This document shows, piece after piece, positions 1 to 64,000 of a stretch of 64,000 nt of DNA. The first letter of the stretch is position 1. Every line of letters starts with the position of its first letter. The stretch comes from an uncultured Gemmatimonadales bacterium. GTDB taxonomy: Bacteria > Gemmatimonadota > Gemmatimonadetes > Gemmatimonadales > GWC2-71-9. The position numbers were made by a program, and so were the translations under genes. The stretch is from contig CAVZZO010000001.1 of assembly GCA_963779755.1 (NCBI GenBank), forward strand, positions 636,044 through 700,043. The letters run 5' to 3'. The notes beneath the pieces were generated by a model that was not told the origin of the DNA, searched no databases, and saw nothing but the letters and a program-made list of their open reading frames with translations.

Positions 1-264
1 TCCGAGCTGCGACAGCTCCGCCGCGGTGAGCGATTGGCACGGCTGGTTGTTGAAGGGCACCTTGGGCACCTTCGGCGGCTTCGGCTTGCCGAAGGGGAAC
101 ATCGTGTCGGCCGCCGCCGAATCTACCGCGTCAGCCGCGGCGTTGAGCGAATCGACCGCCGCCTGCGACTGCCCCTTGCCGCCCTTGCTGCACCCGACCA
201 GCGCCAGTGCACCGAGCACAACCGCACCGAGCGCCCCGATTCGAACCACCCGTGAACTCTTCAT
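1..264 (-). CDS. Lipoprotein, 3' end runs off the window edge (partial)
   Basis: ATG at 262-264 (minus strand). My translation is MKSSRVVRIGALGAVVLGALALVGCSKGG..., with a signal peptide and a lipobox (LVGC). The frame stays open to position 1. It is absent from the ORF track because it is edge-truncated. Confidence 0.5.
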   Translation of the reverse strand, partial: MKSSRVVRIGALGAVVLGALALVGCSKGGKGQSQAAVDSLNAAADAVDSAAADTMFPFGKPKPPKVPKVPFNNQPCQSLTAAELSQLG

Positions 265-403
265 GGGGAAGATCTCTCCGGACGAGGGTGAACCGACCAA
301 TTCTGGCACCCGCCACGAAGATATATCCCTGGAAGCCGCAGCGTGCAGACCGCACCCCCTGTCTCCCTCTCCACGGGGGGACCGGACTGAAGCGTCGTCG
401 GTT

Positions 404-637
404 TCAGCCCAGGTGGCGCCCAGCGGCTGTCATGGTTGGGCCGGCGGAGGCGCCGGGTGGATACTCCACCATGATCATCATGGTTTCCTTGCCCGGCAGG
501 TCCGGCAGCTGTTTCGTCATGAGCGGCGTGACCACGGCTTCCTGGGCGACGAGCCGGCCGCCGACGGCGCACAGCAGAACGGCCACCAGCGCCGCCCGGC
601 GGACAGGCGTACTGCGTTTCGCGCGGTTGTGGCTCAT
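404..637 (-). pseudogene. Signal-peptide cupin-like protein, apparently truncated
   Basis: AAGGAG lies upstream of the ATG at 637. The product MSHNRAKRS..AALVAVLLCAVGG..MIMVEYPPGASAGP resembles the start of a cupin barrel but stops after 77 aa. The intact paralog at 5867..6325 is 152 aa. Confidence 0.3.
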
Positions 638-716
638 GGGAGATTGTCTCCTTTGAGGGCGTCCCGGCTCACCCGCCCGGGCGCCCTCGTACGTTGAATG
701 CGTGAGGCCCGCCGGT

Positions 717-1508
717 CTAGCGAACGGCTTTGGCCGCCTGTGGTGTAGCCGCCTTCGTGCCGCGCGGGGCCCGGCTCCGCCACTCTTCGAGGGTGATCTC
801 CCCCAGCTGCGCATCATCTCCCGGTACCAGCATGCGGTCGCTCAGGACCTGTCCGAAGTAACGCGCCTGCTGGTCGGCGATCACCTTGCGCGGGTCCTTC
901 CGAGCCGCGAGGGTCTGCCGGATCAGCTCGTCGAACTGAAACTGTTCCGGCCCGGCCACTTCCACCGTGCCGTTGACCGGCGGTCCCATGGCCACGCGCG
1001 CCACCGCCTTCGCCACATCATCGGCCGCTATGGGCTGGAACCGAACCGGCGCGACGCGAACGGTGGTGCCGACGGTCGCCGCGTCGGCGATGCGATCGAT
1101 GAATTCGAAGAACTGCGTGGCATGGACGATCGAGTACGGGAGTCGGGAGGCCTTGATCAGCGCCTCCTGGGCGACTTTGGCCCGCATGTAGCCGCTCTCG
1201 GTGAATCGGTCGGTACCCACGACCGAAAGGGCGACGTAATGGCGGACGCCCGCCGCGGTGGCGGCTGCGAGGATGTTGCGGGTCGAGGTGGTGAAGAAGC
1301 GCATCGCCGCCTCGTCCTCGAAGGAAGGGGAGTTCGAAACGTCGACCACCACCTCAGCGCCGGCCAGGGCCTGCGCAAGGCCCTCGCCCGTCAGGGAATT
1401 GACCCCCGTGTCAGGTGAGGCGGGGACGACCTCGTGGCCGTTCTTCCGGAGGTCAGTGACGACCCTGGAGCCGATGCGGCCCGTCCCGCCGATAATCACG
1501 ACTTTCAT
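717..1508 (-). CDS. NmrA-like / atypical SDR NAD(P)-binding protein
   Basis: N-terminal Rossmann motif MKVVIIGGTGRIGSRV. 263 aa, a length typical of the NmrA/HSCARG family. Confidence 0.85.
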   Translation of the reverse strand: MKVVIIGGTGRIGSRVVTDLRKNGHEVVPASPDTGVNSLTGEGLAQALAGAEVVVDVSNSPSFEDEAAMRFFTTSTRNILAAATAAGVRHYVALSVVGTDRFTESGYMRAKVAQEALIKASRLPYSIVHATQFFEFIDRIADAATVGTTVRVAPVRFQPIAADDVAKAVARVAMGPPVNGTVEVAGPEQFQFDELIRQTLAARKDPRKVIADQQARYFGQVLSDRMLVPGDDAQLGEITLEEWRSRAPRGTKAATPQAAKAVR

Positions 1509-1538
1509 GATTGAGTCCGGTTCAGGTTACAGTGTTGA

Positions 1539-2411
1539 TCAGCGCGTCGCCGCAGCGACCATCTTGCTCCGCGGACTCGGTGCCGTATCCAGGCTCCGCA
1601 GGAAATTGAGGAGCTCGGTGTTCACCTCATCCTGATGCGTGGCGGTGATGCCGTGCGGCGCGCCGGGGTAGTAGACGTCCTGGGCGCCCGGAATGAGCCG
1701 GGCCGACTTCACCGCCGAGTCCCGCACCGGGACGACCTGGTCGTCCTCACCGTGCAGGATCAGCGTCGGGACGTCGAACTTCTTCAGGTCTTCGGTGAAG
1801 TCGGTCTCGCTGAAGGCCTTGATGCAGTCGTAGGCGTTCTTGAGGCCCGATTGCATGCTCCAGACCCTGAACTGATCCAGGATGCCCTCGGAAACCTTCG
1901 CTCCCGGGCGGTTGGCCCCGTAGAACATGTGGGCAAAGTCCCGGAAGAACTGCGAGCGATCCGCCGCCAGACTGGCGCGCAGCCCGTCGAACACCTCGAT
2001 GGGGATGCCTTCCGGGTTGGCGGCCGTCTTCAGCATGAGGGGCGGGACCGCCGCGATCAGCACGGCCGCGGCCACCCGCTCGGTGCCGTGTCGGCCGATG
2101 TAGCGGGCGACTTCTCCGCCGCCGGTCGAGTGGCCCACCAGCGTCACACCGGTGAGATCCAGGGCCTCGATCACCGCCGCCAGGTCGTTGGCGTAGGTGT
2201 CCATGTCGTTGCCGTCCGACGTCTGGGTGGACCGGCCGTGGCCCCGGCGGTCGTGCGCGACTGCGCGGAAGCCGTTCTGGGCCAGAAACAGCATCTGGCC
2301 GTCCCACGCGTCGGCATTCAACGGCCACCCGTGGGAGAAGACGACGGCGGGACCGGCGCCCCAGTCCTTGTAGTAGATCGCGGTGCCGTCCGGCGTGGTG
2401 ATGGTACTCAT
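1539..2411 (-). CDS. Alpha/beta hydrolase (non-heme haloperoxidase / arylesterase type)
   Basis: Start trimmed to [18 protein letters not shown], with AAGGAGG just upstream. Nucleophile elbow GHSTGG. The C-terminal HG..THQDEVN is typical of this family. Confidence 0.9.
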
Positions 2412-2515
2412 GGTTGCCTCCTTGGAGGGAAGGTTGGTCTGCAAGGAGGAAGATCGGGCCCGGGGAGGCGGGTCGCGTCCGTTGAACTCCCCAGTCAGGA
2501 CCCCAGCCGGCGGGG

Positions 2516-5302
2516 TCAGTGAAGAGGCTGGAGCTGCTCTAGGCTGGACAGTGCGCCCCGGAGGCTCCGGCGCGACTTGATCCCCAGCTTGGTGAAGACC
2601 TTCCGCAAGTGGTACTCGGCGGTGCGGGGACTGATGAACAGCTGGCTGCCGATCTCCGGATTGGTGTGGCCCTCCGCCGCGAGCCGGGCGATCTGGGCCT
2701 CCTGGGGCGTCAGGTGGTTCCACACTGCGGCCGTACGCTTGCGCACGGTCTCCCCGGTGGCCCGCAACTCGGTGAGGGCACGTTCGGCGAAGGCGTTGGC
2801 CCCGATGCGGCCGAGCAGCGTGTGGGCGGTCCGGAGTTGCTCACGCGCATCCACGCGCCGGTTCTCGCGCCGCAGCCACTCGCCGTACAGCAGGTGGGTG
2901 CGCGCGAGATGCACCACGATCCGGGTACGTGCCAGCCGGTCGATCGCCTCCCGGTACAGGGCGTCCGCGGCGGTGCCCTCGCTGAGGAGCGCGCGAGAGC
3001 GGGCCAGCACACCCAGCGCCCATTCGGTGCCGGCCGCGCGGGTCCGCCGCTCGAGCTCTTCCAGGGCCGCCGCTGCCGCATCCCCGGCGCCGCTCCGGGC
3101 ACCCGATTCGACCAGCTCGACCAGCGACCAGCCGTAGAAGCCCAAGTCTTCGAAATCGCAGGCACGCTGGGCCCCGGCGAGCGCGGCCGGGTAGCGGCCG
3201 AGCCCGTTGTACAACACGGCGGTCACATAGCCGATCAGGCCGATAGCCCGCCCCTCCCCCCGGGCCATCGCGTCCCTGGTACAGGCCGCGATCATGCGTA
3301 CGGCCGGCGCCTCCTGGCCCCGCCAGGCGGCGAGGATCAGATGGGTGTAGCGGAGGGGCGGATACCCCGTGGCCGCGGTAATGGCATCGGCTTCCTCCAG
3401 CAGCTCCGAGGCCGCGTTGAACTCGCCGGCGTGCACGTGCATGCCGGCGCGATAGCTCAGCGCAATGGGCAGAGTCGTGAGGGCCCCGGCCTCGCGCGCC
3501 ACCCGCACCGAGCTGGTCGCCAGGTCGTGCCAGGCCTCGTCGTCCCACACCTCCAGGGCGAGTGGCTCCGGGGCCACCGGGCACGCGGTCCACAGCCAGT
3601 GCAGGGTACCCGTCCGGCTGTGGCCCCGACGCTGGCGGAGGGCGAGGAGCGCCTCCCGGAGCGGCTCCACGCCGGAGAGGTACCCTTCGGTGAACAGCCT
3701 GGCGACGGCGTCGAGCAGGCCATCGTCGGGCAGCGGCGTGGGTAACCTGGGCGGCGCGGTCCGGGCGGCTTCCGCTGCCTGCCGCACCGCCAGGCGTCCC
3801 AGCCGGCCGACGAAGATCGCGGCGCCGATCGCCTCGAGGTAGGTGTCCCGAGCCAGGCCCGCATCGAGGCTGACGAGATGTGCGGCCGCCTCGAGCAGCA
3901 GGGGAGGAGCGTCGCTGCCCCGGTTCCGCGCGAAGACGATCTCGGCCCGCATGCGCGCCATCTGCGCTCCCTGCAGTTCGTCCAGCGGGCCGATGGCGGC
4001 GGCCGTAAGGAGGCGGTCGGCTGCCTCCGCCGCTCCCGCCCCGAGCATGGCCCGGGCGGCCGCCAGGGCCCGGGTTGCCCGCCGGGCCGGATCAGGCGTC
4101 AACTGACTGGCGCGTTCCAGGAACGCGGCCGCGGCCGCCATCCCACCCCGGGCCTGAGCCCGGACGGCGGAGCGTTCCAGCTCGCCGGCGACCGGTTCAT
4201 CCGGGCCCACCGCGGCGTGGGCCAGATGCCAGGCGCGCCGGTCAGGGTCGGCCACCGGATCGGTGGCGTCCGCCAACGCCGCGTGAATCGCCTGGCGTTC
4301 CGGCAGAGTTCTCGCGCGGTACGCCGCCCGCCGCAGCAGCGGATGGCGGAAACGGACGCGGGCGCCGAACTCGACCAGCCCGGCCGACTCGGCGGGCCCG
4401 GCTGCGCCGGCGCCGATGCCCAGCCCCGCGGCGGCTCGCCACAGCAGCGTGACATCGCCCACCGGATCGGCCGCCGCGATGACCAGGAGGCGCTGGGTTT
4501 CCCCCGGCAGCGACCGAAGCTGGCGGAGGAAGCTCTCTTCGATCCGCGTTCCCAGGGCATCGGGATCGGGTGGGGCGAATCCGCCCGCCAGCTCCGTCAC
4601 CGTCAATCCGTTCGGTAGCTCCAGGAGGGCCAGGGGGTTGCCGCGGGCCTCGGAGATAATGCGGTCCCGCACCTGCTCGTCCAGGCGTCCGGGGAGCACC
4701 GAGCGCAGCAGCGCCCGGGCGTCGCTGTCGCCCAGACCGGGCACCGTCAGCACCGGCAGGCCCTCCAGCTCCGGCCGATCGGCGGGGACCCGAACCGCAA
4801 ACACCAGCCCAACCGCCTCGGCGAGGAGTCTCCGCGCTACGAAGGCAAGCACCTGGGCCGACGCCTGATCGAGCCATTGGGCATCATCCACCAGGCAGAC
4901 GACGGGGCCGTCCCCGGCCACGTCGGACAGCAGGCTCAGGACGGCCAGCCCGACGAGAAACCGATCGGGGGTCGGGCCGGAGGACCGGCCGAACGCAGTG
5001 TTGAGGGCATCCTGCTGCAAGGCGGGGAGATGCGGCAGCCGATGCAGCATCTGAGCACAGAGCTGCTGCACGCCGGCGAAGGGAAGCTCCATCTCGGACT
5101 CGACGCCAATGGTCCGGGCGAGGTGGCATCCGGCCGCGGTTTCCGCCAGGTACTCCAGCAGGGCGGTCTTGCCGACGCCGGCCTCTCCTCGCAGCACCAG
5201 TACCTGGCTGCGGTCGGCCCGCACTTCAGCAAGCAGGCGATCGAGCGTTTCACGCTCACCGCGCCGGCCATGCAATACCGGCACGGGATGCAGGGTGGAC
5301 AT
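2516..5302 (-). CDS. Large ATP-binding LuxR-family (LAL-type) transcriptional regulator
   Basis: N-terminal Walker A motif [12 protein letters not shown], a long helical/TPR-like middle, and a C-terminal LuxR HTH ([45 protein letters not shown]). Start trimmed to MSTLHP. Confidence 0.9.
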
Positions 5303-5527
5303 AGCAGCGCCGTGGCTGGGGGGAGGAGCCCTCGGCTGGGCCAAGCACAATATTATAACGCCGTATGCCCGCCACCCCGCAGGGGACTCAAGTCACACCA
5401 TTGGTAGAGGCGGCAAGAGGTAAGGCGTGAGGCACACCGTCATTGCGAGGGCACGCAGCACCCGTGGCGATCTCATGGCCTCGCGGCGGGTGGGCTGTCT
5501 TGCCCGGCTGGTCGGGTCTTGTGGAAA

Positions 5528-5698
5528 TGAAACCGCAGATTTGGCAGACTTGCGCAGATTGATCTCCGGTATTGCATCCTTCCGCCGGCCATCCCTGCTC
5601 CAGGAAGACGAACAACAGGAAGTGGAAGGACGGCAATCCGGCATCGCTCCGCGGAGCCACGCGAATGACCGGAGCAGATCCGCGTAATCTGCGGTTTC
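5528..5698. repeat. MITE-like element with GAAACCGCAGAT...ATCTGCGGTTTC terminal inverted repeats
   Basis: The ends are inverted copies of each other. It belongs to the same family (ATCTGCGTAATCTGCG motifs) as 29540..29714 and 59717..60230. A GTCATTGCGAGG..GCGATCTC motif sits just upstream at about 5438. Confidence 0.5.
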
Positions 5699-5866
5699 AT
5701 CAGTCTTTTCCTGAATCCTGCTCCGGCCATTGCCACACGCCGGCCGCGGCCGGCCACGCCGAGTCGAGGCGCTCAGGACTCGAGGCGGAGTCAGTCGAGC
5801 CTCCCGGGCGCAGTCCGCCCCCGCCACGAACCGGTCCGCGTTCGCGGCAGGGGCGGGAACCGATCT

Positions 5867-6325
5867 CTACGGGTGCGTGGCGTCCTGCTGCTGCCCGCTC
5901 GGGTCGTCCGCCGGGTTCACGTAGGTCAGCTGGAACGGCCCCCTCGAGTGAACCTGCACCACCGTGCGCCCCTTCGTGATCACGTAGTGATTCATGTGCG
6001 CCGGCAGGTTGACGTACCCGCCGCTGGGCAGCGGCGCCGTCTTGTCCACCTTCAGGGTGTCGCCCATGCCGTACATCAGCGTGCCCTCGATCACCGTCAC
6101 GAATTCATCGCTGGGATGGGAGTGGGCGGCAATCCGGTAGCCGTCCGGCATCTCCAGCCGCACGGTGAACTCTCCGGCCTTGCCCGGATCGCCCTGGAGC
6201 ACGGCCATCCGGGAGCCGGCGGGAAAGACGGCGGGTGCCGGGCCCCAGGCTGGGGCGGGCGCCTGGCCCTGGGCCGACGATACACCCAACGCCGCGCATG
6301 CGGCGACAGGGATGAACCAGCGCAT
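5867..6325 (-). CDS. Secreted cupin-domain protein
   Basis: Signal peptide MRWFIPVAACAALGVSSAQG. Cupin motifs HSHPSDEFVTVIEG and NLPAHMNHY. Confidence 0.8.
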   Translation of the reverse strand: MRWFIPVAACAALGVSSAQGQAPAPAWGPAPAVFPAGSRMAVLQGDPGKAGEFTVRLEMPDGYRIAAHSHPSDEFVTVIEGTLMYGMGDTLKVDKTAPLPSGGYVNLPAHMNHYVITKGRTVVQVHSRGPFQLTYVNPADDPSGQQQDATHP

Positions 6326-6923
6326 AAAGCCTCCCTGGCTTGTGGACGACTGCGGTGGGTCCTGCGGTACCAGGTTGAGCTCCTCGTCCTAACTCTGCTG
6401 ATCCGGGCAAAACGCGCAAGAGGGGAATTGTCCGTGTGTCCTGTTGCTCGCCGTGTCGCGACCTGCCTCGGCATCGCGGGAGCGCTGGCGGCAACCGCGG
6501 TGGCCGGTTTGCTCGGGCCGGTGCGCCGGGTGCTCCGGCTTCAGCCGATAAGTGCGATCCGGCTGGAGTAGCGGCCCATCCCCGGCGGCTTAACGCTTGA
6601 AGGGAAGCCGGTGGGCGTGCTTCCCCATGCACCTTCCGGCTGCAAACCGATCGGAACCGGATTTCCGACAGGTCGTCACCCGCGCGGCCATGGGTAACGC
6701 CGCTCAGCCATTCTTGTCACTCCGTGGCGGGCTCCCGGCGACCAGCATACGCTCTGCGAAGTCGAGGCGTTCCTGCAGTTCGGCCACCTGTGCGCGCATA
6801 TCGTTGAGACCGTCAGTCAGCGCGTCGACCGCCGCTCCCGCAGCAAGCCCCGGGGCTCCCAAAGTCGCCCGCGTGCAAGATATCCCGCGCGGCCGTGACG
6901 TGCGAACGCTCCGCTCAGCTACG

Positions 6924-8756
6924 TCAGTCCCCGGGCCGCGCGCCCGGGTCGCCCGGTCCGGCGGAGAGACGGCGCGAACCGGCCGCCGGGGAGGGTGATG
7001 TCCCGAACACTGATGCCGAGTGCAGGTCCCCCTCCAGCGCGGCGAGCAGCCCCTCCAGTTCCGTTCGGCCCTGACGCAGGGCATGGCCATATCCCCAGCG
7101 GCATCCCGCCAGCGACAGCCCGCCGGCCAGCGCGGCGCCGCCCACGGCCACCATCGCGGCGAACGGACCCAGCGCGACAGTCAGCCCGAGCCCGGCCCCG
7201 GCGGCGGCCCCGGCCGACCCCGCCAGGCTGGTGACCCACTTGTCCACGGTCCATGCCTTGCGCAGCCCCCGCCGGAGATCGCCCGACACCGTGACTTCGC
7301 ATCCGGTCACGGGTGCGCCCAGCGGTTTCAGTGCCACGTGGAGCTGCTCCAGCTCGAGCTGCGTCATCCGGTGGCTGAACAGGCCCCTCGCCCCGTCGAA
7401 CGCGACGATGGCGGACCGCAGCATCGGCACGTTGAATACGAGGATGCCGCCGTCGAGGGGATGCCCGCCGACCGTGTCGCGCAACTTGAGCCCGTAGGGG
7501 AGCGCCGGGAACACCCGCCCGATCGCCTCGAGCACCGCGGCGGGTGTCGCCGGGATCACGCGCGAACAGGAGATGCTGCGATCCCGCGTGCCCAGCATCC
7601 GGGTCAGCCGGCGCTCCTCCCGATCCGAGAGGTCCGCTGACCGTGCCCCCGATCCCGCCGGCCGCTCCGCAATGGCCATGGCCACGAATTCCGCCGCGAT
7701 GCCCGCCTCCTCCGCCGCGCGTTCCACGTCCTGCAGTCGATACCCGTTATTCGCCGGGCCGGCCGCAGGCGCACTCCCTGACGCAGGCTCCCGGTATCGC
7801 GCCTGCAGCCTGGTGGTGGCCTCCGCCTGCAGCTGGGCGGCGCGCGACCAGATGGCGCGGGCCTGATCGGTGCTCACCACCTCCGCCAGGGAGCCGGCGG
7901 CCGCCGGCAGGGCCGCCGACCGCAGCGCCGTCTCCAGCGCCTCGGCAAAGGCCTCCCCGGTGGGATACCGGTCGGCGGGCTGCTTGCTGAGACTCCGGTC
8001 GACGACCGCCACGAGTGCGCCCGGCACGTCCGGCGCGACGGACGCCAGCGAGGGGGCGGGGCGCGTCACCTGCTGTGCCATCACCGACGCGGCCTCCGCT
8101 CCCTCGAACGGCAGTCGGCCGCTCAGGATCTGGAAGCCGACGACGCCGAGCGAGTAGAGATCGCTCCGGCCGTCGAGGGTGTCGCCGGCGGCCTGCTCCG
8201 GACTCATGTAGTGGGCCGAGCCGAGCACCATGCCGCCCTCCGTCAGGGGGGTGGCCCGCTGGTTCTGCGCGATGCCGAAATCCGTCACGACGGCGCGATT
8301 GGCGCCGCGCTCGATCATGATGTTCTCCGGCTTCACGTCGCGGTGGACCACGCCACGGGCGTGCGCGTAGGCCAGCGCCCACGCCGCCTCGCGCAGGACC
8401 CGCACCGCCTCCGCCGGCGGGAGGGGGCCGCGGGCCCGGACGCGCTCGGCCAGATTCTCGCCCTCCACGAAGCCCATGGCGAAGAAGGCCACGCCGTCGA
8501 TCTCGTCGGCCCGGTAGATCGGCACGATATTCGGATGGGCGAGCTGGGCCGAGGTGCGCGCCTCGCGGAGGAACCGCTCGCGCAGCTCGGGGCTGGCCGC
8601 CAGCGCGCGGGGGAGAACCTTGATGGCCACCGGCCGGTCCAGGCGGACATCCCGGGCCAGGTAGACCACCCCCATCCCGCCGCGCCCGAGCTCCCGCTCG
8701 AGCGTGTATTGGCCGGCAAGCAACGCCTGCAGTGGGGCGAACGATTCAGAAGTCAT
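6924..8756 (-). CDS. Ser/Thr protein kinase with C-terminal membrane-anchored domain
   Basis: Hanks kinase motifs: GRGGMGVVYLA, AIK, HRDVKPENIM, DFG, SPEQ. The C-terminus has a Gly/Ala-rich hydrophobic segment. Confidence 0.9.
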   Translation of the reverse strand: MTSESFAPLQALLAGQYTLERELGRGGMGVVYLARDVRLDRPVAIKVLPRALAASPELRERFLREARTSAQLAHPNIVPIYRADEIDGVAFFAMGFVEGENLAERVRARGPLPPAEAVRVLREAAWALAYAHARGVVHRDVKPENIMIERGANRAVVTDFGIAQNQRATPLTEGGMVLGSAHYMSPEQAAGDTLDGRSDLYSLGVVGFQILSGRLPFEGAEAASVMAQQVTRPAPSLASVAPDVPGALVAVVDRSLSKQPADRYPTGEAFAEALETALRSAALPAAAGSLAEVVSTDQARAIWSRAAQLQAEATTRLQARYREPASGSAPAAGPANNGYRLQDVERAAEEAGIAAEFVAMAIAERPAGSGARSADLSDREERRLTRMLGTRDRSISCSRVIPATPAAVLEAIGRVFPALPYGLKLRDTVGGHPLDGGILVFNVPMLRSAIVAFDGARGLFSHRMTQLELEQLHVALKPLGAPVTGCEVTVSGDLRRGLRKAWTVDKWVTSLAGSAGAAAGAGLGLTVALGPFAAMVAVGGAALAGGLSLAGCRWGYGHALRQGRTELEGLLAALEGDLHSASVFGTSPSPAAGSRRLSAGPGDPGARPGD

Positions 8757-8907
8757 CGAGGAGGCGCAACCTCACGGGCATCGTCGTTGTCGCGTAGCGA
8801 GCGGTGCCGGTATCGATCCTGGGCATCTGCGGGATGCCGGCACCGCCTTCGAGCCGTGTCCGCCATCGGAGATCACGTAAGGTACTCTGATACGCCGGTG
8901 CTGATCA

Positions 8908-9858
8908 TCAGTCTTCCCGCGGACTCGCGCGGACAATGTCATCATCCAGGCCGGGAAGCACCCACAACGCCGCCAATCGCCACTCGCCCGCCTGGCGGGC
9001 CAGCACCCAGGTACCGCGGGCGTACCGTACCGGTACCAGCCGCGCCGCGGCTTGCGGCAGTGCACCGGTGCCGATGACGTTGAGCAGGGCCACATCGGGT
9101 GCGATCATCCGGATCTGATCGACAATCATGAGCGCCCGGTAGGGCCGGGGATCGCCGAAATAGGTGCGCCACCAGCGGCGAATGGCGTCGCGGCCGCGGA
9201 TCGGCGGGAGATTGCGGATGAGGATTTCCGCATCGGGCCGGTAGAGGGCGCTCAGAGCTGCCGGGTCGTGGGCATTGAAGGCGTCTTCGTACGCCGCCAC
9301 AAAGGCCCGCAGACCGGGCCGGAACGCTTCGGCGGCTTCACGGGAGTCATGGAGAATCACCTGGTCCGCTTCCGTGGGCAGGCCGCGCATGGCCGCAATG
9401 CACCAGGCGCTGTCCTGCCGGTGCCAGAGCCAGGTCCCCCGGAACTTTCTGGCCCGCAGCGGGCCGCCCTGGTCATCCTGTCCGCCGGTTGTCGTCCCGA
9501 CCGTCATCACGGCGACGTCGGGCGTAAGGAAGCTGACCGGACTCACGTCCAGCGTCAGCTGCCGGCCGGGTTCCTGCCGCCTGAAGTACTCCCGCCACCA
9601 GTCCCCGATCTGCCGCCGGCCGCTCACCGCCGGCAGGTTGCCCATGACGAAGTCCGCGTCCTCGGTAAAGAACGCCGAGAGCGCCCGCCCGTCGTGTGTA
9701 TTCCAGACGTGCACGTAGGCTTCGGTACGCGCCTGGAGGGCAGCGCTGTCCCGGGCGGTCTGTGCCGGCAGGGCGCTGGGCCAAGCAGCGAAGCACAGGA
9801 TCGTTGCCAGCGTGGCGCCGCAGGCGGCCGTCAGGTGTGGACGTCCAGATCTCGCCAT
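8908..9858 (-). CDS. Secreted protein with two tandem SnoaL-like/DUF4440 (NTF2-fold) domains
   Basis: Start trimmed to MARSGRPHL, with GAGGAGG upstream. It has a signal peptide and two repeats of the pattern ...W.R.FF...L.V..V......DVA.... The 447-aa track ORF fuses it to an upstream gene fragment. Confidence 0.8.
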   Translation of the reverse strand: MARSGRPHLTAACGATLATILCFAAWPSALPAQTARDSAALQARTEAYVHVWNTHDGRALSAFFTEDADFVMGNLPAVSGRRQIGDWWREYFRRQEPGRQLTLDVSPVSFLTPDVAVMTVGTTTGGQDDQGGPLRARKFRGTWLWHRQDSAWCIAAMRGLPTEADQVILHDSREAAEAFRPGLRAFVAAYEDAFNAHDPAALSALYRPDAEILIRNLPPIRGRDAIRRWWRTYFGDPRPYRALMIVDQIRMIAPDVALLNVIGTGALPQAAARLVPVRYARGTWVLARQAGEWRLAALWVLPGLDDDIVRASPRED

Positions 9859-9859
9859 G

Positions 9860-10251
9860 CCGCAACCTCCTCTCGGTTGGGGGCATCCGGTGGCCGACGG
9901 CGCCGGGCCCGAGGCGGCGGGTTTCTCCGTCTCCCACCTCCACCTCGACTTCTTCAGCAGCGACACTGCCCCTTCCGGGGTTCCGATAGGTGAGGTGGTT
10001 CTCAATACCCGCATCATAGGCGTTCGGCCCCAAAGCCTCCTTCTTACCCTCTCTATGTAGGGTCCAAGTTGCCACACGATGTTGCCGGCGGTCAGCGCTT
10101 CAAGTGTCGCAAGGTCATGTTCCTTGCTGGCCCGGGCATACCGCTCGAACTGTTGGACCACGCCAGGGGGGTGGACGCACCCCGCCAGCGTCAGCGACGC
10201 GGCCGAGAGCAGAACACCTGGAACGGCGAAGCTCCAGAAACGCGTCGTCAT
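9860..10251 (-). pseudogene. Possible frameshifted SnoaL-like lipoprotein gene
   Basis: The product MTTRFWSFAVPGVLLSAASLTLAGC has a lipobox, followed by an NTF2-like N-terminus (EHDLATLEALTAGNIVWQLGPY). The frame then degenerates, and a plausible continuation (EGKKEALGPNAYDAGIENHLTYR) lies in another frame near 10060. Confidence 0.3.
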
Positions 10252-10390
10252 GTCTCCAATCTTCTCATCCTTCTTGCCCGTCTAACGGCGAATGAGTTCA
10301 GCGGCTGTGCCCGGCAGCGTTTGAGAGCTACTCACCTAACGGACGGCCCGCGTGTTGGGACCCGGCGACGCAAACGGAGCCGCCCCCCTA

Positions 10391-10852
10391 TCAATGCTCC
10401 GTCCCGGGCATTATTCCAATCTGCCGGAGAAAGGCCACATTGTCCCAGCTCACCCAGGTCTCGGCGATCTTCCCGTCCTCGAGCCGCTGGATGACGATGT
10501 TCACCAACTCGAACTTCTTCCCCGTGGCCGGTAGATCTCCGAGCGCACCGACCTGGGTTCCGGTCATGGTCTCGACGTAGGCGACCCGGTCGCCGTCGGC
10601 GATCATCTGGCTGAGGGTGTCGTGGTGATCCGGCACCGCCTGGAGCCAATCCCGGATGAAACCGAGGAACTCCTTCGTCCCCTGGAGCTCCTGGAGTTCG
10701 GGGGGCATGGCCTGGCAGTGGCGGACGTAGCTCGGCGAGAGCTCGGCCGCGAAGGCTTCGACGTTGCGGTCGTTCAGTGCCTCATGGGCTCGTCGAACCA
10801 CCTCCACGTTGCGGTCTTCGGTCTCTTCGCGCGTCGGGTTCCCGGGCTCCAT
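10391..10852 (-). CDS. Ester cyclase / SnoaL-like polyketide cyclase family protein
   Basis: Start trimmed to MEPGNPTREE, with AAGGAGG upstream. The pattern NVEVVRRAHEALNDRN...GDRVAYVETMTGTQ...KIAETW is typical of the ester cyclase family. Confidence 0.85.
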   Translation of the reverse strand: MEPGNPTREETEDRNVEVVRRAHEALNDRNVEAFAAELSPSYVRHCQAMPPELQELQGTKEFLGFIRDWLQAVPDHHDTLSQMIADGDRVAYVETMTGTQVGALGDLPATGKKFELVNIVIQRLEDGKIAETWVSWDNVAFLRQIGIMPGTEH

Positions 10853-11034
10853 GTCTGCCTCCTTTGCTCCGGCAACGGTGACTGCGTCCAATCGCCGCCG
10901 CGTCACTCCGGGATCGTCATCAGGCCCCGGATCATCGCAGATTCCGGCATCCGCTCCGCAGAATGCTTCTCAGGAAGCAGGTAGCCTTTCGAGCACTGCG
11001 TTCTGCAGTGCCGCCTGGCGCATCTTGGACCTGC

Positions 11035-11160
11035 AAGGACCACCTCCTCCAGTCCCGAAATCATCTTACGAACCGCTACCGAATTCCACAACGTTGCCAA
11101 CGGCCCCGCCGCGAGCAGGCCCGGCGGGCTCCGCCGGCCGGGGTTGTCACGGCTGAGTAC
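11035..11160 (-). other. Relic D: degraded intI 3' end plus attI-like sequence
   Basis: On the minus strand it reads VLSRDNPGRRSPPGLL, compared with the intI C-terminus [16 protein letters not shown]. This is followed by GTTGTGGAATTC..GATGATTTCGGGA..GCAGGTCCAA, which is alignable with 54675..54763. The CTAAC crossover motif is missing. Confidence 0.45.
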
Positions 11161-11326
11161 GCTGCCCAGCCGCCCCGAGAGAAGGCAGGTAGAGCACAGA
11201 AGTATCGCATCAGACTCTGGCAAGTCTGCCGCGGGCGGGGAAGGTGGCTGGCGGGGATTCTTCATTTCAGTGACAGGCATGGCCGAGACACGGCTTCGGT
11301 CGAGAGGGGGATCCTGGCTCCAGTTC

Positions 11327-12238
11327 GAAAGGGCTGTCACCCTGAGGCCGCGCCAGCGGCCGAAGGGGCCGAAGCTGAAGGCTGGCTTCGGTCCCTTCGC
11401 TGCGCTCAGGGTGACCTAACCCCCGTCCCCCTTCCCGGTTGGGAAGGGGGGACCGGGGTGGCCAGTTCGGAGAGAAGATGGAACCGGGACGGGCGGTGCG
11501 AAAGGGCTGTCACCCTGAGGCCGCGCCAGCGGCCGAAGGGGCCGAAGCTGAAGGCTGGCTTCGGTCCCTTCGCTGCGCTCAGGGTGACCTAACCCCCTGT
11601 CCCCCTTCCCGGTTGGGAAGGGGGGACCGGGGTGGCCAGTTCGGAGAGAAGATGGAACCGGGACGGGCGGTGCGAAAGGGCTGTCACCCTGAGGCCGCGC
11701 CAGCGGCCGAAGGGGCCGAAGCTGAAGGCTGGCTTCGGTCCCTTCGCTGCGCTCAGGGTGACCTAACCCCCTGTCCCCCTTCCCGGTTGGGAAGGGGGGA
11801 CCGGGGTGGCCAGTTCGGAGAGAAGATGGAACCGGGACGGGCGGTGCGAAAGGGCTGTCACCCTGAGGCCGCGCCAGCGGCCGAAGGGGCCGAAGCTGAA
11901 GGCTGGCTTCGGTCCCTTCGCTGCGCTCAGGGTGACCTAACCCCCTGTCCCCCTTCCCGGTTGGGAAGGGGGGACCGGGGTGGCCAGTTCGGAGAGAAGA
12001 TGGAACCGGGACGGCCGGCTCGAAAGGGCTGTCACCCTGAGGCCGCGCCAGCGGCCGAAGGGACCGAAGCTGAAGGCATAATCTCGGCCCCTTCGCTGCG
12101 TTCAGGGTGACAATCCAGTGCGCCTCCGGCGCTCGCCGCGTATCGGCCAGCATCCCTGTCACCCTGAGGCCGCGCCAGCGGCCGAAGGGGCCGAAGCTGA
12201 AGGTACGGTTTCGGCCCCTTCGCTGTGCTCAGGGTGAC
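11327..12238. repeat. Tandem array 1: five copies of a 174-bp composite hairpin unit plus one extra hairpin
   Basis: Unit starts are at 11327, 11500, 11674, 11848 and 12022. Each unit contains an approximately 80-nt hairpin (GTCACCCTGAGG...CTCAGGGTGAC) and a second hairpin (CCCCTTCCC-GGTT-GGGAAGGGG). An extra hairpin copy lies at 12158..12238. Confidence 0.9.
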
Positions 12239-12284
12239 AATAAGCTCTGTCTCCGCGCCCGGCCCCTCTTGACAACGCCAGGCA

Positions 12285-12302
12285 GTTTGACGATCATCAA
12301 AC
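12285..12302. promoter_or_regulatory. Near-palindrome GTTTGACGATCATCAAAC directly upstream of arsR-family gene (candidate operator); TTGACA at 12269..12274
   Basis: An imperfect 18-bp inverted repeat ends 2 nt before the ATG at 12304. A -35-like TTGACA hexamer lies upstream. Confidence 0.3.
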
Positions 12303-12303
12303 C

Positions 12304-12612
12304 ATGACGACCCGGGCCGCCCCTCCAACCCTCACCAGCCGGCAATTCGAGCTGGTGGCCAAGGCACTCGCCGATCCCCGGCGCATGCAGCTGCTGGAGG
12401 CGATCTCGAGCACGCGGGAGTTTCCCTGTTCGCGCCTGTGCGAGCTGTTCCCCGTCTCCAAGGGGACGATCTCCCACCATATGAAGGAACTGCTGCGGGC
12501 CGGCCTGATCAACGCGCGGCGGGAAGGCCAGCATCTGCTCTACGAAGTGCGCCGGGAGACGCTGGATGCCTATACCAACGAATTGATGAGACGCCTGGGC
12601 CAGGCCGGGTAG
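12304..12612 (+). CDS. ArsR/SmtB-family transcriptional regulator
   Basis: wHTH signature LADPRRMQLLEAIS....SRLCELFPVSKGTISHHMKELLRAGLI. Confidence 0.85.
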   Translation: MTTRAAPPTLTSRQFELVAKALADPRRMQLLEAISSTREFPCSRLCELFPVSKGTISHHMKELLRAGLINARREGQHLLYEVRRETLDAYTNELMRRLGQAG

Positions 12613-12764
12613 GCCGCAGCAGGTGGGCTCTTTTTTTTAACTTAGTGTTTGATAGTTGTAAAACTGTTGTACAGCACGACCGGGCGAGGATGTCGATTTC
12701 GCGATCGCCCAAACGACGAAGAGAGGTAGTGCAGCCCAACACCCTGATGCACGAGGAGCCCCCC

Positions 12765-13874
12765 ATGCGTACCACTCCCCGGCTGAATACCCGCGGCTGG
12801 GCCGGACCCACGTTGCTCCTGGGCCTGATTGCCCTGACCGGCGGCGGACTTGCCGTCTGGAAGCACACTAGTCTCCGGCACGCCGAAGCAGTGGCGGCCG
12901 CGCAACCCGAACAGGTGCTGACGGTCACGTCGGCGGTGGCGGAGCAACGTCGGTACCGCGCCACCACCACCTCGATCGGCACCGTGCTGGCGCTCAACTC
13001 GGTCAGCCTGCGAAACGAGCTGGCCGGCACCGTCCGCGAGGTCCGGATGCGGCCGGGGCAGATCGTGGAGCCCGGCGCCCTGCTGGTCGCCCTCGACGTC
13101 TCCGTGGAGCAGGCCGAGCTGGATGCCGAGACCGCCGAAGCCAGGCTGGCGGAAACCACGCTGGCCCGGCTGGAGCGGCTGAGAAAGGTCCAGGCCACCT
13201 CGCAGGAAGAGGTGGACCAGGCGCGAGCGGCGCGGGACGTGGCCCAGGCGCAGATCGAACGGACCCGGGCCGTTATTGCCCGCAAGACCATCCGGGCGCC
13301 GTTCCGGGGCCGGGTCGGCCTGGCCGATATCCATCCCGGCCAGTACCTGAACGAGGGCACCGAGCTGACCACGCTGCAGGGGGTGGATGCGGCGGCGAAC
13401 GTGGACTTTACGGTGGCCCAGACGGTCGCCGCGGAACTGAGGCCGGGTCAGCCGGTCACGGTGATCCCCGCGGGAGATTCGTCATCGTCCCCGGTGACGG
13501 CCCGGATCGTCGCCATCGACGCCCAGGTGGATCCTACCACCCGGAATGCCGCGGTGCGGGCCCGAATCCCCGACCATGCCCCGGCCCCGGGAGCCTCGGT
13601 GCGGGTGGAAGTGCCGGTCGGTCCGCCGACCACGGTCGTGGGCATTCCGGTGAGTGCGCTGCGCCAGGGGCCCGGAGGCGACCACGTGTTCCTCCTCGCC
13701 GATACGGCGGGCCAGACGCGGGCGCATCTCCAGCCGGTGGTGAGCGGCCCGGTGACGGGCGATGAGGTGCTCATCCTGCGGGGGTTGCGGCCGGGACAGC
13801 GGGTCGCGACGTCCGGATCCTTCAAGCTGCGCGAATCGGCCCTGGTGGCCGTCGCCGGCGATTCCACCCGCTGA
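12765..13874 (+). CDS. RND efflux periplasmic adaptor (membrane fusion protein)
   Basis: Start trimmed to MRTTPRLNTRGW, with GAGGAG upstream. It has an N-terminal TM segment, a coiled-coil hairpin (EQAELDAETAEARLAE...), and the beta-barrel motif IRAPFRGRVGL. Confidence 0.85.
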   Translation: MRTTPRLNTRGWAGPTLLLGLIALTGGGLAVWKHTSLRHAEAVAAAQPEQVLTVTSAVAEQRRYRATTTSIGTVLALNSVSLRNELAGTVREVRMRPGQIVEPGALLVALDVSVEQAELDAETAEARLAETTLARLERLRKVQATSQEEVDQARAARDVAQAQIERTRAVIARKTIRAPFRGRVGLADIHPGQYLNEGTELTTLQGVDAAANVDFTVAQTVAAELRPGQPVTVIPAGDSSSSPVTARIVAIDAQVDPTTRNAAVRARIPDHAPAPGASVRVEVPVGPPTTVVGIPVSALRQGPGGDHVFLLADTAGQTRAHLQPVVSGPVTGDEVLILRGLRPGQRVATSGSFKLRESALVAVAGDSTR

Positions 13875-13885
13875 GGGAGGCCACC

Positions 13886-16800
13886 ATGCGCTCCTTCACG
13901 GACATCTTCATCCGGCACCCGGTGCTGGCGGCGGTGGTCAACCTGGTGATCGTGCTGGTGGGCTGGCGCGCCCTGACCACCCTGCCGGTCCAGCAGTACC
14001 CGAAGATCGAAAGTTCCTCGGTGGTGATCACCACGGTCTACTACGGCGCCAGCGCCGAGACGGTCCGCGGGTTCCTCACCACGCCGATCGAGCGGGCGGT
14101 CTCGGCCATCAGCGGTGTGGACTATGTCGAGTCCACCAGCCGGGCCGGGCTCAGCACCATCACCGTTCACCTCAAGCTGAACCACAACAGCACGGCGGCG
14201 CTGGCCGAAGTGACCGCCCGGCTGCAACAGGTCCGGGCCGAGCTGCCCGAGGAGGCGGAACCGCCGGTGGTCGAGGTGCAGCGGGCCGACCGGCCGTACG
14301 CTTCATTCTATCTGAGCTTCACCTCGAGCGAACGCGATATCCCGGCGCTCACCGACTGGCTCTCGCGGACCCTGCAGCCCCAGCTCAGCACCTTGCAGGG
14401 CGTGCAGCGGGTGGACGTGGTCGGCGGGCGGGCGATCGCCATGAGGATCTGGATCGACCCGGATCGTCTGGCCGCGCTCAATCTGGCGCCCGGCGACGTC
14501 TATGCCGCGTTGAAGCGGAACAATTATCTCGCCGCGGTGGGGCAGACCAAGGGCAACCTGGTCCAGATCAATCTCCTGGCCAACACCGACCTGCGCTCGG
14601 CCGGGGAGTTCAGGAATCTGATCGTGGCCGAGCGGAACGGGGCGGTGGTGCGGCTCTCCGACGTGGCCCGCGTGGAGCTGGGTTCGGAAGAGCCGGACAT
14701 GATCGCCAAGTTCAGCGGGAAGGAGGCGGTCTACCTAGGCGTCTGGCCGCTGGTGGGCAGCAACGAGATCGAGGTGGCGCACCGGCTGCAGGCCGAGATG
14801 GACCGCATCCGGCCGACGCTGCCCAAGGACATCGACATGGAGCTGGCGTACGACGCCACCGTCTTCATGCGAGACGCCCTGCACGAGATCACCAAGACCC
14901 TGGCCGAAACGGTCCTGATCGTCGGCCTGGTGGTGTTCCTCTTCATGGGGTCGGTGCGGACCGCGCTGGTCCCGCTCATCGCCATGCCGGTGTCGCTGGT
15001 GGGCGCGGCGATCGTGATGTGGGCGTTCGGCTTCAGCCTGAACCTCCTCACCATCCTGGCCATCGTCCTGTCGGTGGGCCTGGTGGTGGACGACGCCATC
15101 GTGGTGGTGGAGAACGTGGAACGGCACGTCCGGGAAGGCAAAACCCGGCTGCAGGCGGCCCTGGTCGGCGCCCGCGAGCTGCTCGGGCCCATCATCGCCA
15201 TGACGATTACGCTGGCGGCGGTGTACACCCCGATCGGTTTCCAGGGCGGCCTTACCGGCTCGCTGTTCCTCGAGTTTGCCATCACGCTGGCCGCCGCGGT
15301 GGTCGTGTCCGGCATCGTGGCCATCACCCTTTCGCCCGTCATGAGCTCCCGGCTGGTGCACCCGCGCGGGCGCGAGGGCCGGCTGACCGCCCTGGTGAAT
15401 CGCGGCTTCGAGGCGGTGCGCCGGCGCTACGAGAAGGTGCTGGACGGTGCGCTCCGGATGCGCTGGGCGGTGGTGGCCGCCGCCGTCCTGATCATGATCG
15501 GGGCGTGGCCGCTGTATCACTACTCCAAGCGGGAACTCGCGCCGATCGAGGACCAGAGCCATATCAGCCTCTTCATGCAGGCCGCGCCGGACGCCTCGCT
15601 GGCCGCGACCAACAAGGCCTCGCTCCAGGTGGTGAAGACGATCACCGCCTTCCCCGAGGCGAAGTTCATGTGGTCGCTGGTGGGGTCCTGGGGCGGATTC
15701 GGCGGCATGGTCGCGAAGAACTGGAAGGAACGGGACCGGACCACGCCCCAGATGTACGGGCAGGTCTACGGCGCCGTGTCGCAGATTCCCGGGCTGCAGG
15801 TCTTCCCCCGGCTGGACCCGCCGCTCCCCACGCCCGGCCAGTATGACGTGGAGCTGGTGCTGGAGAGCGATGCACCGCCCGAGCAGATGCTGCAGACGGC
15901 CAACGCGGTCATGGGTGCGGGCTGGCAGAGCGGGAAGTTCCTCTACGTGGACACCGACCTGAAGATGGATCTGCCGCAGGCTCGGGTGGTGATCGATCGT
16001 GACCAGGTCGCCGACCTGGGCCTCGACCTGGCCACCGTGGGCCGCGAGCTGGGAATCCTGCTGGGCGGCGGGTACGTCAACCGGTTCAACTATTTCGACC
16101 GGAGCTACAAGGTCATTCCCCAGATCGGCGACAAGGACCGCACGACGGTAGGGCCACTGCTCGATCTCAAGATCAAGACGCCCAGCGGCCGGCTGGTGCC
16201 GGTCTCGACCTTCACCCATATCGAGTCGAGCACGGCGCCCCGCACGCTCAACCGGTTCCAGCAGCGGAACGCGGTTCGCATCTTCGGCGGCGTGCAGCCG
16301 GGCGTCACCAAGGAAGAAGGGCTGCGCGTGCTGGAGAACGCCGCGCGGGCGGCGGGCGGGCCCGGCGTCTCGCTGGATTACGCCGGCGAGTCCCGCCAGA
16401 TCCGGCTGGAGGGCGGGACCCTGACGGTGACGCTGGGCTTTGCCGTGGTGCTCATCTACCTCGTGCTGGCGGCCCAGTTCAAGAGCTTCCGGGACCCGCT
16501 CATCGTGCTGGTGGGGTCGGTGCCGCTGGCCATCTCCGGCGCCCTGGTCTTCAGCTTTCTCGACCTGACGACGATCAACATCTACTCCCAGGTCGGCCTC
16601 ATCACCCTGGTGGGTCTGATCGCCAAGAACGGCATTCTGATCGTCCAGTTCGCCAATGCCCGCCAGGCGGAGGGCGTGGCCAAGCTGGCCGCGCTGCGGG
16701 AGGCCTCGCTCACGCGGCTGCGGCCGGTGCTCATGACCTCGGCGGCCACCGTGTTCGGCCACTTCCCCCTGGTGCTGGCCACCGGTCCGGGATCGGCGGC

Positions 16801-16978
16801 GCGGAACAGCATCGGCACCGTTCTGGTGGCCGGCATGACGGTGGGCACGCTCTTCACCCTGTTCGTGGTGCCGGTGTTCTACTCGCTCATCGCCGCGGAC
16901 CACGCCCCCGACCGCAGCGCGGCCGAGGAGCTGGTCCCGGTGGAACCCTCACTGGTGCAGGAGGCGGTCCATGCGTAG
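13886..16978 (+). CDS. RND efflux transporter permease (AcrB/HAE1-like)
   Basis: 1030 aa. N-terminus MRSFTDIFIRHPVLAAVVNLVIVLVGW. 12-TM architecture with VVDDAIVVVENV and two large periplasmic loops. Confidence 0.95.
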   Translation: MRSFTDIFIRHPVLAAVVNLVIVLVGWRALTTLPVQQYPKIESSSVVITTVYYGASAETVRGFLTTPIERAVSAISGVDYVESTSRAGLSTITVHLKLNHNSTAALAEVTARLQQVRAELPEEAEPPVVEVQRADRPYASFYLSFTSSERDIPALTDWLSRTLQPQLSTLQGVQRVDVVGGRAIAMRIWIDPDRLAALNLAPGDVYAALKRNNYLAAVGQTKGNLVQINLLANTDLRSAGEFRNLIVAERNGAVVRLSDVARVELGSEEPDMIAKFSGKEAVYLGVWPLVGSNEIEVAHRLQAEMDRIRPTLPKDIDMELAYDATVFMRDALHEITKTLAETVLIVGLVVFLFMGSVRTALVPLIAMPVSLVGAAIVMWAFGFSLNLLTILAIVLSVGLVVDDAIVVVENVERHVREGKTRLQAALVGARELLGPIIAMTITLAAVYTPIGFQGGLTGSLFLEFAITLAAAVVVSGIVAITLSPVMSSRLVHPRGREGRLTALVNRGFEAVRRRYEKVLDGALRMRWAVVAAAVLIMIGAWPLYHYSKRELAPIEDQSHISLFMQAAPDASLAATNKASLQVVKTITAFPEAKFMWSLVGSWGGFGGMVAKNWKERDRTTPQMYGQVYGAVSQIPGLQVFPRLDPPLPTPGQYDVELVLESDAPPEQMLQTANAVMGAGWQSGKFLYVDTDLKMDLPQARVVIDRDQVADLGLDLATVGRELGILLGGGYVNRFNYFDRSYKVIPQIGDKDRTTVGPLLDLKIKTPSGRLVPVSTFTHIESSTAPRTLNRFQQRNAVRIFGGVQPGVTKEEGLRVLENAARAAGGPGVSLDYAGESRQIRLEGGTLTVTLGFAVVLIYLVLAAQFKSFRDPLIVLVGSVPLAISGALVFSFLDLTTINIYSQVGLITLVGLIAKNGILIVQFANARQAEGVAKLAALREASLTRLRPVLMTSAATVFGHFPLVLATGPGSAARNSIGTVLVAGMTVGTLFTLFVVPVFYSLIAADHAPDRSAAEELVPVEPSLVQEAVHA

Positions 16979-18404
16979 CGCGCTGCTGCCGGTGTTCCTC
17001 GCGCTCTACGGATGCGCTTCGGCTCCGGCTTATCAACCGACCGCGGTGGCTCTCCCGCCCGCCTTTCAGGAAGCGCGGGTTCAAGACCGGCCGGCGCCGT
17101 ATGTGGCGATCCGGGACACCGTGCCGGGGGCGGCGGAGGCCCCCACTCCGACTCCCGTCGAGTACTGGCGGGAGCTGGGCGACACGACTCTGAGCCGGCT
17201 GGTGGAGGAGGTCGCGAACAGCAATCTCGATCTCGCCGCCGCCCGGTCGCGGGTGAGTGCCGAACGTTCGGAACGGAACCGGGCGCTCCTGGACCTCACG
17301 CCGTCGGCCACCTTCGCGGGCTCCTATTCCCGGCAGCGCCTTTCGGCCGCCGGGTTCCCCGGCGCCTCGGGCCCTTTCCCCGACCAGAACGTGTGGCAGG
17401 CGGGGTTCGACGCCTCGTGGGAGCTGGATGTGTTCGGCCGACTGCAACGATCGGTGCAGGCGCACGGCGCCCTGGTCGGGGCCGCGGAGGCAAGCCTGCG
17501 GGATGCCACGGTCTCCCTCACCGCCGAGTTGGCGCGGGCCTATTTCGAGCTGCGCGGAGCGCAGGAACAGCTGGCGGTCGCCCGGCGGAATGCGGAAAAC
17601 CAGCGTCAGACGATGCTGGTCGCCCAGGAACGGCTGGACGCCGGCCAGGGCACCGCGTTCGATACCGACCGGGCGCAGGCCCAGCTCAGCTCCACCCTGG
17701 CGTCCATCCCGGAGCGGGAGGCGCGGGTGGCCGCCGCGCAGTACCGGATCGGGGTTCTGGTCGGACGCTCGCCGACCGAGGTTGCGCGCGAGCTGGAGAC
17801 GCCGGCGGCGCTGCCGGCGCTGCCGGACGTCGTGCCGGTGGATAATCCCGATTCGGTGGTCCGGTACCGGCCCGATGTAGCGGCGGCGGAGCGGATGGCG
17901 GCGGCGCGCCACGCCCAGGTGGGCGCGGCCAAAGCCGAGTACCTCCCCCGGATCACCATCGGGGGAGCCGCCGGCTACTCTTCGGCCGCCTTCAACTCCC
18001 TCGGCAATGACGGCACCTTCCGGTACGCGGTCGGGCCGGTCATTACCTGGCCGGGACTCAACCTGGGCCGGGTGCGCGCCGCCGTGCAGACCTCCGAGGC
18101 CCAGGAAGAGGAGGCGCGCTCCGAGTATCGCCGCACGGTGCTCCAGGCCGTGCAGGAAATGGAAACGGCCCTGGCGAATTACCGGGCGGCGCGCCGGCGG
18201 GTGGCCCGGCTGGAGGAAGCCAGCGCCGCGAGCGGCCGCGCCGCCGACCTGGCGCGGTTGCGGTTCAAGGAAGGGGTCACCGATTTTCTCCAGGTGCTGG
18301 ACGCCGAGCGGACCCAGCTGGCCGCGGAGGACCTGCTGGCCCAGGGGCGGATCGACGCTGCCACCGCGTATGCCGCCCTGTATAAAGCGATGGGAGGGCG
18401 CTGA
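16971..18404 (+). CDS. Outer-membrane efflux lipoprotein (NodT/OprM family)
   Basis: Lipobox LALYGCAS, two TolC-like repeats, and an 8-nt overlap with the pump gene. Confidence 0.9.
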   Translation: MRSALLPVFLALYGCASAPAYQPTAVALPPAFQEARVQDRPAPYVAIRDTVPGAAEAPTPTPVEYWRELGDTTLSRLVEEVANSNLDLAAARSRVSAERSERNRALLDLTPSATFAGSYSRQRLSAAGFPGASGPFPDQNVWQAGFDASWELDVFGRLQRSVQAHGALVGAAEASLRDATVSLTAELARAYFELRGAQEQLAVARRNAENQRQTMLVAQERLDAGQGTAFDTDRAQAQLSSTLASIPEREARVAAAQYRIGVLVGRSPTEVARELETPAALPALPDVVPVDNPDSVVRYRPDVAAAERMAAARHAQVGAAKAEYLPRITIGGAAGYSSAAFNSLGNDGTFRYAVGPVITWPGLNLGRVRAAVQTSEAQEEEARSEYRRTVLQAVQEMETALANYRAARRRVARLEEASAASGRAADLARLRFKEGVTDFLQVLDAERTQLAAEDLLAQGRIDAATAYAALYKAMGGR

Positions 18405-18604
18405 GATGCGTCCACGCAGGGCTGATGTCTCCGGCAGCTGCCGGCAAGGGCATTCCGACCCCCGTCCATAAGACGGTGTACGTGGCGCTCAAACGGGAAG
18501 ACGAAAGGGCAGAGGCCGGGTCCATGGAACGATGGACCGGTGTCTCGGCGCCCAAAGCGACGGGTGAAGAGGTTCAGGTGCCGGACCCGGAGCGGACCCG
18601 GATG

Positions 18605-18676
18605 GCTCAGGGGCGGGTGGATGCCGCCACCGGACAGGCCGCCCTGTACAAAACGATGGGAGGGCGCCGAGATTAG
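18605..18676 (+). pseudogene. Orphan duplicate of an outer-membrane-factor gene 3' end
   Basis: It reads AQGRVDAATGQAALYKTMGGRRD*, compared with the true C-terminus AQGRIDAATAYAALYKAMGGR* at 18338..18404. There is no upstream gene body. Confidence 0.4.
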
Positions 18677-18708
18677 GGCGGTACCGCCGATCCCGGAGAT
18701 GTGGTCAG

Positions 18709-18951
18709 ATGGCGAAGCGCCTTCAGGTCTATGAAAGCAGGGAAATCACCGTGACCTTCGATCCGGAGGCATGCGTCCATTCGGGCGTGTGCCTCCGCGG
18801 CCTTCCGGCGGTATTCGATATCAAACGCAAGCGCTGGATTCGCCCGGAGCTGGCGCCCGCGGCGGACGTGGCCGAGCTGGTATCGCGCTGTCCTTCCGGC
18901 GCGCTGCAGTACCGGTGGACCAACCCACCCGGCAGTTCGGAACCCGGCTGA
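18709..18951 (+). CDS. Small divergent 4Fe-4S mono-cluster protein (YjdI/DUF1271-like)
   Basis: ITVTFDPEACVHSGVCLRGLP...RCPSGALQY matches the Cys pattern of this family. Confidence 0.7.
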   Translation: MAKRLQVYESREITVTFDPEACVHSGVCLRGLPAVFDIKRKRWIRPELAPAADVAELVSRCPSGALQYRWTNPPGSSEPG

Positions 18952-18991
18952 GCCGGCTTTTCCGCGTTCCGCACCTCCCGTCCTCCTACCT

Positions 18992-19130
18992 TCACCGCCT
19001 TCCCGCTCCCGGATCGGGGGCCGCGATAACCAGGAGGCCCTGGGTTTCTCCCGGCAGCGACCGAAGCTGGCGGAGGAAGCTCTCTTCGATCCGCGTTCCG
19101 AGCCGGCGTGCCGGTTCGCCCCTGCGCAAG
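18992..19130 (-). pseudogene. Fragment of a LAL/LuxR regulator paralog
   Basis: 19029..19099 matches 4482..4552 (inside the LAL gene) at 69 of 71 nt. The translation [31 protein letters not shown] has no flanking gene body. Confidence 0.6.
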
Positions 19131-19220
19131 CGGGGGATCTCCTGAACTTCCAGCCGCTGGCTGGCGAGCGAAGTGCGCCTCAGCTGCCGGCGCCTGGCGA
19201 ACACCTGTGCTCCGTTCGCC

Positions 19221-19814
19221 TCAAGGACGGCTGGGCCTCAGCGGAGTCCTGACCGGCCCGCGTTTGTCGGCTGCACGCGCGGGTGAGGCGGCGCCGGCTG
19301 CGGAGTAGCTGAGCCGCCCCCTGACAAATCGCGCCGCGGCCGTGTAGGGGTGGGGGGCCGTCGAGCCCGGCCCCAGGATATGGACCACCTCAAACTGGAG
19401 CGACCGGAGCGCATCGGCAATCAGCCCGCGGTGACAGCGCCACCAGAGGGCCTCGGCACAGAGGATCGAGGTGCGTAGCCCCGAGGCCAGGTTTACGAGC
19501 CGGTCCAGCCCTTCAGCAAATTCCTCAGTCGCCATGTAATCCGCGTAGCCGCGGAACGCCGCGCTGCGCCACGCCGTGTTCGGTGAATCCGCACTTGGGG
19601 TGCGCCGCCCCCCCAGCTCTGGAAACCATAGATAGAGGAGCCCGCGGGTCTCGATCGCCAGCCCGAGAGGTTCCCGAGCGAAGTGGGGCCAGCGACGGGA
19701 GCCTGGATAACGCCGGACGTCTGCCACCGCCTCAATCCGGTTCGCGGTGAGGAGCTCGAGAAGCCCCTCAAGAGGGCGCGTCGAATGCCCGATGGTCCAT
19801 ATCGTCTCGGCCAT
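19221..19814 (-). CDS. DUF488 family protein
   Basis: MAETIWTIGHSTRPLEGLLELL...VADVRRYPGSRRWPHF...LCAEALWWRCHR is the typical DUF488 signature. Confidence 0.85.
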   Translation of the reverse strand: MAETIWTIGHSTRPLEGLLELLTANRIEAVADVRRYPGSRRWPHFAREPLGLAIETRGLLYLWFPELGGRRTPSADSPNTAWRSAAFRGYADYMATEEFAEGLDRLVNLASGLRTSILCAEALWWRCHRGLIADALRSLQFEVVHILGPGSTAPHPYTAAARFVRGRLSYSAAGAASPARAADKRGPVRTPLRPSRP

Positions 19815-20424
19815 ACCCACCTGTCCAGCCCGCTCGTGGCGTCCGCCTGACGCATCGCGCCTCTGCGGCGGGGCTCTGCCGCCCCCATCGCGGCTATCAT
19901 CTCAAAAGTACTTGCGGCCGGCCCCGGCGGCAGCGAGCGCTGGTTCGCTGGCACGCCTTGCCGCCCCGAGACCAGTCGGTGCGCACCCGAGCGCCAGCTT
20001 CTGTCAAGTATGGTGCGGCTGTCGGCACACCAGCCGCGCTGTGGCTGGAGGAGCGCAATCGTTGTGGCCACCCGTTGGCGGTGGGCCACGAGCACGCCTC
20101 GGCGAGCAGGATACGTGTGATCGCCTTTCACCACCAGCTCACGCAGCCTCCCATCTAACGACTCAGCATTCCGCTCACACGGAGGAGACGGACCAACGTG
20201 CCCAGCCCGGCGGGGGCTGTCCTGCCGGTGCGGAGTGCGATGACCGTCGGGAGTCACGGCTAAACCAGGTTTGTCCGCAGCTTCACCAATTCCTCATGAC
20301 CACCGTGGGATCATAGATCCGGTCGTTCACGGGGACACTCAGCGCCGTCGCAGCGGCCGGCGGGACGAAACGCGGCGAACGGCAGTGATCGCAGGATTCA
20401 CGACTGGTCGAGAAAGGACACCGT

Positions 20425-20574
20425 ATGTTGCTCACGATCGCGGTCATCCTTGTAGTCCTCTGGCTTCTCGGCGCCTTCGTAGTGCCAGTGGGCGGCAGTC
20501 TGATTCATCTGCTTCTGGTCATCGCCCTGATTGCCCTCATTTGGCATTTCCTGAGCGGCCGGCGGAGTATTTGA
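20425..20574 (+). CDS. Lmo0937-family small membrane protein (49 aa)
   Basis: My own translation is MLLTIAVILVVLWLLGAFVVPVGGSLIHLLLVIALIALIWHFLSGRRSI*. It is below the ORF-track size cutoff. A purine-rich AAAGGA lies upstream. Confidence 0.7.
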   Translation: MLLTIAVILVVLWLLGAFVVPVGGSLIHLLLVIALIALIWHFLSGRRSI

Positions 20575-20718
20575 CCATCGCCCTCGGGCGGGCCGCGAGT
20601 GCCGAGGCAGCCCCCATCCTGGCGATGTCATGACGGTGGGCCAACGACCCGCGTGGATTCGCGCGGAGCGGCGGCGCCTTCGCAATCCACGGCCCCTCCC
20701 GGCTCAATGTCCGGTGGA

Positions 20719-21078
20719 TCAGGGAACCGAGCGGCTCTCCTCTCGCAAGACGGCCAGGCTGGTGGAGCCGAGCGTGAACAGCGCCTCGAACCTTCCTTTC
20801 ACGCCGATCTTCGAGCCGGTGCGAGGGGGGCTGGCCTGCGCGCTCAGGACCGGCAGGGTGCCCGTCGCGTCCCGGACCTGATAAGCACCGAGCCCGAACC
20901 CTCCTGCCGCCTCCCGCACCTCCCCCTCGATGCGCACGGTCTTCCCATCGTAGCGTGCCGCGTTGTCGAGCAGATCGCCGATCGGCGTCACCGAAGCACA
21001 TCCGGCGAGTAGGGCGAGGGTACCAGCCGACAGCACCAGGGGAATCAATCGACGGAGGCGGTGGAGAGCAGTAGACAT
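20719..21078 (-). CDS. Lipoprotein, possible OB-fold (BOF-like) protein
   Basis: Start trimmed to MSTALHRLRR, with AGGAG upstream. Lipobox LLAGCAS. The short beta-rich body contains KTVRIEGEV. Confidence 0.6.
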   Translation of the reverse strand: MSTALHRLRRLIPLVLSAGTLALLAGCASVTPIGDLLDNAARYDGKTVRIEGEVREAAGGFGLGAYQVRDATGTLPVLSAQASPPRTGSKIGVKGRFEALFTLGSTSLAVLREESRSVP

Positions 21079-21442
21079 AGTCTGCTCCTGACGGGAATCT
21101 CGTTGTCTCGCGGATGGGGTAAGCCGAATATGGCGTCGCGTGGGTTCGCAGCCAGAGGCCACCATGGACCCACAAGCCGGTACGTCCGTCTACTGCCCAA
21201 GCTAACCTGCCGCCCCGGAGTGAAGCGTAGGGGTGGTCAGGTTCATCGCCTTGTTGGGCGGTATGAAGCCGTGGCCGCCAGCACTGAAGTTGTGGGCTTC
21301 GCGATGGCTGACCGCCGCCCATTTTCTGGGAACCCGCGCTCGGAAGCCGGGCCGCCGGCCGGGCCAGCGGCTGAAGGGTTGGAGCTGAAGATATGGTTTC
21401 GGCCCCTTCGCTGCGCTCACGGCGATAACGTGCGTCCGGCGC

Positions 21443-22258
21443 TCACCGCTCACCGTCCAGGGGCGTGAAGCCCCGGTGCCCCACATGGAGGGAGACCGTC
21501 TTGCGGCGGGGAGATCCTCGTCCGGCTCGTCCCGCCCCTCGCGTTTCGCTCGAGGCAGGCTTCCCGTCTTCCCGCCTTCCCGTCTTCCCGCCTCTTTGCT
21601 GTCGGAGCAGCATCGCTGCGAGGACCGCGTACCAGAGGTTGGTGGCGTACTGGGACGCGCGCTCGCTCGCGCCCATCCACGGCGTCGCTTGATTCACCAT
21701 CACGGCGGAGACGTACGAAAATCCGATGACCGCGAACACGGACGTGAAGAGGATGGTGGAAACGGTGTACACGCGGAACCAGCCCCGGTAGGCGACGGCA
21801 CCCAGCACCACCGCCGTCAGCAGGAAGGGATCGATCGCCAGCAGCCCGTGCATCAGGTCCGTGAACGTGGGCTGCGTCCCCCGCATGTGCATCGGGAAGA
21901 AGTTCCAGAGCACCAGCGCGTCGAGCGCGTTCAGCGCCATCATCACGGCCATCACCCGAACCAGCCGCCGGCCGTTGGCCGACCTCCAGATCCCGATGGC
22001 AAAGAGCAGCAGCAGGGTGCTCGACAGGCTGAACAGCGCCACCACGAGCCGGCTGGTGGGCGCCCCGATCGCGAAGAGCTCGCTCACCGCCTGGTCCCGG
22101 TAGCTGAACCCGGGATAGAGACGCGCCGCGACGATGTCTGCCAGGGGGTAGAGCGCCGCGGCCACCATCCCGCATACCAGTAGCCAGCGCCGGAGCGAGG
22201 CGCCGGGCACCCCGGTTGACGCTGCTCTGCCGGGAGATTGCGTGCTTGCGCTGGTCAT
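21443..22258 (-). CDS. DUF998-like integral membrane protein
   Basis: Only the C-terminal 271 aa of the 619-aa track ORF look real. They start at [10 protein letters not shown] and contain about 6 hydrophobic helices. The upstream part is low-complexity Arg/Pro read-through. Confidence 0.7.
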
Positions 22259-22620
22259 TGGGCAGTTCCTCTCCTGGAAGCTGCCGGCATCCGGCGCAAG
22301 ACGTCGTGAGGCTGACGTGAAGAAAGCGCGACCGGGCCTCAGGCGCGCTTCATGACTGTCGATCTTTGGTCTCAGTCGTCTTGGCGGCTGGCCCCGGGGC
22401 AGCTTTGGCGCCTTGCAGCGCAGGGCGATGCTCCCCCCCCGGTGCGGGAGGCCGCCATGGGCCTTCGTTACCGGTTCATCGTGCCGTCCGACGCCCCGGT
22501 TCAGCGGCAGGCCGCGACCTGGCTTGAGCCGAACCCCGGAGGGCAAGCTCCATGGAGGTCGTTCCCTCAATTGGATTGGGGCGATAGGCGGGGATGACCT
22601 GAAACCCCAGGCTTTGGAGC

Positions 22621-24342
22621 TCAGCGTCTGACGCGGGCCGGCGCCGCCGGCCGAATCCGGTAGAGGTGAAGGCGCCAGAACGACGTCGGGCTTTCGAATA
22701 CCCCCATCGGGACGAGACCGAGTGCCGGCGCGTTCCTGATCGCCGCCGCCGAAATCAGGTAGCCAGCGCCCATCTCGCGAAGCGCCCCGGTATTGATCTG
22801 CAATTCCTGGATCGGCCGGACGCTGTTCTTCGGCATCAACAGGCTCCGCAGTTCGGATGAAAAAACGTAGACCCGGCTTCCCCAGTCGTCGTAGTACTGC
22901 CGCAGCCTCGCGCTCCGGGCCAGTTCGCCGGCGATTACCGCCCGGAACCGGTGCTTGTAGGCGAGCGGGTAGTTGCTCTGGTAGCTGTCCAGCGTGTAGA
23001 AGCCGTTGAACTGGGCGATCGCGGGGTGAAGGCCGACCGACACCACCCGGTACTCGGACTGGGGCCGGCCGATCGTGGAGTCGATCCGCGCGAACAGCCC
23101 GGGGGCGAAGAACTGCCGGAACGTCGGCATGCCCGGGCACGCGAGGCCCACGTTGCAGACGAACTCGTCGCTTCGGCGGAGGGCATCGGCCGCCACGACG
23201 ATGCATGTCAGCCCGACCAATGCCAGGCCGGCGCGGCCGTGGCGGCGCAGCGCCCGGGCCGCCGCCCCGAGCAGGACGAACCAGAGCACCGGAAGCAGCC
23301 AATAGAACCGCTCGTGCACCAGCCGGGCGGCCGGTACGATGCGGCCCAGCCGGGGAATGACGACCGGCTCATAGACGGCATACGTCACCACGATCAGCAG
23401 GATCGCGGCGCCGAGCGCGGTCATCAGGCGGAGGGTCCGGGCCGAGCGGGACCATGCCGCCGCGATGGCGGCGCAAACGATGATGGGGATAGTCGTGAAG
23501 GCCCCGGTGTGATATTGCGTCGCGCTCAGGAGCGACCACGCACGGTTTGCCAGTCCGTGCAGGCTCGCATCCCGGAACCCCGCCAGCCGGAACTCTACGC
23601 GGTGGCTGACGAAGCTTCCGCTGAGGAACCCCTGAATCAGCGGCTCCGCCGTCGCGACGTACCCCGCGGCGAGTACCACGCATGCTGCCCAGTATCGCGC
23701 GGGGAGCGTGCGTCCGGTCGCGATCCACCACGCACCGAGGAGTCCTGCCGCTACCACGATGAACAGGCCCGACAGCACGAGCTGCGAGTAGAAAGGCACG
23801 CCGATCAGGATCGCCCAGTCAAACCAGCGGGATCGGTTCTTCCCTATGTTCAACAGCGCGAAAAGCAACAGGGGCTGGCCGGCCACGGAGAGCCCGTAGA
23901 GTGTGTAGAACGGCACGACGGCGAAGGCGGTCGCAAGGAGCAGCGGCTCCGGCCGGTTCCGTCCCGGGAGTACGTGGCGGCGGAGCAGCAGGTACATGCC
24001 GGCGAACGCCGTGAGATGGACCGTGACATAGTTCGCGACGAACGCCCGAAACGGCGGGAGGGCCGCAAACCACCAGGCCGTCGCGTCGAACCCGGAGCGG
24101 AGCGCCCTGCGAGGGAGGCCGTTCATGACCTGCGGCAGGACGGCGTTGCCGTGGAACAGCGTGCCGGTCCTCGCGAGCAGGACCAGATAGAGGAATTCGC
24201 CGTCCAGTTGATCGTGCACCGTCACCACGGCGTCCCAGCCGCGGAGCAGGAGGGGCAGCAGGGCCGCCAGCAGCAGGGCCGTACAGGCGATCGCCAGCAG
24301 ATGGTATGCAGTGCGGGACGGCAGCGCAGCGGGCTTGTCCAT
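22621..24342 (-). CDS. Large polytopic membrane protein (function unknown; glycosyltransferase-39/DUF6044-like architecture)
   Basis: 573 aa with more than 10 predicted TM helices in the N-terminal two-thirds and a soluble C-terminal domain. Confidence 0.65.
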
Positions 24343-24407
24343 GACTTCCTGCTTTTCCGGGCCTGACGTGACGGGGCCTCAAGAGATGAGGGTCGCCCCC
24401 GGTCCGG

Positions 24408-25868
24408 TCATTGGATGTACTGAGCACCAGTTCGTCCCGAAGCGAGCCTCGGTTGAGCACCGGGATCAAGCACAAGACTCGGGAAGAGCCCGGCGTTGGT
24501 GACGGGGTCGACCACGCGGTGCCGCCAGCTTGCTGCGACATCACAATTGGCGGCGCATGTCGCCAACGCCAGCCCGCCCGCCTGGCCGGCATAGGCGATA
24601 GCCATACGCCCGCCAGGATGACGTGCCTCCGAAACACCAACACCGTTCCCCGACGGATCCACCTCTGCGGAGGTCCAACTCGCCGACTGGAGGCAATTGG
24701 ATTCGCACGTCGCGTAGCGGAGGCCGGACGATCCGCTGTAGTATGCGTGATGCAGCACGCCGGAGGCATCGAGTTGGAGGTCGCTCCCCGAGCCTGGCAT
24801 CGCTTCGGTCGCCAGCGTGACGGACTGCCAATTGGCAGTAGTGGTGCAGCTCGACGAGCAGGCCGCGTACTTTATCAGGCTAGCACCTGTGCTGCCTGCC
24901 TGGCCGCGATATGCTGCGTGCACCTCTCCGGAAGGACTCACGGCGACTGCGACATCCTGCATGTTGAGGAGCCCCTCCGGCAGCGTACCATTGGTCCAGC
25001 CTCCTGGGAGAGTGCAGCCGGTGGCACAGCTGGCGTAGTGGAGTTTGCCGTCGCCCCAATTCGAGTAGAGAGCATGCGCGGCACCGCCGCTGTCGACTGC
25101 GATTGATGCGAACATGCCGCTCCTGGAGCCTGAGTCTACTACGGTATGGAACCAGTTTGCCGCCAGACCGCAGTTCGCGGAACAGGTGGCATATCGGAGG
25201 TCTGTGCTGGCGTCCGCGGAGTAGACGACGTGGAGGCGTCGAGACTGATCAAGGACGGCGCTGACGGCATTGCCCGCGGCAGAATCGTCGATGATCAGCG
25301 TCTGCCAGGAATCGGGCGCACCGCAAGCGGTGGTGCAGGTGCTGTAGTAGAGTATCCCCCCGGTTGGATCAAGCGTTACGAGGTGAGCCCGCCCGGCACC
25401 GTCCAGTACCAGACGCTGAATCGCAGCTTGGGAGAGGGGTACGATTGATATCGGGCTGGAGGTTCTCGTCGTGAAGCTGCTCTGGAACCCAGTGAGTGGC
25501 GTGCCCGTGGTTGCTCTGATGGCGGCGGTAGCCGACACTTCGTAAGTCGTTCCAGGAAGGAGGGGGGCATCGAGTGTGACGGACCGCCGACCATCGGCCA
25601 CGTTGAGGGCGGTGGGGAGCGCGTTCCCCGCTTGAGTGATGGCCAGGCTCGAGCTGGTCACCGTGGTTGGGTCCAGAGAATCGCTGAAATAGACCGTGAT
25701 TGTCGGCCAGAGTGCTGCGACGGTGCCGGGTGTGGGGCGGACGGAATCGACAGTGAGTGTTCCGCCGCTGGGGGGAGAGGGAGGAGCGGTACCGCTGTCG
25801 CCGCAGGCTGCCAGGAGAATCGCAAGCACTGCCAGCCCGACGCCGTACTCTATCGCAGCGGATCGCAA
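24408..25868 (-). CDS. Lipoprotein with N-terminal Ig-like domain and six Cys-pair repeats
   Basis: Lipobox LLAACG. It has an SbsA-Ig-like segment, then six repeats of Y(A/S)(T/S/A)C-x3-C-x4-5-W (for example LRYATCSANCGLAANW and IKYAACSSSCTTTANW). Confidence 0.75.
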   Translation of the reverse strand: MRSAAIEYGVGLAVLAILLAACGDSGTAPPSPPSGGTLTVDSVRPTPGTVAALWPTITVYFSDSLDPTTVTSSSLAITQAGNALPTALNVADGRRSVTLDAPLLPGTTYEVSATAAIRATTGTPLTGFQSSFTTRTSSPISIVPLSQAAIQRLVLDGAGRAHLVTLDPTGGILYYSTCTTACGAPDSWQTLIIDDSAAGNAVSAVLDQSRRLHVVYSADASTDLRYATCSANCGLAANWFHTVVDSGSRSGMFASIAVDSGGAAHALYSNWGDGKLHYASCATGCTLPGGWTNGTLPEGLLNMQDVAVAVSPSGEVHAAYRGQAGSTGASLIKYAACSSSCTTTANWQSVTLATEAMPGSGSDLQLDASGVLHHAYYSGSSGLRYATCESNCLQSASWTSAEVDPSGNGVGVSEARHPGGRMAIAYAGQAGGLALATCAANCDVAASWRHRVVDPVTNAGLFPSLVLDPGAQPRLASGRTGAQYIQ

Positions 25869-26013
25869 TGGTTACCTCCAGGAAGTCCGTTCTGGAGAAC
25901 GGGTAGGCCCGCCGAACGTCATCAGCATCAGTTGCGAGACGCTCACGCGTACCGAAATTGTAGTGGCAGAGTGGCGCCTCGATAACTGCATCCGATGGTC
26001 AGCCAGCATCTCG

Positions 26014-26577
26014 CTAACGCCTCTCCAGGTACCCTCTGCCTTCGAATATCGCCGCTATCGCCTTTTCGATTCGTGCTACCCGCGTCGCCGACTGCTTGGC
26101 CGCGGCGAAGTGATAGAGGTAGCTCCTCTGCCGTCCCGGCGTCAGCGCCTCGAAGGCGCGCTTGAAACGCGGGTCCCTTCGGAACCGCTCGGTCAGTTCC
26201 TCGGGAACCGGAAAATCCGAGGTCTCCTTCCGCTCCATGCGCAGCCCGGCCTTCTCGACTGCGATGGCCTGGCGCACGTAGGCCTTGATGGTCGCCGCCT
26301 TCGCCGTGATGTCCTTCGCGCTAGTGAACTTCATCACCCGCCCGGCGTGCACCTGACCGAGCTGCACCAGCACCTTCTTGGGGTCCTTCAGCAGGGCGCC
26401 TTGAAAGAAGCCCAACCCGAGGTACTCCTTGAAGCCCTGTATGATGACGATGTTCTTCCCATCCACCGTGTAGGTGGGTTTACCCCACTTACACTCCTCT
26501 TTCATCGCAAGGCCGGCGAGCACCCGCCGCATCTCGGCAATCTCCGCCTCCCACCGCTCTCGATATGCCATCTTCAT
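26014..26577 (-). CDS. YdeI/DUF1801-family protein
   Basis: Start trimmed to MKMAYRERW. ECKWGKPTYTVDGKNIVIIQGFKEY and the C-terminal RQRSYLYHFAAAKQSATRVARIEK are typical of the family. Confidence 0.8.
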   Translation of the reverse strand: MKMAYRERWEAEIAEMRRVLAGLAMKEECKWGKPTYTVDGKNIVIIQGFKEYLGLGFFQGALLKDPKKVLVQLGQVHAGRVMKFTSAKDITAKAATIKAYVRQAIAVEKAGLRMERKETSDFPVPEELTERFRRDPRFKRAFEALTPGRQRSYLYHFAAAKQSATRVARIEKAIAAIFEGRGYLERR

Positions 26578-26767
26578 GCCAGCACCTCTTCCGGTAGCTT
26601 GGACAGCTTTATCGCCCTCGCGCTTTCCCATGGCCATGTCCGCATCGTGCACAACCCGAGATCCGTCGTCGATCGTGATCGGGGATGCAGGCATTCCCGA
26701 CTTACACCACGGGCTGAGGAGAGCGGCCGCTCTGTTTGCTGCGCGCATGAGTGTCGACTCGCCGTCT

Positions 26768-26800
26768 GGCTAACGGCCTGCGTTTCAGCCGCGGCGGCGC
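26768..26800 (-). other. Half attC (core-side arm only)
   Basis: GGCTAACGGCCTGCGTTTCAGCCGCGGCGGCGC matches the left arm of the 140-bp attC family (GCCTAACGGTCTGCGTTTCAGCGGCGGCGCG). No partner arm or GTTAG was found to the right. Confidence 0.3.
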
Positions 26801-27070
26801 CGGAGCCCACCACCGCCGGCACGGCGCCTTGGCCGCCGGCCCCGGCACCTGGGCGGCGCGGGGTGGGGCTCAAAGCCCGGGTCCGCCGCGGGCGTCGTTT
26901 CCGGTCCGATTCGCGCCCCCCGCCAGCAGCGGAGGCCGGCCGGCCGGAGCTTTTGGTGAGCTTACTGCGGGGAGCCTGGGGTCGCTAGAGGGAAGCTGGC
27001 CCGGGGCAAAAACCTGGAGGCCGTTCCGGAGTCTCCCAAGAATCGGCGCGCGGAACCCGGTGGCTCGTGT

Positions 27071-27202
27071 GGCTAACAGGTATTGGACCTGCGTACCCAT
27101 CCCACTGAACCGCCGACCGACTAGAAATTATCTTACGGTCCGCAGCCTGATTCCACAACATCGCCGCGGAGGCTCGCCCAGGAGATCTGCCGGGCTCCGA
27201 AG
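27071..27202 (-). other. Relic B: intI 3' end (..[11 protein letters not shown]) plus attI-like sequence ending in GTTAGCC
   Basis: It aligns base-for-base with 54675..54800 (TTGGACCTGCGTACC...GAAATTATCTTACGGTCCGCAG..ATTCCACAACATC). The intI coding remnant is cut off by a GTCA..CTGA-type hairpin repeat at about 27203. Confidence 0.55.
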
Positions 27203-27295
27203 CGGCCGAAACTGAAGGCACGGTTCCGGCTCCTTCGCTCCGTTCAGGATGACAGCCCGTGCATCTTCCCGCCTTCCCGCACGACTAGCCCGCAC

Positions 27296-29416
27296 TCATG
27301 GACGGTAGGCCCGCTCGATGTGCCCCTGGAGTTCGGCCAGCGTCATCCAGGCTGGCCGCATTTCCCCGCGGGCGAACATCGGGGCCTGATCCCTGAAGTG
27401 GGGCGAGCCGGGATGGCCGGATGCGCCGAAGACATGGACGGCACGGGCGCGCACCGGCCTGCCCAGCTCGACCACGCTGATGTAGCTGGCCCCGGCCACG
27501 CCGAATGACTGCCGCCCTTCGCCGGCCGGCTTGGTGTACATGGTGAAGATGGCGCCGTAGTCTCCCGGGACCGCCGGTACCGCCACGCTGGGGCGGTCGT
27601 CCCGGAAGTCGGCCAGGGTGTCGAGGTCGTTGATGCGCTGGAGCCGGGTGATCCGTCCCCACGGTACCTGCCACGTGCCCCGGGTGCGTGCCAGGCCGGC
27701 CAGCGCCGAATCGAGGGCCGCAACCTGGTATGCCGGATCGTCCTGTTGCGACCCCGGGAGGTCCCCGATGGCCCGGATCCAGTAGACGAACAGGGTGGTG
27801 GCCACCGAGGCAGTGTCGGCCCGGTGATCCCAGGCCGCCAGCAGTTCCAGCGCCGCTCGGCGCGCCGCTGGCCCGCCGTCCTGGCGGCGCGCCTCGCTCA
27901 GCAGCGGCTCCAGCACTCCGTCGGCCAGGCTCAACCGGGTATCGAACGCGGCACGGTTCCAGGCCTCCCAGGTGAACGACGAGTCTGCCGCCAGGAGGCG
28001 CCGAGCGGCCAGGCCGCGGGGGTTGTCGCCCTCGGGCACCATGTAGGGCGGGAACGTTGAGGAATCGGGGTTGCCCCGGTCGGTGAGCAGGAAGGGCGTG
28101 GTGTTGTTGTTCTGCATCCAGCCTGAGGGCGGGTCGAGCAGCTGGGGCAGCTCGTCGATGCCGTGGTAGCCCCGCCACTCGGTGGCCGGGTCGGACCCGT
28201 CCACCGGGCGCTGCCAGTCGAAGCGGGGATCGCGCCTGGGCACGGCGCCGTTGTAGAGGTACCAGATGTGTCCCGCGGTATCGGCTCCCATCACGTTGCC
28301 GAACAGCATGGCGAGCGGCGCCATGGCCTGCCGCAGCTCCGCCATGCTCCGCGCCCGGGTCATCCGGTACCACTCCGCCAGCCACCCCGGTTCATCGAAG
28401 CGCGCCATCCGGAGCGCCAGGGGATGGCCGTTGCGCACCGCGACCAGGGGACCGTGATGGGTGCGCCGGAAGGTCACCACCCGGGGCACCAGGCCGTGAC
28501 CGATCCGTACCAGCAGAGTATCCCGCCATTCGATGGCGGTGCGATGTTCCCTGTCGTAGCGGTAGCGCAGCGGGTAGCGCGGGTCGTCGAAGGTCTCCGA
28601 CCAGAGATCGGCCTGGTCGGCGGCGTTGTCGGTGCTCACCCAGCCGATCGCCTCGCTGTGCCCCACGTAGGGGAAGGGAAACCCGAACCGGGTATAGCCG
28701 GTGAAGTTCCAGCCGCTGGCGCTGCGGACCTGGCCCTCGTAGACCTGGCCCGGGCCGAAGTAGGGCAGGTGCGGGTTGATGAGCAGCATCGCGTGGCCGG
28801 TGGCACTCCGGGAGGGCGCGATGACGAACCCGTTGGAGCCGGTGTTGCGGCGGAGGGCGGTGTCGCGGGCGACGGCCAGCTCACTCTGGCGCAGGCCGGC
28901 GGCGTAGACGAACCCGGTCTGGTAGTAGAGGTAGCGGATCAGGGCCAGCGGATACCAGGGCTCGATGCGATGCAGGAGGCGTGGAGCCTCGGGGTGCTGC
29001 TGCAGCCAGCGGTTGATGCCGGCGGCGAAGCCGTCCACCAGCGCCCGCTCATGCGGGGCCAGCCTGCGATACTCGGCCTGGGCCGTCTGCGGAACGCGCA
29101 GCAGGTGGTTCAACCGGTCGTCGGCGAAGCCGGCCCCGCCGTCCACCTCCGCCCGGCGACCGATGGCCCGGATGTAGTTGTCCTCCAGCCGGGCGAAGTT
29201 GTCCTCGGCCTGGGCATAGCCGAAGCCGAATGTCGCCGCCTCATCGGACTCCCCGAAGACGTGCGGGACGCCGTAGCTGTCGCGATAGATGGTGACGCTG
29301 TCGGCGAGGGTGCGGCCTTCACCGCCGGCGGGCGCCGCGCCGGTGGCCCATACTCCGAGGAAGAGGAGCAGGGTGACGGGGATCGGTCGTGCGAACGCGG
29401 GGCGGGAATGATCCAT
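27296..29416 (-). CDS. Penicillin acylase family protein (Ntn hydrolase; possibly acyl-homoserine-lactone acylase)
   Basis: 706 aa with a signal peptide. RDSYGVPHVFGESDEAATFGFGYAQAEDN and the SNGFVIAPSRS nucleophile region are present. Confidence 0.9.
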   Translation of the reverse strand: MDHSRPAFARPIPVTLLLFLGVWATGAAPAGGEGRTLADSVTIYRDSYGVPHVFGESDEAATFGFGYAQAEDNFARLEDNYIRAIGRRAEVDGGAGFADDRLNHLLRVPQTAQAEYRRLAPHERALVDGFAAGINRWLQQHPEAPRLLHRIEPWYPLALIRYLYYQTGFVYAAGLRQSELAVARDTALRRNTGSNGFVIAPSRSATGHAMLLINPHLPYFGPGQVYEGQVRSASGWNFTGYTRFGFPFPYVGHSEAIGWVSTDNAADQADLWSETFDDPRYPLRYRYDREHRTAIEWRDTLLVRIGHGLVPRVVTFRRTHHGPLVAVRNGHPLALRMARFDEPGWLAEWYRMTRARSMAELRQAMAPLAMLFGNVMGADTAGHIWYLYNGAVPRRDPRFDWQRPVDGSDPATEWRGYHGIDELPQLLDPPSGWMQNNNTTPFLLTDRGNPDSSTFPPYMVPEGDNPRGLAARRLLAADSSFTWEAWNRAAFDTRLSLADGVLEPLLSEARRQDGGPAARRAALELLAAWDHRADTASVATTLFVYWIRAIGDLPGSQQDDPAYQVAALDSALAGLARTRGTWQVPWGRITRLQRINDLDTLADFRDDRPSVAVPAVPGDYGAIFTMYTKPAGEGRQSFGVAGASYISVVELGRPVRARAVHVFGASGHPGSPHFRDQAPMFARGEMRPAWMTLAELQGHIERAYRP

Positions 29417-29539
29417 AGCGGAATACCCCGAGGGAAGGCGGATGGGTCGGGAGGATCATAACACAGACTGGAGCGGTCCGTCATTGGCGAGGGCGCTGAG
29501 CGCCCGAGGCAATCCCCCGGCCTCCTGACGTCCCATCAT

Positions 29540-29714
29540 CAGGGATCCACAGATTACGCAGATTGACTCCGATTGCCGGCACGGCTCCTTGGGTTGTCCC
29601 CGTCCCCCCAACAAACAGAATTCTGTTTTCTTCCGGGTGCCCGGCAAAGCTTGGCGGAGGCTACGGGTCACCGGAGCATCATCTGTGTAATCTGTGTAAT
29701 CTGTGGATCCCTGA
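29540..29714. repeat. MITE-like element, GGATCCACAGATTACGCAGATT ... AATCTGTGTAATCTGTGGATCC
   Basis: About 175 bp with clear terminal inverted repeats and a central AATTC palindrome region, as in the 59.7-kb copies. Confidence 0.6.
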
Positions 29715-29851
29715 TAAGAGCCATCCGCGCGCCCGGGCTCCTGGCGCAACCCAACTGACCTAACCCCCTGTCCCCTTCCCTGTTGGGAAGGGGGAACCGG
29801 CGCCGGAAACCCCGTCGTCCCAACCCGCGAGCGGGTGAGGGCCGCCGGTCG

Positions 29852-30694
29852 CTAGGCCTTCGGGCCTGCCAGACCCTGGGTTCGGAGCCAGTGATAGAAC
29901 TCCTCGATCCAATAGTCGCTGCTGGTACCCTGGTGACGCATCCCGAACCCGTGACCGCCCGAGCGAAAGATGTGGACCTCCGGGTTGGCGCCGGCGGCCT
30001 CCAGCGCCGTCAGGAACCGGCGGACCGGCTCGAGGGCGACGCGGTCATCCTGAGCCCAGGCAAGGAAAAGGGGCGGCAGGTGAGCCGGGATCGCCGGCAT
30101 GACCCCGAACGGGGCCCCGTACAGGAGGGCGGCGAACCTCGGGCGAGCCGCGGAATCCGGTTGGAGCACCGCGGCGCTGGCTACCATGGCCCCAGCCGAG
30201 AAACCAAGGAACCCGATGCGATCCGGGTCGACGCCCCAGGCGGCGGCATGGGCCCGCACTACCTTGAGGGCCTGGATGCCGTCCGCGATGCCATACCGGC
30301 CGGCCGTGTCCATGTCCATCGTTGGGATGCCGGACTCCCGCTTCTCGACGGTGCGGTACTTCAGGACGAAGGCCGCGATGCCACGGGCCTGGAGCCAGCG
30401 GGCCACGTCGCGGCCCTCGAGGTCGATCGCCAGAGCCACAAAGGCGCCGCCGGGGGCCACGATCACCCCGGTGCCGGTCGCCTGGCTGCGCGGGGGGAGG
30501 TAGGCCGTCACGGTCGGGGTCACCACGTTGAGGATCACGGTGCCGAGCGGGGTATGCTCGAGGGTGACCTCGCGCTGAGTCCAGTGCTCGGATCCGGGGG
30601 GGATGCCGGGCCAGAGATTGACGACCTGGGCGGAGGCGAGCGCGGGGCTGAGGAGCAGGGCCGCGGCCACAAGCGGAAGACGGATGCTGGTCAT
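29852..30694 (-). CDS. Secreted alpha/beta hydrolase (esterase, BD-FAE/xylanase-esterase-like)
   Basis: Start trimmed to MTSIRLPLVAAALLLSPALASA. Motifs VIVAPGGAF, GFSAGA nucleophile, GGHGF. Confidence 0.8.
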   Translation of the reverse strand: MTSIRLPLVAAALLLSPALASAQVVNLWPGIPPGSEHWTQREVTLEHTPLGTVILNVVTPTVTAYLPPRSQATGTGVIVAPGGAFVALAIDLEGRDVARWLQARGIAAFVLKYRTVEKRESGIPTMDMDTAGRYGIADGIQALKVVRAHAAAWGVDPDRIGFLGFSAGAMVASAAVLQPDSAARPRFAALLYGAPFGVMPAIPAHLPPLFLAWAQDDRVALEPVRRFLTALEAAGANPEVHIFRSGGHGFGMRHQGTSSDYWIEEFYHWLRTQGLAGPKA

Positions 30695-30828
30695 CGGGTT
30701 GTCGAGTCTGGCAGCAGGAGTGCGGGTGGGGACGGCATTCACGCGGGTGCAGCAGGTGCGTGCAATAGTCGCGAGGTTGCGTACTCGCCTGCGCTGCCGC
30801 CAGTCCAACCTGGGCCTCGAGTGGCCGA

Positions 30829-31887
30829 TCATTCGCAGAGGTGAAGCCGGGATCGGCCGGTTTGGCGGTCTGATGAGGGAGCGTCCAGGCAGTACCGCTG
30901 CAAGTCCTCGCTGCCGAACACGGGACCCGGGAAATACTTCGCCACGCCCGCCACATAGGTAGCGGGATCGGTCGGATACCAGTGGTACAGCAGGACGGCC
31001 TTCACGCCGGCGTTGGCCGCCATCTGACCCACCTCCCTGATGTCCAGGTGCTCCTTGGTCATGTGGGCCTCGAAGGTGTTCCGGCGCGCCGGCGACCAGT
31101 GATTCTTTTGCGCCATGCTATCGACAAACTCACCGATGGCCACGGAGTTCTGCACCTCTGACACGAGCACGTCGGCGCCTCCGGCGAGGCGGGTGACCGC
31201 CTCGCTCGGTCCGGTGTCGCCGGTGAACACGATCGTGCCGTGCGGCGTCTCGAACCGGTAGGCGTATGACTTCATAGTCGCGCGCGAGCTCTCGGGCATC
31301 AGGGCGTAGTGCGTATTTTCTACCGCAACGACTCTGATCCTGTCGTCCTGGTAGACGACACCCTCGCCGATCTCGTGCACCGCGAACGGGCTCGTTGCCG
31401 GCACGCCGCCTCTGGGTCCGCCGCCCTCGGCGGCGAAGACAGCGTACGGGATGCTTATGTACCGGTACGCCGCGTCGACCAGCGCCTTCGTCTGCGGCGG
31501 GCCGTAGACGTTGATGGTGTGCGCCGCGTCGGCCGCGTCCTTCCGCTGAAAGTCGTTCGCGAGGACATCCGCCAGTCCGAGCGTGTGATCCGCGTGCAGG
31601 TGCGTGAAGAAGATGGTGCCGATCGTCTCCGAGGCGATGCCGGCCTTCACCAGTCGTCGCGCGGTGCCGATACCGCAGTCGATCAGATAGCGCCGACCAT
31701 CGACTATGAGCAGCGTGGCCGGCTCGGACCGGTCCGCCCGCAGCGGCGGCCCCGCGGCGGTACCGAGGAAGAGGATTTGTGTCCCCGGCGGCTGGTCCGG
31801 CGCCAGCCGTTGTCCCGGCAAGGCGCCCGGAGCAAGAACGAACGAGAGAGCGGCGATTGCGCCCACGCATCGCGTTCCCGTGGTCAT
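30829..31887 (-). CDS. MBL-fold metallo-hydrolase, secreted
   Basis: Start trimmed to MTTGTRCVG. HLHADH motif, with downstream TGDTG and H residues. Confidence 0.85.
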   Translation of the reverse strand: MTTGTRCVGAIAALSFVLAPGALPGQRLAPDQPPGTQILFLGTAAGPPLRADRSEPATLLIVDGRRYLIDCGIGTARRLVKAGIASETIGTIFFTHLHADHTLGLADVLANDFQRKDAADAAHTINVYGPPQTKALVDAAYRYISIPYAVFAAEGGGPRGGVPATSPFAVHEIGEGVVYQDDRIRVVAVENTHYALMPESSRATMKSYAYRFETPHGTIVFTGDTGPSEAVTRLAGGADVLVSEVQNSVAIGEFVDSMAQKNHWSPARRNTFEAHMTKEHLDIREVGQMAANAGVKAVLLYHWYPTDPATYVAGVAKYFPGPVFGSEDLQRYCLDAPSSDRQTGRSRLHLCE

Positions 31888-31958
31888 GAATGCCTCCGCG
31901 AGGGGCGGTTCAAGCTGCCAGACCGAAACTGCCAATCCACGTCGTCACGGCTGCACAG

Positions 31959-32081
31959 TTACCGGTGCAGGCTGCGGTCTCGTCGGTGATGCGGATTGTT
32001 GGTGAAGCCCAGGGCCTCGTAGAAGGACCCGGACCTCGGCAGGTCTCTCACCGGCAGGTTCACGAAAATCATCCTGGTCAT
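31959..32081 (-). pseudogene. N-terminal fragment of a VOC/glyoxalase-family gene
   Basis: MTRMIFVNLPVRDLPRSGSFYEALGFTNNP is a typical VOC N-terminus. It terminates after 40 aa. Confidence 0.5.
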
Positions 32082-32258
32082 CTCAAGTCTCCCTTTGGTG
32101 CGGCAAGCTCCACGGTCACCGTGCCAAAGATAGGAATATGACGGGGCGAGTGCATTGGCGCCCATGGTGCCGGTGCAGGCGCTGGCCGCCGGCCAGGCGT
32201 CGCGCATCCGCGAGTGGTGTGCTCGCACCGCCGCTGCTTCCCGACACCGTGGTATCAG

Positions 32259-32588
32259 TCAGGCCCGTCCCCCGGCCACCAGCACCTCACGCCAGAAGCC
32301 AAACTCCGCCGGCTCGTCCAGAAAGTCGGCCGCGGTCTTGAGGAATGCCTGCTGGTAAGGCGTCTGCATGTGGGGGCCGCTGAAGACCTCCTCGCTTTCC
32401 CATTGTTCGATGATCAGGAGACGGGTGGGGTTCCGCGGATCTTCGTGGACCCGGATGCCGTGGCACGCCGGCTCACGCTCGATCACGATCCGGATCACTG
32501 CTTCCAGCTCGCGCCGCGCCACCGCCAGCTTCCCGGGCTTGATGACGCAGGTAATGACCACGGTGACCGGCCCGGCGTTGCGGTTCAT
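32259..32588 (-). CDS. Antibiotic biosynthesis monooxygenase (ABM) family protein
   Basis: 109 aa with a ferredoxin-like pattern: VITCVIKPGK...C.GIRVHEDPRNP.RLLIIEQWESEE.F..H. Confidence 0.8.
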   Translation of the reverse strand: MNRNAGPVTVVITCVIKPGKLAVARRELEAVIRIVIEREPACHGIRVHEDPRNPTRLLIIEQWESEEVFSGPHMQTPYQQAFLKTAADFLDEPAEFGFWREVLVAGGRA

Positions 32589-32652
32589 CGCCCCTCCCGT
32601 TGGTGTCCGTTGCTGCGACCGGCTGGCTCCCGTCCCCCCGCGCGGGCGTCCC

Positions 32653-33114
32653 TCACTCCACCCGGGTATACGTCAGCTCCAGATCCTGCTCCCACGTGAC
32701 ATCGTCCTTCGACAACTCGCTCACCCCCCGGAGGGTATCGCCCTCCGGAGCCATGGCCAGAGTAACGCGCTGCGAAAACCCGGGCGCCGTGCGCCACCAC
32801 CGCATGACGCCGCCGTCCATCACAACCTCATACCGCCGCGAGAGTCCCCGCGCGTCGAAGTACAGCATGGTGAACCGCTCGCTCGCATCATCACTGCCAA
32901 CAAGGGCGATCCCGGGCGGGATACGCGGTTCCTCCATCTCCGAACGAATTCGCAGGAAGGCGCCCCCATCATGCCAGTCGAAGACCGTCCGGCCGCGCAG
33001 CTCGACCCCCGGCAGCATCGAGTGGCGCCCCGCCGTCGACCATTCGCCGATCAATGGCGCGAACACGGCGAGGCGAGGATTGGGGATCATGGCGGCACTG
33101 GCAAACTGCGACAC
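32653..33114 (-). CDS. Hypothetical protein (beta-barrel/lipocalin-like guess)
   Basis: Clean 153-aa ORF with non-repetitive composition (GEWSTAGRH...FDWHDGGAFL...MLYFDARGLSRRYEV). No motif I can name. Confidence 0.55.
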   Translation of the reverse strand: MSQFASAAMIPNPRLAVFAPLIGEWSTAGRHSMLPGVELRGRTVFDWHDGGAFLRIRSEMEEPRIPPGIALVGSDDASERFTMLYFDARGLSRRYEVVMDGGVMRWWRTAPGFSQRVTLAMAPEGDTLRGVSELSKDDVTWEQDLELTYTRVE

Positions 33115-33540
33115 GAGTCCTCCGGAGGTGCGAGAGGCGGCGGGCCGGGGCCGGACAGGACGGCCTGTCAGCCCGCGCCGGCGGCCCTACGGCGTGAGAT
33201 CAAGCGCGGAAAACGGGTGGTCGGGCGGCAGCGGCGACCAAGGGCGGCGTCGAACTCCAGGAACTGTCAGCCTGAGGCCGCGAGAGCGGCCGAAGGGACC
33301 GAGGCCGAAGGACGGTTTCGGCCGCTTCGCTGCGCTCAGCGTGACAGCCTTCCAGGTTCCAGTTAGCACAAACGCCCCTGCTCGTCCATCCGTTGCTCCG
33401 CGATGGTACCCGGGGAATCCGGCGGCGTCGCAACCGGAACCCCTGAAACGCAGGCTCGCCGAGACCGTCCAGGTCATCCCACCCGGCCTCAAGCACCGTC
33501 GGCCGCGAAGCGGGCCGTCCGCCCAGTCGTGCCGCGGGTT

Positions 33541-34039
33541 CTAGCCCGGAATCTCGCGGTTCGAGTAGTACGCGCGCCAGCCGGGAAAGTCGTGTGCGAT
33601 CCAGTGCTGGAGCGCCGCGTAGACTTTCCCGTAGTAGCCGCGTTCGCAGGCGGCCGGTGTGACCCACCAGCTGGCGTCCACATCGAGTCGAGAGTTCGGC
33701 GGTCAAGGGTGTGCGCCGGCCGAGGGGGTAGAGGTAGGCGCAGCCGAGGTATTCGCCGGCGGTCGTGTAGAGGGCGTAGCTGAACGAGTATTCCTCGCGG
33801 AACTCGCACTCGTGCCACATGAGGTCGACGAGGTCGTAGTCCTCGGTGACGGGCCCGGCGGGCCAGGGGCCGCCGCGCGTCTGCCGGATCAGGTCGAGGC
33901 TGGCATTGATCCCGCGCACGTCGTCTCTCAGGTGGGCGCGGGAAAGCGCCGTCGCCACCAGGTCCTCGTAGGTCAGCGTCCTCGGCGCCGCGCACCCGCG
34001 CGGCAAAACGAGCTTCTTGGTCAACGGTGTGTAATCCAT
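33541..34039 (-). pseudogene. GNAT-like acetyltransferase gene with a frameshift near 33690
   Basis: The N-terminal part is MDYTPLTKKL...AYLYPLGRRTPLTAELS in one frame. The convincing C-terminal part (LDVDASWWVTPAACERGYYGKVYAALQHWIAHDFPGWRAYYSNREIPG*) is in another frame. Confidence 0.6.
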
Positions 34040-34059
34040 GGCGGATGGTGCCTCTCCGG

Positions 34060-34704
34060 TCAGGGTCGCTCGAATTTGAGGTGTGTCACGCCCGGAGCCG
34101 GCACCGTCTGCACCAGCTCGAGCCCGTGCAGATCCGTGCCCACGTCGTCGAACAGCCGCTCGCCGCCGCCCAGCAGGATCGGCACGAGGTGCAGTTGCAT
34201 CTCGTCCACGAGCCCGGCCCTGAGATACTGCTGCGCCGCCTTCGCGCCTCCAGCGAGTGCGATGTCCATGTCTCCCGCCGCACGGCGTGCCTGCTCAAGC
34301 GCCGACTCGATGCCGTCCGTCACGAACCTGAACCTCGTTCCGCCTTCCATCGTAAGCGGCGCGCGCGGGTGATGCGTGAGCACGAACACGTGGTGGTGGA
34401 ACGGCGGGTTCTTCCCCCACCATCCCTGCCACGGCGATGTCGTGCTCCACGGCCCGGGATGCCCGCCGAACATGTTGCGCCCCATGATCGTCGCGCCGAT
34501 GTTCGCCAACTCTTCCTCGAAAACGGCCGAGTTTTCGTTCGCCACACCGCCCTGCTTTCCGTGTGCCGACAGCCAGGCGCTTAACTCGACCACCCAATCG
34601 TGCAGGCGCTCACCGCCCACCCCGAGCGGTTCCGCGAGGCTCTGGTTCGGACCGGCCACGAAGCCGTCCAGTGACAGCGAGATTCTGAAGCGCAGTCTGG
34701 ACAT
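34060..34704 (-). CDS. RibD C-terminal domain / dihydrofolate-reductase-like family protein
   Basis: Start trimmed to MSRLRFRISLSLDGFVAGP. MGRNMF, a GG..AAQQYL motif, and the fold-typical LHLVPILLGGGERLF are present. Confidence 0.85.
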   Translation of the reverse strand: MSRLRFRISLSLDGFVAGPNQSLAEPLGVGGERLHDWVVELSAWLSAHGKQGGVANENSAVFEEELANIGATIMGRNMFGGHPGPWSTTSPWQGWWGKNPPFHHHVFVLTHHPRAPLTMEGGTRFRFVTDGIESALEQARRAAGDMDIALAGGAKAAQQYLRAGLVDEMQLHLVPILLGGGERLFDDVGTDLHGLELVQTVPAPGVTHLKFERP

Positions 34705-34720
34705 GGGTACGCTCCTCGGA

Positions 34721-35644
34721 CTAGCGATCCTGCGGTGAGGTGCTCGGCGGGCCGTCTTCACCATTCAGGAACGGGAGCACGACCACCGGCACCAGCGGTG
34801 ACAGCGCCATCTCGTAGTGGGTGAGGTTGGGCAGGATCGCGAGCCGGTTCGGCGACATGTGCTCGCGCTGCCACCCTGCATCCCTCAGCCCGCCGCCCAG
34901 CAGCTGAAAGAAGCTCACGGCGTGCTCGGGGCGAATCATGTCGGCATCGCCGTACACCAGCATGACCGGGCCCTTGAGCCGCTTCACTTCTTCCGACCAG
35001 TCGTACGACCGGCGCATCCATTCGCCCATGCGATCGAGCAGTCTCGGGAAATCCTGAGGCCGGGGGGCGAGTGCCGCGTAGGATTGGTAGATCGGGGTCC
35101 CTTTCATCTGGTCGGCCATGGCGGCGCCCACCGCCGCCTGCTGGGGCAGCATCTCGGGATGGAACCCGCTCGTCGCGTAGGGCGTCGACACGAGCACCAG
35201 GCGCCGCACCATCTCCGGATGCTGGATCGCGAGCCGCAGGGCGATGCCACCGCCCATCGAGTAGCCGAGTACGTCAACCGTGTCGTACCCCGCCTGCCGC
35301 AGCACGCTGGCGATGTCGTCCGCCATGTCGCTGTAGTCAATCGGACGATCTCCCAGGGTCGTCCGGCCGTGGCCCTGGAGATCGACGGCGATGACCTGCC
35401 GTGCCCGGGCGAACTCCGGCAGGCCGGGCTCGAACAACCGGGTGGATCCCAGGCCACCATGGAGCAGGAGCAGCGGCGCCCCGCGGCCATGGATCTCATA
35501 GTAGTAGTTGACGCCGTTCGCCGGCGCGTACCCCGTGCGCACCGGCCTGGGGGCGGCGGCGGGGGCGGGTGCCGGTTGCTGGGCATTCGCGGTAGCCATG
35601 ATGAACGCTCCTGCGATCGCGAGTAGGGGGATTTTGGCCGGCAT
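34721..35644 (-). CDS. Secreted alpha/beta hydrolase
   Basis: Start trimmed to MPAKIPLLAIAGAFIMATANA. HGGLGS oxyanion region, GYSMGG nucleophile elbow, C-terminal THYE. Confidence 0.85.
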   Translation of the reverse strand: MPAKIPLLAIAGAFIMATANAQQPAPAPAAAPRPVRTGYAPANGVNYYYEIHGRGAPLLLLHGGLGSTRLFEPGLPEFARARQVIAVDLQGHGRTTLGDRPIDYSDMADDIASVLRQAGYDTVDVLGYSMGGGIALRLAIQHPEMVRRLVLVSTPYATSGFHPEMLPQQAAVGAAMADQMKGTPIYQSYAALAPRPQDFPRLLDRMGEWMRRSYDWSEEVKRLKGPVMLVYGDADMIRPEHAVSFFQLLGGGLRDAGWQREHMSPNRLAILPNLTHYEMALSPLVPVVVLPFLNGEDGPPSTSPQDR

Positions 35645-35915
35645 GCTCGGTGTCCGGTGGATGGTCCTGGAGTGGCTTGGCTTCCATGATACCGTCGATC
35701 CGGCGGTGCGAAAATCGACATGATCGGTACGGTAGAAGCGAACCACCCTGTCCTCTCCCGGCCCGAAGTCATTCTGCAGGGCCGGAGCTGATTTCGCCGG
35801 TCCACCTCCGCCTCACCCGGGAATCTGGAAAGTACCGTCGGGCAGGGAAGGTGGCTGGGCTGCTTCACTCCAGTGACAAGCCCCGGCCGAGACCCGGCTT
35901 CAGCCGAGGGCAAGA

Positions 35916-36353
35916 TTATCTGAGCTCCTGGGCGAGCCCGATCAGGATCCCTTCGGGACCCCGGATGTAGCACAGCCGGTAGATATCCTGGTACTGGACC
36001 ACCTGGCCGACCAGCTCCGCACCCCGCCGGCGGAGCCTGACGAGCGTCTCGTCGAGGTCGTCCACAGTGAACATGACGCGCAGGTAGCCGAGCGCGTTCA
36101 CCGGGGCGTTCCGGTGATCGGCGACGACGGGCGGGGTGAGGAATCGCGAAAGCTCGAGCCGACTGTGGCCGTCTGGGGTGACCAGCATGGCGATCTCGAC
36201 GCGCTGGGACCCCAGTCCGGTGACGCGCCCGGCCCACTCTCCTTCGATCGTGGCGCGCCCCTCGAGTGTCAGGCCGAGCTCGAGGAAGAATGGGATCGCG
36301 GCATCGAGGGATTCTACCACGATGCCTACGTTGTCCATCCGCTTGAGAGTCAT
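35916..36353 (-). CDS. VOC (glyoxalase/bleomycin-resistance) family protein
   Basis: MTLKRMDNVGIVVESLDAAIPFFLELGL..., 145 aa with two beta-alpha-beta-beta-beta modules. Confidence 0.85.
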   Translation of the reverse strand: MTLKRMDNVGIVVESLDAAIPFFLELGLTLEGRATIEGEWAGRVTGLGSQRVEIAMLVTPDGHSRLELSRFLTPPVVADHRNAPVNALGYLRVMFTVDDLDETLVRLRRRGAELVGQVVQYQDIYRLCYIRGPEGILIGLAQELR

Positions 36354-36495
36354 GTCATCCCCGCTTTATGACCGAAACGCCCGGCATGGCGTTTGTCATG
36401 GCGTCCAGAGTGTTCAGGGTCGGTTGCGCGGCGCGAGATGACGTATGACTCCAGGCGCAACCTGGCGCCGCGACAACTGCACCCGAATCTTTGCA

Positions 36496-37140
36496 TCACC
36501 GGCCAGGATTCCAGGTGCCACGATTGAGACCGGCTGTTCTACCGTCACTCAGTGTGCCCTGAGGTGCGGCCTGCAGCGAGCCGACGTGCCGGTAGGTGTT
36601 AAAGAGCACGCCCGTCGGCGTGGCCTTGGTACTGACGAGAGTGAGCGCGCGCGCGTCGACCCGGTCCGAGAAGAAGCATTTGCCCCGGCCCAGCAGGACC
36701 GGATAGACCAGCAGTACCACGTCGTCAACCAGTCCCTGTTCGAGCAGCGTCGATGTCAGGGTGGAGCTGCCCCAGAGAACGAGGTCCGGGCCGTCCTTCG
36801 ACTTGATGCGGCGCACGCCGGCGACGAGGTCCGGTCCAACGCCCTCGAAGGGGCCCCATTCAAGACTCTCCGGACGGTGGGTAGCGACATATTTCGTTGC
36901 CGCATTGAGGCCGTCCGCGAGCGGACTGCTTGGCGCCTTTGGCCAGAAGCGCGACCAGATATCGTAGGTGCGACGGCCAAGCAGCAGATCGAAGCTCGTT
37001 CCATGCGCGGCGACGATTGCGTCCCGGCCAGCCGGGGTCCGATAGGGCGCTTTCCAGTCGCCGTAGGGGAAGCCGTCCTCGCCGGAGGCCTGAATCACGC
37101 CGTCCAGCGAGATGTGTTCGATGATTCTGAGCCTTCTCAT
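36496..37140 (-). CDS. RibD C-terminal domain / dihydrofolate-reductase-like family protein
   Basis: MRRLRIIEHISLDGVIQ...LLLGRRTYD...LVLWGSSTL...LLVYPVLLGRG. Confidence 0.85.
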   Translation of the reverse strand: MRRLRIIEHISLDGVIQASGEDGFPYGDWKAPYRTPAGRDAIVAAHGTSFDLLLGRRTYDIWSRFWPKAPSSPLADGLNAATKYVATHRPESLEWGPFEGVGPDLVAGVRRIKSKDGPDLVLWGSSTLTSTLLEQGLVDDVVLLVYPVLLGRGKCFFSDRVDARALTLVSTKATPTGVLFNTYRHVGSLQAAPQGTLSDGRTAGLNRGTWNPGR

Positions 37141-37463
37141 GTGAGTCTCCGTCCGTGAGTTGAGGAACCTCCAACCCGACGACGAACGGAGCCTGCGGAA
37201 ATCGACACGCCGATTGGACCGGCCAGGACGGCTGAGGCTGCGTTACAGGGTGCGCCGACCGTCATGTACTCGACGTGGATGGTGGTGTCAGGTGCTGCCT
37301 GACGGCCTGCCCTCAGCGGCAGCAGCCTGATCGGTTCAACCAGCGAAGGCTGCCGCCCCGGCAGCTGGAAGCGCAGGTAGGGGGGGCTGAGCGCCCGCTG
37401 GGTTGCAGGGCCGACGAAGCCCAGGGTGGCGAGATCATACCCGGAAGCAACGGCGTGGCCGAA

Positions 37464-37601
37464 CCTACGTGAACGGGGAACGTGCGGGCATAGGCAGACT
37501 TTTCGTCGGGGGTCATGGCGCGGCTCCGGGTGGAGGGAATCACAGGAGTCGCGGAAGGAGCTACGGGCCGCGCAGCGGCGTCAAGCGGGTATAGATGTCT
37601 A
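37464..37601 (-). mobile_element. Truncated 5' end of the IS110/IS1111-like element, abutting an attC core GTTAGGC (37602..37608)
   Basis: 138 nt are identical to 50608..50745, including the start of the transposase (MTPDEKSAYARTFPVHVG). It ends at the same ...GATGTCTA|GTTAGG junction as the full copy. Confidence 0.75.
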
Positions 37602-37622
37602 GTTAGGCGGCAATGGTCAGCT

Positions 37623-38003
37623 TCAGGTCATCAAGGCCCGGATGTGCTGGCCGACCACAAGGAGTTGGTCCGAGTCCATTGACCCTAGGACGCGGCGGGC
37701 TACAGGCCCCATGAGGCGACGAATGCCGCCGAGACCCATCTTCGTAGTCTGTGAGGCGACGAGTCCGGCCTTCGCCTCCTGGACGGGCTTGAGGAAGTAG
37801 TAGTCCAGGCCAGTCTCGGTGAGATCGAGGACGATTTCTGCCAGTTGATCGCAATGGTTTGTCGCATCCTCGGCGGCCTCCAACGCGTCCAGCACTTTCA
37901 GCGTCTTGGTCCGGAGCGCTCTCGAGTAGTAGAAGCGGAGTGAGGGGAGACCTGGGGGCACGGCCTCCTCATGGGGTCCTGTCCGGTCGGCGGCGCGTTT
38001 CAT
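37623..38003 (-). CDS. Hypothetical protein (helical), cassette-like
   Basis: 126-aa ORF. Its stop lies 15 nt before the inverse-core GCCTAAC (minus-strand reading of 37602..37608). Confidence 0.5.
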   Translation of the reverse strand: MKRAADRTGPHEEAVPPGLPSLRFYYSRALRTKTLKVLDALEAAEDATNHCDQLAEIVLDLTETGLDYYFLKPVQEAKAGLVASQTTKMGLGGIRRLMGPVARRVLGSMDSDQLLVVGQHIRALMT

Positions 38004-38353
38004 GTAATCCCCACGAGGCTAGGGTAGGTGGCGGATCCGAGGCTCGCCTCAGCACTGGGTTCGACTCAGCACCGTCCCAGCCTGGAGGCTCGCTGGGCAC
38101 CCTCAGGTCGCAGAAGAGCCTTGCGCGGAAGGATATCGGGAGGGACATGAGCGAAGGATGAAGGCGCAAGGAAAAACGCTACGAGCTCGCCAGGTGCGTG
38201 TGGGAACATGGCCACCTATCGCTGCGGCAGCTCTGCTGCGGCGTTTTTCGGCAGCGCGGCGCGGTGCTGGCACGGCTGCACAGTGCGCCCCGTGGAGGAC
38301 TGGGCGACTGGATCGGTGTGCGCAGCCGAGCCAATTGCCGGCAATCCCACCGG

Positions 38354-38905
38354 TCAAAACACCACTGCCAAGGCCATGCCAATTCTGGCCCCCGCCAGTG
38401 GCCTCAGGCTGACCCGTAGGCGCTCGAGCGGGATCTCCTGCCAGCCCTCGGTCCGGATCAGCCCGCCGACAATGGCGCCCAGCCCGGCCCCAGCTACCCC
38501 TCCAAGAGCCGTCAGACCGATGCACTCGGCCGAGGCCATTGCGTCCTGATTCGCCGACTGATCGCAGGGGCTGGTGGAACCGCCTGTGTATAGCACGGCG
38601 GCCGCAACGCCTCCCCCGACCAGTAGGCCGATGCCAGCACCGAAAAGAGCGTGCGACTTGCGGCCCTGGCTAAGGTCAACCTGGTTCACAGACGCGAGCG
38701 AGACGCGCCAAGTATCCTTGCTGTCCTGGACCACAAGCGAGTCAGCCGTAAGTGCCACGAAAGTGCCGACGAAAGGGCTACCTGGCACGCTTGGTGCGAC
38801 AACCCGCACCCGGTCTCCGGCCTTCACGGCAGGTGCCTCCTGCGCTGCGACCGTAACGAGTGGGGCGACAACGAGGCCGATGACCATACGTGTGCGGAGG
38901 CGCAT
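38354..38905 (-). CDS. Secreted hypothetical protein with glycine-zipper hydrophobic region
   Basis: It has a signal peptide (MRLRTRMVIGLVVAPLVTVAAQ), a small beta domain, Gly-rich segments (GAGIGLLVGGGVAAAV and GGVAGAGLGAIVGG), and ends in F. Confidence 0.6.
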   Translation of the reverse strand: MRLRTRMVIGLVVAPLVTVAAQEAPAVKAGDRVRVVAPSVPGSPFVGTFVALTADSLVVQDSKDTWRVSLASVNQVDLSQGRKSHALFGAGIGLLVGGGVAAAVLYTGGSTSPCDQSANQDAMASAECIGLTALGGVAGAGLGAIVGGLIRTEGWQEIPLERLRVSLRPLAGARIGMALAVVF

Positions 38906-38942
38906 GGAGGGCCTCTTTCCCTGGGTGGATGCTCCTACCGCA

Positions 38943-39006
38943 GCCTAACGCTCGGGTTCAGTGGCGGGCCGCGCAGCGGACCGTTCGCTGCCACCCGTTG
39001 TTAGCC
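38943..39006 (-). other. Short attC site (64 bp)
   Basis: GCCTAAC...GTTAGCC with an imperfect internal palindrome. The stop codon of the upstream (minus-strand) gene lies inside GGCTAAC. The next ORF starts 37 nt after the core. Confidence 0.5.
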
Positions 39007-39561
39007 GCGCGTGCGCCGGTAGTGCATAGCGACTGCGCCGCTGCGGAGCGGATTGGCCGAGACCAGTTCGAGAAGTCGCGTGCTGGGCAGCCCGCTCTGG
39101 TACAGTGTCGGGCCATGGCCGGCGATCCTGGGGTGGACGAGGAACTGGTACTCGTCGATCAGATCCAGCCGGTCCAGCTCGGTCGCGAGCTTGCCGCTAC
39201 CGAGGAGCACGCCGGCAGGGGTCGCATCCTTGAGATTCTGCAGGCTCGTGCGTAAGTCACCGGCGATGTGGTGGCTGTTGGTCCACGGGAAGTCGGTTCG
39301 CGTCGACGACACCACGTACTTCGGCTTGGCCTCCAGCTTGACCGCCCACTCGCGCATCGCTGGCGGTGCCTCTTCGTCGCCGCGAGCGACCGCCGGCCAG
39401 TAGCCCTCCATCATCTCGTACGTGACGCGGCCCCACAGCATCGCCCCGCTCTCATCCATGAGGCTGGTGAAGAAAGCGTGTGTCTCGTGGTCGGCGATTC
39501 CCTCCTGGTGGTCGACGCAGCCGTCCAGGGTTACGTTGAGGCTGAAGGTTAGAAGTCCCAT
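39001..39561 (-). CDS. RibD C-terminal domain / dihydrofolate-reductase-like family protein
   Basis: MGLLTFSLNVTLDGCVD...MLWGRVTYE...VLLGSGKLA...FLVHPRIAGHG. Confidence 0.85.
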   Translation of the reverse strand: MGLLTFSLNVTLDGCVDHQEGIADHETHAFFTSLMDESGAMLWGRVTYEMMEGYWPAVARGDEEAPPAMREWAVKLEAKPKYVVSSTRTDFPWTNSHHIAGDLRTSLQNLKDATPAGVLLGSGKLATELDRLDLIDEYQFLVHPRIAGHGPTLYQSGLPSTRLLELVSANPLRSGAVAMHYRRTRG

Positions 39562-39685
39562 GCGATCTTACTCCGAGTTTGCCATCCCGCTGGATTGTCG
39601 CTTGTCGACGAGTACCTCGCTGCGGCTGACGCTCGACATCACCGGGCCGCCGGACTGAGCCTGCGGCTTTTTAGTAGGACTAAAA

Positions 39686-40719
39686 CTAGAGAATCCCGCT
39701 CTCCTTGAGCCAGTTCTCTACAAGCGAAGGCCACATCGCCACCGGATGTTCTGTGCGCCTCAGTCCGAAGGCGTGCCCGCCCTTGGTAAAGAGATGGACC
39801 TCTGCCGGGACGCCCGCATCATCAAGGGCGCGCGCGTAAACCGTGCTGTTGCAGATTTCGTCCACGGGGTCATCCCACGCCTGCAACAGGAACGTCGGCG
39901 GCGTCTGCGTTGTGACGTGTATGCCGGGGTCGAGGGTGGCACCATCGCGGCACAGGTGACCCGGGTAAAGCGCGACGGCGAAGTCAGGGCGGCTACTTAG
40001 TTTGTCTGCCGCATCCACCGGCTTGTATGTGGGCTCGAATATGTTGCTGGTCTGCGCGACCAGATAGCCGCCTGCCGAGAAGCCGATCACCCCAATCTTG
40101 TTGGGATCAAGGTTCAACTCCTTCGCCCTGGCGCGAACGAGCCTGATCGTTCTTTGCGCGTCCTGAAGTGCGCGGGGACCTTGGGTGTGATGTGGCAATG
40201 GCAATCCTTGTCCCAGTAGTGATTGCTTTTGGGAACGCGATACTTGAGCAAGACGCACGTGATGCCTTTGGCGGTCATCCAGTCACATATTTCAGTCCCT
40301 TCAAGGTCCATAGCCAAAAGCCGGAATCCGCCGCCGGGGAAAACCACCATTGACGCGCCGGTATTCCTGCCCACGGGTGGAAAGACCGTCATGGTCGGAG
40401 AAGTTACGTCATAGGCTGCGGTCCAAGGGCGCCCCGCGACGACATCCGGGGCTTTCGTGACTTCAACTCTCTCGGCCGGTTGAGAGACGCCTTCCATATC
40501 CGGCGCACCCTTCGGCCAGATCGGGATTTGTTCCAATCCTGAAGGCGGCTGCCAGACGCCGGCCTTCCCGACATCCGTTTGTTGCCGGTCTGATGTCGTC
40601 GGCCTAGTCGCTTGCGCCGGCTCGGCCCAAGGTTTGTGCATCACGGCGACGCCACCCGCCAAGCCCGACAACCCCAAGGCGCATAATAGGCATGAGCAAA
40701 GGTCGGCACACTATCGACT
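39686..40719 (-). pseudogene. Esterase (BD-FAE-like alpha/beta hydrolase) with at least 2 frameshifts
   Basis: AAGGAGG plus GTG at 40719 opens a signal-peptide frame. The body is split between the track ORFs 40114..40677 (..VVFPGGGFRLLAMDLEG..VLLKYRVP) and 39686..40258 (..GVIGFSAGGYLV..GGHAFG). The shifts are near 40680 and 40180. Confidence 0.65.
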
Positions 40720-40796
40720 CCTCCTTGACTCAACGGGCGTTGGCGGCGATTCCCGATGGTTCGCAAAAGAACGATCGCAAGGAAGGCTATTCCGCA

Positions 40797-40956
40797 GGCT
40801 AACGCAGATTGGACCTGCAGGAACCACGTCCCCCCCAGCCATCCCGAAATTATCTTAGGGGCCGCCACCTGAATTCACAACATTGCCAACCGGCCCCGCC
40901 GCCGGCAGGTCCGCCGGGCTCCGTATACCCTGGCCGCCACGGTTGAGGACGTGGGT
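40797..40956 (-). other. Relic C: intI 3' end ([17 protein letters not shown]) plus attI-like sequence ending in GTTAGCC
   Basis: It is alignable with 54675..54830. The coding remnant is truncated at 40957 by the TTCACTTCAGTGATAAGCC repeat. Confidence 0.6.
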
Positions 40957-41002
40957 ATTTTTTCACTTCAGTGATAAGCCTGGCCGAGACCCGGCTTCAG
41001 CC

Positions 41003-41075
41003 GAGGTCCTCCATCATGGCGATCTCGACCCGCTGGCCGTGCAGACCGGTGACGCCGTCCGCCCAGTCGCTGAGC
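41003..41075 (-). pseudogene. Internal fragment of a VOC-family gene
   Basis: It reads DWADGVTGLHGQRVEIAMMED, compared with EWAGRVTGLGSQRVEIAMLVT in the intact VOC gene at 35916..36353. Repeat pieces flank it on both sides. Confidence 0.4.
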
Positions 41076-41106
41076 GCAGCGAAGCGGCCGGAGCCCGTTC
41101 CGCCCG

Positions 41107-41703
41107 TCACCCGGCGGGCATCCCTTCGCTCCGGGCGCGGGCCAGCAGGTCGTCCACACCCAGGCGCGGCGCCCAGGACTCGAGCCGAGTCCAGTCGAGC
41201 CGGGCGCCCTGGGCCCGGATAATCCCGATCACGTCGCGCCACTGCCGTTCCGAGACCTCGCCACCTCGCCGGTACCACTCCAGCTTCCGCAGGATGGTAT
41301 CCTCGGCGCTGTCAATCGCGAGGGTGGATCCGGGGCTTTCCCCGAACCGCTGGCGGATGCCGCGGGCGATGCGTTCGGCATCGAACGGATCCGTCCCCGC
41401 GACGAACAGATCAGCCTTCACCGCCGTCGCCAGGTGGACGACATTGAACGCACCGCCGGTGCCTGCGGCCTCCCGTGCGGCAGCGGTGCTGACGTAGTAG
41501 CCCTGGCCCAGGGCGCGGACGAGGGGGTCCACCTGTTCCGGGGTGAGCGCCACCACCAGGTCCACATCATTGGTGGACCGGGGCTCGCCGTGGAAGGAGC
41601 TGGCCAGCGAGCCGCCCGCGACATAGGGAATGCCGAGCCGGTCGAGATGGCCCGCCAGCTCGAGAGCGACGCAGAGGAAATCGGGGAGCTGGTCAGGCGC
41701 CAT
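41107..41703 (-). CDS. Nucleotidyltransferase-fold protein
   Basis: GGSLASSFHGEPRSTNDVDLVV is a GS-x9-DxD type NTase motif. The C-terminal helical domain contains KLEWYRRGGEVSERQWRD. Start trimmed to MAPDQLPDF. Confidence 0.65.
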   Translation of the reverse strand: MAPDQLPDFLCVALELAGHLDRLGIPYVAGGSLASSFHGEPRSTNDVDLVVALTPEQVDPLVRALGQGYYVSTAAAREAAGTGGAFNVVHLATAVKADLFVAGTDPFDAERIARGIRQRFGESPGSTLAIDSAEDTILRKLEWYRRGGEVSERQWRDVIGIIRAQGARLDWTRLESWAPRLGVDDLLARARSEGMPAG

Positions 41704-41962
41704 CGGCGGGCGCCCGCCACCCGTAGGCACGCTGGACCACTTCCGGTCCCAGGCGGAGGGCCGCTAGGCGCAGCAGCAGTTCGGGCTCGGAGGCCGTGGG
41801 GAACCGGCGGCGGAGTCCCGCGAGCGCCAGCTCGTTCGCCGCCCGGGCAAGATCCCGCGCCCGTTCCAGCCGGCCCGTCGGAGACAGGCCGGCCACGGCA
41901 GTGTTGTAGATGCGGGCCGCGTCAGGTGAGGTGTCGGAGATGCCGCGGGAACGGTCGGGCAT
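41693..41962 (-). CDS. Small helical partner protein overlapping the NTase gene
   Basis: 89 aa. Its 3' end overlaps the NTase start by about 11 nt, giving a two-gene operon architecture. Confidence 0.5.
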   Translation of the reverse strand: MPDRSRGISDTSPDAARIYNTAVAGLSPTGRLERARDLARAANELALAGLRRRFPTASEPELLLRLAALRLGPEVVQRAYGWRAPADGA

Positions 41963-42117
41963 GGGGGGAAATATAGGGTTTGTGTCGGTTCCTGTCCCGC
42001 TTAGGGCCGGAGAAAGAGCACGCCGTCATTGCGAGGGCGCGCAGCGCCCGTGGCAATCCCACCGCTTCCGGCGGGGAGCTCCCCACCTCACCGCTTGCTC
42101 CTCACGCTCACCGCCGA

Positions 42118-42898
42118 CCTAACCCCCTGTCCCCCTTCCCTGTTGGGAAGGGGGGACCGGGACGACCAGTTCGAAGAGAAGGGGGAACCGGGACGGCCGA
42201 TGTAAAAGAGGCTGTCACCCTGAGGCCGCGCCAGCGGCTGAAGGGGCCGAAGCTGGAGGATGGCTTCGGTCCCTTCGCTGCGCTCAGGGTGACAACCCCC
42301 TGTCCCCCTTCCCTGTTGGAAAGGGGGGACCGGGACGGGCGGTGCGAAAGGGCTGTCACCCTGAGGCCGCATCAGCGGCCGAAGGGGCCGAAGCTGGAGG
42401 ATGGCTTCGGTCCCTTCGCTGCGCTCAGGGTGACCTAACCCCCTGTCCCCCTTCCCTGTTGGGAAGGGGGGACCGGGACGACCAGTTCGAAGAGAAGGGG
42501 GAACCGGGACGGCCGGTGTAAAAGAGGCTGTCACCCTGAGGCCGCACGTGCGGCCGAAGGGGCCGAAGCTGGAGGATGGCTTCGGTCCCTTCGCTGCGCT
42601 CAGGGTGACCTAACCCCCTGTCCCCCTTCCCTGTTGGGAAGGGGGAACCGGGACGGCCGGTGCGAAAGGGCTGTCACCCTGAGGCCGCATCAGCGGCCGA
42701 AGGGGCCGAAGCTGAAGGACGGTTTCGGTCCCTTCGCTGCGCTCAGGGTGACCTAACCCCCTGTCCCCCTTCCCTGTTGGGAAGGGGGAACCGGGACGGC
42801 CGGTGTAAAAGAGGCTGTCACCCTGAGGCCGCACGTGCGGCCGAAGGGGCCGAAGTTGAAGGATGGTTTTCGGCCCCTTCGCTGCGCTCAGGGTGACA
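42118..42898. repeat. Tandem array 2: five units (174/142/174/145/145 bp) of the same composite hairpin repeat
   Basis: Unit boundaries are at 42118, 42293, 42435, 42609 and 42754. Short units lack the CCAGTTCGAAGAGAAGGGGGAACCGGGACG segment. The hairpins are the same as in array 1. Confidence 0.9.
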
Positions 42899-43039
42899 TT
42901 ACGCGCGCCGCCGGCGCTCATTGCCCGGGCGCGAGAGACACCCAGCGCCGCGATCCTTCACTTCAGTGATAAACCCGCCGAGACTCGGCTTCAGCCGAGG
43001 GAAAGATCCCCTTGCGTGCCGCGAAACCCTGCCATTAAG

Positions 43040-43063
43040 ATACTGAACCATATGGTTCAGTAT
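43040..43063. promoter_or_regulatory. Perfect 24-bp palindrome ATACTGAACCATATGGTTCAGTAT spanning the arsR start codon (candidate autoregulatory operator)
   Basis: The sequence is its own reverse complement. The ATG at 43052 lies at the dyad centre. Confidence 0.5.
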
Positions 43064-43417
43064 AACACGACCCGGCTTGATACTGCGTTCGCCGCGCTCT
43101 CGGACCCCACGCGGCGCGGCGTGCTGGAGCAGCTCGGCCGAGCCGACGCTTCGATCACGGACCTGGCCGGGAAGTTCCAGATGACGCTCACGGGCATGAA
43201 GAAGCACGTCGGCGTGCTGGAGCAGGCGGGGCTCGTCACCACGAAGAAGATCGGGCGGGTGCGGACCTGCCGGTTGGGACCGCGGCGACTGGAGGAAGAG
43301 GCGGCGTGGCTTGAGCGGTACCGCCGGCGCTGGGACGCACGCTTTGACGAGCTGGACAGGGTGGTCGAGGAACTTACCCGAAAGGAGCAGAGCGATGAAC
43401 GCAAGAACCGGAAGTGA
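43052..43417 (+). CDS. ArsR/SmtB-family transcriptional regulator
   Basis: FAALSDPTRRGVLEQL....ITDLAGKFQMTLTGMKKHVGVLEQAGLV. Confidence 0.85.
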   Translation: MVQYNTTRLDTAFAALSDPTRRGVLEQLGRADASITDLAGKFQMTLTGMKKHVGVLEQAGLVTTKKIGRVRTCRLGPRRLEEEAAWLERYRRRWDARFDELDRVVEELTRKEQSDERKNRK

Positions 43418-43898
43418 ACCCGGCGCCGGGAAGCACCGCACGGCGGTGGAACGGAAGTCGGACCGCGAGCTGGCGGTGACGCGCACGTTCGATGCGCCGG
43501 TGCGCATCGTCTTCGAAGCCTGGAGCAAGCCCGAATTGTTCCAGCGCTGGTGGGTCCCGAAATCGGCGCCCCTGACGCTGCTCTCCTGCGAGATGGATGT
43601 GCGCACCGGGGGCGGGTATCGCCTGGTGTTCCGCCATCCCGCCTCCAATGAGCCGATGGCGTTCTTCGGAACGTACAAAGACGTCGTGCCCAACAAGCGG
43701 ATCGTCTGGACCAACGAAGAAAGCGATCAGGGTGCCGTGACCACGGTGACGTTCGAAGAAGATGCAGGCAAGACGCTGGTCACCCTGCACGAACGTTACC
43801 CCACGACCGCGGCGCTCGAGGAAGCCCTCGCCGGTTCGGCGGAAGGCCTGCCCGAACAGTTCGCGCAGCTGGATGAGTTGCTCGCAGGAAGACTGTGA
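43395..43898 (+). CDS. SRPBCC / AHSA1 (Activator of Hsp90 ATPase homolog 1-like) domain protein
   Basis: RELAVTRTFDAPVRIVFEAWSKPELFQRWW...GGGYRLVF...GTYKDVVPNKRIVWT. The gene overlaps the arsR end, which is the classic ArsR-AHSA1 pair. Confidence 0.85.
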   Translation: MNARTGSEPGAGKHRTAVERKSDRELAVTRTFDAPVRIVFEAWSKPELFQRWWVPKSAPLTLLSCEMDVRTGGGYRLVFRHPASNEPMAFFGTYKDVVPNKRIVWTNEESDQGAVTTVTFEEDAGKTLVTLHERYPTTAALEEALAGSAEGLPEQFAQLDELLAGRL

Positions 43899-44458
43899 CC
43901 ACACCGCGGCCAACGGCACCGCCGAGCCGGCCAGGCCGGCGCGAGGTGAGGACGCTATGCAGAGACGCGATTTCCTGAAGACGCGCTCAGGGTGACCTGA
44001 CCCCCCTGTCGCCCCTTCCCTGTCGGGAAGGGGGAACCGGCGCCGGAAACCCCGTCGTCCCGAACCCCGCGAGCAACGCGAGCGGGTGAGGGACCTGATG
44101 CGCGTGTCTGGAGGGCCGGCCACAGCGTTCCGGGTGCCTTGCCTGGCGTCCGAAGCGCGTGAAGCATATCCCTCTCTCGCTGCGCTCGCTCGGGATGACA
44201 GGCGCCCTTGAGCCAAGGGAGGGAGCCGCCTTGCGGCGGGGGCCACGCTTCGCTTGTCACCCTGAGGCCGCGCAAGCGCCCGAAGGGGCCGATGCTGAAG
44301 GCATGATTTCGGCCCCTTCGCTGCGCTCAGGGTGACATTACGCGCGGGCGCCGGCGCTCATTTCCCTGGCGCCTGGCGCAGTCACCAGCGCCTCCGAAGT
44401 CGATCCACCACTTCACTTCAGTGAAAAAGCGCCGAGACTCGGCTTCAGCCGAGGGGCG

Positions 44459-44656
44459 GCCGACGCCGACGCCATCCGGCCCGAGCACATGGTGGAGTTC
44501 TGGAAGGCCCTGGGCGGCGGCCGGCGCGATGCCGGGCTCGACGGCTCCCAGCGGCCCGCCGGCCAGCTCGCCATCGTGCCGGACACCACCCACTACTCGA
44601 TTCCTGTGGATCCGATGCTGCCGGAGGTCGTCGAGCGGTTCCTCGGAATCGGATAG
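44459..44656 (+). pseudogene. 3' fragment of an alpha/beta hydrolase paralog
   Basis: My own translation is ADADAIRPEHMVEFWKALGGGRRDAGLDGSQRPAGQLAIVPDTTHYSIPVDPMLPEVVERFLGIG*. It parallels the C-terminus of 34721..35644 (GDADMIRPEHAVSFFQLLGGG...LAILPNLTHYE). The 5' part is replaced by a repeat. Confidence 0.55.
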
Positions 44657-44686
44657 AAGGCGGTTGCCCTGGGTGAGAGCTTGGGG

Positions 44687-44799
44687 CAGTAACAGAGATG
44701 TGGATTTCGCGGTCGGTCGTCCGATGGTCCCGGCTCATCTCGCGCCGCGCCTTTGGGAGCGGAGCCCAAGCGCCCCGCCGGTGCAAGCAGCTGTTAGAC
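44687..44799 (-). other. Degenerate attC (last recognisable one of the contiguous array)
   Basis: On the minus strand it reads GTCTAACAG...CTGTTACTG. It lies 13 nt after the ParE/RelE stop codon. Internal arm pairing is weak. Confidence 0.4.
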
Positions 44800-44812
44800 G
44801 GACCGCACGATC

Positions 44813-45103
44813 CTATTCCACGGGGCCGATGCTCGCCCGACGCCCATGGATCACAGCCAACACGGTCACGACGTCGGCTTGTGGCCGATAGATGATGCGA
44901 TAGGATAGCTCGAGCAGCTCGCGAAGATCAGAATTGGAGCGTTCGGGAACTGGTCGGCCGACATTGGGAAAGTCTCGCAGTTGACCGGCCCGGCGGACGA
45001 GTCGGTGCACTGTGAGGTTGGCATATAGAGGAGAGGTCAGGGCAATGTAGGCCCGAATGGCCTCCAGATGGGCTTGGGCCGTCTCAGTCCAGAGGAGCCT
45101 CAC
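44813..45103 (-). CDS. ParE/RelE-family toxin
   Basis: 96 aa. LWTETAQAHLEAIRAYI...GRPVPE....LREL....YRIIYR......V.VLAVIHGRR. Confidence 0.8.
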   Translation of the reverse strand: MRLLWTETAQAHLEAIRAYIALTSPLYANLTVHRLVRRAGQLRDFPNVGRPVPERSNSDLRELLELSYRIIYRPQADVVTVLAVIHGRRASIGPVE

Positions 45104-45288
45104 GCCGGGAGACTAAACCGTTTCGCAACGTCCTCATGGGAAATCACTCGCCCGGCTTCGGCATCGGCCAGGCCGCTATCAATGGCCTGCTGAACGTGAA
45201 TCTCGTAGAGCAGGTCGTCCCACGAGGCTTGCTCGGCCATTCGTTCTACGATCTGGCGAGCGCGTTGCTTGATATCGGGAGCTGACAT
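45100..45288 (-). CDS. Cognate antitoxin (small helical)
   Basis: 62 aa with a 4-nt overlap with the toxin gene. ..LYEIHVQQAIDSGLADAEAGRVISHEDV. Confidence 0.65.
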   Translation of the reverse strand: MSAPDIKQRARQIVERMAEQASWDDLLYEIHVQQAIDSGLADAEAGRVISHEDVAKRFSLPA

Positions 45289-45353
45289 GAATCCCTCCGG
45301 GGTGCCTGAAATATGGCGTCCTTCAGGCCTGATGCCAAATCCGAGGGCGGGCC

Positions 45354-45452
45354 GCCTAACGGTTGGCGGTTGAGCGGTGATCCGCGCTCACAATATGCCA
45401 GCCATCCGACTGGTGCGCGGGCGCGGTTGACCGCTCCAAGCGCGTGTTAGGC
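45354..45452 (-). other. attC site (99 bp)
   Basis: GCCTAAC at 45354..45360 and GTTAGGC at 45446..45452. The arms are complementary with bulges (TTGAGCGGTGATCCGCGC / GCGCGGTTGACCGCTCCAA). The extra G falls in the arm next to the inverse core when read on the minus strand. Confidence 0.75.
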
Positions 45453-45480
45453 GGCGCGCACTGGCCGACAAGCACACAAC

Positions 45481-45858
45481 CTACCGAGCTGAGCCGTCTA
45501 GGCACGCTTGCAGCGGCGGTTCAGGTGATCCGAAGGCGATGCGAGCCCGCACATATTCGCGGTCCAAGAGGGTCGCTACCTCCAGCGTGGTTGAAGCCGT
45601 ACTGCGAAGATCTGCTATGGAAGGGTCGAGACGATAGTTGACTCGCTGTCGCGCGGCTGTCAACACGGATCTTACTTGGGTGAGGATGCCAGTGACCGTG
45701 TCTCGAACTGGCACGAAGGGGACGGAGACTTCCGCAAGGCGGAAATGCGTGATGTGGAGGTCCGCTCTTGGTAGAAAGAACTCGATCACAGCGCTCATGG
45801 TTGACGCCGTTACGGATGTCAGCTTGGATAGGTCTCTCTTGCCAAACAAGCTATCCAT
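45481..45858 (-). CDS. Hypothetical protein (third gene of protease cassette)
   Basis: 125-aa ORF with visibly lower G+C. It overlaps the protease 3' end by 40 nt. No recognisable motif. Confidence 0.45.
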   Translation of the reverse strand: MDSLFGKRDLSKLTSVTASTMSAVIEFFLPRADLHITHFRLAEVSVPFVPVRDTVTGILTQVRSVLTAARQRVNYRLDPSIADLRSTASTTLEVATLLDREYVRARIAFGSPEPPLQACLDGSAR

Positions 45859-46706
45859 GAGGTGTCGCGAGTTGTCGAGGAGGTATGCGGCGGAGCAGAG
45901 ATCCCTCCGGGCACTATCTGCCTGAGCAACGCGACGCGATCCTCGGGCTGCGCTGGGTGCAGCGTTAGCGATGACTGCGGGCGTGATGCGTTCGCGAAGA
46001 CCTCAGCGAGGGAACGGGAACTGACAGTGCTGTCCAGAAGTGCAGTGGCATACCGTACTGGGACGGCAAAATTCAGCGCTTGGCCGCCCTGGAGGTAGGC
46101 CGTCGAGATCGCAATGACCGCCCCAGAATCGTTGAGGACAGGGCCGCCGCTCGAGCCCGGGCTTATCGGCGCGGATATCTGCAGTAGCTGGCGGCCTTCG
46201 ACCACGCGATGTGCGCTGACAATCCCGTCCGTGACTGTTTGTGATAGACCGAGAGGGCTGCCAATAGCAACGATACGGCTGCCCACGGGAGGAAGCGTGG
46301 TGCTGGTGGATAACGTCGGCAGACTGGCTCCACGGATCCTGATAATCGCTACATCTGCGGTTGGATCAGCAGCGAGTGCGGTGACGTTGCTGAAACGCTC
46401 GCCTGTTGCCAGAAGGACGGCAGCCGATGTGGCACCAGCCATGACATGATAGTTGGTGACGACCACTCCATCCGGGACTATAATGAAACCGCTCCCTTGT
46501 CCTACTGTGTCACCTCGCGCATCAACAGCGAGGATTGTAACTGTGGCCGGAATGGCGCGCTTCGCAAGTTGGACGGTAGTTAGAGGGCGCTGGGCTGCTG
46601 CCATGGCGCTATAGGCGACAAGGCCGACGAGCACCGCAGTCGTTCTGATCGCTGCTTGCAAGTATGAACTCCGAAGCGGGTAGGCGCCACTCGGTAGTTG
46701 AGGCAA
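45819..46706 (-). CDS. Trypsin-like (S1/S1C) serine protease, secreted
   Basis: Hydrophobic N-terminus. Catalytic triad contexts TNYHV (H), DVAIIRI (D) and PGSSGGPV (S). No PDZ domain. The start is a non-ATG codon. Confidence 0.8.
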   Translation of the reverse strand: MPQLPSGAYPLRSSYLQAAIRTTAVLVGLVAYSAMAAAQRPLTTVQLAKRAIPATVTILAVDARGDTVGQGSGFIIVPDGVVVTNYHVMAGATSAAVLLATGERFSNVTALAADPTADVAIIRIRGASLPTLSTSTTLPPVGSRIVAIGSPLGLSQTVTDGIVSAHRVVEGRQLLQISAPISPGSSGGPVLNDSGAVIAISTAYLQGGQALNFAVPVRYATALLDSTVSSRSLAEVFANASRPQSSLTLHPAQPEDRVALLRQIVPGGISAPPHTSSTTRDTSWIACLARETYPS

Positions 46707-46736
46707 CGCCGCGTGGCATCGGGGCCAGAGCGAGTA

Positions 46737-47018
46737 TCAAATGCAGGAGAACACATGTTCCTCTCGAAAATCAATAGCAGATCCTGCAGTGAGCCCTTTG
46801 AAGTCAGCGGCGTTCCAGTCTTCGAAGCCAATTATGGTGCCGGAGATCGCTCCTCCGAGAACACGCACTACTTGAACGACGAGGATAACCCGCCCGTCCC
46901 GAAGGGAGACTTGGGCACCAACACGGATGGTCGAAGGGACTGCCGTACCGGGAGCCTGAAAGCCCCCGAACACGATAGATCTGTCTGCACGGGTGGCGAG
47001 TGCAAGCGGTTCATTCAT
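46737..47018 (-). CDS. Hypothetical small protein (first gene of protease cassette)
   Basis: 93 aa from MNEPLALATR (an alternative start lies at 47072). Beta-rich and lower in G+C. The stop is 30 nt before the protease start. Confidence 0.45.
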   Translation of the reverse strand: MNEPLALATRADRSIVFGGFQAPGTAVPSTIRVGAQVSLRDGRVILVVQVVRVLGGAISGTIIGFEDWNAADFKGLTAGSAIDFREEHVFSCI

Positions 47019-47263
47019 GGGTCGCTTCGACTCCGAAGACTTTAGAATGCGGCTGAATGCGATTTGGCACAATGCGGCTACTTGGCACCGGTACCCGACT
47101 GGGCTGTGAACCGGCGCGCGAGCTTCAAGTCCTTGTGCGCTTTATGCTTGCGTGTGATCTTGTGATTCCTTGCTCGGGCAATGCGGCAAAAAAGAGGCCG
47201 GAGGCCGTGCGCGCATTTGCCGCGCGGTGTTGGGTGACTGCGTTTCGTACGAAAGGCCGCGCC

Positions 47264-47367
47264 GCCTAACGAAATGCGTTTCAGCCGCGAAGGCGCGGCC
47301 CTAGCGCCCGGAGGGCTTTTTTGAGCGGGTGCGCCGCGCCTTCGCCGTCTGCAAACGCTTGTTAGGC
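47264..47367 (-). other. attC site (104 bp)
   Basis: GCCTAAC at 47264..47270 and GTTAGGC at 47361..47367. The arms GAAATGCGTTTCAGCCGCGAAGGCGCGG / CCGCGCCTTCGCCGTCTGCAAACGCTT are complementary. The brnA ORF reads into it. Confidence 0.75.
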
Positions 47368-47666
47368 CTCCCGGCCAGCCGGCTCCGGCGACGTTCGGTC
47401 TCGACCCGATCGGCAAGGTACACCTTGAGCAGACTCTGATAGGGGACATCCCGCTCGTTGGCGAGCAACTTGAGCTCGGTAAGCAGGGTATCGGGCAGCC
47501 GGACCGAAATGGCTGTGGACGAAGGCCGGAGATGGGGAAAGCGCATCACCCGTGCCTTCGACCAATCCACATATTCGGTCGAGTCATGCGTGGCCCAGAA
47601 GTCGCGCTCCTCGTCCTCAGTCCGGAAGGTCGGGATGTTCTTCAATGCTCGCTTGGGCTTGGGCAT
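47301..47666 (-). CDS. brnA: BrnA-family antitoxin (CopG/RHH-like)
   Basis: FRTEDEERDFWATHDSTEYVDW....ISVRLPDTLLTELKLLANERDVPYQSLLKVYLADRV. The C-terminal tail is read-through into the attC. Confidence 0.8.
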   Translation of the reverse strand: MPKPKRALKNIPTFRTEDEERDFWATHDSTEYVDWSKARVMRFPHLRPSSTAISVRLPDTLLTELKLLANERDVPYQSLLKVYLADRVETERRRSRLAGRPNKRLQTAKARRTRSKKPSGR

Positions 47667-47970
47667 ACTGGTGCCGCTCCTTCCGATTCATGTCCCGGGC
47701 CGCGATCACGCGAATCAGAGATCCGCGCACCGTGAAGACGAGGTAGAGCCTCCGGTTCGCGAGGGTCCGGCCGAGCGCTTGCCACCGGAGCTCGGTGCCG
47801 GAGTGCTTCGCATCGAATGCGGCGACCAGAGGTTCCTGAAAGAACGCCTGTTCGCACTCCCCCGGCTCCACGTTGTGGCGCGCCAGCACTTTGGGCGCGT
47901 TGCCGGCGTCCCATTCAAAGCCGGTGCAGCGGCCCAGAATCGCGTAGGCGTCCGGCGGCTCTCCCGTCAC
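47617..47970 (-). CDS. brnT: BrnT-family toxin (DUF497 ribonuclease)
   Basis: FEWDAGNAPKVLARHNVEPGECEQAF........SGTELRWQALGRT..RRLYLVFTVRGSLIRVIAARDMNRKER. Confidence 0.8.
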   Translation of the reverse strand: MTGEPPDAYAILGRCTGFEWDAGNAPKVLARHNVEPGECEQAFFQEPLVAAFDAKHSGTELRWQALGRTLANRRLYLVFTVRGSLIRVIAARDMNRKERHQYAQAQASIEEHPDLPD

Positions 47971-48028
47971 TCAGGAAGTATATGTGGGGTATATACGCCA
48001 GTCAACCGGTAGGCTCCGCCATCCGGAG

Positions 48029-48159
48029 GCCTAACGAAGTGCGCGTCAGCTGCAGCGCGATGCTTTAGGTCTTCACAAACTACGCTTCCTTAGCCGCGCC
48101 GCTAGGAACTCCGGATGATGCGACCGGCCCGCGCGACTGGCCTGCCAGCTGGACGCGCT
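48029..48159 (-). other. attC, larger part (interrupted; remaining 7 bp GTTAGGT at 50746..50752)
   Basis: It aligns with the 140-bp attC at 51958..52097 up to ...GACGCGCT. The expected TGTTAGG is then missing here, and GTTAGGT is found at 50746, immediately after the IS end. Confidence 0.7.
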
Positions 48160-48273
48160 CATGTACGCGGATCCTTTCGGGCTGCTTGCCCAGGATTGTT
48201 GTATCGAAACGGGGGATTGGCGAAAGGATAACCTGCTTCACCCTGCTGTTACAGCGGCAAGAGAGACAACCCG

Positions 48274-48615
48274 ATGCTGGGAGTAGCTGTGGGTCTCCTG
48301 GCCGTTGCAGGTGGGGCCGAACTGGCTGCTCCCAGGTTATTTGCCGCGGCCACCGCTGCTCTTCCTAAGGTACCGTTTGAGAAATTCCAGGACTGGGGAC
48401 GAAATGTTGTCCAATGGGGCCGTGGGGCAGCGGGGGCAATTCAGCGGGTTTCTGAAGTGACGGCCGAGCAGGCCTCTAAATTGGATCCACAGAAAGTGAA
48501 GATGGCTCGCGACTTCTACCAGAAAGCTGTTGATGCTGGCCGAGGGGGAGCCGCCGCACCTGAACGAGTAAAGCTGATGGAACGCATTTTAGACCTGCAG
48601 CAGAGAACCCATTAG
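48274..48615 (+). CDS. Hypothetical protein (N-terminal hydrophobic segment, helical C-terminus)
   Basis: 113-aa ORF, lower in G+C, oriented opposite to the array and located inside the attC insertion. Confidence 0.4.
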   Translation: MLGVAVGLLAVAGGAELAAPRLFAAATAALPKVPFEKFQDWGRNVVQWGRGAAGAIQRVSEVTAEQASKLDPQKVKMARDFYQKAVDAGRGGAAAPERVKLMERILDLQQRTH

Positions 48616-48640
48616 TGGCTCGGTCCGGTCTATTCGAGCA

Positions 48641-48910
48641 TTGCAACACGGAGGAAGAGCCATGCTGGAAGCAGCGGTCACACTTCGGCTTACGAATAGA
48701 TGCGAAACTGCGCGGAAGCTCGTGATTGAGCCATGGACCACCGAGTTTCGACTGCAACCTGGGCACACTTACGACTTGGTGATATCAGGGGACCTTGGCC
48801 TCCCCTTAGAGGTTGAGTTCGAGGACGACGAACTAACCGTATACACTTTCGATTCCGCCAATGCCTCCTTCAAGATTTCCGAAGGCGGGGCTGAACTTAA
48901 ACCACTGTAG
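48641..48910 (+). CDS. Hypothetical small beta-rich protein
   Basis: 89-aa ORF starting 25 nt after the previous one, with non-repetitive acidic composition (LEVEFEDDELTVYTFDSANASFKISEGG). Confidence 0.4.
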   Translation: MQHGGRAMLEAAVTLRLTNRCETARKLVIEPWTTEFRLQPGHTYDLVISGDLGLPLEVEFEDDELTVYTFDSANASFKISEGGAELKPL

Positions 48911-49394
48911 GAGCCCGGCCCTGTCTAGCCTGGGGCGCTCGGGGCGCCTCCGGGTTGTCGGGCCTGAACTCCGAGGGGTCGGGTCTAGTAGGAGCCTCGC
49001 GGGCTGCCGCGCGTGGCGGACCTCGGCCGGCGGAAAAGGAAAGTGGTGGGGGCCCCACGAGTTCAGCGGAACCCATCGGCTCCAGACCTGCCGCGAGCCG
49101 GCTCCCTCGTCGGGCGTCATGCGCCCACGGGAGCAGACGGGGTCACCCCACCGGCTCCAAGGTGCTACCCGGTCCTTCGATTGTCAAAGAGCGCCGCGTT
49201 CCGCGTGCCGGCGGGATCCTGGCACCACCCTCATAGGTCGTTGAGGCTCGGGGCCTCCCACATCTTCATGGATGCTCTCCGATCCGCGGCCGGGCGGCCA
49301 GCAACTCTGTGCGCGGAACTCACCGAAGACGCCGGCGGCTCAAGGCAAATAGAGGGCGGCCCGGCGCGCACGCGCGGCTCCCCCCGGTCTCCGA

Positions 49395-50660
49395 CTATTC
49401 GATCACCACCGGCTCTGCGTGATGCCGCTGGGTCTCCCAGCGCTCCCGGTCGAACGGCTGGCCCGACTGGAGCACGGCCAGGAGGAGCGGCACCAGCTTG
49501 CGGGCCACCGCGCAGACCGCCTTGGTCCGGAGCCCGCCATTGCGGGCCAGCAGGGCCTGGTAGACCCCGGTACAGCCCCCGGGGCTGGCACCAGCGGCCG
49601 CCGAGCAGAAAGAGTTGGCGGCGCAGCAACGGCCGGCCCCGTTTGGACTGCTTGCGCCGGCCCTGCACCGTGCCGCTGGAGCGCTCGACCAGATTCATGC
49701 CTGCGAGTTTCAGCACCTGGCGGGGATGAGTGAAGCGCTCCGGAGCGCCCAGCTCGGCCACGATCGTGGCCGCACAGGTGGCGCTCACCTCGGGAATGGT
49801 GGTCAGCGCCTTGGCCGCGGGGCACTGCTCCACCGAGCGCGGCGATCTGCTGGTCCACCTCCGCGAGTTGCGCCCGCAGCAGGTCCCAGCGGGCCAGCAG
49901 CTGCTGGATCTCCAGCGCCGCTCGGGAGCGGCGCCGGCCAGGGCGACACTGGTGCGGGCGGACTCGCGCAGGACGTGGAGCTGCCCTGGGCTCACGTGGC
50001 CCCGCGAGACGGACCGCGCCAGGCGAGTCACCGCGGCCGGGGCGGCCGCCAGGAAGTCCTGCGGCAGCGGCCAGCGCGCCAGCAGGGCGCGCGGCGTGGG
50101 CTTGCGCACCTGCGAGAAGTGCGTCAGGAACTCGGGCCAGGCCAGGTCGAGCAGGCTCTGGAGACGGTTCTTGAACCGGGTTTCCTCGACGGTGAGCCGA
50201 TGACGGTGGGTGGTGAGCAGCCGCAGCTCGAGATACGGGGGCTGCAGCGCCGGATATCCCACGAAGATCCCCAGGCTCACCAGCTTGCAGATCTCGGCGG
50301 CATCCTTCGCGTCCGTCTTGTTGGGGCTGTTATCCTCCAGTTCCTTGGCCCGCTTGGTGTGGGCCGGCAGGATATTGACCAGCGCATAGCCGCGCGCCCG
50401 CAGGCACTCGGCAAACGTGAAGCCGTGATGGCCGGCGAACTCCAGCCCCACCAGCATCTGGCCGGGCCGGATGCCGGGAAACCAGGCCGTCAACTGCGCG
50501 CGGCGGCCTCGAAGCCCGCGCGGCTCACCGGCACTCGGACCGGCTTCGTGCGGCGCCCATCGGGGCCCTGAGCAACCAGCACGTGGACCCGCTTCGCGGT
50601 ATCCACGCCTACGTGAACGGGGAACGTGCGGGCATAGGCAGACTTTTCGTCGGGGGTCAT
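49395..50660 (-). pseudogene. IS110-family (IS1111-like) transposase, multiple frameshifts
   Basis: The N-terminus is FPVHVGVDTAKRVHVLV (DEDD domain). The middle is LVGLEFAGHHG...NILPAHTKRAKEL. The C-terminal domain is TIPEVSATCAATIVAELGAPERFTHPRQVLKLAGMNLVERSSG..RRKQSKRGRPLLRR. The true end (GLYQALLARNGGLRTKAVCAVARKLVPLLLAVLQSGQPFDRERW...VVIE*) is in a third frame. At least 3 shifts are present. Confidence 0.8.
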
Positions 50661-50746
50661 GGCGCGGCTCCGGGTGGAGGGAATCACAGGAGTCGCGGAA
50701 GGAGCTACGGGCCGCGCAGCGGCGTCAAGCGGGTATAGATGTCTAG

Positions 50747-51487
50747 TTAGGTAGCACCACGAATCAGACGGCGGCCGTGAGGAGTGAGTTCCGCGTGTCT
50801 GACGCTCCCAATCTGGTAGTCCCCGGGACCTCCTGTGGTAATGATTCCGAGGTCTTTCAAGCCGCGCAAGATCAGATCAAGTCGCGCAACCGGGATGCCC
50901 GTCACCTCAAGCACCGTGGTCGTGTGAAGTCGGTACTGGTCTGGCGTCAGGGTGCGGAACTGGGCAAGTACCGCAGCCACCTCGGCGGCCGAGTCCACAT
51001 CTGGGAGTAGCGACGGAGCAAGGGCGATGTATGTGCCAGGCACGAGGCGCGTTCGCGCGATTCCGACAGCGTGATTCAAGTCTGGATCAATACGAATGAA
51101 GCCGAAATCGCGAAGATCCTCCGCTGCCTCCAAGTACTCATGCGGCGAAACATCCAAATCGGTAATGGCATCCTCTGCTTCAGCAAACTGGAACAGCTGG
51201 CTGGCCTCGCGATAGAGGCAGTAGGCCAGCAACCGCAGGGGCGTACCAGAAAGGCGGACGAATGGAACTTGAATTGCTTCGAGCGCGGTCACGCGCTCTT
51301 CGAGACTGCCAACCCGGACACCGAGTTTCGATACCTGCTCATTCGCTACGCCGTAGCCGCCCAGGGCGGCAAGACGCGCTACCAAGGACGCCACGCCCGA
51401 AATCGGCTCGACAACCAAGGCCACGCCAGTGAGTGTCCACGCAGCGATGGTCGGCCAATCGAGGCTCGAATCCTTTGCTGAGGTCAT
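50747..51487 (-). CDS. Hypothetical cassette protein (N-terminal TM helix, coiled segment, possible C-terminal wHTH)
   Basis: The start MTSAKDSSLDW lies 15 nt after the attC core GTTAGTA. The stop TAA is inside the inverse core ACCTAAC. The 395-aa track ORF is read-through across the attC. Confidence 0.6.
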   Translation of the reverse strand: MTSAKDSSLDWPTIAAWTLTGVALVVEPISGVASLVARLAALGGYGVANEQVSKLGVRVGSLEERVTALEAIQVPFVRLSGTPLRLLAYCLYREASQLFQFAEAEDAITDLDVSPHEYLEAAEDLRDFGFIRIDPDLNHAVGIARTRLVPGTYIALAPSLLPDVDSAAEVAAVLAQFRTLTPDQYRLHTTTVLEVTGIPVARLDLILRGLKDLGIITTGGPGDYQIGSVRHAELTPHGRRLIRGAT

Positions 51488-51502
51488 CCCGCCTCGTAGT
51501 GC

Positions 51503-51642
51503 TACTAACGAAGTGCGTTTCAGCGGCGGCGCGATGCCCCGCTCCCTCACATCCGACGCTTCCTTACCGCGACCGCTAGATGTCCCAGAAATGCACCAGC
51601 GGGCTGCAGCACCGTGCCCGCCGCTGCAAACGCTTGTTAGCT
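51503..51642 (-). other. attC site (140-bp family)
   Basis: TACTAAC at 51503..51509 and GTTAGCT at 51636..51642. The arms GAAGTGCGTTTCAGCGGCGGCGCG / CCGCCGCTGCAAACGCTT are complementary, with one extra base in the right arm. Confidence 0.8.
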
Positions 51643-51957
51643 GCCGGCCGCAATGACAATTTCGGGTGCGATGACGCTGCCGGTATGTGCGGAGCCCCCG
51701 CGCCGGGAGACCGGGCCGCCAACCGGGAGCCTCGGCGGGGCGGGAGAACGCTGGACGCCTCCGAACCTGCTCGGCGCACCTTCCTTGCCATGGAGCGCCC
51801 CGCGGAGAGAAACCTTGGGCGGCATCGCGGAGCCTTCCAGGCGTCCCGCGCAAGGAGGCCGGTGCCGCCTCACCGCTACCAACCAACTGCAGAGTTCCGG
51901 CGGCACCACCAGGCGCCCACCAAGAGATCAGCACTGGGCGGCCCGACTGGCGCGTGC

Positions 51958-52097
51958 AGCTAACGAAGTGCGCGTGTGCTGCAGCGCGATCCCTCAGGAT
52001 TTCACAAACCTACGCTTCCACAGCCGCACCGCTAGGAGGCCCGAGTGGGGGCCGGCGGCCCGCGCGACCGGCCTGCAGAACGACGCGCTTGTTAGGC
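51958..52097 (-). other. attC site (140-bp family)
   Basis: AGCTAAC at 51958..51964 and GTTAGGC at 52091..52097, with the same family architecture. Confidence 0.8.
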
Positions 52098-52104
52098 CCC
52101 GCGG

Positions 52105-53175
52105 ATTCATATACTAAGTGCAACAACGGAAGGCGACGAAAGCGGTGATCTGACAGCAAGTAGACTTCTCTGTCCGCCAAGACAAGGAAGCCGACCATGA
52201 ACTACCGCCAGATCACCGCCGCTGAACGGTACACCCTCGGCCTGCTTCGCCGACAGGGGCTGACGGCGGCAGCCATCGCGCGCCTCCTCGGTCGCCACCG
52301 CAGCACCATCGGCCGCGAGGTCCGGCGCAACCGCACCCACCACGACGGGGGCTACCGCCCCCAGCTCGCCGACTGGTACGCGCGGGGCCGGCGGAGCCAC
52401 TCGCGCCGCAACACCCGGTTCACCGCCACGGATTGGGCGGAGGTGGAACGCCTGGTGCGCGAGGACTGGAGCCCCGAACAGATCGCCGGCCGCCTCGCCG
52501 CGGACGGACACCTCGCCATCAGTCACGAGACGATCTATCGGTACGTCTGGGCGGACCGCGCGGACGGCGGCACGCTCTACCAGCACCTCCGCGGCGCCCG
52601 CAAGCAGCGCCGCAAACGGTACGGGCGCTACGACAGCCGGGGCCGCCTGGCCGGGAAGCGGATGATCACGGAGCGGCCTGCGATCATCGAAGGCCGCAGC
52701 CAGGTCGGTCACTGGGAAGGCGACACCGTCCTCGGCGCGGGACAGGCCGGCCCCTGCGTGCTGACGCTGGTGGAACGGAAGACCGGCTATCTGATGCTCG
52801 GCCAACTCCACCAGCGGACGACCACCGCCGTCACGCGCCGGGCGACCCAGCTGATTCATCGGGAAGCTCGCCCGGTGCGCACCATCACCGTGGACAACGG
52901 CACCGAGTTCCATGACTACGCGGCGATCGAACGGGAGACCGCCACGCGCTTCTACTTCGCCACGCCGCACCACAGCTGGGAGCGCGGAACCAACGAGAAC
53001 ACCAACGGCCTGCTGCGGCAGTACCTCCCGAAAGGCCACTCTATGGCGCACCTCACCCAGGCCGCGTGTGATCGCCTCGCCCGCAAACTCAACCGCCGAC
53101 CCCGGAAGCGCCTCCTCTACCGCACCCCGGAGGAATGCTATGCACGATGAGGCTCAGTGTTGCACTACAAACTTG
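52105..53175 (+). mobile_element. IS30-family insertion sequence (ends approximate)
   Basis: A single transposase ORF is flanked by imperfect inverted repeats containing TA(A/G)GTGCAACA (left at about 52115, right at about 53167). Confidence 0.7.
52197..53150 (+). CDS. IS30-family transposase
   Basis: N-terminal HTH (ERYTLGLLRRQGLTAAAIARLLGRHRSTIGREVRRN). The DDE core contains HWEGDTV, ITVDNGTEFH and SWERGTNENTNGLLRQY. Confidence 0.9.
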   Translation: MNYRQITAAERYTLGLLRRQGLTAAAIARLLGRHRSTIGREVRRNRTHHDGGYRPQLADWYARGRRSHSRRNTRFTATDWAEVERLVREDWSPEQIAGRLAADGHLAISHETIYRYVWADRADGGTLYQHLRGARKQRRKRYGRYDSRGRLAGKRMITERPAIIEGRSQVGHWEGDTVLGAGQAGPCVLTLVERKTGYLMLGQLHQRTTTAVTRRATQLIHREARPVRTITVDNGTEFHDYAAIERETATRFYFATPHHSWERGTNENTNGLLRQYLPKGHSMAHLTQAACDRLARKLNRRPRKRLLYRTPEECYAR

Positions 53176-53186
53176 ATATCAGACGG

Positions 53187-53756
53187 CTATTGAGAGCGAC
53201 ATTGGAGGCCCTCGCCCGTCAGCGCTCGGAGGACCTTCAGCATGCGCTGATCATCACGCGAGCAAAAGACCTCGGGATTGTCCGCTCCGGCCGCACCACT
53301 TGCTCCGTCGAATCGCCATTCTAGAAGGAAGGAGCGGCCATCATCCACTAGGAAGATGGAAGGTTCCTGCGGCGCGGGCGGTAGCTCGCGTAAGCCTGCG
53401 CGCTGTGCCGCAGCAATTCGACTCTCCCAGTTGGCCGAGTCGGGCAATGCCTGATGGAACGGTACGTGCGCTGTATTCGTTGCGTACTCCTCGGCATGCC
53501 AACGCCGTCCCTCCAGCAGGAACCGGTACAGGCGGATGCCAGTGAGGCCGAAGCCATCCCACAGGCGAATCTCCGCGTCTACACCAGGGCGCGAATCCGC
53601 AATACTGGGTAGAGCTAGGTTGCGAGCGAGTTCTGTGGCATACGGCGAGAGTTCCGCAGCCCCTGCCCGCGTCGAGCGCGGACTCGGTTGCTGCCCAGCG
53701 GCGACCGCGGTTGGCAGCGCCAGGAGCCCGAATATGAAACTCAGTCGGATCGCCAT
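53187..53756 (-). CDS. Secreted hypothetical cassette protein
   Basis: The ATG lies 8 nt after the attC core GTTAGGC. Signal peptide MAIRLSFIFGLLALPTAVAA. 189 aa with no motif I recognise. Confidence 0.65.
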   Translation of the reverse strand: MAIRLSFIFGLLALPTAVAAGQQPSPRSTRAGAAELSPYATELARNLALPSIADSRPGVDAEIRLWDGFGLTGIRLYRFLLEGRRWHAEEYATNTAHVPFHQALPDSANWESRIAAAQRAGLRELPPAPQEPSIFLVDDGRSFLLEWRFDGASGAAGADNPEVFCSRDDQRMLKVLRALTGEGLQCRSQ

Positions 53757-53764
53757 ATCAGTCC

Positions 53765-53906
53765 GCCTAACGGTCTGCGTTTCAGCGGCGGCGCGATGCC
53801 CCGCTCCCTCATAATCCTACGCTTCCTTACCGCGACCGCTAGATGTCCGAGCAATGCACCAGCGGCCTGCAGCACCGTGCCCGGCCGCTGCAAACGCTTG
53901 TTAGCT
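53765..53906 (-). other. attC site (140-bp family)
   Basis: GCCTAAC at 53765..53771 and GTTAGCT at 53900..53906. The arms GGTCTGCGTTTCAGCGGCGGCGCG / CCGGCCGCTGCAAACGCTT are complementary. Confidence 0.8.
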
Positions 53907-54219
53907 GCCGGCCGCAATGACATTCTCGGTTGCGATGACGCTGCCGGCAGGTGCGGAGTCCCCACCCCGGGAGGCCCGGCCGCCCCCTCGGAGCTCCGGC
54001 GGGGCGGAAGATCGCTGGACGCTTGTCCACCGGGAACGACGCTGACCCTGCCCCGACCGCCCCGCGGGGAGGGGCCCCGGGCGGCATGGCGGAGCCTGCC
54101 AGACGACCCGCGCAAGGAGGCCGGTGCCGCCTCACCTCCGCCAACCAGCTGAGGAACTCCGGCGGCACCACCAGGAGCCCACCAAAAGATCAGCACTGGG
54201 AGGCCCGGCTGGCGCGTGC

Positions 54220-54361
54220 AGCTAACGGTCTGCGTTTCAGCGGCGGCGCGATGCCCCGCTCCCTCATAATCCTACGCTTCCTTACCGCGACCGCTAGATG
54301 TCCGAGCAATGCACCAGCGGCCTGCAGCACCGTGCCCGGCCGCTGCAAACGCTTGTTAGCT
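54220..54361 (-). other. attC site (140-bp family), duplicate of 53765..53906
   Basis: AGCTAAC at 54220..54226 and GTTAGCT at 54355..54361. Confidence 0.8.
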
Positions 54362-54674
54362 GCCGGCCGCAATGACATTCTCGGTTGCGATGACGCTGCC
54401 GGCAGGTGCGGAGTCCCCACCCCGGGAGGCCCGGCCGCCCCCTCGGAGCTCCGGCGGGGCGGAAGATCGCTGGACGCTTGTCCACCGGGAACGACGCTGA
54501 CCCTGCCCCGACCGCCCCGCGGGGAGGGGCCCCGGGCGGCATGGCGGAGCCTGCCAGACGACCCGCGCAAGGAGGCCGGTGCCGCCTCACCTCCGCCAAC
54601 CAGCTGAGGAACTCCGGCGGCACCACCAGGAGCCCACCAAAAGATCAGCACTGGGAGGCCCGGCTGGCGCGTGC

Positions 54675-54763
54675 AGCTAACAAATATTGGACCTGCGTAC
54701 CTCCCATTGAACTCCCGACCAACCAGAAATTCATCTTACGGTCCGCAGTCTAATTCCACAACA
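54675..54763 (-). other. Putative attI, located immediately downstream of the intI stop codon
   Basis: On the minus strand it reads TGA-TGTTGTGGAATTAGACTGCGGACCGTAAGATGAATTTCTGG...GTACGCAGGTCCAATATTT-GTTAGCT. It ends in a core-type GTTRRRY exactly where cassette 1 begins, and it has no partner inverse-core arm. Three paralogous relics exist elsewhere in the window. Confidence 0.6.
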
Positions 54764-55741
54764 TCACCCCGTCTGGCCCAGCAGGTCCGCGGGACTCCGT
54801 ACCCCCAGGCCGCCCCGGTTCAGGACATGGGTGTAGATCATCGTGGTCGAGACATCCCGGTGGCCCAGGAGCTCCTGTACGGTCCGGATGTCGTAGCCCG
54901 CCTCCAGCAGATGCGTGGCAAAGCTGTGCCGCAGGGTGTGACAGGTCGCCCGTTTGCCGATACCGCTGGCCCGCACCGCCTCCGCCATGGCCCGCTGCAC
55001 TGCGGTCTCGTGGTAGTGATGCCGGCGCAGCTGCCCCGAGGCCGCGTGACGATGCCGCCGCCGAGCCGGAAAAACCCACTGCCAGGGCCAGGAGCATCCC
55101 GCTCGCGGATACTTCCGCTCCAGGCCATCGGGGAGCTCGACCCAGCCCGCCCCCTCAGCCAGATCCCGCCGGTGCCGCTCCCGCACCCGCTCCAGGTGGA
55201 GATGCAACGGCTGACGCACCGACTGCGCCAGGACGGTGACCCGATCCTTGGCGCCTTTGCCTCGGCGCAGCCGTATCTCCCCCCGTTCCAGGTCCAGATC
55301 CTTGACCCGCAAGGTGAGGCACTCAAGCAGCCGCAGGCCACTGCCATAGAGCAGGGCGGCTACCAGCGCCGAGACGCCACGCAGGTGTGCCAGTACGCTC
55401 CGGACTTCTCCCGGCGTCAGCACGACCGGCAGGCGCACCGGAGCCTTCGGCCGGGGAATGCTCCCCATGTCCACCAATGGCCGCTCCAGGACCTCGGAGA
55501 AAAGGAACGAGAGGGCCGCCTGCGCCTGCGCCTGAGTTGAGGCGGAAACGTGCCGCTCGATGCGCAGATCGGCCAGGAATTGGAGTACTTCTTCCCGCCC
55601 CAGTTCCGCCGGAGGACGGAGGCCGTGAAACCGCACAAACCGCCGAACCCAGCCCACGTAGGCCTCCTCGGTCCGCGGGCTGAAGTGCCGTAGCCGCAGG
55701 TTGAGCCGCAGGGCCTGCAGCAGTTTCGGTTTGGACTGCAT
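54764..55741 (-). CDS. intI: Integron integrase IntI (tyrosine recombinase)
   Basis: [23 protein letters not shown] is present. The IntI-specific insertion [24 protein letters not shown] compares with [20 protein letters not shown] in IntI1. Catalytic region [39 protein letters not shown]. The ATG is at 55741, with an alternative GTG at 55765. Confidence 0.92.
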
Positions 55742-55900
55742 GAGAGTATCCCCGCGGAAATCCACAAGCTTGATCCGCGACGCCTTTCCACCCGTACCCC
55801 GCCAATGCCGAGAGGACCGAAAACGCCCGCGAACTCCTCCCTTGTGTATCGAACAGTTGTTTTATACGTTTGTTCTCCACGCCCCCGGGAGCTCCGACCA

Positions 55901-56849
55901 ATGGCCCGTAAGTTCGTCATCACGCTCCTCGTCCTCGGGGCCGCCCTTACCGCCCTCGTCTTTTTCCGAAGGCATCCCACCCCCCTCACCCTCACCGGCA
56001 CCGTCACCACCAACGACGTCCTGGTCAGCCCCCAGGTCACCGGCCGGCTCGATAGCCTGCTCGTGGCCGAGGGCGACTCGGTGGCGTCCGGTCAACTAAT
56101 AGCGCTCCTGAGCCCCGAGGAGCTCCGCGGCCGACCGGACCTTCTATACCCACAGCGCCGAGGCGCTCGGCTCCCAGGTCCAGGCCAGCTCGGCCAACCT
56201 GGCCGCCGCCATGGCCCAGGACAGCGAGGCCGCCGCCACCCTGGCCGATGCCCAGCGCACCTACCAGCGCGACTCGGCGCTGACCGACGCGACGGTGCTG
56301 AGCCAGGCGGACCTGGACCGGGCCCGGACGTCGTACCAGGTGGCCCAGGCCCGCGCCGCCGCGGCGAAGAAGCAGGTGGCCGCCGCCCAGAGCTCCCTCG
56401 CCATGGCCCGGCAGCAGCAGGACGCGGCCTCGGCCCAGGCGACGAAGGCGGGGGTGCGGCTGGGATATACCGAGGTGCGGGCGCCGGGAGCGGGGATTGT
56501 GGATGTGCTCGCCGCCCGGCAGGGGGAGATCGTGGGCCCCGGCCAGCCGATCCTGACGCTGATCAACCCGGACGATCTCTGGATCCGGGCCGACGTGGAG
56601 GAGAGCTACATCGACCGGATCCGCCTGGGCGACACGCTTGACCGTGCGGCTCCCCTCCGGCGCCGAGCGCCGCGGGGTGGTGTTCTACCGCTCGGCGGAC
56701 GCGGACTTCGCCACGCAGCGCGACGTCTCCCGCACCAAGCGCGACATCAAGACGTTCGAGATCCGGCTCCGGGTGCCCAACCAGGACCGCCGGCTGGCGG
56801 TGGGGATGACGGCCTACGTGCTGCTGCCGGCTGCCGAAGACCTCATGAG
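55901..56849 (+). pseudogene. HlyD-family membrane fusion protein, at least 2 frameshifts
   Basis: The N-terminus MARKFVITLLVLGAALTALVFF..VSPQVTGRLDSLLVAEGDSV is in frame 1. The coiled coil (ADRTFYTHSAEALGSQV...AQDSEAAATLADAQRTYQRD...) is in frame 2 from about 56125. The C-terminus (VRLPSGAERRGVVFYRSADADFATQRD...) is in frame 3 from about 56636. Confidence 0.7.
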
Positions 56850-57839
56850 CGCCATAGACGTCCAGAGCATCACCCGGAAGTTCGGCGACTTCACCGCGGT
56901 GGACGCGCATCTCCTTCGAGGTGGAGGAGGGCGAGATCTTCGGCCTCCTGGGCCCCAACGGGGCGGGGAAGAGCACGCTGATCCGCATGCTCACCACCCT
57001 GCTCAAGCCCACCGCCGGCACCGCGGTGGTGGGCGGGTACGACGTGGTGCGCGAGGCCGACAAGGTGCGGCGGGTGATCGGGGTGATCCCCCAGGCGCTC
57101 ACCAGCGATCTCGACCTGTCGGTGGAAGAGAACCTGCTCATCTTCGCCAAGCTCTACGGCGTGCCGCGCTCGACGCGGAAGGACCTGATCGCCCGGCTGC
57201 TGGAGGCGGTGGAGCTGTCGAAATGGGCCGACAAGCCGGTGAAGAACCTCTCCGGCGGCATGCGGCGCCGGGTGGAGATCGCCCGCGGGCTGGTGCACCA
57301 GCCGCGCATCCTCTTCCTGGACGAGCCCACCACCGGGCTGGACCCGGTCTCCCGCACCGCCGTCTGGGAGATGCTGCGCGAAGATCAAGGCGGAGCACGA
57401 CCTCACGGTGCTGCTCACCACCCACTACATGGACGAGGCCGACCGGCTGTGCGACCGGGTGGCCATCGTGGACCACGGGCAGCTGCTGGCGCTGGACTCG
57501 CCCATCCACCTGAAGGCGGCGATCCCGGGCGAGAACACGCTGGACGTGAGCTTCGAGCAGCCGCCCGCCGGCTGGGCCGAGCGACTGCGGAGCCTGCCCG
57601 GGGTGGAGAGCGTGGACGGGGAGGGAGCGGTCTACCGCATCCTTTCCGGCAACGGCCCCGCCACCACCACGGCTCTCCTGGGCCTGGCCGCCGGGCAGGG
57701 CGTCGCCATCCGGTCGCTGGGCGTGCAGAGCACCACGCTGGACGATGTGTTCGTGCACTACACCGGTCACGAGCTGCGGGACGAGCTGGTGGAGGCCTCG
57801 GCGCTGGACCGGAGCGTCATCGCCTCGCGGAGGCGCTGA
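56846..57839 (+). pseudogene. ABC transporter ATP-binding protein, at least 2 frameshifts
   Basis: MSAIDVQSITRKFGDFTAVD | ISFEVEEGEIFGLLGPNGAGKSTL..LSGGMRRRVEIARGL..ILFLDEPTTGLD | DLTVLLTTHYMDEADRLCDRVAIVDHG. These segments lie in three different frames, with shifts near 56905 and 57385. Confidence 0.75.
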
Positions 57840-57842
57840 GCC

Positions 57843-58973
57843 ATGGAGCGGATGTGGGCCATCGTGGAGCGGGACATGCGGCGCTTCCGCCGCAGCCCGA
57901 TGCTGATCTTCGTCTCGCTCATCTTCCCCATCGTGCAGCTGGTGGTGCTGGGCTACGCCTTCGGCGGACAGGTGAAGCACCTGAAGCTGGGCGCTGGTGG
58001 ACCAGGACGGCCACGTCCCCGCCGTCCAGCTCCAGGCCCTGGGGAACGCCATCACCGCCAACGCCAGGACCTTCTCTTTCATTAGATACGACGACCAGGG
58101 CCGGGCCCTCACCGCCCTGCGCAACGGCCAGCTCAACGGCGTCCTGACCATCCCGCCCGGCTTCTCGCGCCGAGTGCTGGCGGGCGAGTCGCCCAGAGTG
58201 GCGCTGATCGAAGACAACACCGACAACTTCGTCGCCTCCGCCCTGGCCAACAGCGTGAACGGCATGGTCCGCGCCTACGGAGACCCGCTCCCGTCTTCCT
58301 CCCGTCCAGTCTCCCGTCTTTCTTCCCGTCCTTCTCTCGACATCGTCGAGCTCTACCCCTACGTCCCCTACATCCAGTACCTGCTGCCGGGCAGTATCGT
58401 CATGTCCATCTTCATGATGGTGATGATCGGCGGCGGGATCATCTTCATCGACGACAAGGCGCGGGGGCTGCACGAGGGCTACCTGGTCACCCCCATCACC
58501 CGGTTCGAGCTGATCCTGGGGTTCAACGTGGCCGGTGCCGCCAAGGCGATCATGGCCGGCACGGTGCTGATGCTGGTGGGCTCGGTGATCGCCGGGATCC
58601 CCAACCCCTGGGATCCGCTCCGGCTGCTGCGGCTCCTGGTGGTGGTGGCGGCGGCGTCGGTGGCGCTGGTGAGCATGATGTTCCTCTTCATGGTGCGGAT
58701 GAGCGATCCGCTGCTGCCCCGGGCGCTCTTCGGCGTGCTCAACACGCTGCTCTTCTTCCCCAGCGGCGCGGTCTATCCCCAGCAGGCCTTCCCCGGCTGG
58801 ATGCGGGTGATCGCCAAGGTGGATCCCGTTCACCTACGCGGTGCACGCGCTGAAGAGCCTGCTGCTCAAGAACACCGGCTTCAGCGCCATCTGGCTCGAC
58901 CTGGCCTATCTGGCGCGCCTTCGCCGCGGTGACCATGACGGCGGCGACGCTCCTGTTCCGGAGAGAGCTGTGA
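57843..58973 (+). pseudogene. ABC-2 type transporter permease, at least 3 frameshifts
   Basis: MERMWAIVERDMRRFRRSPMLIF.. | LVDQDGHVPAV...YLLPGSIVMSIFMM... | FTYAVHALKSLLLKNTGF..LDLAYLA | AFAAVTMTAATLLFRREL*. The shifts are near 57995, 58830 and 58915. Confidence 0.7.
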
Positions 58974-59650
58974 TGGACGGCGGTAAGGGCGGTAAGGGCG
59001 GTAGCGGCGGTAAAGGGAGCCGGCCCAGGCATGACGAGGCCACGCGCGATCGGCCTGATGGCCGCGGCGCCGGCGGCTCTTCGCGCGAGCGGGGCTACCA
59101 CGGTGTCGTGGTGCGCGACCTCTGCGACGCGGCCGGCGCCAACCTGGCGGCGGTGAACTACTACTTCGGCGGGAAGCTGGGGCTCTACCGGGCGGTGCTG
59201 GAGGAGGTGCTGGGGAAGATCCGGGATTTCCCCATCCTCAGGGCGCCGCCGGGGAGCAGCGCGGAGGAGCGGATCCGGCACTACGTGCTGAACTACGTGC
59301 CCAGGCTGGCCAATCCCGAGGGCCCCGGCGTCATGATTCAGCGGATCATGAGCCACGAGATGCAGGAGCCGACCGAGCTGGCGCCGTGGATCGCGCAGGA
59401 GGTGATCCTGCCGCGGGCGCGGTACCTGGCCGAGGCGGTATCAGAGCTCATGGGTTGCGCGCTCGATGATCCCCGGGTGGGGCGGTGCGTGATCAGTCTC
59501 CAGGCGCAGTGTCATTTCTATCTGCCCAGCCGGTTCCGGGCGCGGGCGATGCCGGAGGCAGACCGGTACCTCAAGGAGTCGCTGCCCGAGGCGGCGGAGC
59601 ATATCGTGGAGTTCACGCTGGCGGGCATCCGGCGGATCGCCGGATTGTAG
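58973..59650 (+). CDS. TetR-family regulator (CerR/DUF1956-type C-terminal domain); N-terminal helix region may carry indels
   Basis: ERGYHGVVVRDLCDAAGANLAAVNYYFGGKLGLYRAVL is the HTH. The segment just before it (RDRPDGRGAGGSS) reads more TetR-like in the other two frames. The N-terminus is Gly/Lys-rich. Confidence 0.65.
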   Translation: MDGGKGGKGGSGGKGSRPRHDEATRDRPDGRGAGGSSRERGYHGVVVRDLCDAAGANLAAVNYYFGGKLGLYRAVLEEVLGKIRDFPILRAPPGSSAEERIRHYVLNYVPRLANPEGPGVMIQRIMSHEMQEPTELAPWIAQEVILPRARYLAEAVSELMGCALDDPRVGRCVISLQAQCHFYLPSRFRARAMPEADRYLKESLPEAAEHIVEFTLAGIRRIAGL

Positions 59651-59716
59651 CGTTACCTCTCCCCCGCGCTGTCATTGCGAGCCGCAGAGCGGCGAAGCAA
59701 TCTCCGGAACAGCTAT

Positions 59717-60230
59717 CCGCAGATTACGCAGATTACGCAGATTTGTCTCCCTGCCAGGAGCAGCTCCGCGGAGCGTTGCCGTCTATCCCCCAACAAAAGA
59801 AGACTGAATTCTTTTTGGGTGCATGGGCGGGCCTCAGCGGAACGCGGCAGGTCCCCAGGAAATCATCTGCGTAATCTGCGTAATCTGCGGTTCCACTACT
59901 GGGAAGCGTCCGGGGGCACGGACGCCCGGCGTAGCCCCAGCGGGTTGTTTCGCCCGCTAGGAACTGCTCACCGCGAAGGGCGCGATGGGGGGAGCATGGG
60001 CGGGCCTCAGCGGAACGCGGCAGGTCCCCAGGAAATCATCTGCGTAATCTGCGTAATCTGCGGTTCCACTACTGGGAAGCGTCCGGGGGCACGGACTCCT
60101 GGCATAGCCCCGGGGGATTGCTTCGGCGGCTGCGGCGCCTCGCAATGACGGCGGGAGTGAGGCTGGGCGACCCTCAGAGGCGAGCGGCAGGTCACCGCAT
60201 GATCATCTGCGTAATCCGTGGAGCCTGCGG
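59717..60230. repeat. Cluster of MITE-like elements with (CAGATTACG)n / (CGTAATCTG)n ends; internal direct repeat of about 173 bp
   Basis: A complete element lies at 59717..59892. The segment 59821..59940 is repeated at 59994..60115. A third partial end is at about 60200..60225. GTCATTGCGAG / CTCGCAATGAC motifs occur at 59674 and 60139. Confidence 0.7.
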
Positions 60231-60295
60231 CTGCTCGGAGCGGGCGGACGCCGGCTGCGCGTCCGCCCCTGACCGCCTTCCCGCCGCTACCCCGC

Positions 60296-61114
60296 TCAGG
60301 GGGTAGCGTGCGGTTCCCCCGAGATGAAGTCGTCCATGGCCACCAGGTCGGCATCGCCGCCGGCGCTGATATCCGCGTTGCGGCCGGTGATGGCCGACCG
60401 GCCCGACTGGATCCGGACACTGGCCACGATCGGCGCATTGAAGCTGACGCCGACAAAGGAGAAGCCGGCCCGGTCGGAGCGCACCGGCGCACTGACCCGG
60501 GCGAGCAGCTCGCCCCTCGCGTTGAAGAACGCGAGACCGGCGCCGGCCTCCACGTCCACATCGGAGAAGACAACCCCGAAGCCGTTCACCCGGGCGGGCG
60601 TGCCTGCTCCGGCGACGACGAACCGTACCGTCATCGTCTGCCGGCCCACCGGAATGAAGATCTTGGGCGGGCTGAAGGCGGCGAATTCAGCGCCGTACGC
60701 GGGATTGAGGTCGCTGAGGGCGTTGTCGCTCACCCGGAAGCCGCTGCCTTCGGTGCTGAAGAGCTGGCCCCGCGGGACCACCCGGTTGAAGAAATCCCCC
60801 GGGAAGGTATCCACGTTGACCAGCGCCGCGGCGACGCCGTCCCAGTTGATCTCCCGCCGGCCGGAGGCCTGCTCGCCCGGCAGCAGATTGACGCCGCCGC
60901 CCAGCACGGCGCGGAACGCCGCCAGTGCCTCGGTCAGATCGCCGCTCGCGGCGAACACCTGGCGGCCCGACGCCGCCGACTGGGACACTCCTCCCGTGTC
61001 GTTCCCGTACCCCGGCCCCGTGGTATCGGTGGGGTGGTCGTAGCCGCACGCCCCGGCCGCGAGCAGGAGCAGAACCATCCTTGCGGCGCTGCCGCCGCGA
61101 AACATACCGGTCAT
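60296..61114 (-). CDS. Lipoprotein of unknown function
   Basis: Start trimmed to MTGMFRGGSAARMVLLLLAAGACG, with a lipobox and GGGAGG upstream. 272 aa, beta-rich. Confidence 0.65.
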   Translation of the reverse strand: MTGMFRGGSAARMVLLLLAAGACGYDHPTDTTGPGYGNDTGGVSQSAASGRQVFAASGDLTEALAAFRAVLGGGVNLLPGEQASGRREINWDGVAAALVNVDTFPGDFFNRVVPRGQLFSTEGSGFRVSDNALSDLNPAYGAEFAAFSPPKIFIPVGRQTMTVRFVVAGAGTPARVNGFGVVFSDVDVEAGAGLAFFNARGELLARVSAPVRSDRAGFSFVGVSFNAPIVASVRIQSGRSAITGRNADISAGGDADLVAMDDFISGEPHATP

Positions 61115-61419
61115 GACTTGCCTCCCTGATGAATCGGGCTTCCGTGAGCCCATTGGTGAAGCGCGGTCACGCCGGCTCCTGCCGTGGGTTCGAGGTGGCG
61201 GCGGTCGTTCTGGCGATCGTCGAATCACCCTCGTGGCGCGCGGCACTAGTCTCGCTACCAAGTGCGATGCGGCCAATGATCTGTCGTCCCCATTTCCTGC
61301 CCCGGCGTATCGATTCCGGTAACGCCGGATATTTTCCTCCGGTCCACATGACAAACGCCGGCGTTTCTTCCGCGGAAGAACCGGCTGCACACCCGAGACG
61401 CCGTCTGGTCCATGTTCTC

Positions 61420-62031
61420 TCAGGGATCATCGCGGCAAGTGTCCGCGGCTTCCGCCCCCGGCACGAAGATCACGTCAACATGCACCACGATGTGCTCGTT
61501 CATCTTGAACATGCCGAGCAGCTTCGACAGGCCGCGAACACCATGGTCCTTCACGTTGACCGGGAAATCGGTGCGGACCTCGATCGAGTCGCTCCGCCAG
61601 GCCAGCCGGGCGGGCAGGGTATCGAGCCGGGTGACGCCGTGCAGTGTCAGGTCTCCGATCAGATTCACCCGGGTCGAATCCGCCACGTCGTCCGCCGGGA
61701 CGACCTCCCGCAGGCGAAACCGCAGGGTGGGGAATCGTTCCGTCTCCATGGATTTGTTGAGATCCCGGTCGCGGTGCCCGTTGCCGGTGACCAGCGTGCC
61801 GGCCGGGGCCTGAACGCAGCCCCGCACCTCGCCCAGGGCCGAGCCGCCCGTCATGCCGCCTGCAACCGACGTGGTGGCGCCGGTGAAGTCTCCGGCCGTG
61901 GCGTGCGCGTCGAAGCTGAGCCTGCCCGTCGCGATGTGGGAGGGCGGGATGATGCCGGCCTGCGCGGCCAGGCTCGCGACCGGCAGGGCCGCGGCGAGAA
62001 GCAGGATCCGAAGAGTGCGGCGCATGATCAT
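61420..62031 (-). CDS. YceI-like periplasmic protein
   Basis: It has a signal peptide. SFDAHATAGDFTG....RDRDLNKSMETERFPTLRF...GDLTLHGVTR is typical of YceI. Confidence 0.8.
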   Translation of the reverse strand: MIMRRTLRILLLAAALPVASLAAQAGIIPPSHIATGRLSFDAHATAGDFTGATTSVAGGMTGGSALGEVRGCVQAPAGTLVTGNGHRDRDLNKSMETERFPTLRFRLREVVPADDVADSTRVNLIGDLTLHGVTRLDTLPARLAWRSDSIEVRTDFPVNVKDHGVRGLSKLLGMFKMNEHIVVHVDVIFVPGAEAADTCRDDP

Positions 62032-62880
62032 TGTCTCCAGGTGGTCCGGACGACCATGCGTCCGGTAACGGCATCGGCCGGTGCGGCGTGGGCCTCGGCG
62101 GTGAGGCCGATCGCGCTGCTCAGGCGCAGGGTGGCGCCCGCGGTGAGGGTGAGCCGGTCCAGATCCACCTCCACTCGGCGCCGGTCGGTTTCGTTGAAGC
62201 GGTTAGTGAAGTTGACCCGGAACCGGGGCGCCAGGTGGCTGTAGCCGGCGCCGCCGTAGAGCGTCAGCCCTCCGTTCCCGGTTTCCCGCGCCGCCAGCAC
62301 CTCGAGGGCGAAGATGTTGGGCCGGTAGCTGTCATCCGAGACCGTTCCGTTTAAGCATTCGCTGGCAGGGTCGCGCAGCGCGCCGGAGTCACAGGTGATG
62401 GGCGCGTGAATCACGCCCAGCGTTGCCTCCGCCCGGAAGGCCAGCCGGAAGGCCCCGGCAGGCACGATCCGGGCGAGCGCGAGACCGACGAGATTGGCGC
62501 TGGCGCCGCGCACCCGGATGGGCGGCACCCAGCCGAGCTCGACCAGGAAGCGCGCCGGGAGCCCGACACTGATCCTCGGCCGCAGGAAACCGGGCAGGAG
62601 ATTGACGTTCTCGGGTCCTTTACCCGGGCGGCAGACGGTGGGGGTGGCGGTGGCGCCATCCACCCGCGAGAGGTAGGTCGCTTCCAGTCCGGCGCGAATC
62701 GACCACCGGCGCGATTCCGCCGGGACCCCGGCGGCGGTGAAGGCGAGCGGCACTGAGAGGATGCCGAAGACCCGTCGCCTCGTTCGAGCTCGCGCCCGGG
62801 AAGCAGTCGCCCTGGGCCAGGAGCGGAGCCGCCAGGGCTCCGCTCAGGACCAGGCAGGCGTACCACGCATGCCGGATCAT
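62028..62880 (-). pseudogene. Outer-membrane beta-barrel-like protein, frameshift near 62775
   Basis: The signal peptide MIRHAWYACLVLSGALAAPLLAQG is in one frame (ATG overlapping the upstream stop, ATGA). The body (VFGILSVPLAFTAAG...alternating pattern...) is in another frame. Confidence 0.55.
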
Positions 62881-63872
62881 CACTGCACCACGATGGTGCC
62901 GCGCATGCCGGTGGTCTGCTGGCCTGCCAGGCCGCCGTGAATGGTGCAGATGTACTGGTAGGTACCCGGGGTGTTGAAGGTGACGGGCCCGTAGCTGAAC
63001 GGCGCGTTCCGCGTGGCGCTCGACGCGAAGGAGGGTGCCAGCACCGATGTCACGTTGTGGCTCTGGCCGTTCCAGTTCCAGGTGACCGTGCCCCCGGCCG
63101 CGATGGTGGCCACCTGGGGGGAGAAGGAGTTGTTGTTCACCTGGATGGTCACCGCCGTGGGCGGCGGCGGGGTAACGCTGCCCGTCGCCGCGAAGGTGAG
63201 CGGGGAGCCTGCCAGCCCGGCGGCCGAGGCCTGGAGGGTGTTCGGACCGGCCGTGCCGCCCAGCATCCAGGCGGTGGCCGCGAGTCCCTGCTGGTTACTG
63301 GCCGTCGTGGCGGGATTCACCGAGCCGCCGCCGCCGGTGACAGTCCACTGTACCGACGCGCCGCTCACCGGATTGCCGAACTGGTCCGTCACCCGCGCCA
63401 CGATGAGCTGCGGGAGGATCGAGCCGGTGCGGGCGGTCTGCGCATCGCCGGACGACTTGACGAGTGCGATGGGGGGCCCGGGTTGGGCGGTCGCCGTGAA
63501 GCCCGCCGGCGAGCCGCCGGCGCCCGGCACGATGGCCTGTGCCGTCTGCAGGCCAGCCGCCTGCCCCAGGGTCCACCGCGTGCTCGCGGTGCCGTCATCC
63601 GCCGTGGTCGAGCTGGCCGGGTTCAGGATTGCACCGACGCCCGTGGTTCTCCACTGCACCGTGATCCCCGCTTCGGGGGTGCCGTCCCGCGTCACCAGGA
63701 CCTGGAGCGCCTGGGCGAGCGGTTGCCCCGCCGTCCCGGTCTGGGCGTTACCGCTTTGGGCTGTCCTGGCCACCTGCTCACTCGGCCCGGGGCCGGAGGA
63801 GCCGTCGCCGCCACAGGCACTCGCCAGCAGGGCAAATCCCGCGGCGGCCGTCATCAATCTGCGCGATATCAT
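62880..63872 (-). CDS. Lipoprotein with two Big_1-like Ig domains and a C-terminal cupredoxin domain
   Basis: Lipobox LLASACG. Two repeats fit the pattern Q..V.V.D..GNPV.G..V.W. The C-terminal GTYQYICTIHG....MRGTIVV is a type-1 copper site pattern. Confidence 0.8.
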   Translation of the reverse strand: MISRRLMTAAAGFALLASACGGDGSSGPGPSEQVARTAQSGNAQTGTAGQPLAQALQVLVTRDGTPEAGITVQWRTTGVGAILNPASSTTADDGTASTRWTLGQAAGLQTAQAIVPGAGGSPAGFTATAQPGPPIALVKSSGDAQTARTGSILPQLIVARVTDQFGNPVSGASVQWTVTGGGGSVNPATTASNQQGLAATAWMLGGTAGPNTLQASAAGLAGSPLTFAATGSVTPPPPTAVTIQVNNNSFSPQVATIAAGGTVTWNWNGQSHNVTSVLAPSFASSATRNAPFSYGPVTFNTPGTYQYICTIHGGLAGQQTTGMRGTIVVQ

Positions 63873-64000
63873 GTCACACCTCTTCGCAGTTCGAATGTTC
63901 CTGTGTGGCCGGCCTTTGCCGGCGCGAAAACCGATTGTGCCGGGCCCCTCAGTACAGGGGCAGGCCCGGAGGTTTGGGCCAGAATGCCACGCTCCAGAGG

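Follow-up and report, generated by a model that had tools for sequence, protein, structure and literature searches.

Inverted integron integrases form a group described from the chromosomal integrons of Treponema and others (Cury et al. 2016, PMC4889954). Cassette arrays that lack an integrase, known as CALINs, have intI loss as one proposed origin (PMC4889954; PMC12444791), a question that is hard to settle since most of them bear no recognisable integrase trace (PMC4889954), 95% being without a recognisable intI pseudogene (Cury et al. 2016, PMC4889954). In class 1 and class 2 mobile integrons, ΔattI cassettes and attI1-ORF-attI1 units have been reported (Gonzales Machuca et al. 2026, PMC12901181), with ΔattI-type sites also credited to Partridge et al., as cited in that paper; ΔattI cassettes mostly carry 14-18 nt fragments (one of 244 nt) that replace attC in short plasmid-borne arrays (PMC12901181). 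Moreover, ORF-less promoter cassettes and group IIC-attC intron promoters are among the internal array promoters mentioned in PMC3001079 and PMC12444791.

The window (the whole 64-kb stretch of DNA that was analysed) is akin to these known kinds of intI decay, CALIN and ΔattI cassettes. We consider it likely that it holds one working inverted-type chromosomal integron (copy A) together with three relics of paralogous platforms (copies B, C and D), from which the integrases were deleted while the promoter/attI unit was spared. As in the inverted group, intI is co-directional with the cassettes and attI lies at the intI 3' end, both here and in the related loci L008, L012, L014 and L015; the differences are a Gemmatimonadota-like host and three extra integrase-less heads, and no account of an inverted integron with such heads was found in the literature searched. 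The relics share with CALINs and integrase-less arrays, including those of Xanthomonas (PMC4889954; PMC12444791), that cassette arrays outlive the integrase, whereas here a trace of the origin survives and the attI and promoter-like pair are retained. Since the intI 3' end touches attI, origin by integrase loss can be read from this lineage; the remnants are so short that intI-pseudogene screens would miss them, and by the standard of Cury et al. 2016 they do not count as pseudogenes, being recognisable only through the adjoining attI. Similarly to ΔattI cassettes, attI-derived sites lie co-oriented inside an array, and IntI1 recombines such sites in those systems (PMC12901181), but here they are full-length, accompanied by integrase remnants, chromosomal and without an attC boundary directly upstream. 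Like known internal promoters, the relics may restart transcription deep inside a long array, in this case putatively by the integron's own Pc on a fossil platform and not by a cassette or an intron.

The live integron comprises the following features:

54764..55765, minus strand: intI, intact integron integrase (333 aa from GTG; 325 aa from ATG at 55741)
54676..54763, minus strand: copy A, live attI region, flanked by the intI stop (54764-54766) and the first cassette
44790..54675, minus strand: cassette array of the live integron (attC alignment, covariance model and Pfam)
54220-54361, 53765-53906, 51958-52097 and 51503-51642: first four attC sites of array A
48029-48175, 47264-47367 and 45354-45452: last three attC sites of array A
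52197-53150, plus strand: IS30-like gene interrupting array A (transposase Pfam match)
49231-50493, minus strand: IS110-family gene interrupting array A (transposase Pfam match)

The intI product is an integron-type tyrosine recombinase with the IntI-specific insertion, which matched TIGR02249 (integron integrase) at 425.5 bits (cutoff 265) over profile positions 1-313 of 315 and aligned end to end with VchIntIA (2A3V, E 1e-79), the catalytic motifs RHSFATHLL and IYTHV included. Copy A, judged by position and conservation to be the attI adjoining intI at the array start, has the minus-strand core GCAGGTCCAATATTTG/TTAGC (slash, crossover; crossover G at 54681); this G/TTAGC lies 83 nt past the intI stop, and the first cassette begins there. 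The cassettes are bounded by attC sites, imperfect palindromes (RYYYAAC...GTTRRRY) whose pairing is conserved and which keep an extrahelical base: when the seven sites were aligned, the consensus folded into 24 pairs, compensatory changes occurring in 9, with one base bulging out on the plus strand, in its 3' half. A covariance model (R1) built from these seven sites gives matches in this array and also recognises the attC of related integrons, with scores of up to 53 bits. The intI gene, attI, cassette ORFs and attC top strands all lie on the minus strand, the layout of the inverted group.

An nhmmer profile search of the window recovered four copies of one module and no fifth, all on the minus strand and each made up of ~90 bp of attI-type sequence with the intI 3' end directly before it; copy count and single intI refer to the 64-kb window, a part of the source genome. 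The pattern TTGGACCTGC-N20-45-GAAAT-N1-2-ATCTTA matched four times, always on the plus strand (at 11025, 27083, 40809 and 54687), with no match expected by chance (100 shuffles of the window), and the exact 10-mer TTGGACCTGC is confined within the window to the four modules. Self-BLASTN joined A to B (81% over 146 nt, E 6e-29), C to D (77% over 150 nt, E 8e-21) and B to C (74% over 78 nt, E 1e-5). BLASTN, nhmmer and shuffles thus bear out the original prediction of three extra copies of the intI 3' end plus attI in one orientation. Its ranges for B (27071-27202) and C (40797-40956) held, and its start for D (11035) has to be moved to ~11015 because the TTGGACCTGC block (11025-11034) and a degenerate core precede it; conserved blocks are shared as it proposed, but GAAATTATCTTA is exact in B and C only (A, GAAATTCATCTTA; D, GAAATCATCTTA), and the third block in copy C reads ATTCACAAC. 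The full-length modules B, C and D are spaced 14-16 kb apart in the chromosome, and all four copies lie within 44 kb.

The original prediction had itself raised the idea of a generic dispersed repeat, and a repeat of this kind, or a chance similarity unrelated to integrons, is contradicted to the point that we give it practically no credence. Other dispersed repeats do abound in the window, but besides the shuffling result the remnants translate to the IntI C-terminus, all lineage copies end in GTTAG, beyond which the sequence is unrelated and attC sites often follow, and the window-specific pattern, run against one genome per GTDB species, gave chance matches only.

The three integrase-less copies are composed as follows:

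27071..27159, minus strand: copy B module, core GCAGGTCCAATACCTG/TTAGCC intact, 83% identical to copy A
27160..27202, minus strand: copy B intI remnant, 10 residues and ~4 further codons
26763..27072, minus strand: first cassette of copy B, decayed, with homology to its counterpart in array A
40797..40880, minus strand: copy C module, core GCAGGTCCAATCTGCG/TTAGCC intact
40881..40956, minus strand: copy C intI remnant, from the catalytic-tyrosine motif onward (tblastn E 8e-5)
38938..39012, minus strand: intact attC at the end of the first cassette unit that follows copy C
11015..11092, minus strand: copy D module, core degenerate (GCAGGTCCAAGATGCGCCAGG), 74% identical to copy C
11093..11160, minus strand: copy D intI remnant (VLSRDNPGRRSPPGLL..., read from alignment)

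Merely 14-33 decayed intI codons are kept at B, C and D, with recognised stretches of 10-33 residues of 325, and a tblastn search of the window found no intI fragments besides these and the intact gene. Translation confirmed the coding remnants claimed for all three, which are integron-platform relics without integrase, as had been proposed. B and C also keep the predicted GTTAGCC on the minus strand; in D, GTTAG is lost, with GCCAGG in its place. Both junctions that had been described were found again, the upstream end of the B remnant joining the right half of an 86-nt GTCACCCTGAGG hairpin repeat (27203-27276) and that of C directly abutting a CTTCACTTCAGTGA element (40955-41013); upstream of the D remnant, ~100 nt on, lie a CTTCATTTCAGTGA element (11262-11312) and then a 174-bp repeat array (11323-12245). 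The truncation junctions of C and D differ, either through independent truncation or through remodelling.

Accessory genes on the minus strand follow every copy, together with an attC or what remains of one (many sites at A, degenerate ones at B and D). The first cassette unit behind C, with a RibD_C gene (39001-39561) and an alpha/beta-hydrolase fragment (Pfam), is closed by the window's best covariance-model match (54.3 bits, E 2.5e-11); where a CALIN is defined by at least two attC without an integrase nearby, copy C has this one strong attC (38938-39012) and an R'' box at 37602. The degenerate attC behind B (26763-26840) reached only 14.2 bits (E 0.26) with its R' side conserved, and the one that the model placed behind D is weak and doubtful. 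The much larger, partly fossil array that had been envisaged is thus supported in part only: strong attC occur only at 38.9-54.4 kb, and the 12.3-18.4 kb segment is occupied not by cassettes but by an ArsR/RND efflux operon on the plus strand.

Five relatives (L008, L012, L014, L015 and L017), with Gemmatimonadota-type IntI 70-77% identical, have the same layout of stop codon, 55-75 nt, GGTCCAATAYnnGTTAG and then same-strand cassettes with attC; this core is kept in all relatives examined and in ~45 metagenome modules. Since the relatives carry GGTCCAATAYnnGTTAG at the same place, the ~90-bp module is, on comparative grounds, the attI of this lineage. The conserved unit begins sharply at CTTGCCGGATTAGG, amid unrelated contexts, and ends at GTT. 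Furthermore, nearly all lineage members keep a promoter-like pair, TTGnnG-17 nt-TAnnnT. Read from the sequence, the pair in copy A is TTGTGG (54761-54756) and TAAGAT (54738-54733); the same hexamers are found in B (27158-27153 and 27135-27130) and D (11091-11086 and 11068-11063), and C has TTGTGA (40880-40875) and TAAGAT (40857-40852), with a 17-nt spacer in each copy. As a sigma-70 consensus scan left all four copies without a promoter call (7-8 of 12 positions match), it is from conservation and spacing that we infer an outward promoter, which probably lies within the ~90-bp region and reads into the cassettes.

The modules are 83% (A-B), 74% (C-D) and ~63% (AB-CD) identical, compared with at most 60% for outside modules, and the copies group as ((A,B),(C,D)), each other's nearest relatives. 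Homology between A and B runs ~17 nt beyond the crossover and appears again at the attC end of the first cassette: the 5' end (27056-27072) and attC R' side (26755-26796) of the B cassette have their homologues in the first cassette of array A, the former within the BLASTN match (27056-27199 vs 54659-54799), the latter by repeat family D18 and alignment. Because the four copies are mutually closest and A-B homology enters the first cassette, B, C and D are interpreted as paralogous relics of duplicated platforms; of the duplication or capture originally suggested, we retain the former and not separate acquisition. It is very unlikely that four integrons from separate donors landed side by side and that three lost their integrase later. 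The ~37% difference between AB and CD types and the longer IntI C-terminus (…AAGPVGNVVN…) implied by C/D-type remnants compared with A would fit separate donors, but the window-specific blocks TAAGATnATTTC and GGAAT(T/C)AG occur in all four copies and in none of the retrieved relatives, and mutual nearest neighbours in one orientation throughout, within 44 kb, argue against them. An all-against-all ORF BLASTP of the window for gene-level paralogy from a large block duplication returned repeats only, and the HTH genes adjoining C and D are just 27% identical, which counts against such a block.

In the paralogous history that we propose, a working attI would be GGTCCAAT-N4-6-G/TTAGC with the likely outward promoter (TTGTGG, 17 nt, TAAGAT) alongside, and old duplications of the intI 3' end, attI and a first cassette segment would have given rise to paralogous platforms. 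Redundant integrase genes would then have been deleted, with end points presumably falling within dispersed repeats (at B, the 86-nt hairpin repeat; at C and close to D, the CTTCACTTCAGTGA element), and erosion may have halted, under selection, at the edge of a still-useful unit of promoter-like pair and attI, so that only 14-33 non-functional codons would survive beside it. The C-D remnants are ~74% identical, as are the modules, and therefore the window shows no excess constraint for that pair. Since B and C retain all determinants conserved in the integrase-linked sites of the lineage, they could in principle still act as an internal promoter and a docking site for IntI in trans; D, having lost the GTT crossover core, would be limited at most to a promoter role.

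A metagenome scan for the lineage module returned 56 loci, ~7 being chance hits, which reduce to 34 clusters. intI was absent from 20 of these 34 distinct loci (judged over 0.3-11 kb of upstream sequence), present in 7 and internally deleted in 1, the remaining 6 being unclassed, which suggests that integrase loss is the rule and not the exception in this lineage. At the integrase-less loci, intI homology reaches back 0-130 nt from the stop codon (to −290 nt in one cluster); co-oriented attC lie downstream of orphans L019, L021, L026, L029, L037, L038 and L041, and also upstream of L029 and L030. In the family L022/L026/L030/L040/L045/L062/L063 the intI truncation junction is common to members, and the sequence past G/TT differs in at least 7 loci, the change starting exactly at the crossover, which suggests that these metagenome sites recombined after integrase loss. 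The unit in L030 and L062 runs from shortly past the R' end of an attC (GTTAGGC / GTCAGGC) up to the attI crossover.

In this context, B and C might be working secondary attI sites at which the single IntI inserts and excises cassettes in trans, which implies several entry points, each with its own promoter; we hold this possible but doubtful. The intact GGTCCAAT, GTTAGC and GGCTGCGG-like box in B and C, the intact same-family attC behind C and the flank turnover at the shared-junction family are in its favour, as is the in vivo recombination by IntI1 of ΔattI and duplicated attI1 inside class 1/class 2 arrays (PMC12901181). However, B is still headed by a decayed homologue of the first-cassette family of A, and since the duplication no insertion has lasted there; D is without GTTAG, a 100% identical cassette duplication was found only at A, and the flank diversity in metagenomes is partly explicable by unit movement or by assembly chimeras at the repeat.

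Alternatively, the module might be the 3' end of an attC-cargo-ΔintI-attI unit that IntI excised and reinserted, which would explain the shared orientation without segmental duplication. All copies are indeed co-oriented with the array, L030 and L062 span attC to crossover, and IntI1 excises and inserts ΔattI cassettes and attI1-ORF-attI1 units (PMC12901181). Nevertheless, we regard this origin as unlikely for the window: no attC lies there directly upstream of B, C or D, these copies being preceded by dispersed repeats, by plus-strand operons and by a gene for penicillin amidase, and the A-B homology spans the crossover, which would need the same cassette to be inserted later at both sites. 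The upstream attI or attC boundary of a ΔattI cassette is thus lacking at B, C and D and present in the metagenome unit L030.

On the reading of B, C and D as paralogous relics, a lineage that preserves the integrase trace bears on the origin of CALINs. Should the relics be active in trans, cassettes would enter long chromosomal arrays at several points and internal promoters would be present, with a bearing on distal cassette expression and array growth; if inactive, they still make a clear, datable case of how platforms are duplicated and decay, from a phylum with little-studied integrons. The recurrence of integrase-less relics in environmental DNA suggests that the docking site is useful without its own enzyme. 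More tentatively, the ~95-bp promoter-plus-attI unit of inverted-type integrons might be autonomous, selectively kept, recombining in trans and repeatable per locus, giving multi-headed arrays in which cassettes enter, and transcription restarts, at several places, in which case many environmental integrase-less arrays would be active capture sites and not dead ends. In one integrase-less metagenome family, the docking-site and promoter-like unit is preserved more faithfully than the neighbouring remnant, with 84% identity between loci in the module interior vs 70% in the remnant.

The window holds four copies of a module of about 90-95 bp (a promoter-like hexamer pair followed by attI). Copy A adjoins the intact integrase gene intI; copies B, C and D are relics that keep only decayed intI codons.

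Integron platform, relics and associated features in the window
54764-55765, minus: intI, integron integrase (TIGR02249, 425 bits against a cutoff of 265)
54676-54763, minus: copy A, module adjoining intI
53767-54226 and 54222-54681: first cassette of the live array, exact 460-bp tandem duplicate (self-BLASTN)
40797-40956, minus: relic C, G|TTAGCC kept, with about 25-33 intI codons from the catalytic-tyrosine motif
38938-39012: attC closing the first unit behind C, the best in the window (54 bits)
27071-27202, minus: relic B, core GCAGGTCCAATACCTG|TTAGCC kept, with about 14 intI codons
Behind B: decayed cassette of 310 bp, with homology to A's first cassette at the 5' end and on the attC R' side
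Between D and B, plus strand: ArsR-MFP-RND-OMF efflux operon
11015-11160, minus: relic D, crossover core lost (GCCAGG), with about 22 decayed intI codons
Behind D: two SnoaL genes and a doubtful attC remnant near 10282-10366
Within the attI sites of the copies: boxes GGTCCAAT and GGCTGCGG

The original observation of three extra co-oriented copies was confirmed: the combined pattern TTGGACCTGC-N20-45-GAAAT-N1-2-ATCTTA gave four matches in the window (11025, 27083, 40809 and 54687, all read on the plus strand), with none expected in shuffled sequence, and a profile search placed the four copies on the minus strand and found no fifth in the window. The exact 10-mer of this pattern, TTGGACCTGC, occurs in the window only at the four copies. 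In self-BLASTN of the window, A and B were 81% identical over 146 nt (E 6e-29), C and D 77% over 150 nt (E 8e-21), and B and C 74% over 78 nt. The coding remnants proposed for B, C and D were recovered by tblastn and alignment, the start of D was corrected from 11035 to near 11015, and the blocks described as conserved are present in the copies, with one-base variants in some of them. Among GTDB representative genomes, the window-specific pattern returned only seven chance matches (Blautia, Methanobrevibacter and others).

The ~90 bp is the attI of this lineage. The same layout was found in five relatives with 70-77% identical IntI (L008, L012, L014, L015 and L017), where the intI stop codon lies inside GGATTAGG and is followed after 55-75 nt by (G)GTCCAATAYnnGTTAG and then by same-strand genes, with co-oriented attC sites scoring up to 53 bits in a home-made covariance model. 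This core is common to the window's four copies, and the blocks TAAGATnATTTC and GGAATTAG-type are present in all four copies and in no relative. In L014, an IS91-type transposase and a second tyrosine recombinase (11774-13896) stand directly after the first cassette, on the opposite strand.

At copy A the layout is 'inverted': after the intI stop codon come, all on its strand, about 85 nt, GCAGGTCCAATATTTG|TTAGC and cassettes running leftwards in window coordinates. Over its full length the IntI protein can be aligned with the Vibrio cholerae integron integrase of known structure (2A3V), catalytic IYTHV motif included, and its nearest relatives bear Gemmatimonadota names. Seven attC sites at 45.3-54.4 kb align well and form the expected imperfect hairpin of 24 pairs, nine of them with compensatory changes; their consensus fold has a bulged base in the 3' half of the plus strand, which fits minus-strand cassettes. 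The exact tandem duplication of the first cassette is a sign of recent activity at A. A third copy of this cassette, 84% identical, lies 2.3 kb further on (51505-51967), and its 153-aa ORF had no Pfam match. Between two attC sites of the live array, an IS30-like transposase gene (HTH_38 and rve; 52197-53150, plus) is oriented against the cassettes. The array also holds an IS110-family transposase gene (DEDD_Tnp_IS110 and Transposase_20), in the region 49231-50751; the 144 bp upstream of this gene (50608-50751) end at an attC R'' box and recur with 100% identity in the array behind copy C (37464-37607), where they likewise end at an R'' box, with weaker protein-level similarity extending to ~37316. 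The two regions (49231-50751 and 37316-37607) look like an attC-targeting IS (IS1111-attC-like) and its truncated second copy. This 144-bp exact repeat had been considered as an attC and was rejected, as it does not fold on itself and holds the ORF start upstream of the IS110-family transposase. Upstream of the integrase side of the locus, 59717-60230 comprises three tandem copies of a ~173-bp repeat with the motif CTGCGTAATCTGCGTAATCTGCGG.

No remnant in B, C or D can encode an enzyme, and tblastn with the whole integrase detected no further intI fragment in the window. In B, ten residues are readable, and the truncation junction is formed by the right half of an 86-nt hairpin repeat (half copy 27203-27276), to which the remnant is joined. 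In C, 17 residues were recovered (tblastn E 8e-5), joined directly to an CTTCACTTCAGTGA element that occurs six times in the window. The remnant of D reads VLSRDNPGRRSPPGLL, with an CTTCACTTCAGTGA element about 100 nt beyond it and then a 174-bp repeat array. The hairpin repeat (CTGTCACCCTGAGG...CTCAGGGTGAC) covers 11323-12245 and 42116-42919, with singles at 21345, 33264 and 44255, often in 174-bp tandem units with a second hairpin (CCCCCTTCCC-GGTT-GGGAAGGGGG); the 86-nt repeat had no Rfam match. The dispersed ~50-nt element, CTTCACTTCAGTGA-N-GCCGAGACnCGGCTTCAGCCGAGG, is located at 11262-11312, 22508, 35883, 40955-41013, 42960-43007 and 44414-44461, thus abutting C and lying near D. Two of its copies stand just upstream of plus-strand genes (an ArsR-type HTH gene at ~43040 and an ORF at 44489), and the element may serve as a promoter or leader or may be a small mobile element.

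The modules of A and B are 83% identical and those of C and D 74%, with ~63% between the pairs and at most 60% to every module from elsewhere, so that the four are closer to each other than to any outside module and are paralogues, not separate imports. Furthermore, A and B remain homologous for ~17 nt past the crossover, within the first cassette, and again at the cassette's attC end; from these alignments, a contiguous duplication (intI 3' end, attI and cassette) is a better fit than clean site-specific insertion. Each of the three truncations has its end in a dispersed repeat, which points to repeat-mediated deletion, and we infer that the redundant integrase genes were lost in this way. 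Together, the mutual nearest modules, the homology past the crossover and the intI remnants support the proposal that platforms were duplicated and then lost their integrases. Duplication of a block of two modules is weakly suggested, as it would fit the order of the copies on the chromosome (D, B, C, A), the tree ((A,B),(C,D)) and spacings that are much alike (16.0 and 13.9 kb; 14-16 kb); however, this interleaved order has a one-in-three chance, C and D have neighboring HTH genes with only 27% identity, and gene-level paralogy is lacking, as all-against-all BLASTP of the ORFs found only dispersed repeats.

Serial duplication had further been taken to leave a much larger, partly fossil array, which holds for only part of the span. 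Almost every credible gene between 26 and 54.7 kb lies on the minus strand and is of an accessory kind often found in cassettes (including glyoxalase, two RibD_C, ABM monooxygenase, alpha/beta hydrolases, DUF1801/OmdA, penicillin amidase and a trypsin-like protease). However, strong attC sites were detected only at 38.9-54.4 kb by the covariance model, which under-scores the window's 140-nt attC sites; the sites at B and D are degenerate or doubtful, and the efflux operon separates D from B. The first home-made attC scans, based on box complementarity and duplex energy, were too strict or too noisy (46 matches against 11-28 in shuffles) and were replaced by this model. Neither the window nor the related units contained known RNAs (Rfam) or tRNAs. 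A 94-nt stretch within an AAA/LuxR regulator gene (2516-5350, minus) at 4462-4555 recurs with 94% identity 14.5 kb away at 19009-19102, the latter probably a gene fragment.

JGI metagenome contigs were scanned with the lineage pattern GGATTAGG-N45-75-GTCCAATAYNNGTTA, which gave 56 loci, including ~7 AT-rich chance matches, the number expected from the pattern's information content (L034, L048, L064 and L069-L072, set aside). After clustering, 34 distinct loci remain. Twenty lack intI with 0.3-11 kb of upstream sequence present, a count that retains two doubtful types (L021 and L025/L029); in seven of the 34, intI is intact or runs to the contig end, one has an internally deleted intI, and six are too short for class assignment. 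The deleted gene, recovered from four metagenome samples (L018, L043, L052 and L056), lacks residues ~65-228 and adjoins an intact-looking attI module. In the orphans, the modules without intI, intI homology reaches only 0-130 nt back from the stop codon (290 nt in one cluster), and translations give decayed IntI C-termini, such as the 25 residues of L041. Multiple alignment delimits a conserved unit that starts sharply at CTTGCCGGATTAGG in unrelated contexts and ends at GTT, beyond which every locus differs. Co-oriented attC sites follow seven orphans (L019, L021, L026, L029, L037, L038 and L041) and precede L029 and L030; therefore these units both head and punctuate arrays. Two contigs carry two modules each, in tandem (L067) or head to head (L036). 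A ~420-bp unit with different flanks on both sides is common to nine loci (L022, L026, L030, L033, L040, L045, L062, L063 and L073). Besides the attI module and a 41-codon intI remnant, this unit contains several GCCGTCATTT-type iterons, a terminator hairpin and, on the opposite strand, a tRNA-Ile-like 3' fragment (no ARAGORN call); the iterons and the tRNA fragment resemble an integrative-element junction.

Window copies, relatives and metagenome modules alike conserve two hexamers at a fixed spacing of 17 nt, the first being TTGCCG, TTGTGG or TTGTCG and the second TAnnnT (TAAGAT in the window; TACCGT, TAGCGT, TAACGT or TATGAT elsewhere). A sigma-70-type promoter directed into the cassettes would have this appearance, and it is the conservation that suggests one, because a sigma-70 and terminator scan of the four window copies called no promoter, only 7-8 of 12 consensus positions matching. 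The conserved unit of the most eroded orphans begins, on its left, with the first hexamer, and a promoter there would explain why intI erosion stops. Moreover, one orphan family occurs in six diverged versions, whose loci share 70% identity in the intI remnant and 84% in the module interior, anchor positions excluded; this difference fits constraint on the module.

Integrons with an inverted integrase are known, and integrase-less arrays (CALINs) are abundant, 95% of them without a recognisable intI pseudogene under a criterion of >50% profile coverage (PMC4889954). Decay of intI is well documented in Xanthomonas chromosomal integrons (PMC12444791), and short ΔattI sites in mobile-integron arrays have been described and are functional (PMC12901181). 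The present case differs in that a single chromosome of a Gemmatimonadota-like lineage carries, behind a live platform, three full attI regions with integrase stubs; in the metagenome sample of this lineage integrase-less heads are more numerous than complete ones, and the retained unit has sharp boundaries at the promoter-like pair and the crossover. A live platform with attI-plus-stub relics was not found described in the searched literature, which is not proof of absence.

The relics had alternatively been proposed as secondary attI sites served in trans by the intact IntI, and current use of B or C in this way seems to us rather unlikely. Both retain every determinant conserved in integrase-linked sites, but behind B the first position is still taken by a decayed copy of A's first-cassette family, D has lost its core, and the sole sign of recent activity is at A. 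In favor of trans use, the metagenome orphan family with six diverged versions (L022, L026, L030, L040, L045, L062 and L063), whose loci have a common truncation junction, has at least seven different sequences after G|TT, changing exactly at the crossover. The left flanks of this family also differ, and the unit in L030 begins shortly after an attC end. Thus, either the orphan site exchanged its cassettes or the unit itself was mobile as an attC-to-attI cassette, and both readings need an integrase acting in trans.

Follow-up and report, generated by a model that had tools for sequence, protein, structure and literature searches.

The integron integrase

The window, the whole 64,000-nt stretch of DNA analysed here, comes from an uncultured Gemmatimonadales bacterium whose genome is ~67% G+C. 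Its minus strand carries, at 44.7-55.8 kb, an integron integrase gene (intI), an attI-type site at the 3' end of this gene and an array of eight cassettes (array 1), and, further along, three more copies of the attI region that lack an integrase. The intI gene (54764..55741, minus strand, with an alternative GTG start at 55765) is intact and encodes a full-length protein of 325 aa with matches to PF13495 plus PF00589. It scores 425.6 bits against TIGR02249, "integron integrase" (cutoff 265), in agreement with an earlier note on this DNA, which had called the recombinase integron-type and had seen in it the insertion that separates IntI from XerC/D. The alignment with VchIntIA (PDB 2A3V; E 1e-79) runs from residue 8 to 319 with no break, all catalytic residues are aligned, and the IntI-specific insertion (residues 199-232) is spanned without interruption; a XerC-like chain, in contrast, aligns only in two pieces, one on each side of the insertion. 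By family score and by this alignment, the protein is a tyrosine recombinase with the IntI-specific additional domain.

An identical IntI protein is encoded on a 2.37-Mb contig, which indicates a chromosomal location. The nearest relatives are from Gemmatimonadota (70-78% identity). The phylogeny against inverted and classical integrases that the earlier note had proposed was drawn as a rough NJ tree containing no Treponema IntI; it groups the window's protein with co-oriented soil-type loci but gives no separate branch.

attC sites of array 1

Two covariance models of the R''-L''...L'-R' arrangement, R2 and R3, find seven attC sites on the minus strand downstream of intI, with scores of 44-80 bits and E-values from 1e-9 to 4e-19; read on the plus strand, the same seven sites score only 8-20 bits. 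Their consensus is gcCTAAC-AAG-CG..TGCAGC ... GCTGAA.CG-CAG.CC-GTTAGgc. Six of the sites are well formed, while the seventh has a degenerate inverse core. The scores are partly circular in that the same sites seeded the models. R2 was built from the window sites alone, with a learned insert, and replaced a 56-column "mini-attC" model (R1) that found half-sites only and did not bridge the long central loops. Support independent of the seeding comes from the behaviour of R2 in other genomes, since it picks up attC arrays next to the intI genes of ten unrelated, phyla-spanning genomes (among the matches listed). In an alignment of 38 sites, 90.7% of cells are paired, as against 21-37% when the partners are slid, and both sides change in 9 of the 12 pairs of the L helix. 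The DNA folds have the expected shape of an R-box, a bubble and a bulged L-box, with z-scores down to -4.7. On the minus-strand reading, every site has its extra unpaired base or bases in the arm proximal to the inverse core, as noted previously. The bulged base of the window sites is a G on the top strand; in class 1 attC sites, the bulged G lies on the bottom strand.

The earlier note had listed eight attC palindromes, and seven of these stand. The eighth, at 44687, is not supported: GTCTAAC (44800-44794) can serve as its inverse core and a GTTACTG is present, but neither covariance model matches it, and it folds no better than shuffled sequences (z +0.67). The 140-bp family of four to five sites that had been described corresponds in our alignment to five sites of one ~140-nt family. 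Rfam at its gathering threshold finds nothing in the window and reports no attC, and no attC model matches occur upstream of intI (55.8-64 kb). A naive scan for AAC...GTT pairs combined with folding energy gives equal matches on both strands and within genes, and carries no information in DNA so rich in G+C. The 174-bp tandem units, which start with GTTAGG, might have been taken for empty cassettes; we rejected this, as an inverse core, R'/R'' pairing and a model match are all missing from them.

Cassettes of array 1

The eight cassettes all lie on the minus strand, and the scores given for their attC sites are those of R3. Cassettes 1 (54226..54680; attC 54361-54220, 79.6 bits) and 2 (53771..54225; attC 53906-53765, 76 bits) are exact copies of one 455-bp unit with no convincing ORF (repeat D7). 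Cassette 3 (51964..53770; attC 52097-51958, 57.1 bits) has a 189-aa ORF (53756..53187) with no Pfam match, and is interrupted downstream of this ORF by an IS30-type insertion sequence whose transposase (52197-53150, plus strand) carries HTH_38 plus rve. Cassette 4 (51509..51963; attC 51642-51503, 68.4 bits) is a third 455-bp ORF-less member, ~84% identical (blastn, alignment A9). In cassette 5 (48035..51508), a 246-aa ORF (51487..50747) is followed by an IS110-family pseudogene (PF01548 plus PF02371), inserted immediately behind the CCTAAC inverse core at 50751, and then by two plus-strand ORFs and the remainder of the attC (48168-48029, 44.4 bits, the site with the degenerate inverse core). 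Cassette 6 (47270..48034; attC 47367-47264, 61.7 bits, fold z -4.7) encodes a BrnT toxin and CopG-type antitoxin pair (PF04365, PF12441), and cassette 7 (45360..47269; attC 45452-45354, 64 bits) a trypsin-like peptidase (PF13365) and small ORFs. Cassette 8 (44686..45359), an antitoxin and ParE toxin pair (PF05016), has a degenerate terminal attC and ends the array. With two toxin-antitoxin cassettes, three 455-bp ORF-less copies, unknown ORFs and two IS insertions, array 1 looks like a typical chromosomal integron array. Sedentary chromosomal integrons have been defined by their presence in all genomes of a species or by >19 attC sites (Cury et al. 2016, PMC4889954); array 1 has 7-8.

The attI site and the duplicated first cassette

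The region that adjoins the intI 3' end (attI-1, 54676..54770, minus strand) consists of a GATGTTGTGGAATTAGACTGCGG box that overlaps the intI stop codon, followed by GCAGGTCCAATATTTG|TTAGC with the crossover at G54681|T54680, ~80 nt past the stop codon. The motif GCAGGTCCAAT-N4-G|TTAG, with an upstream GGATTAG box, stands behind intI in five other loci (L068, L081, L084, L105 and L107). The conserved motif and the first cassette, which starts exactly at the crossover, mark this region as a probable attI, a function that we read from sequence.

Cassettes 1 and 2 are 100% identical over 460 nt (blastn); the 455-bp unit is duplicated exactly, and the homology ends precisely at G54681. That not one substitution separates the two copies over 460 nt, with a boundary at G|TT beside attI, argues for a very recent integration, and the simplest reading of an exact tandem copy with this boundary is that IntI recently re-inserted the cassette at attI. 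The copy could also have arisen by slippage on the GTTAG that both share. The 455-bp cassette body itself shows no RNA-structure signal (z +0.6), no promoter consensus and no credible ORF, and a scan of 54100-56000 for sigma-70-type consensus sequences, the one promoter type covered, finds no cassette promoter (Pc).

Orientation of integrase and cassettes

The earlier note had placed intI on the same strand as its array, with the array beginning at the intI 3' end, and this layout is borne out by the polarity of the attC sites, the minus-strand cassette ORFs, the attI crossover and the duplication bounded at G|TT. The relations of ORF starts and stops to the core sites on which the note relied (53756, 51487, 50747 and 39001) are visible in the sequence. 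intI, attC top strands and cassette ORFs share one strand with attI at the intI 3' end, which is the arrangement that defines the reverse group of integrons. The polarity of the models was checked externally on proteobacterial, Chloroflexi and cyanobacterial loci, where they return the textbook divergent layout.

What does not survive is the description of this layout as a rare arrangement worth characterising. Among the matches listed, 21 other intI loci have attC on the expected side, and eight of them are co-oriented (13 are classical divergent). The co-oriented loci include the nearest relatives of the window's integron, L081 (77% IntI identity) and L068 (Gemmatimonadales), as well as loci from Acidobacteriota. 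Co-orientation is thus the normal state in this clade. The inverted, reverse or unusual group of integrons is also established in the literature (PMC4889954, PMC6557892, PMC3607928).

Three attI copies without integrase

The last ~30-50 nt of intI, together with attI, recur three times on the minus strand at ~40.8, 27.1 and 11.0 kb, in each case without an integrase. The sequence GCAGGTCCAA occurs exactly four times in the window, always on the minus strand, against 0.17 expected. Platform 2 (40803..40956) contains an intI stub of 17 aa (codons ~304-320; 88% identity by tblastn, with alignments A1, A8 and A10), followed by attI-2 (GCAGGTCCAATCTGCG|TTAGCC). In platform 3 (27077..27202) the stub, from codon ~315, is fused to a REP hairpin and precedes attI-3 (GCAGGTCCAATACCTG|TTAGCC). 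Platform 4 (11019..11161) has a stub and an attI-like site whose core GTT has changed to GCC (alignments A1 and A8), and is 76.7% identical to 40803-40951 (blastn). The earlier note did not remark on these copies or on the distal decayed attC; its interval of 44687-55765 holds the complete integron and misses integron-derived material down to ~11 kb.

The attC sites found behind the platforms are all on the minus strand. Behind attI-2 there are two matches 1.6 kb apart, neither used as a seed: the attC of a RibD_C cassette (PF01872) at 38943..39006 (R3 26 bits, E 1e-4), and a decayed site with mutated cores CCTACC and GTCAGG at 37297..37382 (R3 28.1 bits, E 3e-5). Adjoining the latter is a 144-nt IS110 fragment (37464-37607) that sits after a CCTAAC and is 100% identical to 50608-50751. 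Behind attI-3 and attI-4 we find only weak matches (E 0.006-0.4), among them a decayed attC at 26834-26768 (R3 13.8 bits) and two weak, decayed attC-like sites, 19949-19845 with R' GTCAGGC (R3 19.1 bits, E 0.006) and 19289-19167 (R3 15.8 bits, E 0.04). The cassette that comes first behind attI-3 (27076-26770) is a relative of the 455-bp ORF-less cassettes (alignment A9).

Large genes that are not cassette-like, encoding an RND pump, a penicillin amidase and a kinase, lie between the platforms. A recent large segmental duplication was considered for platforms 2 and 4 and finds no support, the neighbouring ArsR genes being 27% identical. Relatives that have kept attI while intI is deleted or absent are present in metagenomes (L094, L144, L149, L118 and L148). 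For 17 other co-oriented intI loci, a search of the 10 kb that follow them downstream gives no extra attI copy, but this flank is shorter than the ~14-kb spacing seen here.

Interpretation

We read the segment at 44.7-55.8 kb as a complete chromosomal reverse-type integron on the minus strand, with three tandem decayed platforms further along, at a probability of roughly 0.88. By analogy with known integrons, IntI would bind the folded attC bottom strand, here the plus strand of the window, and recombine it with the double-stranded attI; circular cassettes would then enter at G|TT, pointing away from the intI 3' end, and would be transcribed in the direction of intI by read-through or from a promoter. 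At the distal platforms, intI would have been deleted, after which they would have decayed into integrase-less cassette clusters. From sequence, we read the three orphans as older integron platforms in tandem, whose integrase was probably deleted and which now erode in the manner of a CALIN. They may stem from an old duplication or from separate acquisitions. Counting against the integron reading are the partly circular scores of the seven attC sites, the degenerate terminal attC, the negative scan of 54100-56000 for a sigma-70-type cassette promoter and the strand of the bulged G; against the orphan platforms speak the weakness of most attC matches beyond 37 kb and the large genes that lie in between.

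The orphan attI sites might instead still work as secondary docking sites, with the one IntI acting on them in trans, so that several arrays would operate within ~45 kb. In favour of such use, neither the GCAGGTCCAA-N5-GTTAGC core nor the upstream box has been lost from attI-2 and attI-3 (77-81% identity, amid unrelated flanks), the similarity between attI copies ends at the crossover (except for attI-1 and attI-3), as expected with cassette turnover, and the retention of attI after intI loss recurs in the metagenomic relatives. However, attC behind the orphans is decayed (GTT to GTC at 37297 and 19845, left arms missing), the core of attI-4 is mutated to GCC, and the gene that comes first after attI-2 is a frameshifted hydrolase. 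The first cassette of attI-3 has diverged from its attI-1 counterpart as much as attI itself, which suggests no turnover since the split, and none of the three platforms bears the footprint of a recent insertion. We therefore regard trans use as unlikely. Somewhat more doubtful still is the stronger proposition that four co-oriented attI platforms form a chain and all depend on the one intact integrase, with attI and stub kept by selection; if it were true, reverse integrons would multiply their entry points while sharing one recombinase, and extra docking or expression sites would be under selection.

The complete integron could also be a fossil, complete in its parts and functionally dead. 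Two insertion sequences lie within its cassettes, one of them itself a pseudogene; one attC inverse core is degenerate, the last attC is unrecognisable, the adjacent platforms are clearly decaying and the sigma-70 scan of 54100-56000 gave no cassette promoter. Against this, intI is full length with all catalytic residues aligned to VchIntIA, six attC sites are well formed, and the zero-substitution duplication of 460 nt at attI is bounded at G|TT, so that we consider a dead array improbable. That the palindromes are an ordinary REP/MITE family, with the recombinase adjacent by coincidence, seems to us very improbable indeed: other palindromic repeats do abound in the window, among them the 174-bp hairpin units in tandem, an element of 48 nt with a double hairpin, and MITE-like elements whose inverted ends measure 26 nt and which lie both within the interval and beyond it, but these other families have no match to attC models, whereas the attC family is strictly polar, is confined downstream of attI sites, lies at cassette boundaries with ORF stops in or before the inverse core, and yields a window-only model able to pick out cassette arrays next to the intI of ten other loci (among the matches listed).

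As an integron, the complete reverse-type element described here is of small novelty: reverse integrons are known, and Gemmatimonadota are among the groups from which integrons have been described (PMC8618304). Less to be expected are the three nearby docking sites without an integrase. The value of the locus is that of a well-assembled example on a megabase contig, in a region where short-read assemblies usually break; the related contigs L002, L012 and L084 stop <500 nt from the intI 3' end, and L082 within ~75 nt. It also sets stages of decay side by side, from an active-looking platform, through a stub with two recognisable attC sites, to eroded sites only.

Comparison with known systems

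The reverse integrons of the Treponema denticola type, reported also from Chlorobium, Blastopirellula and others, resemble the window's in being chromosomal and in carrying toxin-antitoxin and ORF-less cassettes; the window's differs in host lineage, in its own attI motif and in its ~140-nt attC family. The classical chromosomal integrons of soil and freshwater Proteobacteria (Pseudomonas/Xanthomonas type) share the attC architecture, with close sequence, and the TIGR02249 integrase family, and the window attC consensus is common to loci such as L027 (Ectopseudomonas mendocina), L035 and L072. The classical loci have a divergent intI with attI at its 5' side, not at the 3' end as in the window.

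The IS110-family element recalls the IS1111-attC group, the attC-targeting insertion sequences of the IS110/IS1111 family. It has the DEDD transposase domains (PF01548 + PF02371) and adjoins the attC inverse core CCTAAC at 50751; the 144-nt fragment likewise adjoins a CCTAAC, at 37607. In the window the transposase is a pseudogene, and the likeness is one of Pfam domains and insertion position.

Extra attI copies inside or behind an array are also seen in the delta-attI-type cassettes of mobile class 1 and 2 integrons (PMC12901181). Those occur in short arrays on mobile elements, where an attI copy replaces the cassette attC (PMC12901181); the window copies, in contrast, each carry the left half of attI and an intI stub. 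A unit so composed is not one that recombination by IntI can move, and its presence would imply deletion or duplication of whole platforms.

Finally, the stretches behind attI-2, attI-3 and attI-4 may be akin to CALINs, which are clusters of two or more attC sites with no integron integrase nearby (PMC4889954): they lack an integrase, and attC matches are present, two behind attI-2 (one of them with mutated cores) and only weak ones behind attI-3 and attI-4. They differ in that each is headed by a remnant of intI, a short 3' stub, and by an attI that can still be recognised. Loss of intI has been proposed as one origin of CALINs, although such descent was rarely demonstrable: a search that required >50% profile coverage detected no intI pseudogene for 95% of CALINs (Cury et al. 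2016, PMC4889954). Because attI abuts the intI 3' end in the reverse layout, a deleted integrase leaves a recognisable scar, and this scar provides a practical test of whether many CALINs descend from complete integrons.

Integron integrase

The minus-strand gene intI (54764..55741) encodes a 325-aa protein that is an integron integrase carrying the IntI-specific insertion, as the earlier note had proposed. The product scores 425.6 bits against the NCBIfam model TIGR02249 'integron integrase' (cutoff 265), far over the XerC and XerD models, and matches PF13495 and PF00589 in Pfam. Among solved structures, it aligns with Vibrio cholerae IntI4/VchIntIA (2A3V; E 1e-79) in a single unbroken alignment over residues 8-319, which covers the insertion segment, whereas a XerC-like chain aligns as two flanking blocks (15-185 and 256-308). 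The catalytic motifs GLRLxE, GKGxKDR, HTLRHSF, LGH and IYTHV are all found in the alignment to 2A3V. An identical protein is recorded on a 2.37-Mb contig, and the closest named relatives are integron integrases of Gemmatimonadota MAGs (70-76% identity). Between intI and a divergent HlyD-like gene lies an AT-rich patch (55830-55880, AACAAACGTATAAAACAACTGTTCGATACACAAG), where CTGT-N8-CAAG comes close to an SOS-box-like palindrome; this patch might be the intI promoter or operator.

attC sites

An Rfam search of the window gave no attC match, and a naive energy scan for attC was uninformative in this DNA, which is 67% G+C. We therefore relied on two covariance models. The first, R2, treats the R and L boxes as paired arms around a learned central insert and was built from seven window sites, whose scores are 47-70 bits for the minus strand and 9-13 bits for the plus strand; these scores on its own seeds are partly circular, so that the important test is in outside loci. 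There, among the matches listed, ten other loci, chosen solely for encoding an IntI relative, yielded 31 R2 sites (E <= 0.1). The second model, R3, was built from all 38 sites (7 from the window and 31 from elsewhere). It gives scores of 44-80 bits, again partly circular because all seven are seeds, to minus-strand attC sites at 54361-54220, 53906-53765, 52097-51958, 51642-51503, 48168-48029, 47367-47264 and 45452-45354. In the 38-site alignment 90.7% of cells are paired, compared with 21-37% when the partners are slid, and 9 of 12 L-box pairs are changed on both sides; these statistics lean toward structure because the alignment is model-fitted.

Folded as bottom-strand DNA, the sites form the 7-bp R stem, the asymmetric bubble and the bulged L stem expected of attC. 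The z values are -4.7, -4.1, -3.0 and -2.6 for four sites; for the long G+C-rich sites energy alone does not distinguish attC from shuffles. The eighth palindrome listed earlier, at 44687, did not hold up as an attC site. Its inverse core, GTCTAAC, is a good one and follows the ParE stop codon, and a GTTACTG lies 100 nt further on, but L-box pairing and a covariance-model match are both lacking, and its fold z is +0.67. We treat it as the degenerate end of array 1, the run of cassettes beside the intact intI.

Orientation of the array

Four agreeing lines of evidence uphold the view that the array is co-oriented with intI and starts at the intI 3' end. When the sites are read on the minus strand, the extra base or bases of every attC fall in the arm on the inverse-core side, as had been claimed, and the spacer is shorter toward the inverse core (3 nt versus 6 nt). 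Minus-strand cassette genes begin 9-22 nt past a GTTAG core and stop in or before the inverse core, also in agreement with the earlier reading; this spacing is seen for BrnT/CopG-antitoxin, a trypsin-like peptidase, ParE and its partner, and ORFs of 189 and 246 aa. The first GTTAGC is 80 nt beyond the intI stop. Segments 54222-54681 and 53767-54226 are 100% identical over 460 nt, with homology stopping exactly at G54681, and the series of junctions reads attI-G|TTAGCT, ...CCG|TTAGCT and ...CCG|TTAGGC. Such junctions would result if a second circle carrying this cassette had been inserted at attI.

R3 was also run in the same orientation on outside loci as a control. Among the matches listed, 13 other loci show the textbook layout, in which the attC top strands lie upstream of intI and diverge from it. 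These include Ectopseudomonas mendocina, Aquabacterium, other proteobacteria, Chloroflexia, Anaerolineales and cyanobacteria. This supports the attC polarity, because the wrong assignment would make the 13 classical loci look impossible. Upstream of the window intI R3 found no attC match, and a divergent HlyD/ABC-transporter operon begins on that side at 55901.

Cassettes of array 1

All cassettes lie on the minus strand. Cassettes 1 and 2 (54226-54680 and 53771-54225) are identical 455-bp units with no ORF, and a third ORF-less copy, 84% identical, forms cassette 4 (51509-51963). In cassette 3 an IS30-type IS follows the 189-aa ORF. Cassette 5 has the 246-aa ORF, and its attC is split directly after the inverse core by an insert comprising an IS110-family pseudogene and two plus-strand ORFs. 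Cassettes 6, 7 and 8 encode BrnT with an antitoxin, the trypsin-like peptidase, and ParE with an antitoxin, respectively.

The ORF-less family thus fills the first two positions after the array's attI (attI-1). A shortened member, likewise without a credible ORF, is at 26770-27076, in first position after another attI copy (attI-3). A promoter or regulatory function is possible for this cassette; its body gave no RNA-structure signal and no sigma-70-type promoter. First-position ORF-less cassettes are reported to be uncommon, and one from a Treponema-type integron had promoter activity (PMC6557892).

A 144-nt segment, the left end of an IS110-family element, occurs in two 100% identical copies (50608-50751 and 37464-37607), each starting at an attC inverse core, CCTAAC, which suggests attC-targeted insertion. 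The copy in array 1 runs into a frameshifted transposase; the one near 37.5 kb (after CCTAAC at 37607) is a fragment only.

attI platforms without an integrase

Three further minus-strand copies of a unit of ~120-150 nt lie near 40.8, 27.1 and 11.0 kb (copies 2, 3 and 4, the copy beside intI being 1). The unit is made up of the last intI codons, the stop region, which holds a GATGTTGTGGAATTAG box, and GCAGGTCCAA-N5-GTTAGC. The 10-mer GCAGGTCCAA occurs four times in the window (0.17 expected), always on the minus strand and always at an attI copy. The same architecture follows intI in outside loci L068, L081 and L084, and we write the lineage attI motif as a GGATTAG box ... GCAGGTCCAAT-N4-GTTAG. 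A tblastn search across the window detected a C-terminal IntI stub of 17 aa at 40956..40906 (88% identity), a second, weaker stub at 27202..27173, and no other IntI-like sequence besides intI. Copies 2 and 4 start near codon 304/305, immediately past the catalytic tyrosine, and copy 3 starts at codon ~315, where it is joined to a truncated REP hairpin. The copies are only 77-81% identical, and shared substitutions pair them as (1,3) and (2,4); in copy 4 the GTT core is lost and reads GCC. The flanking ArsR genes are unrelated paralogues (27% identity).

Behind these orphan sites, R3 finds non-seed, attC-like matches on the minus strand at 39006-38943 (26 bits, E 1e-4), which closes a RibD_C cassette; 37382-37297 (28 bits, E 3e-5), whose cores have mutated to CCTACC and GTCAGG; 19949-19845 (19 bits, E 0.006), with GTCAGG; 19289-19167 (15.8 bits); and 26834-26768 (13.8 bits), where the right arm is good and the left arm lost. 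Still weaker matches are also present there. In all, eight of the non-seed matches with E <1 are on the minus strand and one is on the plus strand. The first gene after attI-2 (39686-40677) is an alpha/beta-hydrolase in two overlapping frames, 40677..40114 and 40258..39686, apparently a frameshifted pseudogene; this and the IS110 fragment at 37607 also point to decay. We read the orphan attI sites as a succession of progressively decaying integron platforms. Less probably, they have been kept because they still work with the single IntI in trans; the eroded attC sites behind them speak against this. Since IntI recombination cannot move a left half-attI together with an intI stub, the orphan platforms would have arisen either by deletion of intI in situ or by duplication of whole platforms. 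This tandem chain of integrase-less platforms is a modest but real addition.

Integrase loss in relatives

Of 80 metagenome contigs found with the attI core motif (a 16-base pattern), eight have a lineage-type attI; the other 72 show no extended similarity and are probably chance matches to the pattern. Among the eight, intI reads through in two (L105 and L107) and is cut by the contig end in one (L106). It has a large internal deletion in L094 (12120-12670) and L149 (726-1380), has a small gap or frameshift in L144 (2-900), and is absent or unrecognisable in L118 (612-790) and L148 (3766-3950). Losing the integrase while keeping attI thus seems to be a recurrent event in this clade.

Because attI adjoins the intI 3' end in reverse integrons, it marks a former platform, and its use as a marker for the origins of CALINs (attC clusters lacking an integrase) is the only point here of some wider use. 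Cury et al. (PMC4889954) found recognisable intI pseudogenes near 15 of 279 CALINs, requiring >50% profile coverage; stubs of 10-17 intI codons would be invisible to that search.

Other repeats in the window

Units of ~174 bp (down to ~141 bp) are repeated 5-6 times in tandem at 11238-12245 and 42116-42904, directly upstream of the platform 4 and platform 2 intI stubs, respectively. Each unit combines an imperfect hairpin of 82 nt (GTCACCCTGAG...CTCAGGGTGAC) with a short one (CCCCCTTCCC-AACA-GGGAAGGGGG); most open with GTTAGG, all window copies share one orientation, and none matches the attC models. Single hairpins of the family are at 12157, 21357, 27172, 29756, 33264, 43983 and 44255. A ~48-nt repeat (CCCTCGGCTGAAGCCGGGTCTCGGCC..TTATCACTGAAGTGAAG) with two TGAA-loop hairpins, always on the minus strand, is at 11279, 22508, 35883, 40980, 42974 and 44428, and possibly 6540; one copy is just beyond the end of array 1, and another adjoins the truncation point of the 40.96-kb intI stub.

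MITE-like elements of ~175 nt (59717-59890, 29538-29715 and 5527-5700; also 59814-60230) have 26-27-nt terminal inverted repeats of (ATCTGCGTA) repeats, and one cluster has a 173-bp tandem periodicity. They are found inside and outside the integron region, and so are a genome-wide family distinct from attC. Finally, a 94-nt segment recurs with 94% identity 14.5 kb apart, at 4462-4555, inside a large AAA/LuxR-type regulator gene, and at 19009-19102, near the weak attC-like sites at 19.2-19.9 kb.

Comparison with other reverse integrons

R3 places co-oriented arrays 3' of intI in eight distinct other loci among the matches listed: L001 (Coriobacteriia), L003, L005 and L047 (Acidobacteriota), L017 (Planctomycetia), L032 (Thermoanaerobaculia), L068 (Gemmatimonadales, 12 attC sites) and L081, whose IntI is 77% identical to that of the window. 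In the Acidobacteriota locus L003, attC pairs at 14476-15077 and 20138-20738 have identical scores and a spacing of ~5.66 kb, which indicates a recent multi-cassette tandem duplication within that array. In other close relatives the contig ends <500 nt from the intI 3' end (L002, L012 and L084) or ~75 nt from it (L082), and the 5' side of intI holds ordinary co-oriented genes; this is consistent with assembly breaking at the repeats of an array that starts there. In a rough NJ tree without support values, the window IntI clusters with L081, L084 and L002, near other co-oriented loci, and the co-oriented layout is interspersed with classical loci.

Gemmatimonadota integrons have already been reported (PMC8618304). 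The Treponema arrangement, in which intI is transcribed toward attI, is described in PMC3607928; reverse integrons are on record from Treponema, Acinetobacter, Chlorobium and Blastopirellula (PMC6557892), and Cury et al. call their 'inverted integron-integrase group' paraphyletic (PMC4889954). Given these reports and the eight co-oriented loci, the layout is not the rare arrangement that the earlier note took it to be: within the reverse-integron group the window integron is ordinary, and its layout is normal in its lineage.

What the first reader, a model, noticed from the sequence alone, without database searches (positions are those of the whole stretch)
48029..50752. IS110/IS1111-like element inserted exactly at an attC core, twice at the same position
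The attC at 48029 matches its 140-bp family up to ...GACGCGCT (48159) and then breaks. The missing GTTAGGT core is at 50746..50752, right after the element end ...GGGTATAGATGTCTA. A 138-nt truncated copy of the same end (37464..37601, identical sequence) abuts another core, GTTAGGC, at 37602. Two independent insertions at the same position relative to the attC core fit the known behaviour of the IS1111-attC group, which targets integron recombination sites. The transposase (49395..50660) has at least 3 frameshifts.
Basis: partly seen in the sequence, partly recalled or inferred. Interest (0 to 1): 0.65.

Follow-up and report, generated by a model that had tools for sequence, protein, structure and literature searches.

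The report
Toxin-tip-carrying IS110 element splitting an integron attC
A 2.6-kb mobile element with an RNA-guided (IS110-type) recombinase has landed inside an integron recombination site, and it carries a spare tip for an Rhs toxin plus a likely antidote gene, which suggests that bacteria can swap toxin tips with a dedicated recombinase.

Summary
An integron attC is split at 48159|50746 by a 2586-bp insert. A 138-nt copy of the same end abuts a second attC core at 37602.

- The recombinase belongs to the IS110 family but is not in the IS1111-attC group. It shares 25% identity over 79 aa with ISKpn4, I found no subterminal inverted repeats, it is 422 aa long, and it sits in the opposite orientation in the attC.
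- The "frameshifts" are probably assembly errors. A 99.25%-identical contig has an intact gene, and the window has similar 1-nt indels in other genes and attCs.

The insert is larger than a plain IS. Its far end encodes ..DPFGL, the end-of-core motif of Rhs toxins. That is followed by a DUF4951 toxin tip and a small immunity-like gene. Next come a conserved RNA module and the recombinase.

Two short RNA segments covary with the two element ends, with no exceptions found across about 60 relatives. So the cargo lies inside the recombination unit.

In about 120 related Gemmatimonadota loci the same unit mostly sits at the 3' end of rhs genes. There it fuses in frame (26 of 27 junctions) and forms tandem arrays. 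Five or six independent copies sit in attC sites at one position. The target guide is unresolved.

The parts
48029..48159 (.). Larger part of the split attC. Read in cassette sense (minus strand) it runs from the L'' box GCGCGTC to the far core ..CGTTAGGC.
   Evidence: It aligns with intact family members until ...GACGCGCT. Joined to 50746-50752 it folds like the intact neighbours.
48160..50745 (-). The whole inserted unit, 2586 bp in the window and 2594 bp in the cleaner contig L001. Order: far end, toxin tip, immunity-like gene, RNA module, recombinase, near end.
   Evidence: It is flanked by the two halves of one attC. The same architecture and end motifs occur in about 60 relatives. The RNA guides covary with both ends.
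48160..48191 (-). Far end of the element (right end in recombinase orientation): GGGCAAGCAGCCCGAAAGGATCCGCGTACATG. On the plus strand it encodes M-Y-A-D-P-F-G-L.
   Evidence: The motif CC(C/A)AA(N)GGATC(N)+9 nt ends the unit in the relatives. Its last bases AC[A/G]TG covary with RNA motif B.
48161..48615 (+). Orphan Rhs C-terminal toxin module: a DPFGL leader plus a DUF4951 domain. It is 151 aa in L001. The window lacks one base near 48249, so its uninterrupted ORF is 48274-48615.
   Evidence: Pfam DUF4951, E = 3.7e-8. The domain is always at the extreme C-terminus of proteins of 113-2646 aa. The long ones carry RHS repeats. P0123 and P0125 show ..GGLNLYGFANGDPVNFSDPFGL followed by this domain.
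48662..48910 (+). Small ORF of 82 aa directly after the toxin module. It is the presumed cognate immunity gene.
   Evidence: Inferred from position only. No family hit was found. The same gene pair recurs in L033. Other units have a different small ORF in this place, for example L002 5320-5664.
49199..49296 (-). Donor-binding loop of the element's non-coding RNA: outer stem 49279-49287/49211-49221, motif A 49257-49272, distal hairpin 49243-49257, motif B 49225-49242.
   Evidence: Covariance model R1 scores 83.8 bits here, and this is the only strong hit in the window. R1 gave 92 hits across 100 related loci, all on the recombinase strand. The consensus fold has compensatory changes. The guides covary with the ends.
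49297..49394 (-). First domain of the conserved non-coding region, just after the recombinase stop. It has a closing stem, internal loops and a distal hairpin. It is a candidate target-binding loop.
   Evidence: It is conserved and its closing stem covaries across relatives, by my reading of the alignments. No clean match to the flanks was found, so its role is inferred.
49395..50660 (-). IS110-family DEDD recombinase gene. It is 422 aa in L001. The window copy has 4 indels relative to L001.
   Evidence: (P0001, 97% identical, intact). D20, E74, D117, D120 and S329 are invariant in 30 homologues.
50661..50745 (-). Near end of the element (left end), 85 nt. The terminus reads (T)AGACATCTATACCCGCTTGAC in recombinase orientation.
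   Evidence: The terminus A[G/C]AC[A/C/G]TCTAT is conserved in relatives. ACATCT pairs with RNA motif A, AGATGT.
50746..50752 (.). Core GTTAGGT of the split attC. Read in cassette sense it is ACCTAAC, the R'' box.
37464..37601 (-). Truncated second copy: the left end plus the first 18 codons of the recombinase.
   Evidence: It is identical to 50608-50745.
37602..37608 (.). Core GTTAGGC of a second attC. It lies at the same distance and orientation from the element end.
   Evidence: Cassette-like minus-strand ORFs and a further attC-like site at 38943-39006 lie nearby.
54764..55765 (-). Integron integrase intI of the array that holds the split attC.
   Evidence: TIGR02249, 425 bits against a cut-off of 265. 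Pfam Phage_integrase and SAM_4.

Best explanation
The insert at 48160-50745 is one mobile unit of a Gemmatimonadota lineage of IS110-family elements. These are DEDD recombinases that work with a bridge/seek-type RNA. This lineage carries cargo.

In recombinase orientation the unit reads: left end, recombinase, non-coding RNA module, and then on the other strand an immunity-like gene and an Rhs C-terminal toxin module. The first codons of that module, (T/N/M)(F/Y)(T/S)DPFGL, form the right end of the element.

SHOWN
- The unit's architecture and its ends.
- Two short RNA segments in one internal loop covary with the two ends. One segment is complementary to the left end. The other is identical to the last bases of the right end plus AG. 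So the RNA reads the joined right-end/left-end junction, and the cargo lies inside the recombination unit.
- In relatives the right end abuts the end of an rhs core, in frame. The rhs gene therefore continues into the element-encoded tip. Units also stack head to tail.

INFERRED
- The element excises as a circle and the recombinase-RNA complex inserts it at a 2-nt core. That core is AG or AC in recombinase orientation, which is CT or GT in rhs sense.
- At an rhs gene this gives the toxin a new tip and immunity gene. The previous tip is pushed downstream as an orphan.
- In this window the same kind of unit instead landed in the 2-nt spacer between the R'' and L'' boxes of an integron attC: ACCTAAC-T|unit|AGCGCGTC in cassette sense, with CT present at both junctions on the plus strand.
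- That splits and presumably disables the attC. The toxin tip is left without an Rhs body and antisense to the cassettes.
- attC is a recurrent secondary landing site for this family, with 5-6 independent events. How it is recognised is not resolved.

The copy is probably active rather than decayed.
For: Boundaries. The two attC halves flank the whole 2.6 kb here, and also in L010 and L096, where the far core ..CGTTAGGC follows about 130 nt later.

Family-wide anatomy. There are 65 units with both ends, 2.2-3.6 kb long.

Cargo.
- 53 distinct tip ORFs fall into at least 35 unrelated families. Nearly all start ..DPFGL.
- The DUF4951 domain is always C-terminal in proteins of up to 2646 aa, and the long ones carry RHS repeats.

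Fusion with rhs.
- 26 of 27 distinct junctions read ..YDxxTGRFTQEDPIGLAGGLNLYGFAGGDPV|TFTDPFGL.. without a stop.
- In L002 an ORF of at least 866 aa with RHS repeats runs through the element end.

RNA.
- The region after the recombinase stop is conserved.
- The fold has compensatory changes.
- The covariance model gave 92 hits across 100 related loci, all on the recombinase strand, and one hit in the window.

Guide covariation.
- AGATGT with ACATCT in 40 units, AGAGGT with ACCTCT in 17, and AGACGT with ACGTCT in 1. No crossed cases.
- GTGAG with ..CGTG in 36 units and ATGAG with ..CATG in 8. No crossed cases.
- The second guide follows the unit's own far end, not the flank next to the left end.

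Recombinase. Pfam, NCBIfam and PDB all point to IS110 and IS621. The catalytic residues are invariant.

Intact sister copy. L001 and P0001.

attC recurrence. The left-end flank is CCTAAC+1 nt in L001/window, in the truncated copy at 37602, and in L010, L046 and L096.
Against: - No transposition, circle junction or RNA has been observed. Everything rests on comparative sequence.
- The part of the RNA that should read the target was not found. Elements with near-identical RNA sit both in attC (L010, L096) and next to a DPFGL sequence (L093).
- The attC and rhs targets share little beyond the core and a G+C-rich right side. RNA-guided choice of attC is therefore unproven.
- Many related loci may be orthologous rather than independent insertions, which inflates the counts.
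- The immunity role of the 82-aa ORF and the toxicity of DUF4951 are untested.
- One base at the attC junction does not match the intact family.
- Rfam has no matching family. The RNA assignment therefore rests on my own model.
Confidence: 0.72

Rival explanations
1. One reading: an ordinary member of the IS1111-attC group (ISPst6, ISKpn4, ISPa21 and relatives) that specialises in attC sites. The extra 1.2 kb would be incidental.
For: - It lies in an attC between the same two boxes as ISKpn4.
- It occurs twice at the same position.
- The non-coding region is downstream of the recombinase, and the order of the two guide segments is the one described for IS1111 seekRNAs in PMC11187229.
Against: - Only 25% identity over 79 aa to ISKpn4 Tnp, whereas group members share more than 74% with each other.
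- It matches IS621 better.
- No 11-13-bp subterminal inverted repeat.
- It is 422 aa, not about 340 aa.
- Its orientation in the attC is the opposite.
- Most relatives are at rhs genes, not attC.
Confidence: 0.04
2. Two separate things lie side by side. A roughly 1.7-kb IS110 element (recombinase, RNA and left end) habitually inserts next to pre-existing orphan Rhs tip modules. On this view the tip module is target, not cargo.
For: - The left end is usually preceded by another DPFGL sequence (41 of 67 distinct flanks). The conserved DPFGL-coding DNA could simply be the preferred target.
- IS110 elements are usually about 1.5 kb.
Against: - In three full attC insertions the attC halves enclose the tip module too.
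- RNA motif B covaries with the far end beyond the cargo (ATG against GTG, 8 and 36 cases, none crossed). It does not covary with the flank beside the left end.
- Cargo differs between units while both ends stay constant.
Confidence: 0.08
3. The window copy is a dead relic. The frameshifts are real and the element has been decaying in the array.
For: - There are at least 4 frame changes in the window.
- A second, truncated copy lies at 37464-37601.
- P0074, a 408-aa product that is 89% identical over 72% of the query, exists in public records.
Against: - L001 is 99.25% identical and has an intact gene.
- The window's indels occur at a similar density outside the gene. They are mostly a missing C or G and also break an unrelated gene.
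- Both ends and both guides still match each other.
Confidence: 0.12
4. attC is not a by-product. Some sublineages carry a target guide reprogrammed to attC, so integrons would be a second programmed home for toxin-tip units.
For: - Five or six independent attC insertions share the same position and orientation. They come from three sublineages that are 64-70% identical to each other.
- The attC-side flanks share GGTGC-NN-CCTAAC-N|AG-CGC(G/C).
- Natural retargeting of seekRNAs is documented in PMC11187229.
Against: - No RNA segment tracks the attC flanks.
- L093 has essentially the same RNA as L096 and L010 but lies next to a DPFGL sequence.
- The toxin tip is useless in an attC, because it has no Rhs body and is antisense to the cassettes.
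Confidence: 0.3

Closest known systems
IS1111-attC group (ISPst6, ISKpn4, ISPa21, ISPa25; Tetu & Holmes 2008, Post & Hall 2009, seekRNA work in PMC11187229)
   Same: - DEDD recombinase element found in integron attC sites at one position and in one orientation.
- Inserted between the R'' and L'' boxes. I checked this for ISKpn4 in the qacL attC.
- Non-coding RNA region downstream of the recombinase.
- The segment complementary to one strand precedes the segment identical to it.
   Different: - The recombinase is only remotely related (25% over 79 aa).
- No subterminal inverted repeats.
- The orientation in the attC is opposite.
- It carries 1.2 kb of cargo.
- attC is a minority target for the family.
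IS110-group bridge-RNA recombinases (IS621, ISCro4; PMC11208160)
   Same: - Best solved-structure match (8wt6, E = 2e-21).
- NCBIfam 'IS110 family RNA-guided transposase'.
- An internal-loop RNA whose two sides read the two halves of the joined ends around a 2-nt core.
- CT lies at both junctions on the plus strand, and CT is also the IS621 core.
   Different: - The RNA lies downstream of the gene, not in a long left end.
- The order of the two guide segments is reversed.
- No Rfam family matches.
- The protein is about 90 aa longer.
- It carries cargo.
Orphan rhs-CT/immunity arrays and tip displacement in polymorphic toxin loci (PMC3150448, PMC3967940, PMC3482391)
   Same: - Tip-plus-immunity pairs begin with the DPxGL-coding end of the core.
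- They are stacked downstream of a full rhs gene.
- A new tip fuses in frame to a constant body.
   Different: - Those arrays are explained by homologous recombination at the conserved core end. I found no mention of a dedicated recombinase in those papers.
- Here each tip module travels with its own recombinase, its own RNA and defined ends.
IS110 elements that have grown by taking up cargo (preprint 10.64898/2026.08.14.744561, title and abstract start only)
   Same: IS110-family elements larger than the canonical 1.5 kb that carry passenger genes.
   Different: - That work concerns antimicrobial resistance cargo and does not contain the word Rhs.
- I could not read the full text.
Group IIC-attC introns (PMC3001079)
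   Same: Another mobile element class that homes to attC sites in one orientation.
   Different: They are retroelements with no recombinase and no cargo, and they use a different mechanism.

Membership tests
IS110 family (DEDD recombinase elements) | N-terminal RuvC-like DEDD domain plus C-terminal Transposase_20 domain with a catalytic Ser | tested here: met
   PF01548 with E = 4.7e-24 and PF02371 with E = 4.3e-16. NF033542 at 197 bits against a cut-off of 140. D20, E74, D117, D120 and S329 are invariant in 30 homologues. IS621 8wt6 matches at E = 2e-21.
IS110 family (DEDD recombinase elements) | Site- and orientation-specific insertion without long target duplication, with a short core present at both junctions | tested here: met
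   GCG-CT|CATG.. and ..ATGT-CT|AGTTAGG on the plus strand. The position and orientation are the same in 5-6 attC events and at rhs core ends.
IS110 family (DEDD recombinase elements) | Element-encoded bridge/seek RNA that reads the donor ends | tested here: met
   There is a conserved structured region and exception-free guide-end covariation. Transcription itself was not tested.
IS1111 subgroup | Subterminal inverted repeats of about 11-13 bp, with 7-nt and 3-nt terminal extensions | tested here: not met
   No inverted repeat links 48160-48200 with 50700-50745 among the pairs reported. ISKpn4 shows GGACTCTCCCC/GGGGAGAGTCC plainly.
IS1111 subgroup | Long non-coding region downstream of the transposase that holds the RNA | tested here: met
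   The left end is 85 nt. The conserved RNA module starts right after the stop codon.
IS1111 subgroup | Transposase of about 340 aa that clusters with IS1111 relatives | tested here: inconclusive
   The protein is 422 aa. It matches ISKpn4 weakly (29.6 bits) and IS621 better (79.8 bits). No tree with ISfinder entries was built.
IS1111-attC group | Close relationship to ISPst6, ISKpn4 and ISPa21 (more than 74% identity within the group, supplement of PMC11187229) | tested here: not met
   25% identity over 79 aa, E = 1e-4.
IS1111-attC group | Insertion in attC at a fixed position and orientation | tested here: inconclusive
   It lies in the same inter-box spacer (R''-L'') as ISKpn4, but the recombinase points the other way relative to the cassette. 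The published target logo could not be read.
Integron attC site (the target) | Imperfect palindrome with RYYYAAC...GTTRRRY cores and paired L boxes, in an array next to intI | tested here: met
   The joined site folds like its intact neighbours. It aligns with them. intI passes TIGR02249. No dedicated attC scoring tool was available.
Rhs/YD polymorphic toxin C-terminal module (the cargo) | Starts at the DPxGL end-of-core motif, has a variable C-terminal domain found at the tips of RHS-repeat proteins, and is followed by a small immunity gene | tested here: met
   The ORF begins MYADPFGL. DUF4951 is always C-terminal, and the long carriers have RHS repeats. P0123 and P0125 confirm the arrangement. 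Toxicity and immunity were not tested.

The most novel reading that the evidence does not exclude
A widespread lineage of RNA-guided IS110-type recombinases acts as self-mobilising Rhs toxin-tip and immunity cassettes.
- Each unit carries one tip.
- The unit inserts at the last codons of an rhs core, so the toxin is re-armed in frame.
- The old tip is left behind as an orphan.
- This would give a dedicated, programmable mechanism for polymorphic-toxin diversification.
- The same units also enter integron attC sites, which links the two cassette systems.
Probability: 0.55. Interest if true: 0.85.

Novelty: new variant of a known kind. Interest (0 to 1): 0.7.

Why it matters
**Toxin-tip exchange.** How polymorphic toxins such as Rhs exchange their tips and build orphan arrays has so far been attributed to homologous recombination at the conserved core end. 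Here each tip and immunity pair travels with its own recombinase, its own guide RNA and defined ends, and it fuses in frame to rhs cores. That makes tip swapping a testable, site-specific reaction.

**IS110 biology.**
- It adds a natural cargo-carrying lineage to the bridge/seek-RNA recombinases.
- Its RNA layout mixes IS110 and IS1111 traits.

**Integron biology.**
- A second, unrelated DEDD lineage has converged on the same inter-box spacer of attC sites as the IS1111-attC group.
- Insertion there should freeze the affected cassette junction.

**Annotation.** The apparent pseudogene is most likely an assembly artefact.

Tried and rejected
**Rfam.** A permissive scan of 36-56 kb found nothing.

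**Finding relatives.**
- The first genome scan, with the single protein, found no relatives. The scan with an alignment worked.
- P0074 could not be located on a contig.

**Subterminal inverted repeats.** None was found.

**Homologues of the cargo.**
- In the fetched loci only L033 carries them.
- The word-indexed protein search gave just 5 short hits. The exhaustive search was needed.

**Target guide.**
- I tried a k-mer match of the non-coding region against both flanks, class-wise alignment, a mutual-information scan and reading the loops by eye.
- The donor guides come out cleanly. No target guide does.
- Isolated matches are within chance, given about 35 units examined. Examples are L001 GGTAGCACC against the flank GGTGCTACC, L050 ACAATCCG against the rhs side, and GCGCTGG against CC|AGCGC in L096 and L087.

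**IntI-mediated capture of the unit.** Rejected, because the junction is not at the G|TT crossover of the core.

**Literature.**
- The Tetu & Holmes 2008 paper and the 2026 cargo preprint are not held.
- Five searches found no paper linking IS110-type recombinases to Rhs tips.

Full report
**Setting**

The right third of the window is an integron.
- The gene at 54764-55765 (minus strand) passes the integron-integrase model TIGR02249 at 425 bits, against a cut-off of 265.
- To its left lie attC-like sites at 54220, 53765, 51958, 51503, 48029, 47264 and 45354.
- The cassette genes are on the minus strand, so the integrase is co-oriented with the cassettes.
- Further cassette-like genes and an attC-like site lie at 37.6-39.6 kb.

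**The observation**

- The site starting at 48029 aligns with the intact member at 51958-52097 up to ...GACGCGCT. It then diverges.
- The missing core GTTAGGT sits at 50746-50752, right after ...GGGTATAGATGTCTA.
- Joined, the two pieces fold like the intact neighbours. The cores pair, then GCGCGTC with GACGCGC, then CAGCTG with CAGCTG. Energy is -30 to -34 kcal/mol.
- Window 37464-37601 is identical to 50608-50745 and abuts GTTAGGC.

All of this is confirmed. One base differs from expectation. The intact family has ...GCGCT-T-GTTAGG, whereas the split site has ...GCGCT|insert|A-GTTAGG.

**The recombinase and the frameshifts**

- The minus-strand frame 50660->49395 needs at least four frame changes.
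- The repaired 422-aa protein has the IS110 DEDD domain and the Transposase_20 domain. It also passes NCBIfam "IS110 family RNA-guided transposase".
- A public contig, L001, carries the same 10-kb stretch at 99.25% identity with an intact 422-aa gene.
- The window differs from L001 by 26 small indels, nearly all a missing C or G. They are spread over attCs, non-coding DNA, the recombinase gene and an unrelated trypsin-like gene. That gene is whole in L001 and split in the window.
- The indel density inside the recombinase gene is no higher than outside it.

I therefore read the frameshifts as assembly errors, not decay.

**What the extra 1.2 kb is**

Between the attC break (48159) and the recombinase stop (49395) lie two plus-strand ORFs and about 480 nt of non-coding DNA.
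- The first bases of the insert, C ATG TAC GCG GAT CCT TTC GGG CTG, encode M-Y-A-D-P-F-G-L. DPxGL is the motif that ends the Rhs core.
- The ORF continues into a DUF4951 domain.
- An exhaustive search shows that this domain always lies at the very C-terminus of proteins from 113 to 2646 aa. The long carriers have RHS repeats.
- Short homologues read ...GGLNLYGFANGDPVNFSDPFGL followed by the domain.

So 48161-48615 is an orphan Rhs toxin tip. The 82-aa ORF at 48662-48910 sits where an immunity gene is expected. It has no family hit.

**Relatives**

Scans of genome and metagenome collections gave 119 related loci, almost all from Gemmatimonadota.
- The left end, A[G/C]AC[A/C/G]TCTAT..., lies 56-390 nt upstream of the gene.
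- The other end..CC(C/A)AA(N)GGATC(N)+9 nt, lies 2.2-3.6 kb away.
- Read on the opposite strand, almost every unit starts with (T/N/M)(F/Y)(T/S)DPFGL and a 150-185-aa ORF.
- There are 53 distinct tip ORFs in at least 35 unrelated families.
- The recombinase and the ends are conserved. The cargo is not.

**Where the relatives sit**

| Flank | Count | Class |
|---|---|---|
| Beyond the DPFGL end (56 distinct) | 27 | End of an rhs core |
| | 8 | Left end of another unit (tandem) |
| | 3 | attC |
| | 4 | A third recurrent sequence, AGGGCGTTTTTGCGG.. |
| Beside the left end (67 distinct) | 41 | Another DPFGL sequence |
| | 4 | CCTAAC plus one base (attC) |

- At 26 of 27 distinct rhs junctions the frame runs from ...YDxxTGRFTQEDPIGLAGGLNLYGFAGGDPV straight into the unit's TFTDPFGL and tip.
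- In L002 an ORF of more than 866 aa with RHS repeats crosses the element end.

This is the arrangement expected if each arriving unit gives the rhs gene a new tip and pushes the older one downstream.

**The RNA**

The 100-330 nt after the recombinase stop are conserved.
- One module folds as an outer stem (GGACC/GGTCC), a short inner stem, a large internal loop and a distal hairpin. At one hairpin pair, both sides have changed in 10 of 26 sequences.
- The 5' side of the loop holds CCCATGA-AGATGT-GAC. The 3' side holds GACGAnC-T[G/A]TGAG-nGTGG.
- AGA[T/G/C]GT is the reverse complement of positions 3-8 of the left end, AC[A/C/G]TCT. The pairings are 40, 17 and 1 units, with no crossed case.
- [G/A]TGAG equals the last three bases of the far end plus AG. 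The counts are 36 and 8 units, with no crossed case.
- This second segment follows the unit's own far end, not the flank next to the left end.
- A mutual-information scan recovers both signals.
- A covariance model of the module finds one strong hit in the window (49199-49296, minus strand, 83.8 bits). It gave 92 hits across 100 related loci, all on the recombinase strand. Some of those are 55-60%-identical relatives that were not used to build the model.

This is the signature of a donor-binding loop that reads the joined ends around a 2-nt core. It also shows that the toxin module lies inside the recombination unit.

**The attC insertions**

- In L010 and L096 the unit is flanked by GGCCTAAC-T or GCCTAAC-C on one side. 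On the other side is AGCGCCTGCAGCGG..., followed about 130 nt later by ..CGTTAGGC. That is a 140-nt attC of the same family, split at the same base.
- L046 shows GCCTAAC-A at its left end.
- With the window/L001 copy and the truncated copy at 37602, that makes five independent events. L092 is a possible sixth. They come from three sublineages.
- In cassette sense the insertion lies in the 2-nt spacer between R'' (ACCTAAC) and L'' (GCGCGTC).
- On the plus strand, CT lies at both junctions (GCG-CT|CATG... and ...ATGT-CT|AGTTAGG).

**Comparison with the IS1111-attC group**

I took the ISKpn4 transposase sequence from the supplement of PMC11187229.
- Its alignment with P0001 gives 25% identity over 79 aa.
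- In a Salmonella plasmid, ISKpn4 lies in the qacL attC as CATCTAACAATTCA|IS|TTCAAGCCGAC. That is also between R'' and L'', but with the transposase antisense to the cassette. It shows clear subterminal repeats GGACTCTCCCC/GGGGAGAGTCC.
- The window element has no such repeats, points the other way, and matches IS621 better.
- It shares two traits with IS1111-type elements: the downstream RNA region and the order of the two guide segments.

It is therefore a different lineage that has converged on the same part of attC.

**What remains open**

- I could not find the part of the RNA that reads the target.
- The first domain after the stop codon has the right architecture, and its closing stem covaries. 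Its loops do not track the flanks.
- Elements with near-identical RNA lie both in attC and next to DPFGL sequences.
- Whether attC is a programmed or a tolerated target is undecided.
- No experiment or read-level evidence for movement was available.

**Literature**

- I found no paper that links IS110-type recombinases to Rhs tips.
- Reviews of polymorphic toxins explain tip exchange by recombination with stand-alone cassettes and name no dedicated enzyme.
- A 2026 preprint reports cargo-carrying IS110 elements for resistance genes. It does not mention Rhs.

**Verdict**

- The more interesting result is the cargo, and the family-wide link between an RNA-guided recombinase and Rhs toxin tips.

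Noticed in passing
window 44459-54678 compared with L001: There are 26 small indels, mostly a missing C or G, scattered across genes, attCs and non-coding DNA. The trypsin-like gene at 45469-46746 is split in the window but is 425 aa in L001. The window looks like an indel-prone long-read assembly.
   Followed up: yes
window ~52107-53180 (tnp 52197-53150, +): An IS30-family element (HTH_38 plus rve) with short inverted ends (AGTGCAACA/TGTTGCACT). It is inserted about 10 nt after the GTTAGGC of attC 51958-52097. It is also present in L001.
   Followed up: partly
window 53767-54221, 54222-54676 and 51503-51957: Two 100%-identical 455-bp cassettes without a convincing ORF lie next to attI. A third copy is about 84% identical.
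   Followed up: no
window 54680-55765: The integron integrase is co-oriented with the cassette genes (the inverted-integrase layout). The attI junction reads ...CCAATATTT|GTTAGCTGC on the minus strand.
   Followed up: partly
window 47301-47970 and 44813-45103 (minus strand): Toxin-antitoxin cassettes: a BrnT/CopG-like pair and a ParE-like gene. The labels come from the Pfam annotation of the orthologous L001 genes.
   Followed up: no
window 11238-12260 and 42116-42920: Arrays of 141-175-bp tandem repeats built from two palindromic modules (CTGTCACCCTGAGG...CTCAGGGTGAC and CCCCTTCCC..GGGAAGGGGG). Solitary copies lie elsewhere in the window.
   Followed up: no
L042, L051, L066, L067, L080 (flanks of the unit): A third recurrent insertion site: ..NGTT|unit|AGGGCGTTTTTGCGGCA(N4-5)GGGGNGTTTTGCGG. 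The conserved, internally repeated right flank looks like the end of some other mobile element.
   Followed up: partly
L049, L052-L054, L059, L062, L064, L076-L078, L095, L097: The same rhs arrays hold units of a second recombinase lineage, about 40% identical to P0001. Their left end is ACACCCCTATTG..GATAGGGGTC, and they abut the same DPFGL-type ends.
   Followed up: no
L058, L060, L088, L089 (left-end flank): The flank GGTGC(C/T)GGCGTGGCG|AAACATC resembles the attC-side flank (GATTCGTGGTGCTACCTAACT) but lacks the CCTAAC core. The left end there starts AA instead of AG.
   Followed up: no
window 49176-49196 (minus strand) and all relatives: A strongly conserved box, CGGCGCTCTTTGACAA, lies just after the donor loop. 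It contains a TTGACA hexamer. It is followed by a third conserved stem, GGTGGGGTGACC...GGCCCCCACCAC (49139-49152 and 49043-49056). Its role is unknown.
   Followed up: no
window 48160-48163: The far-end variant ..ACATG (most relatives have ..ACGTG) creates an ATG at the very first codon of the orphan tip. This could allow stand-alone translation. The RNA guide carries the matching A.
   Followed up: partly
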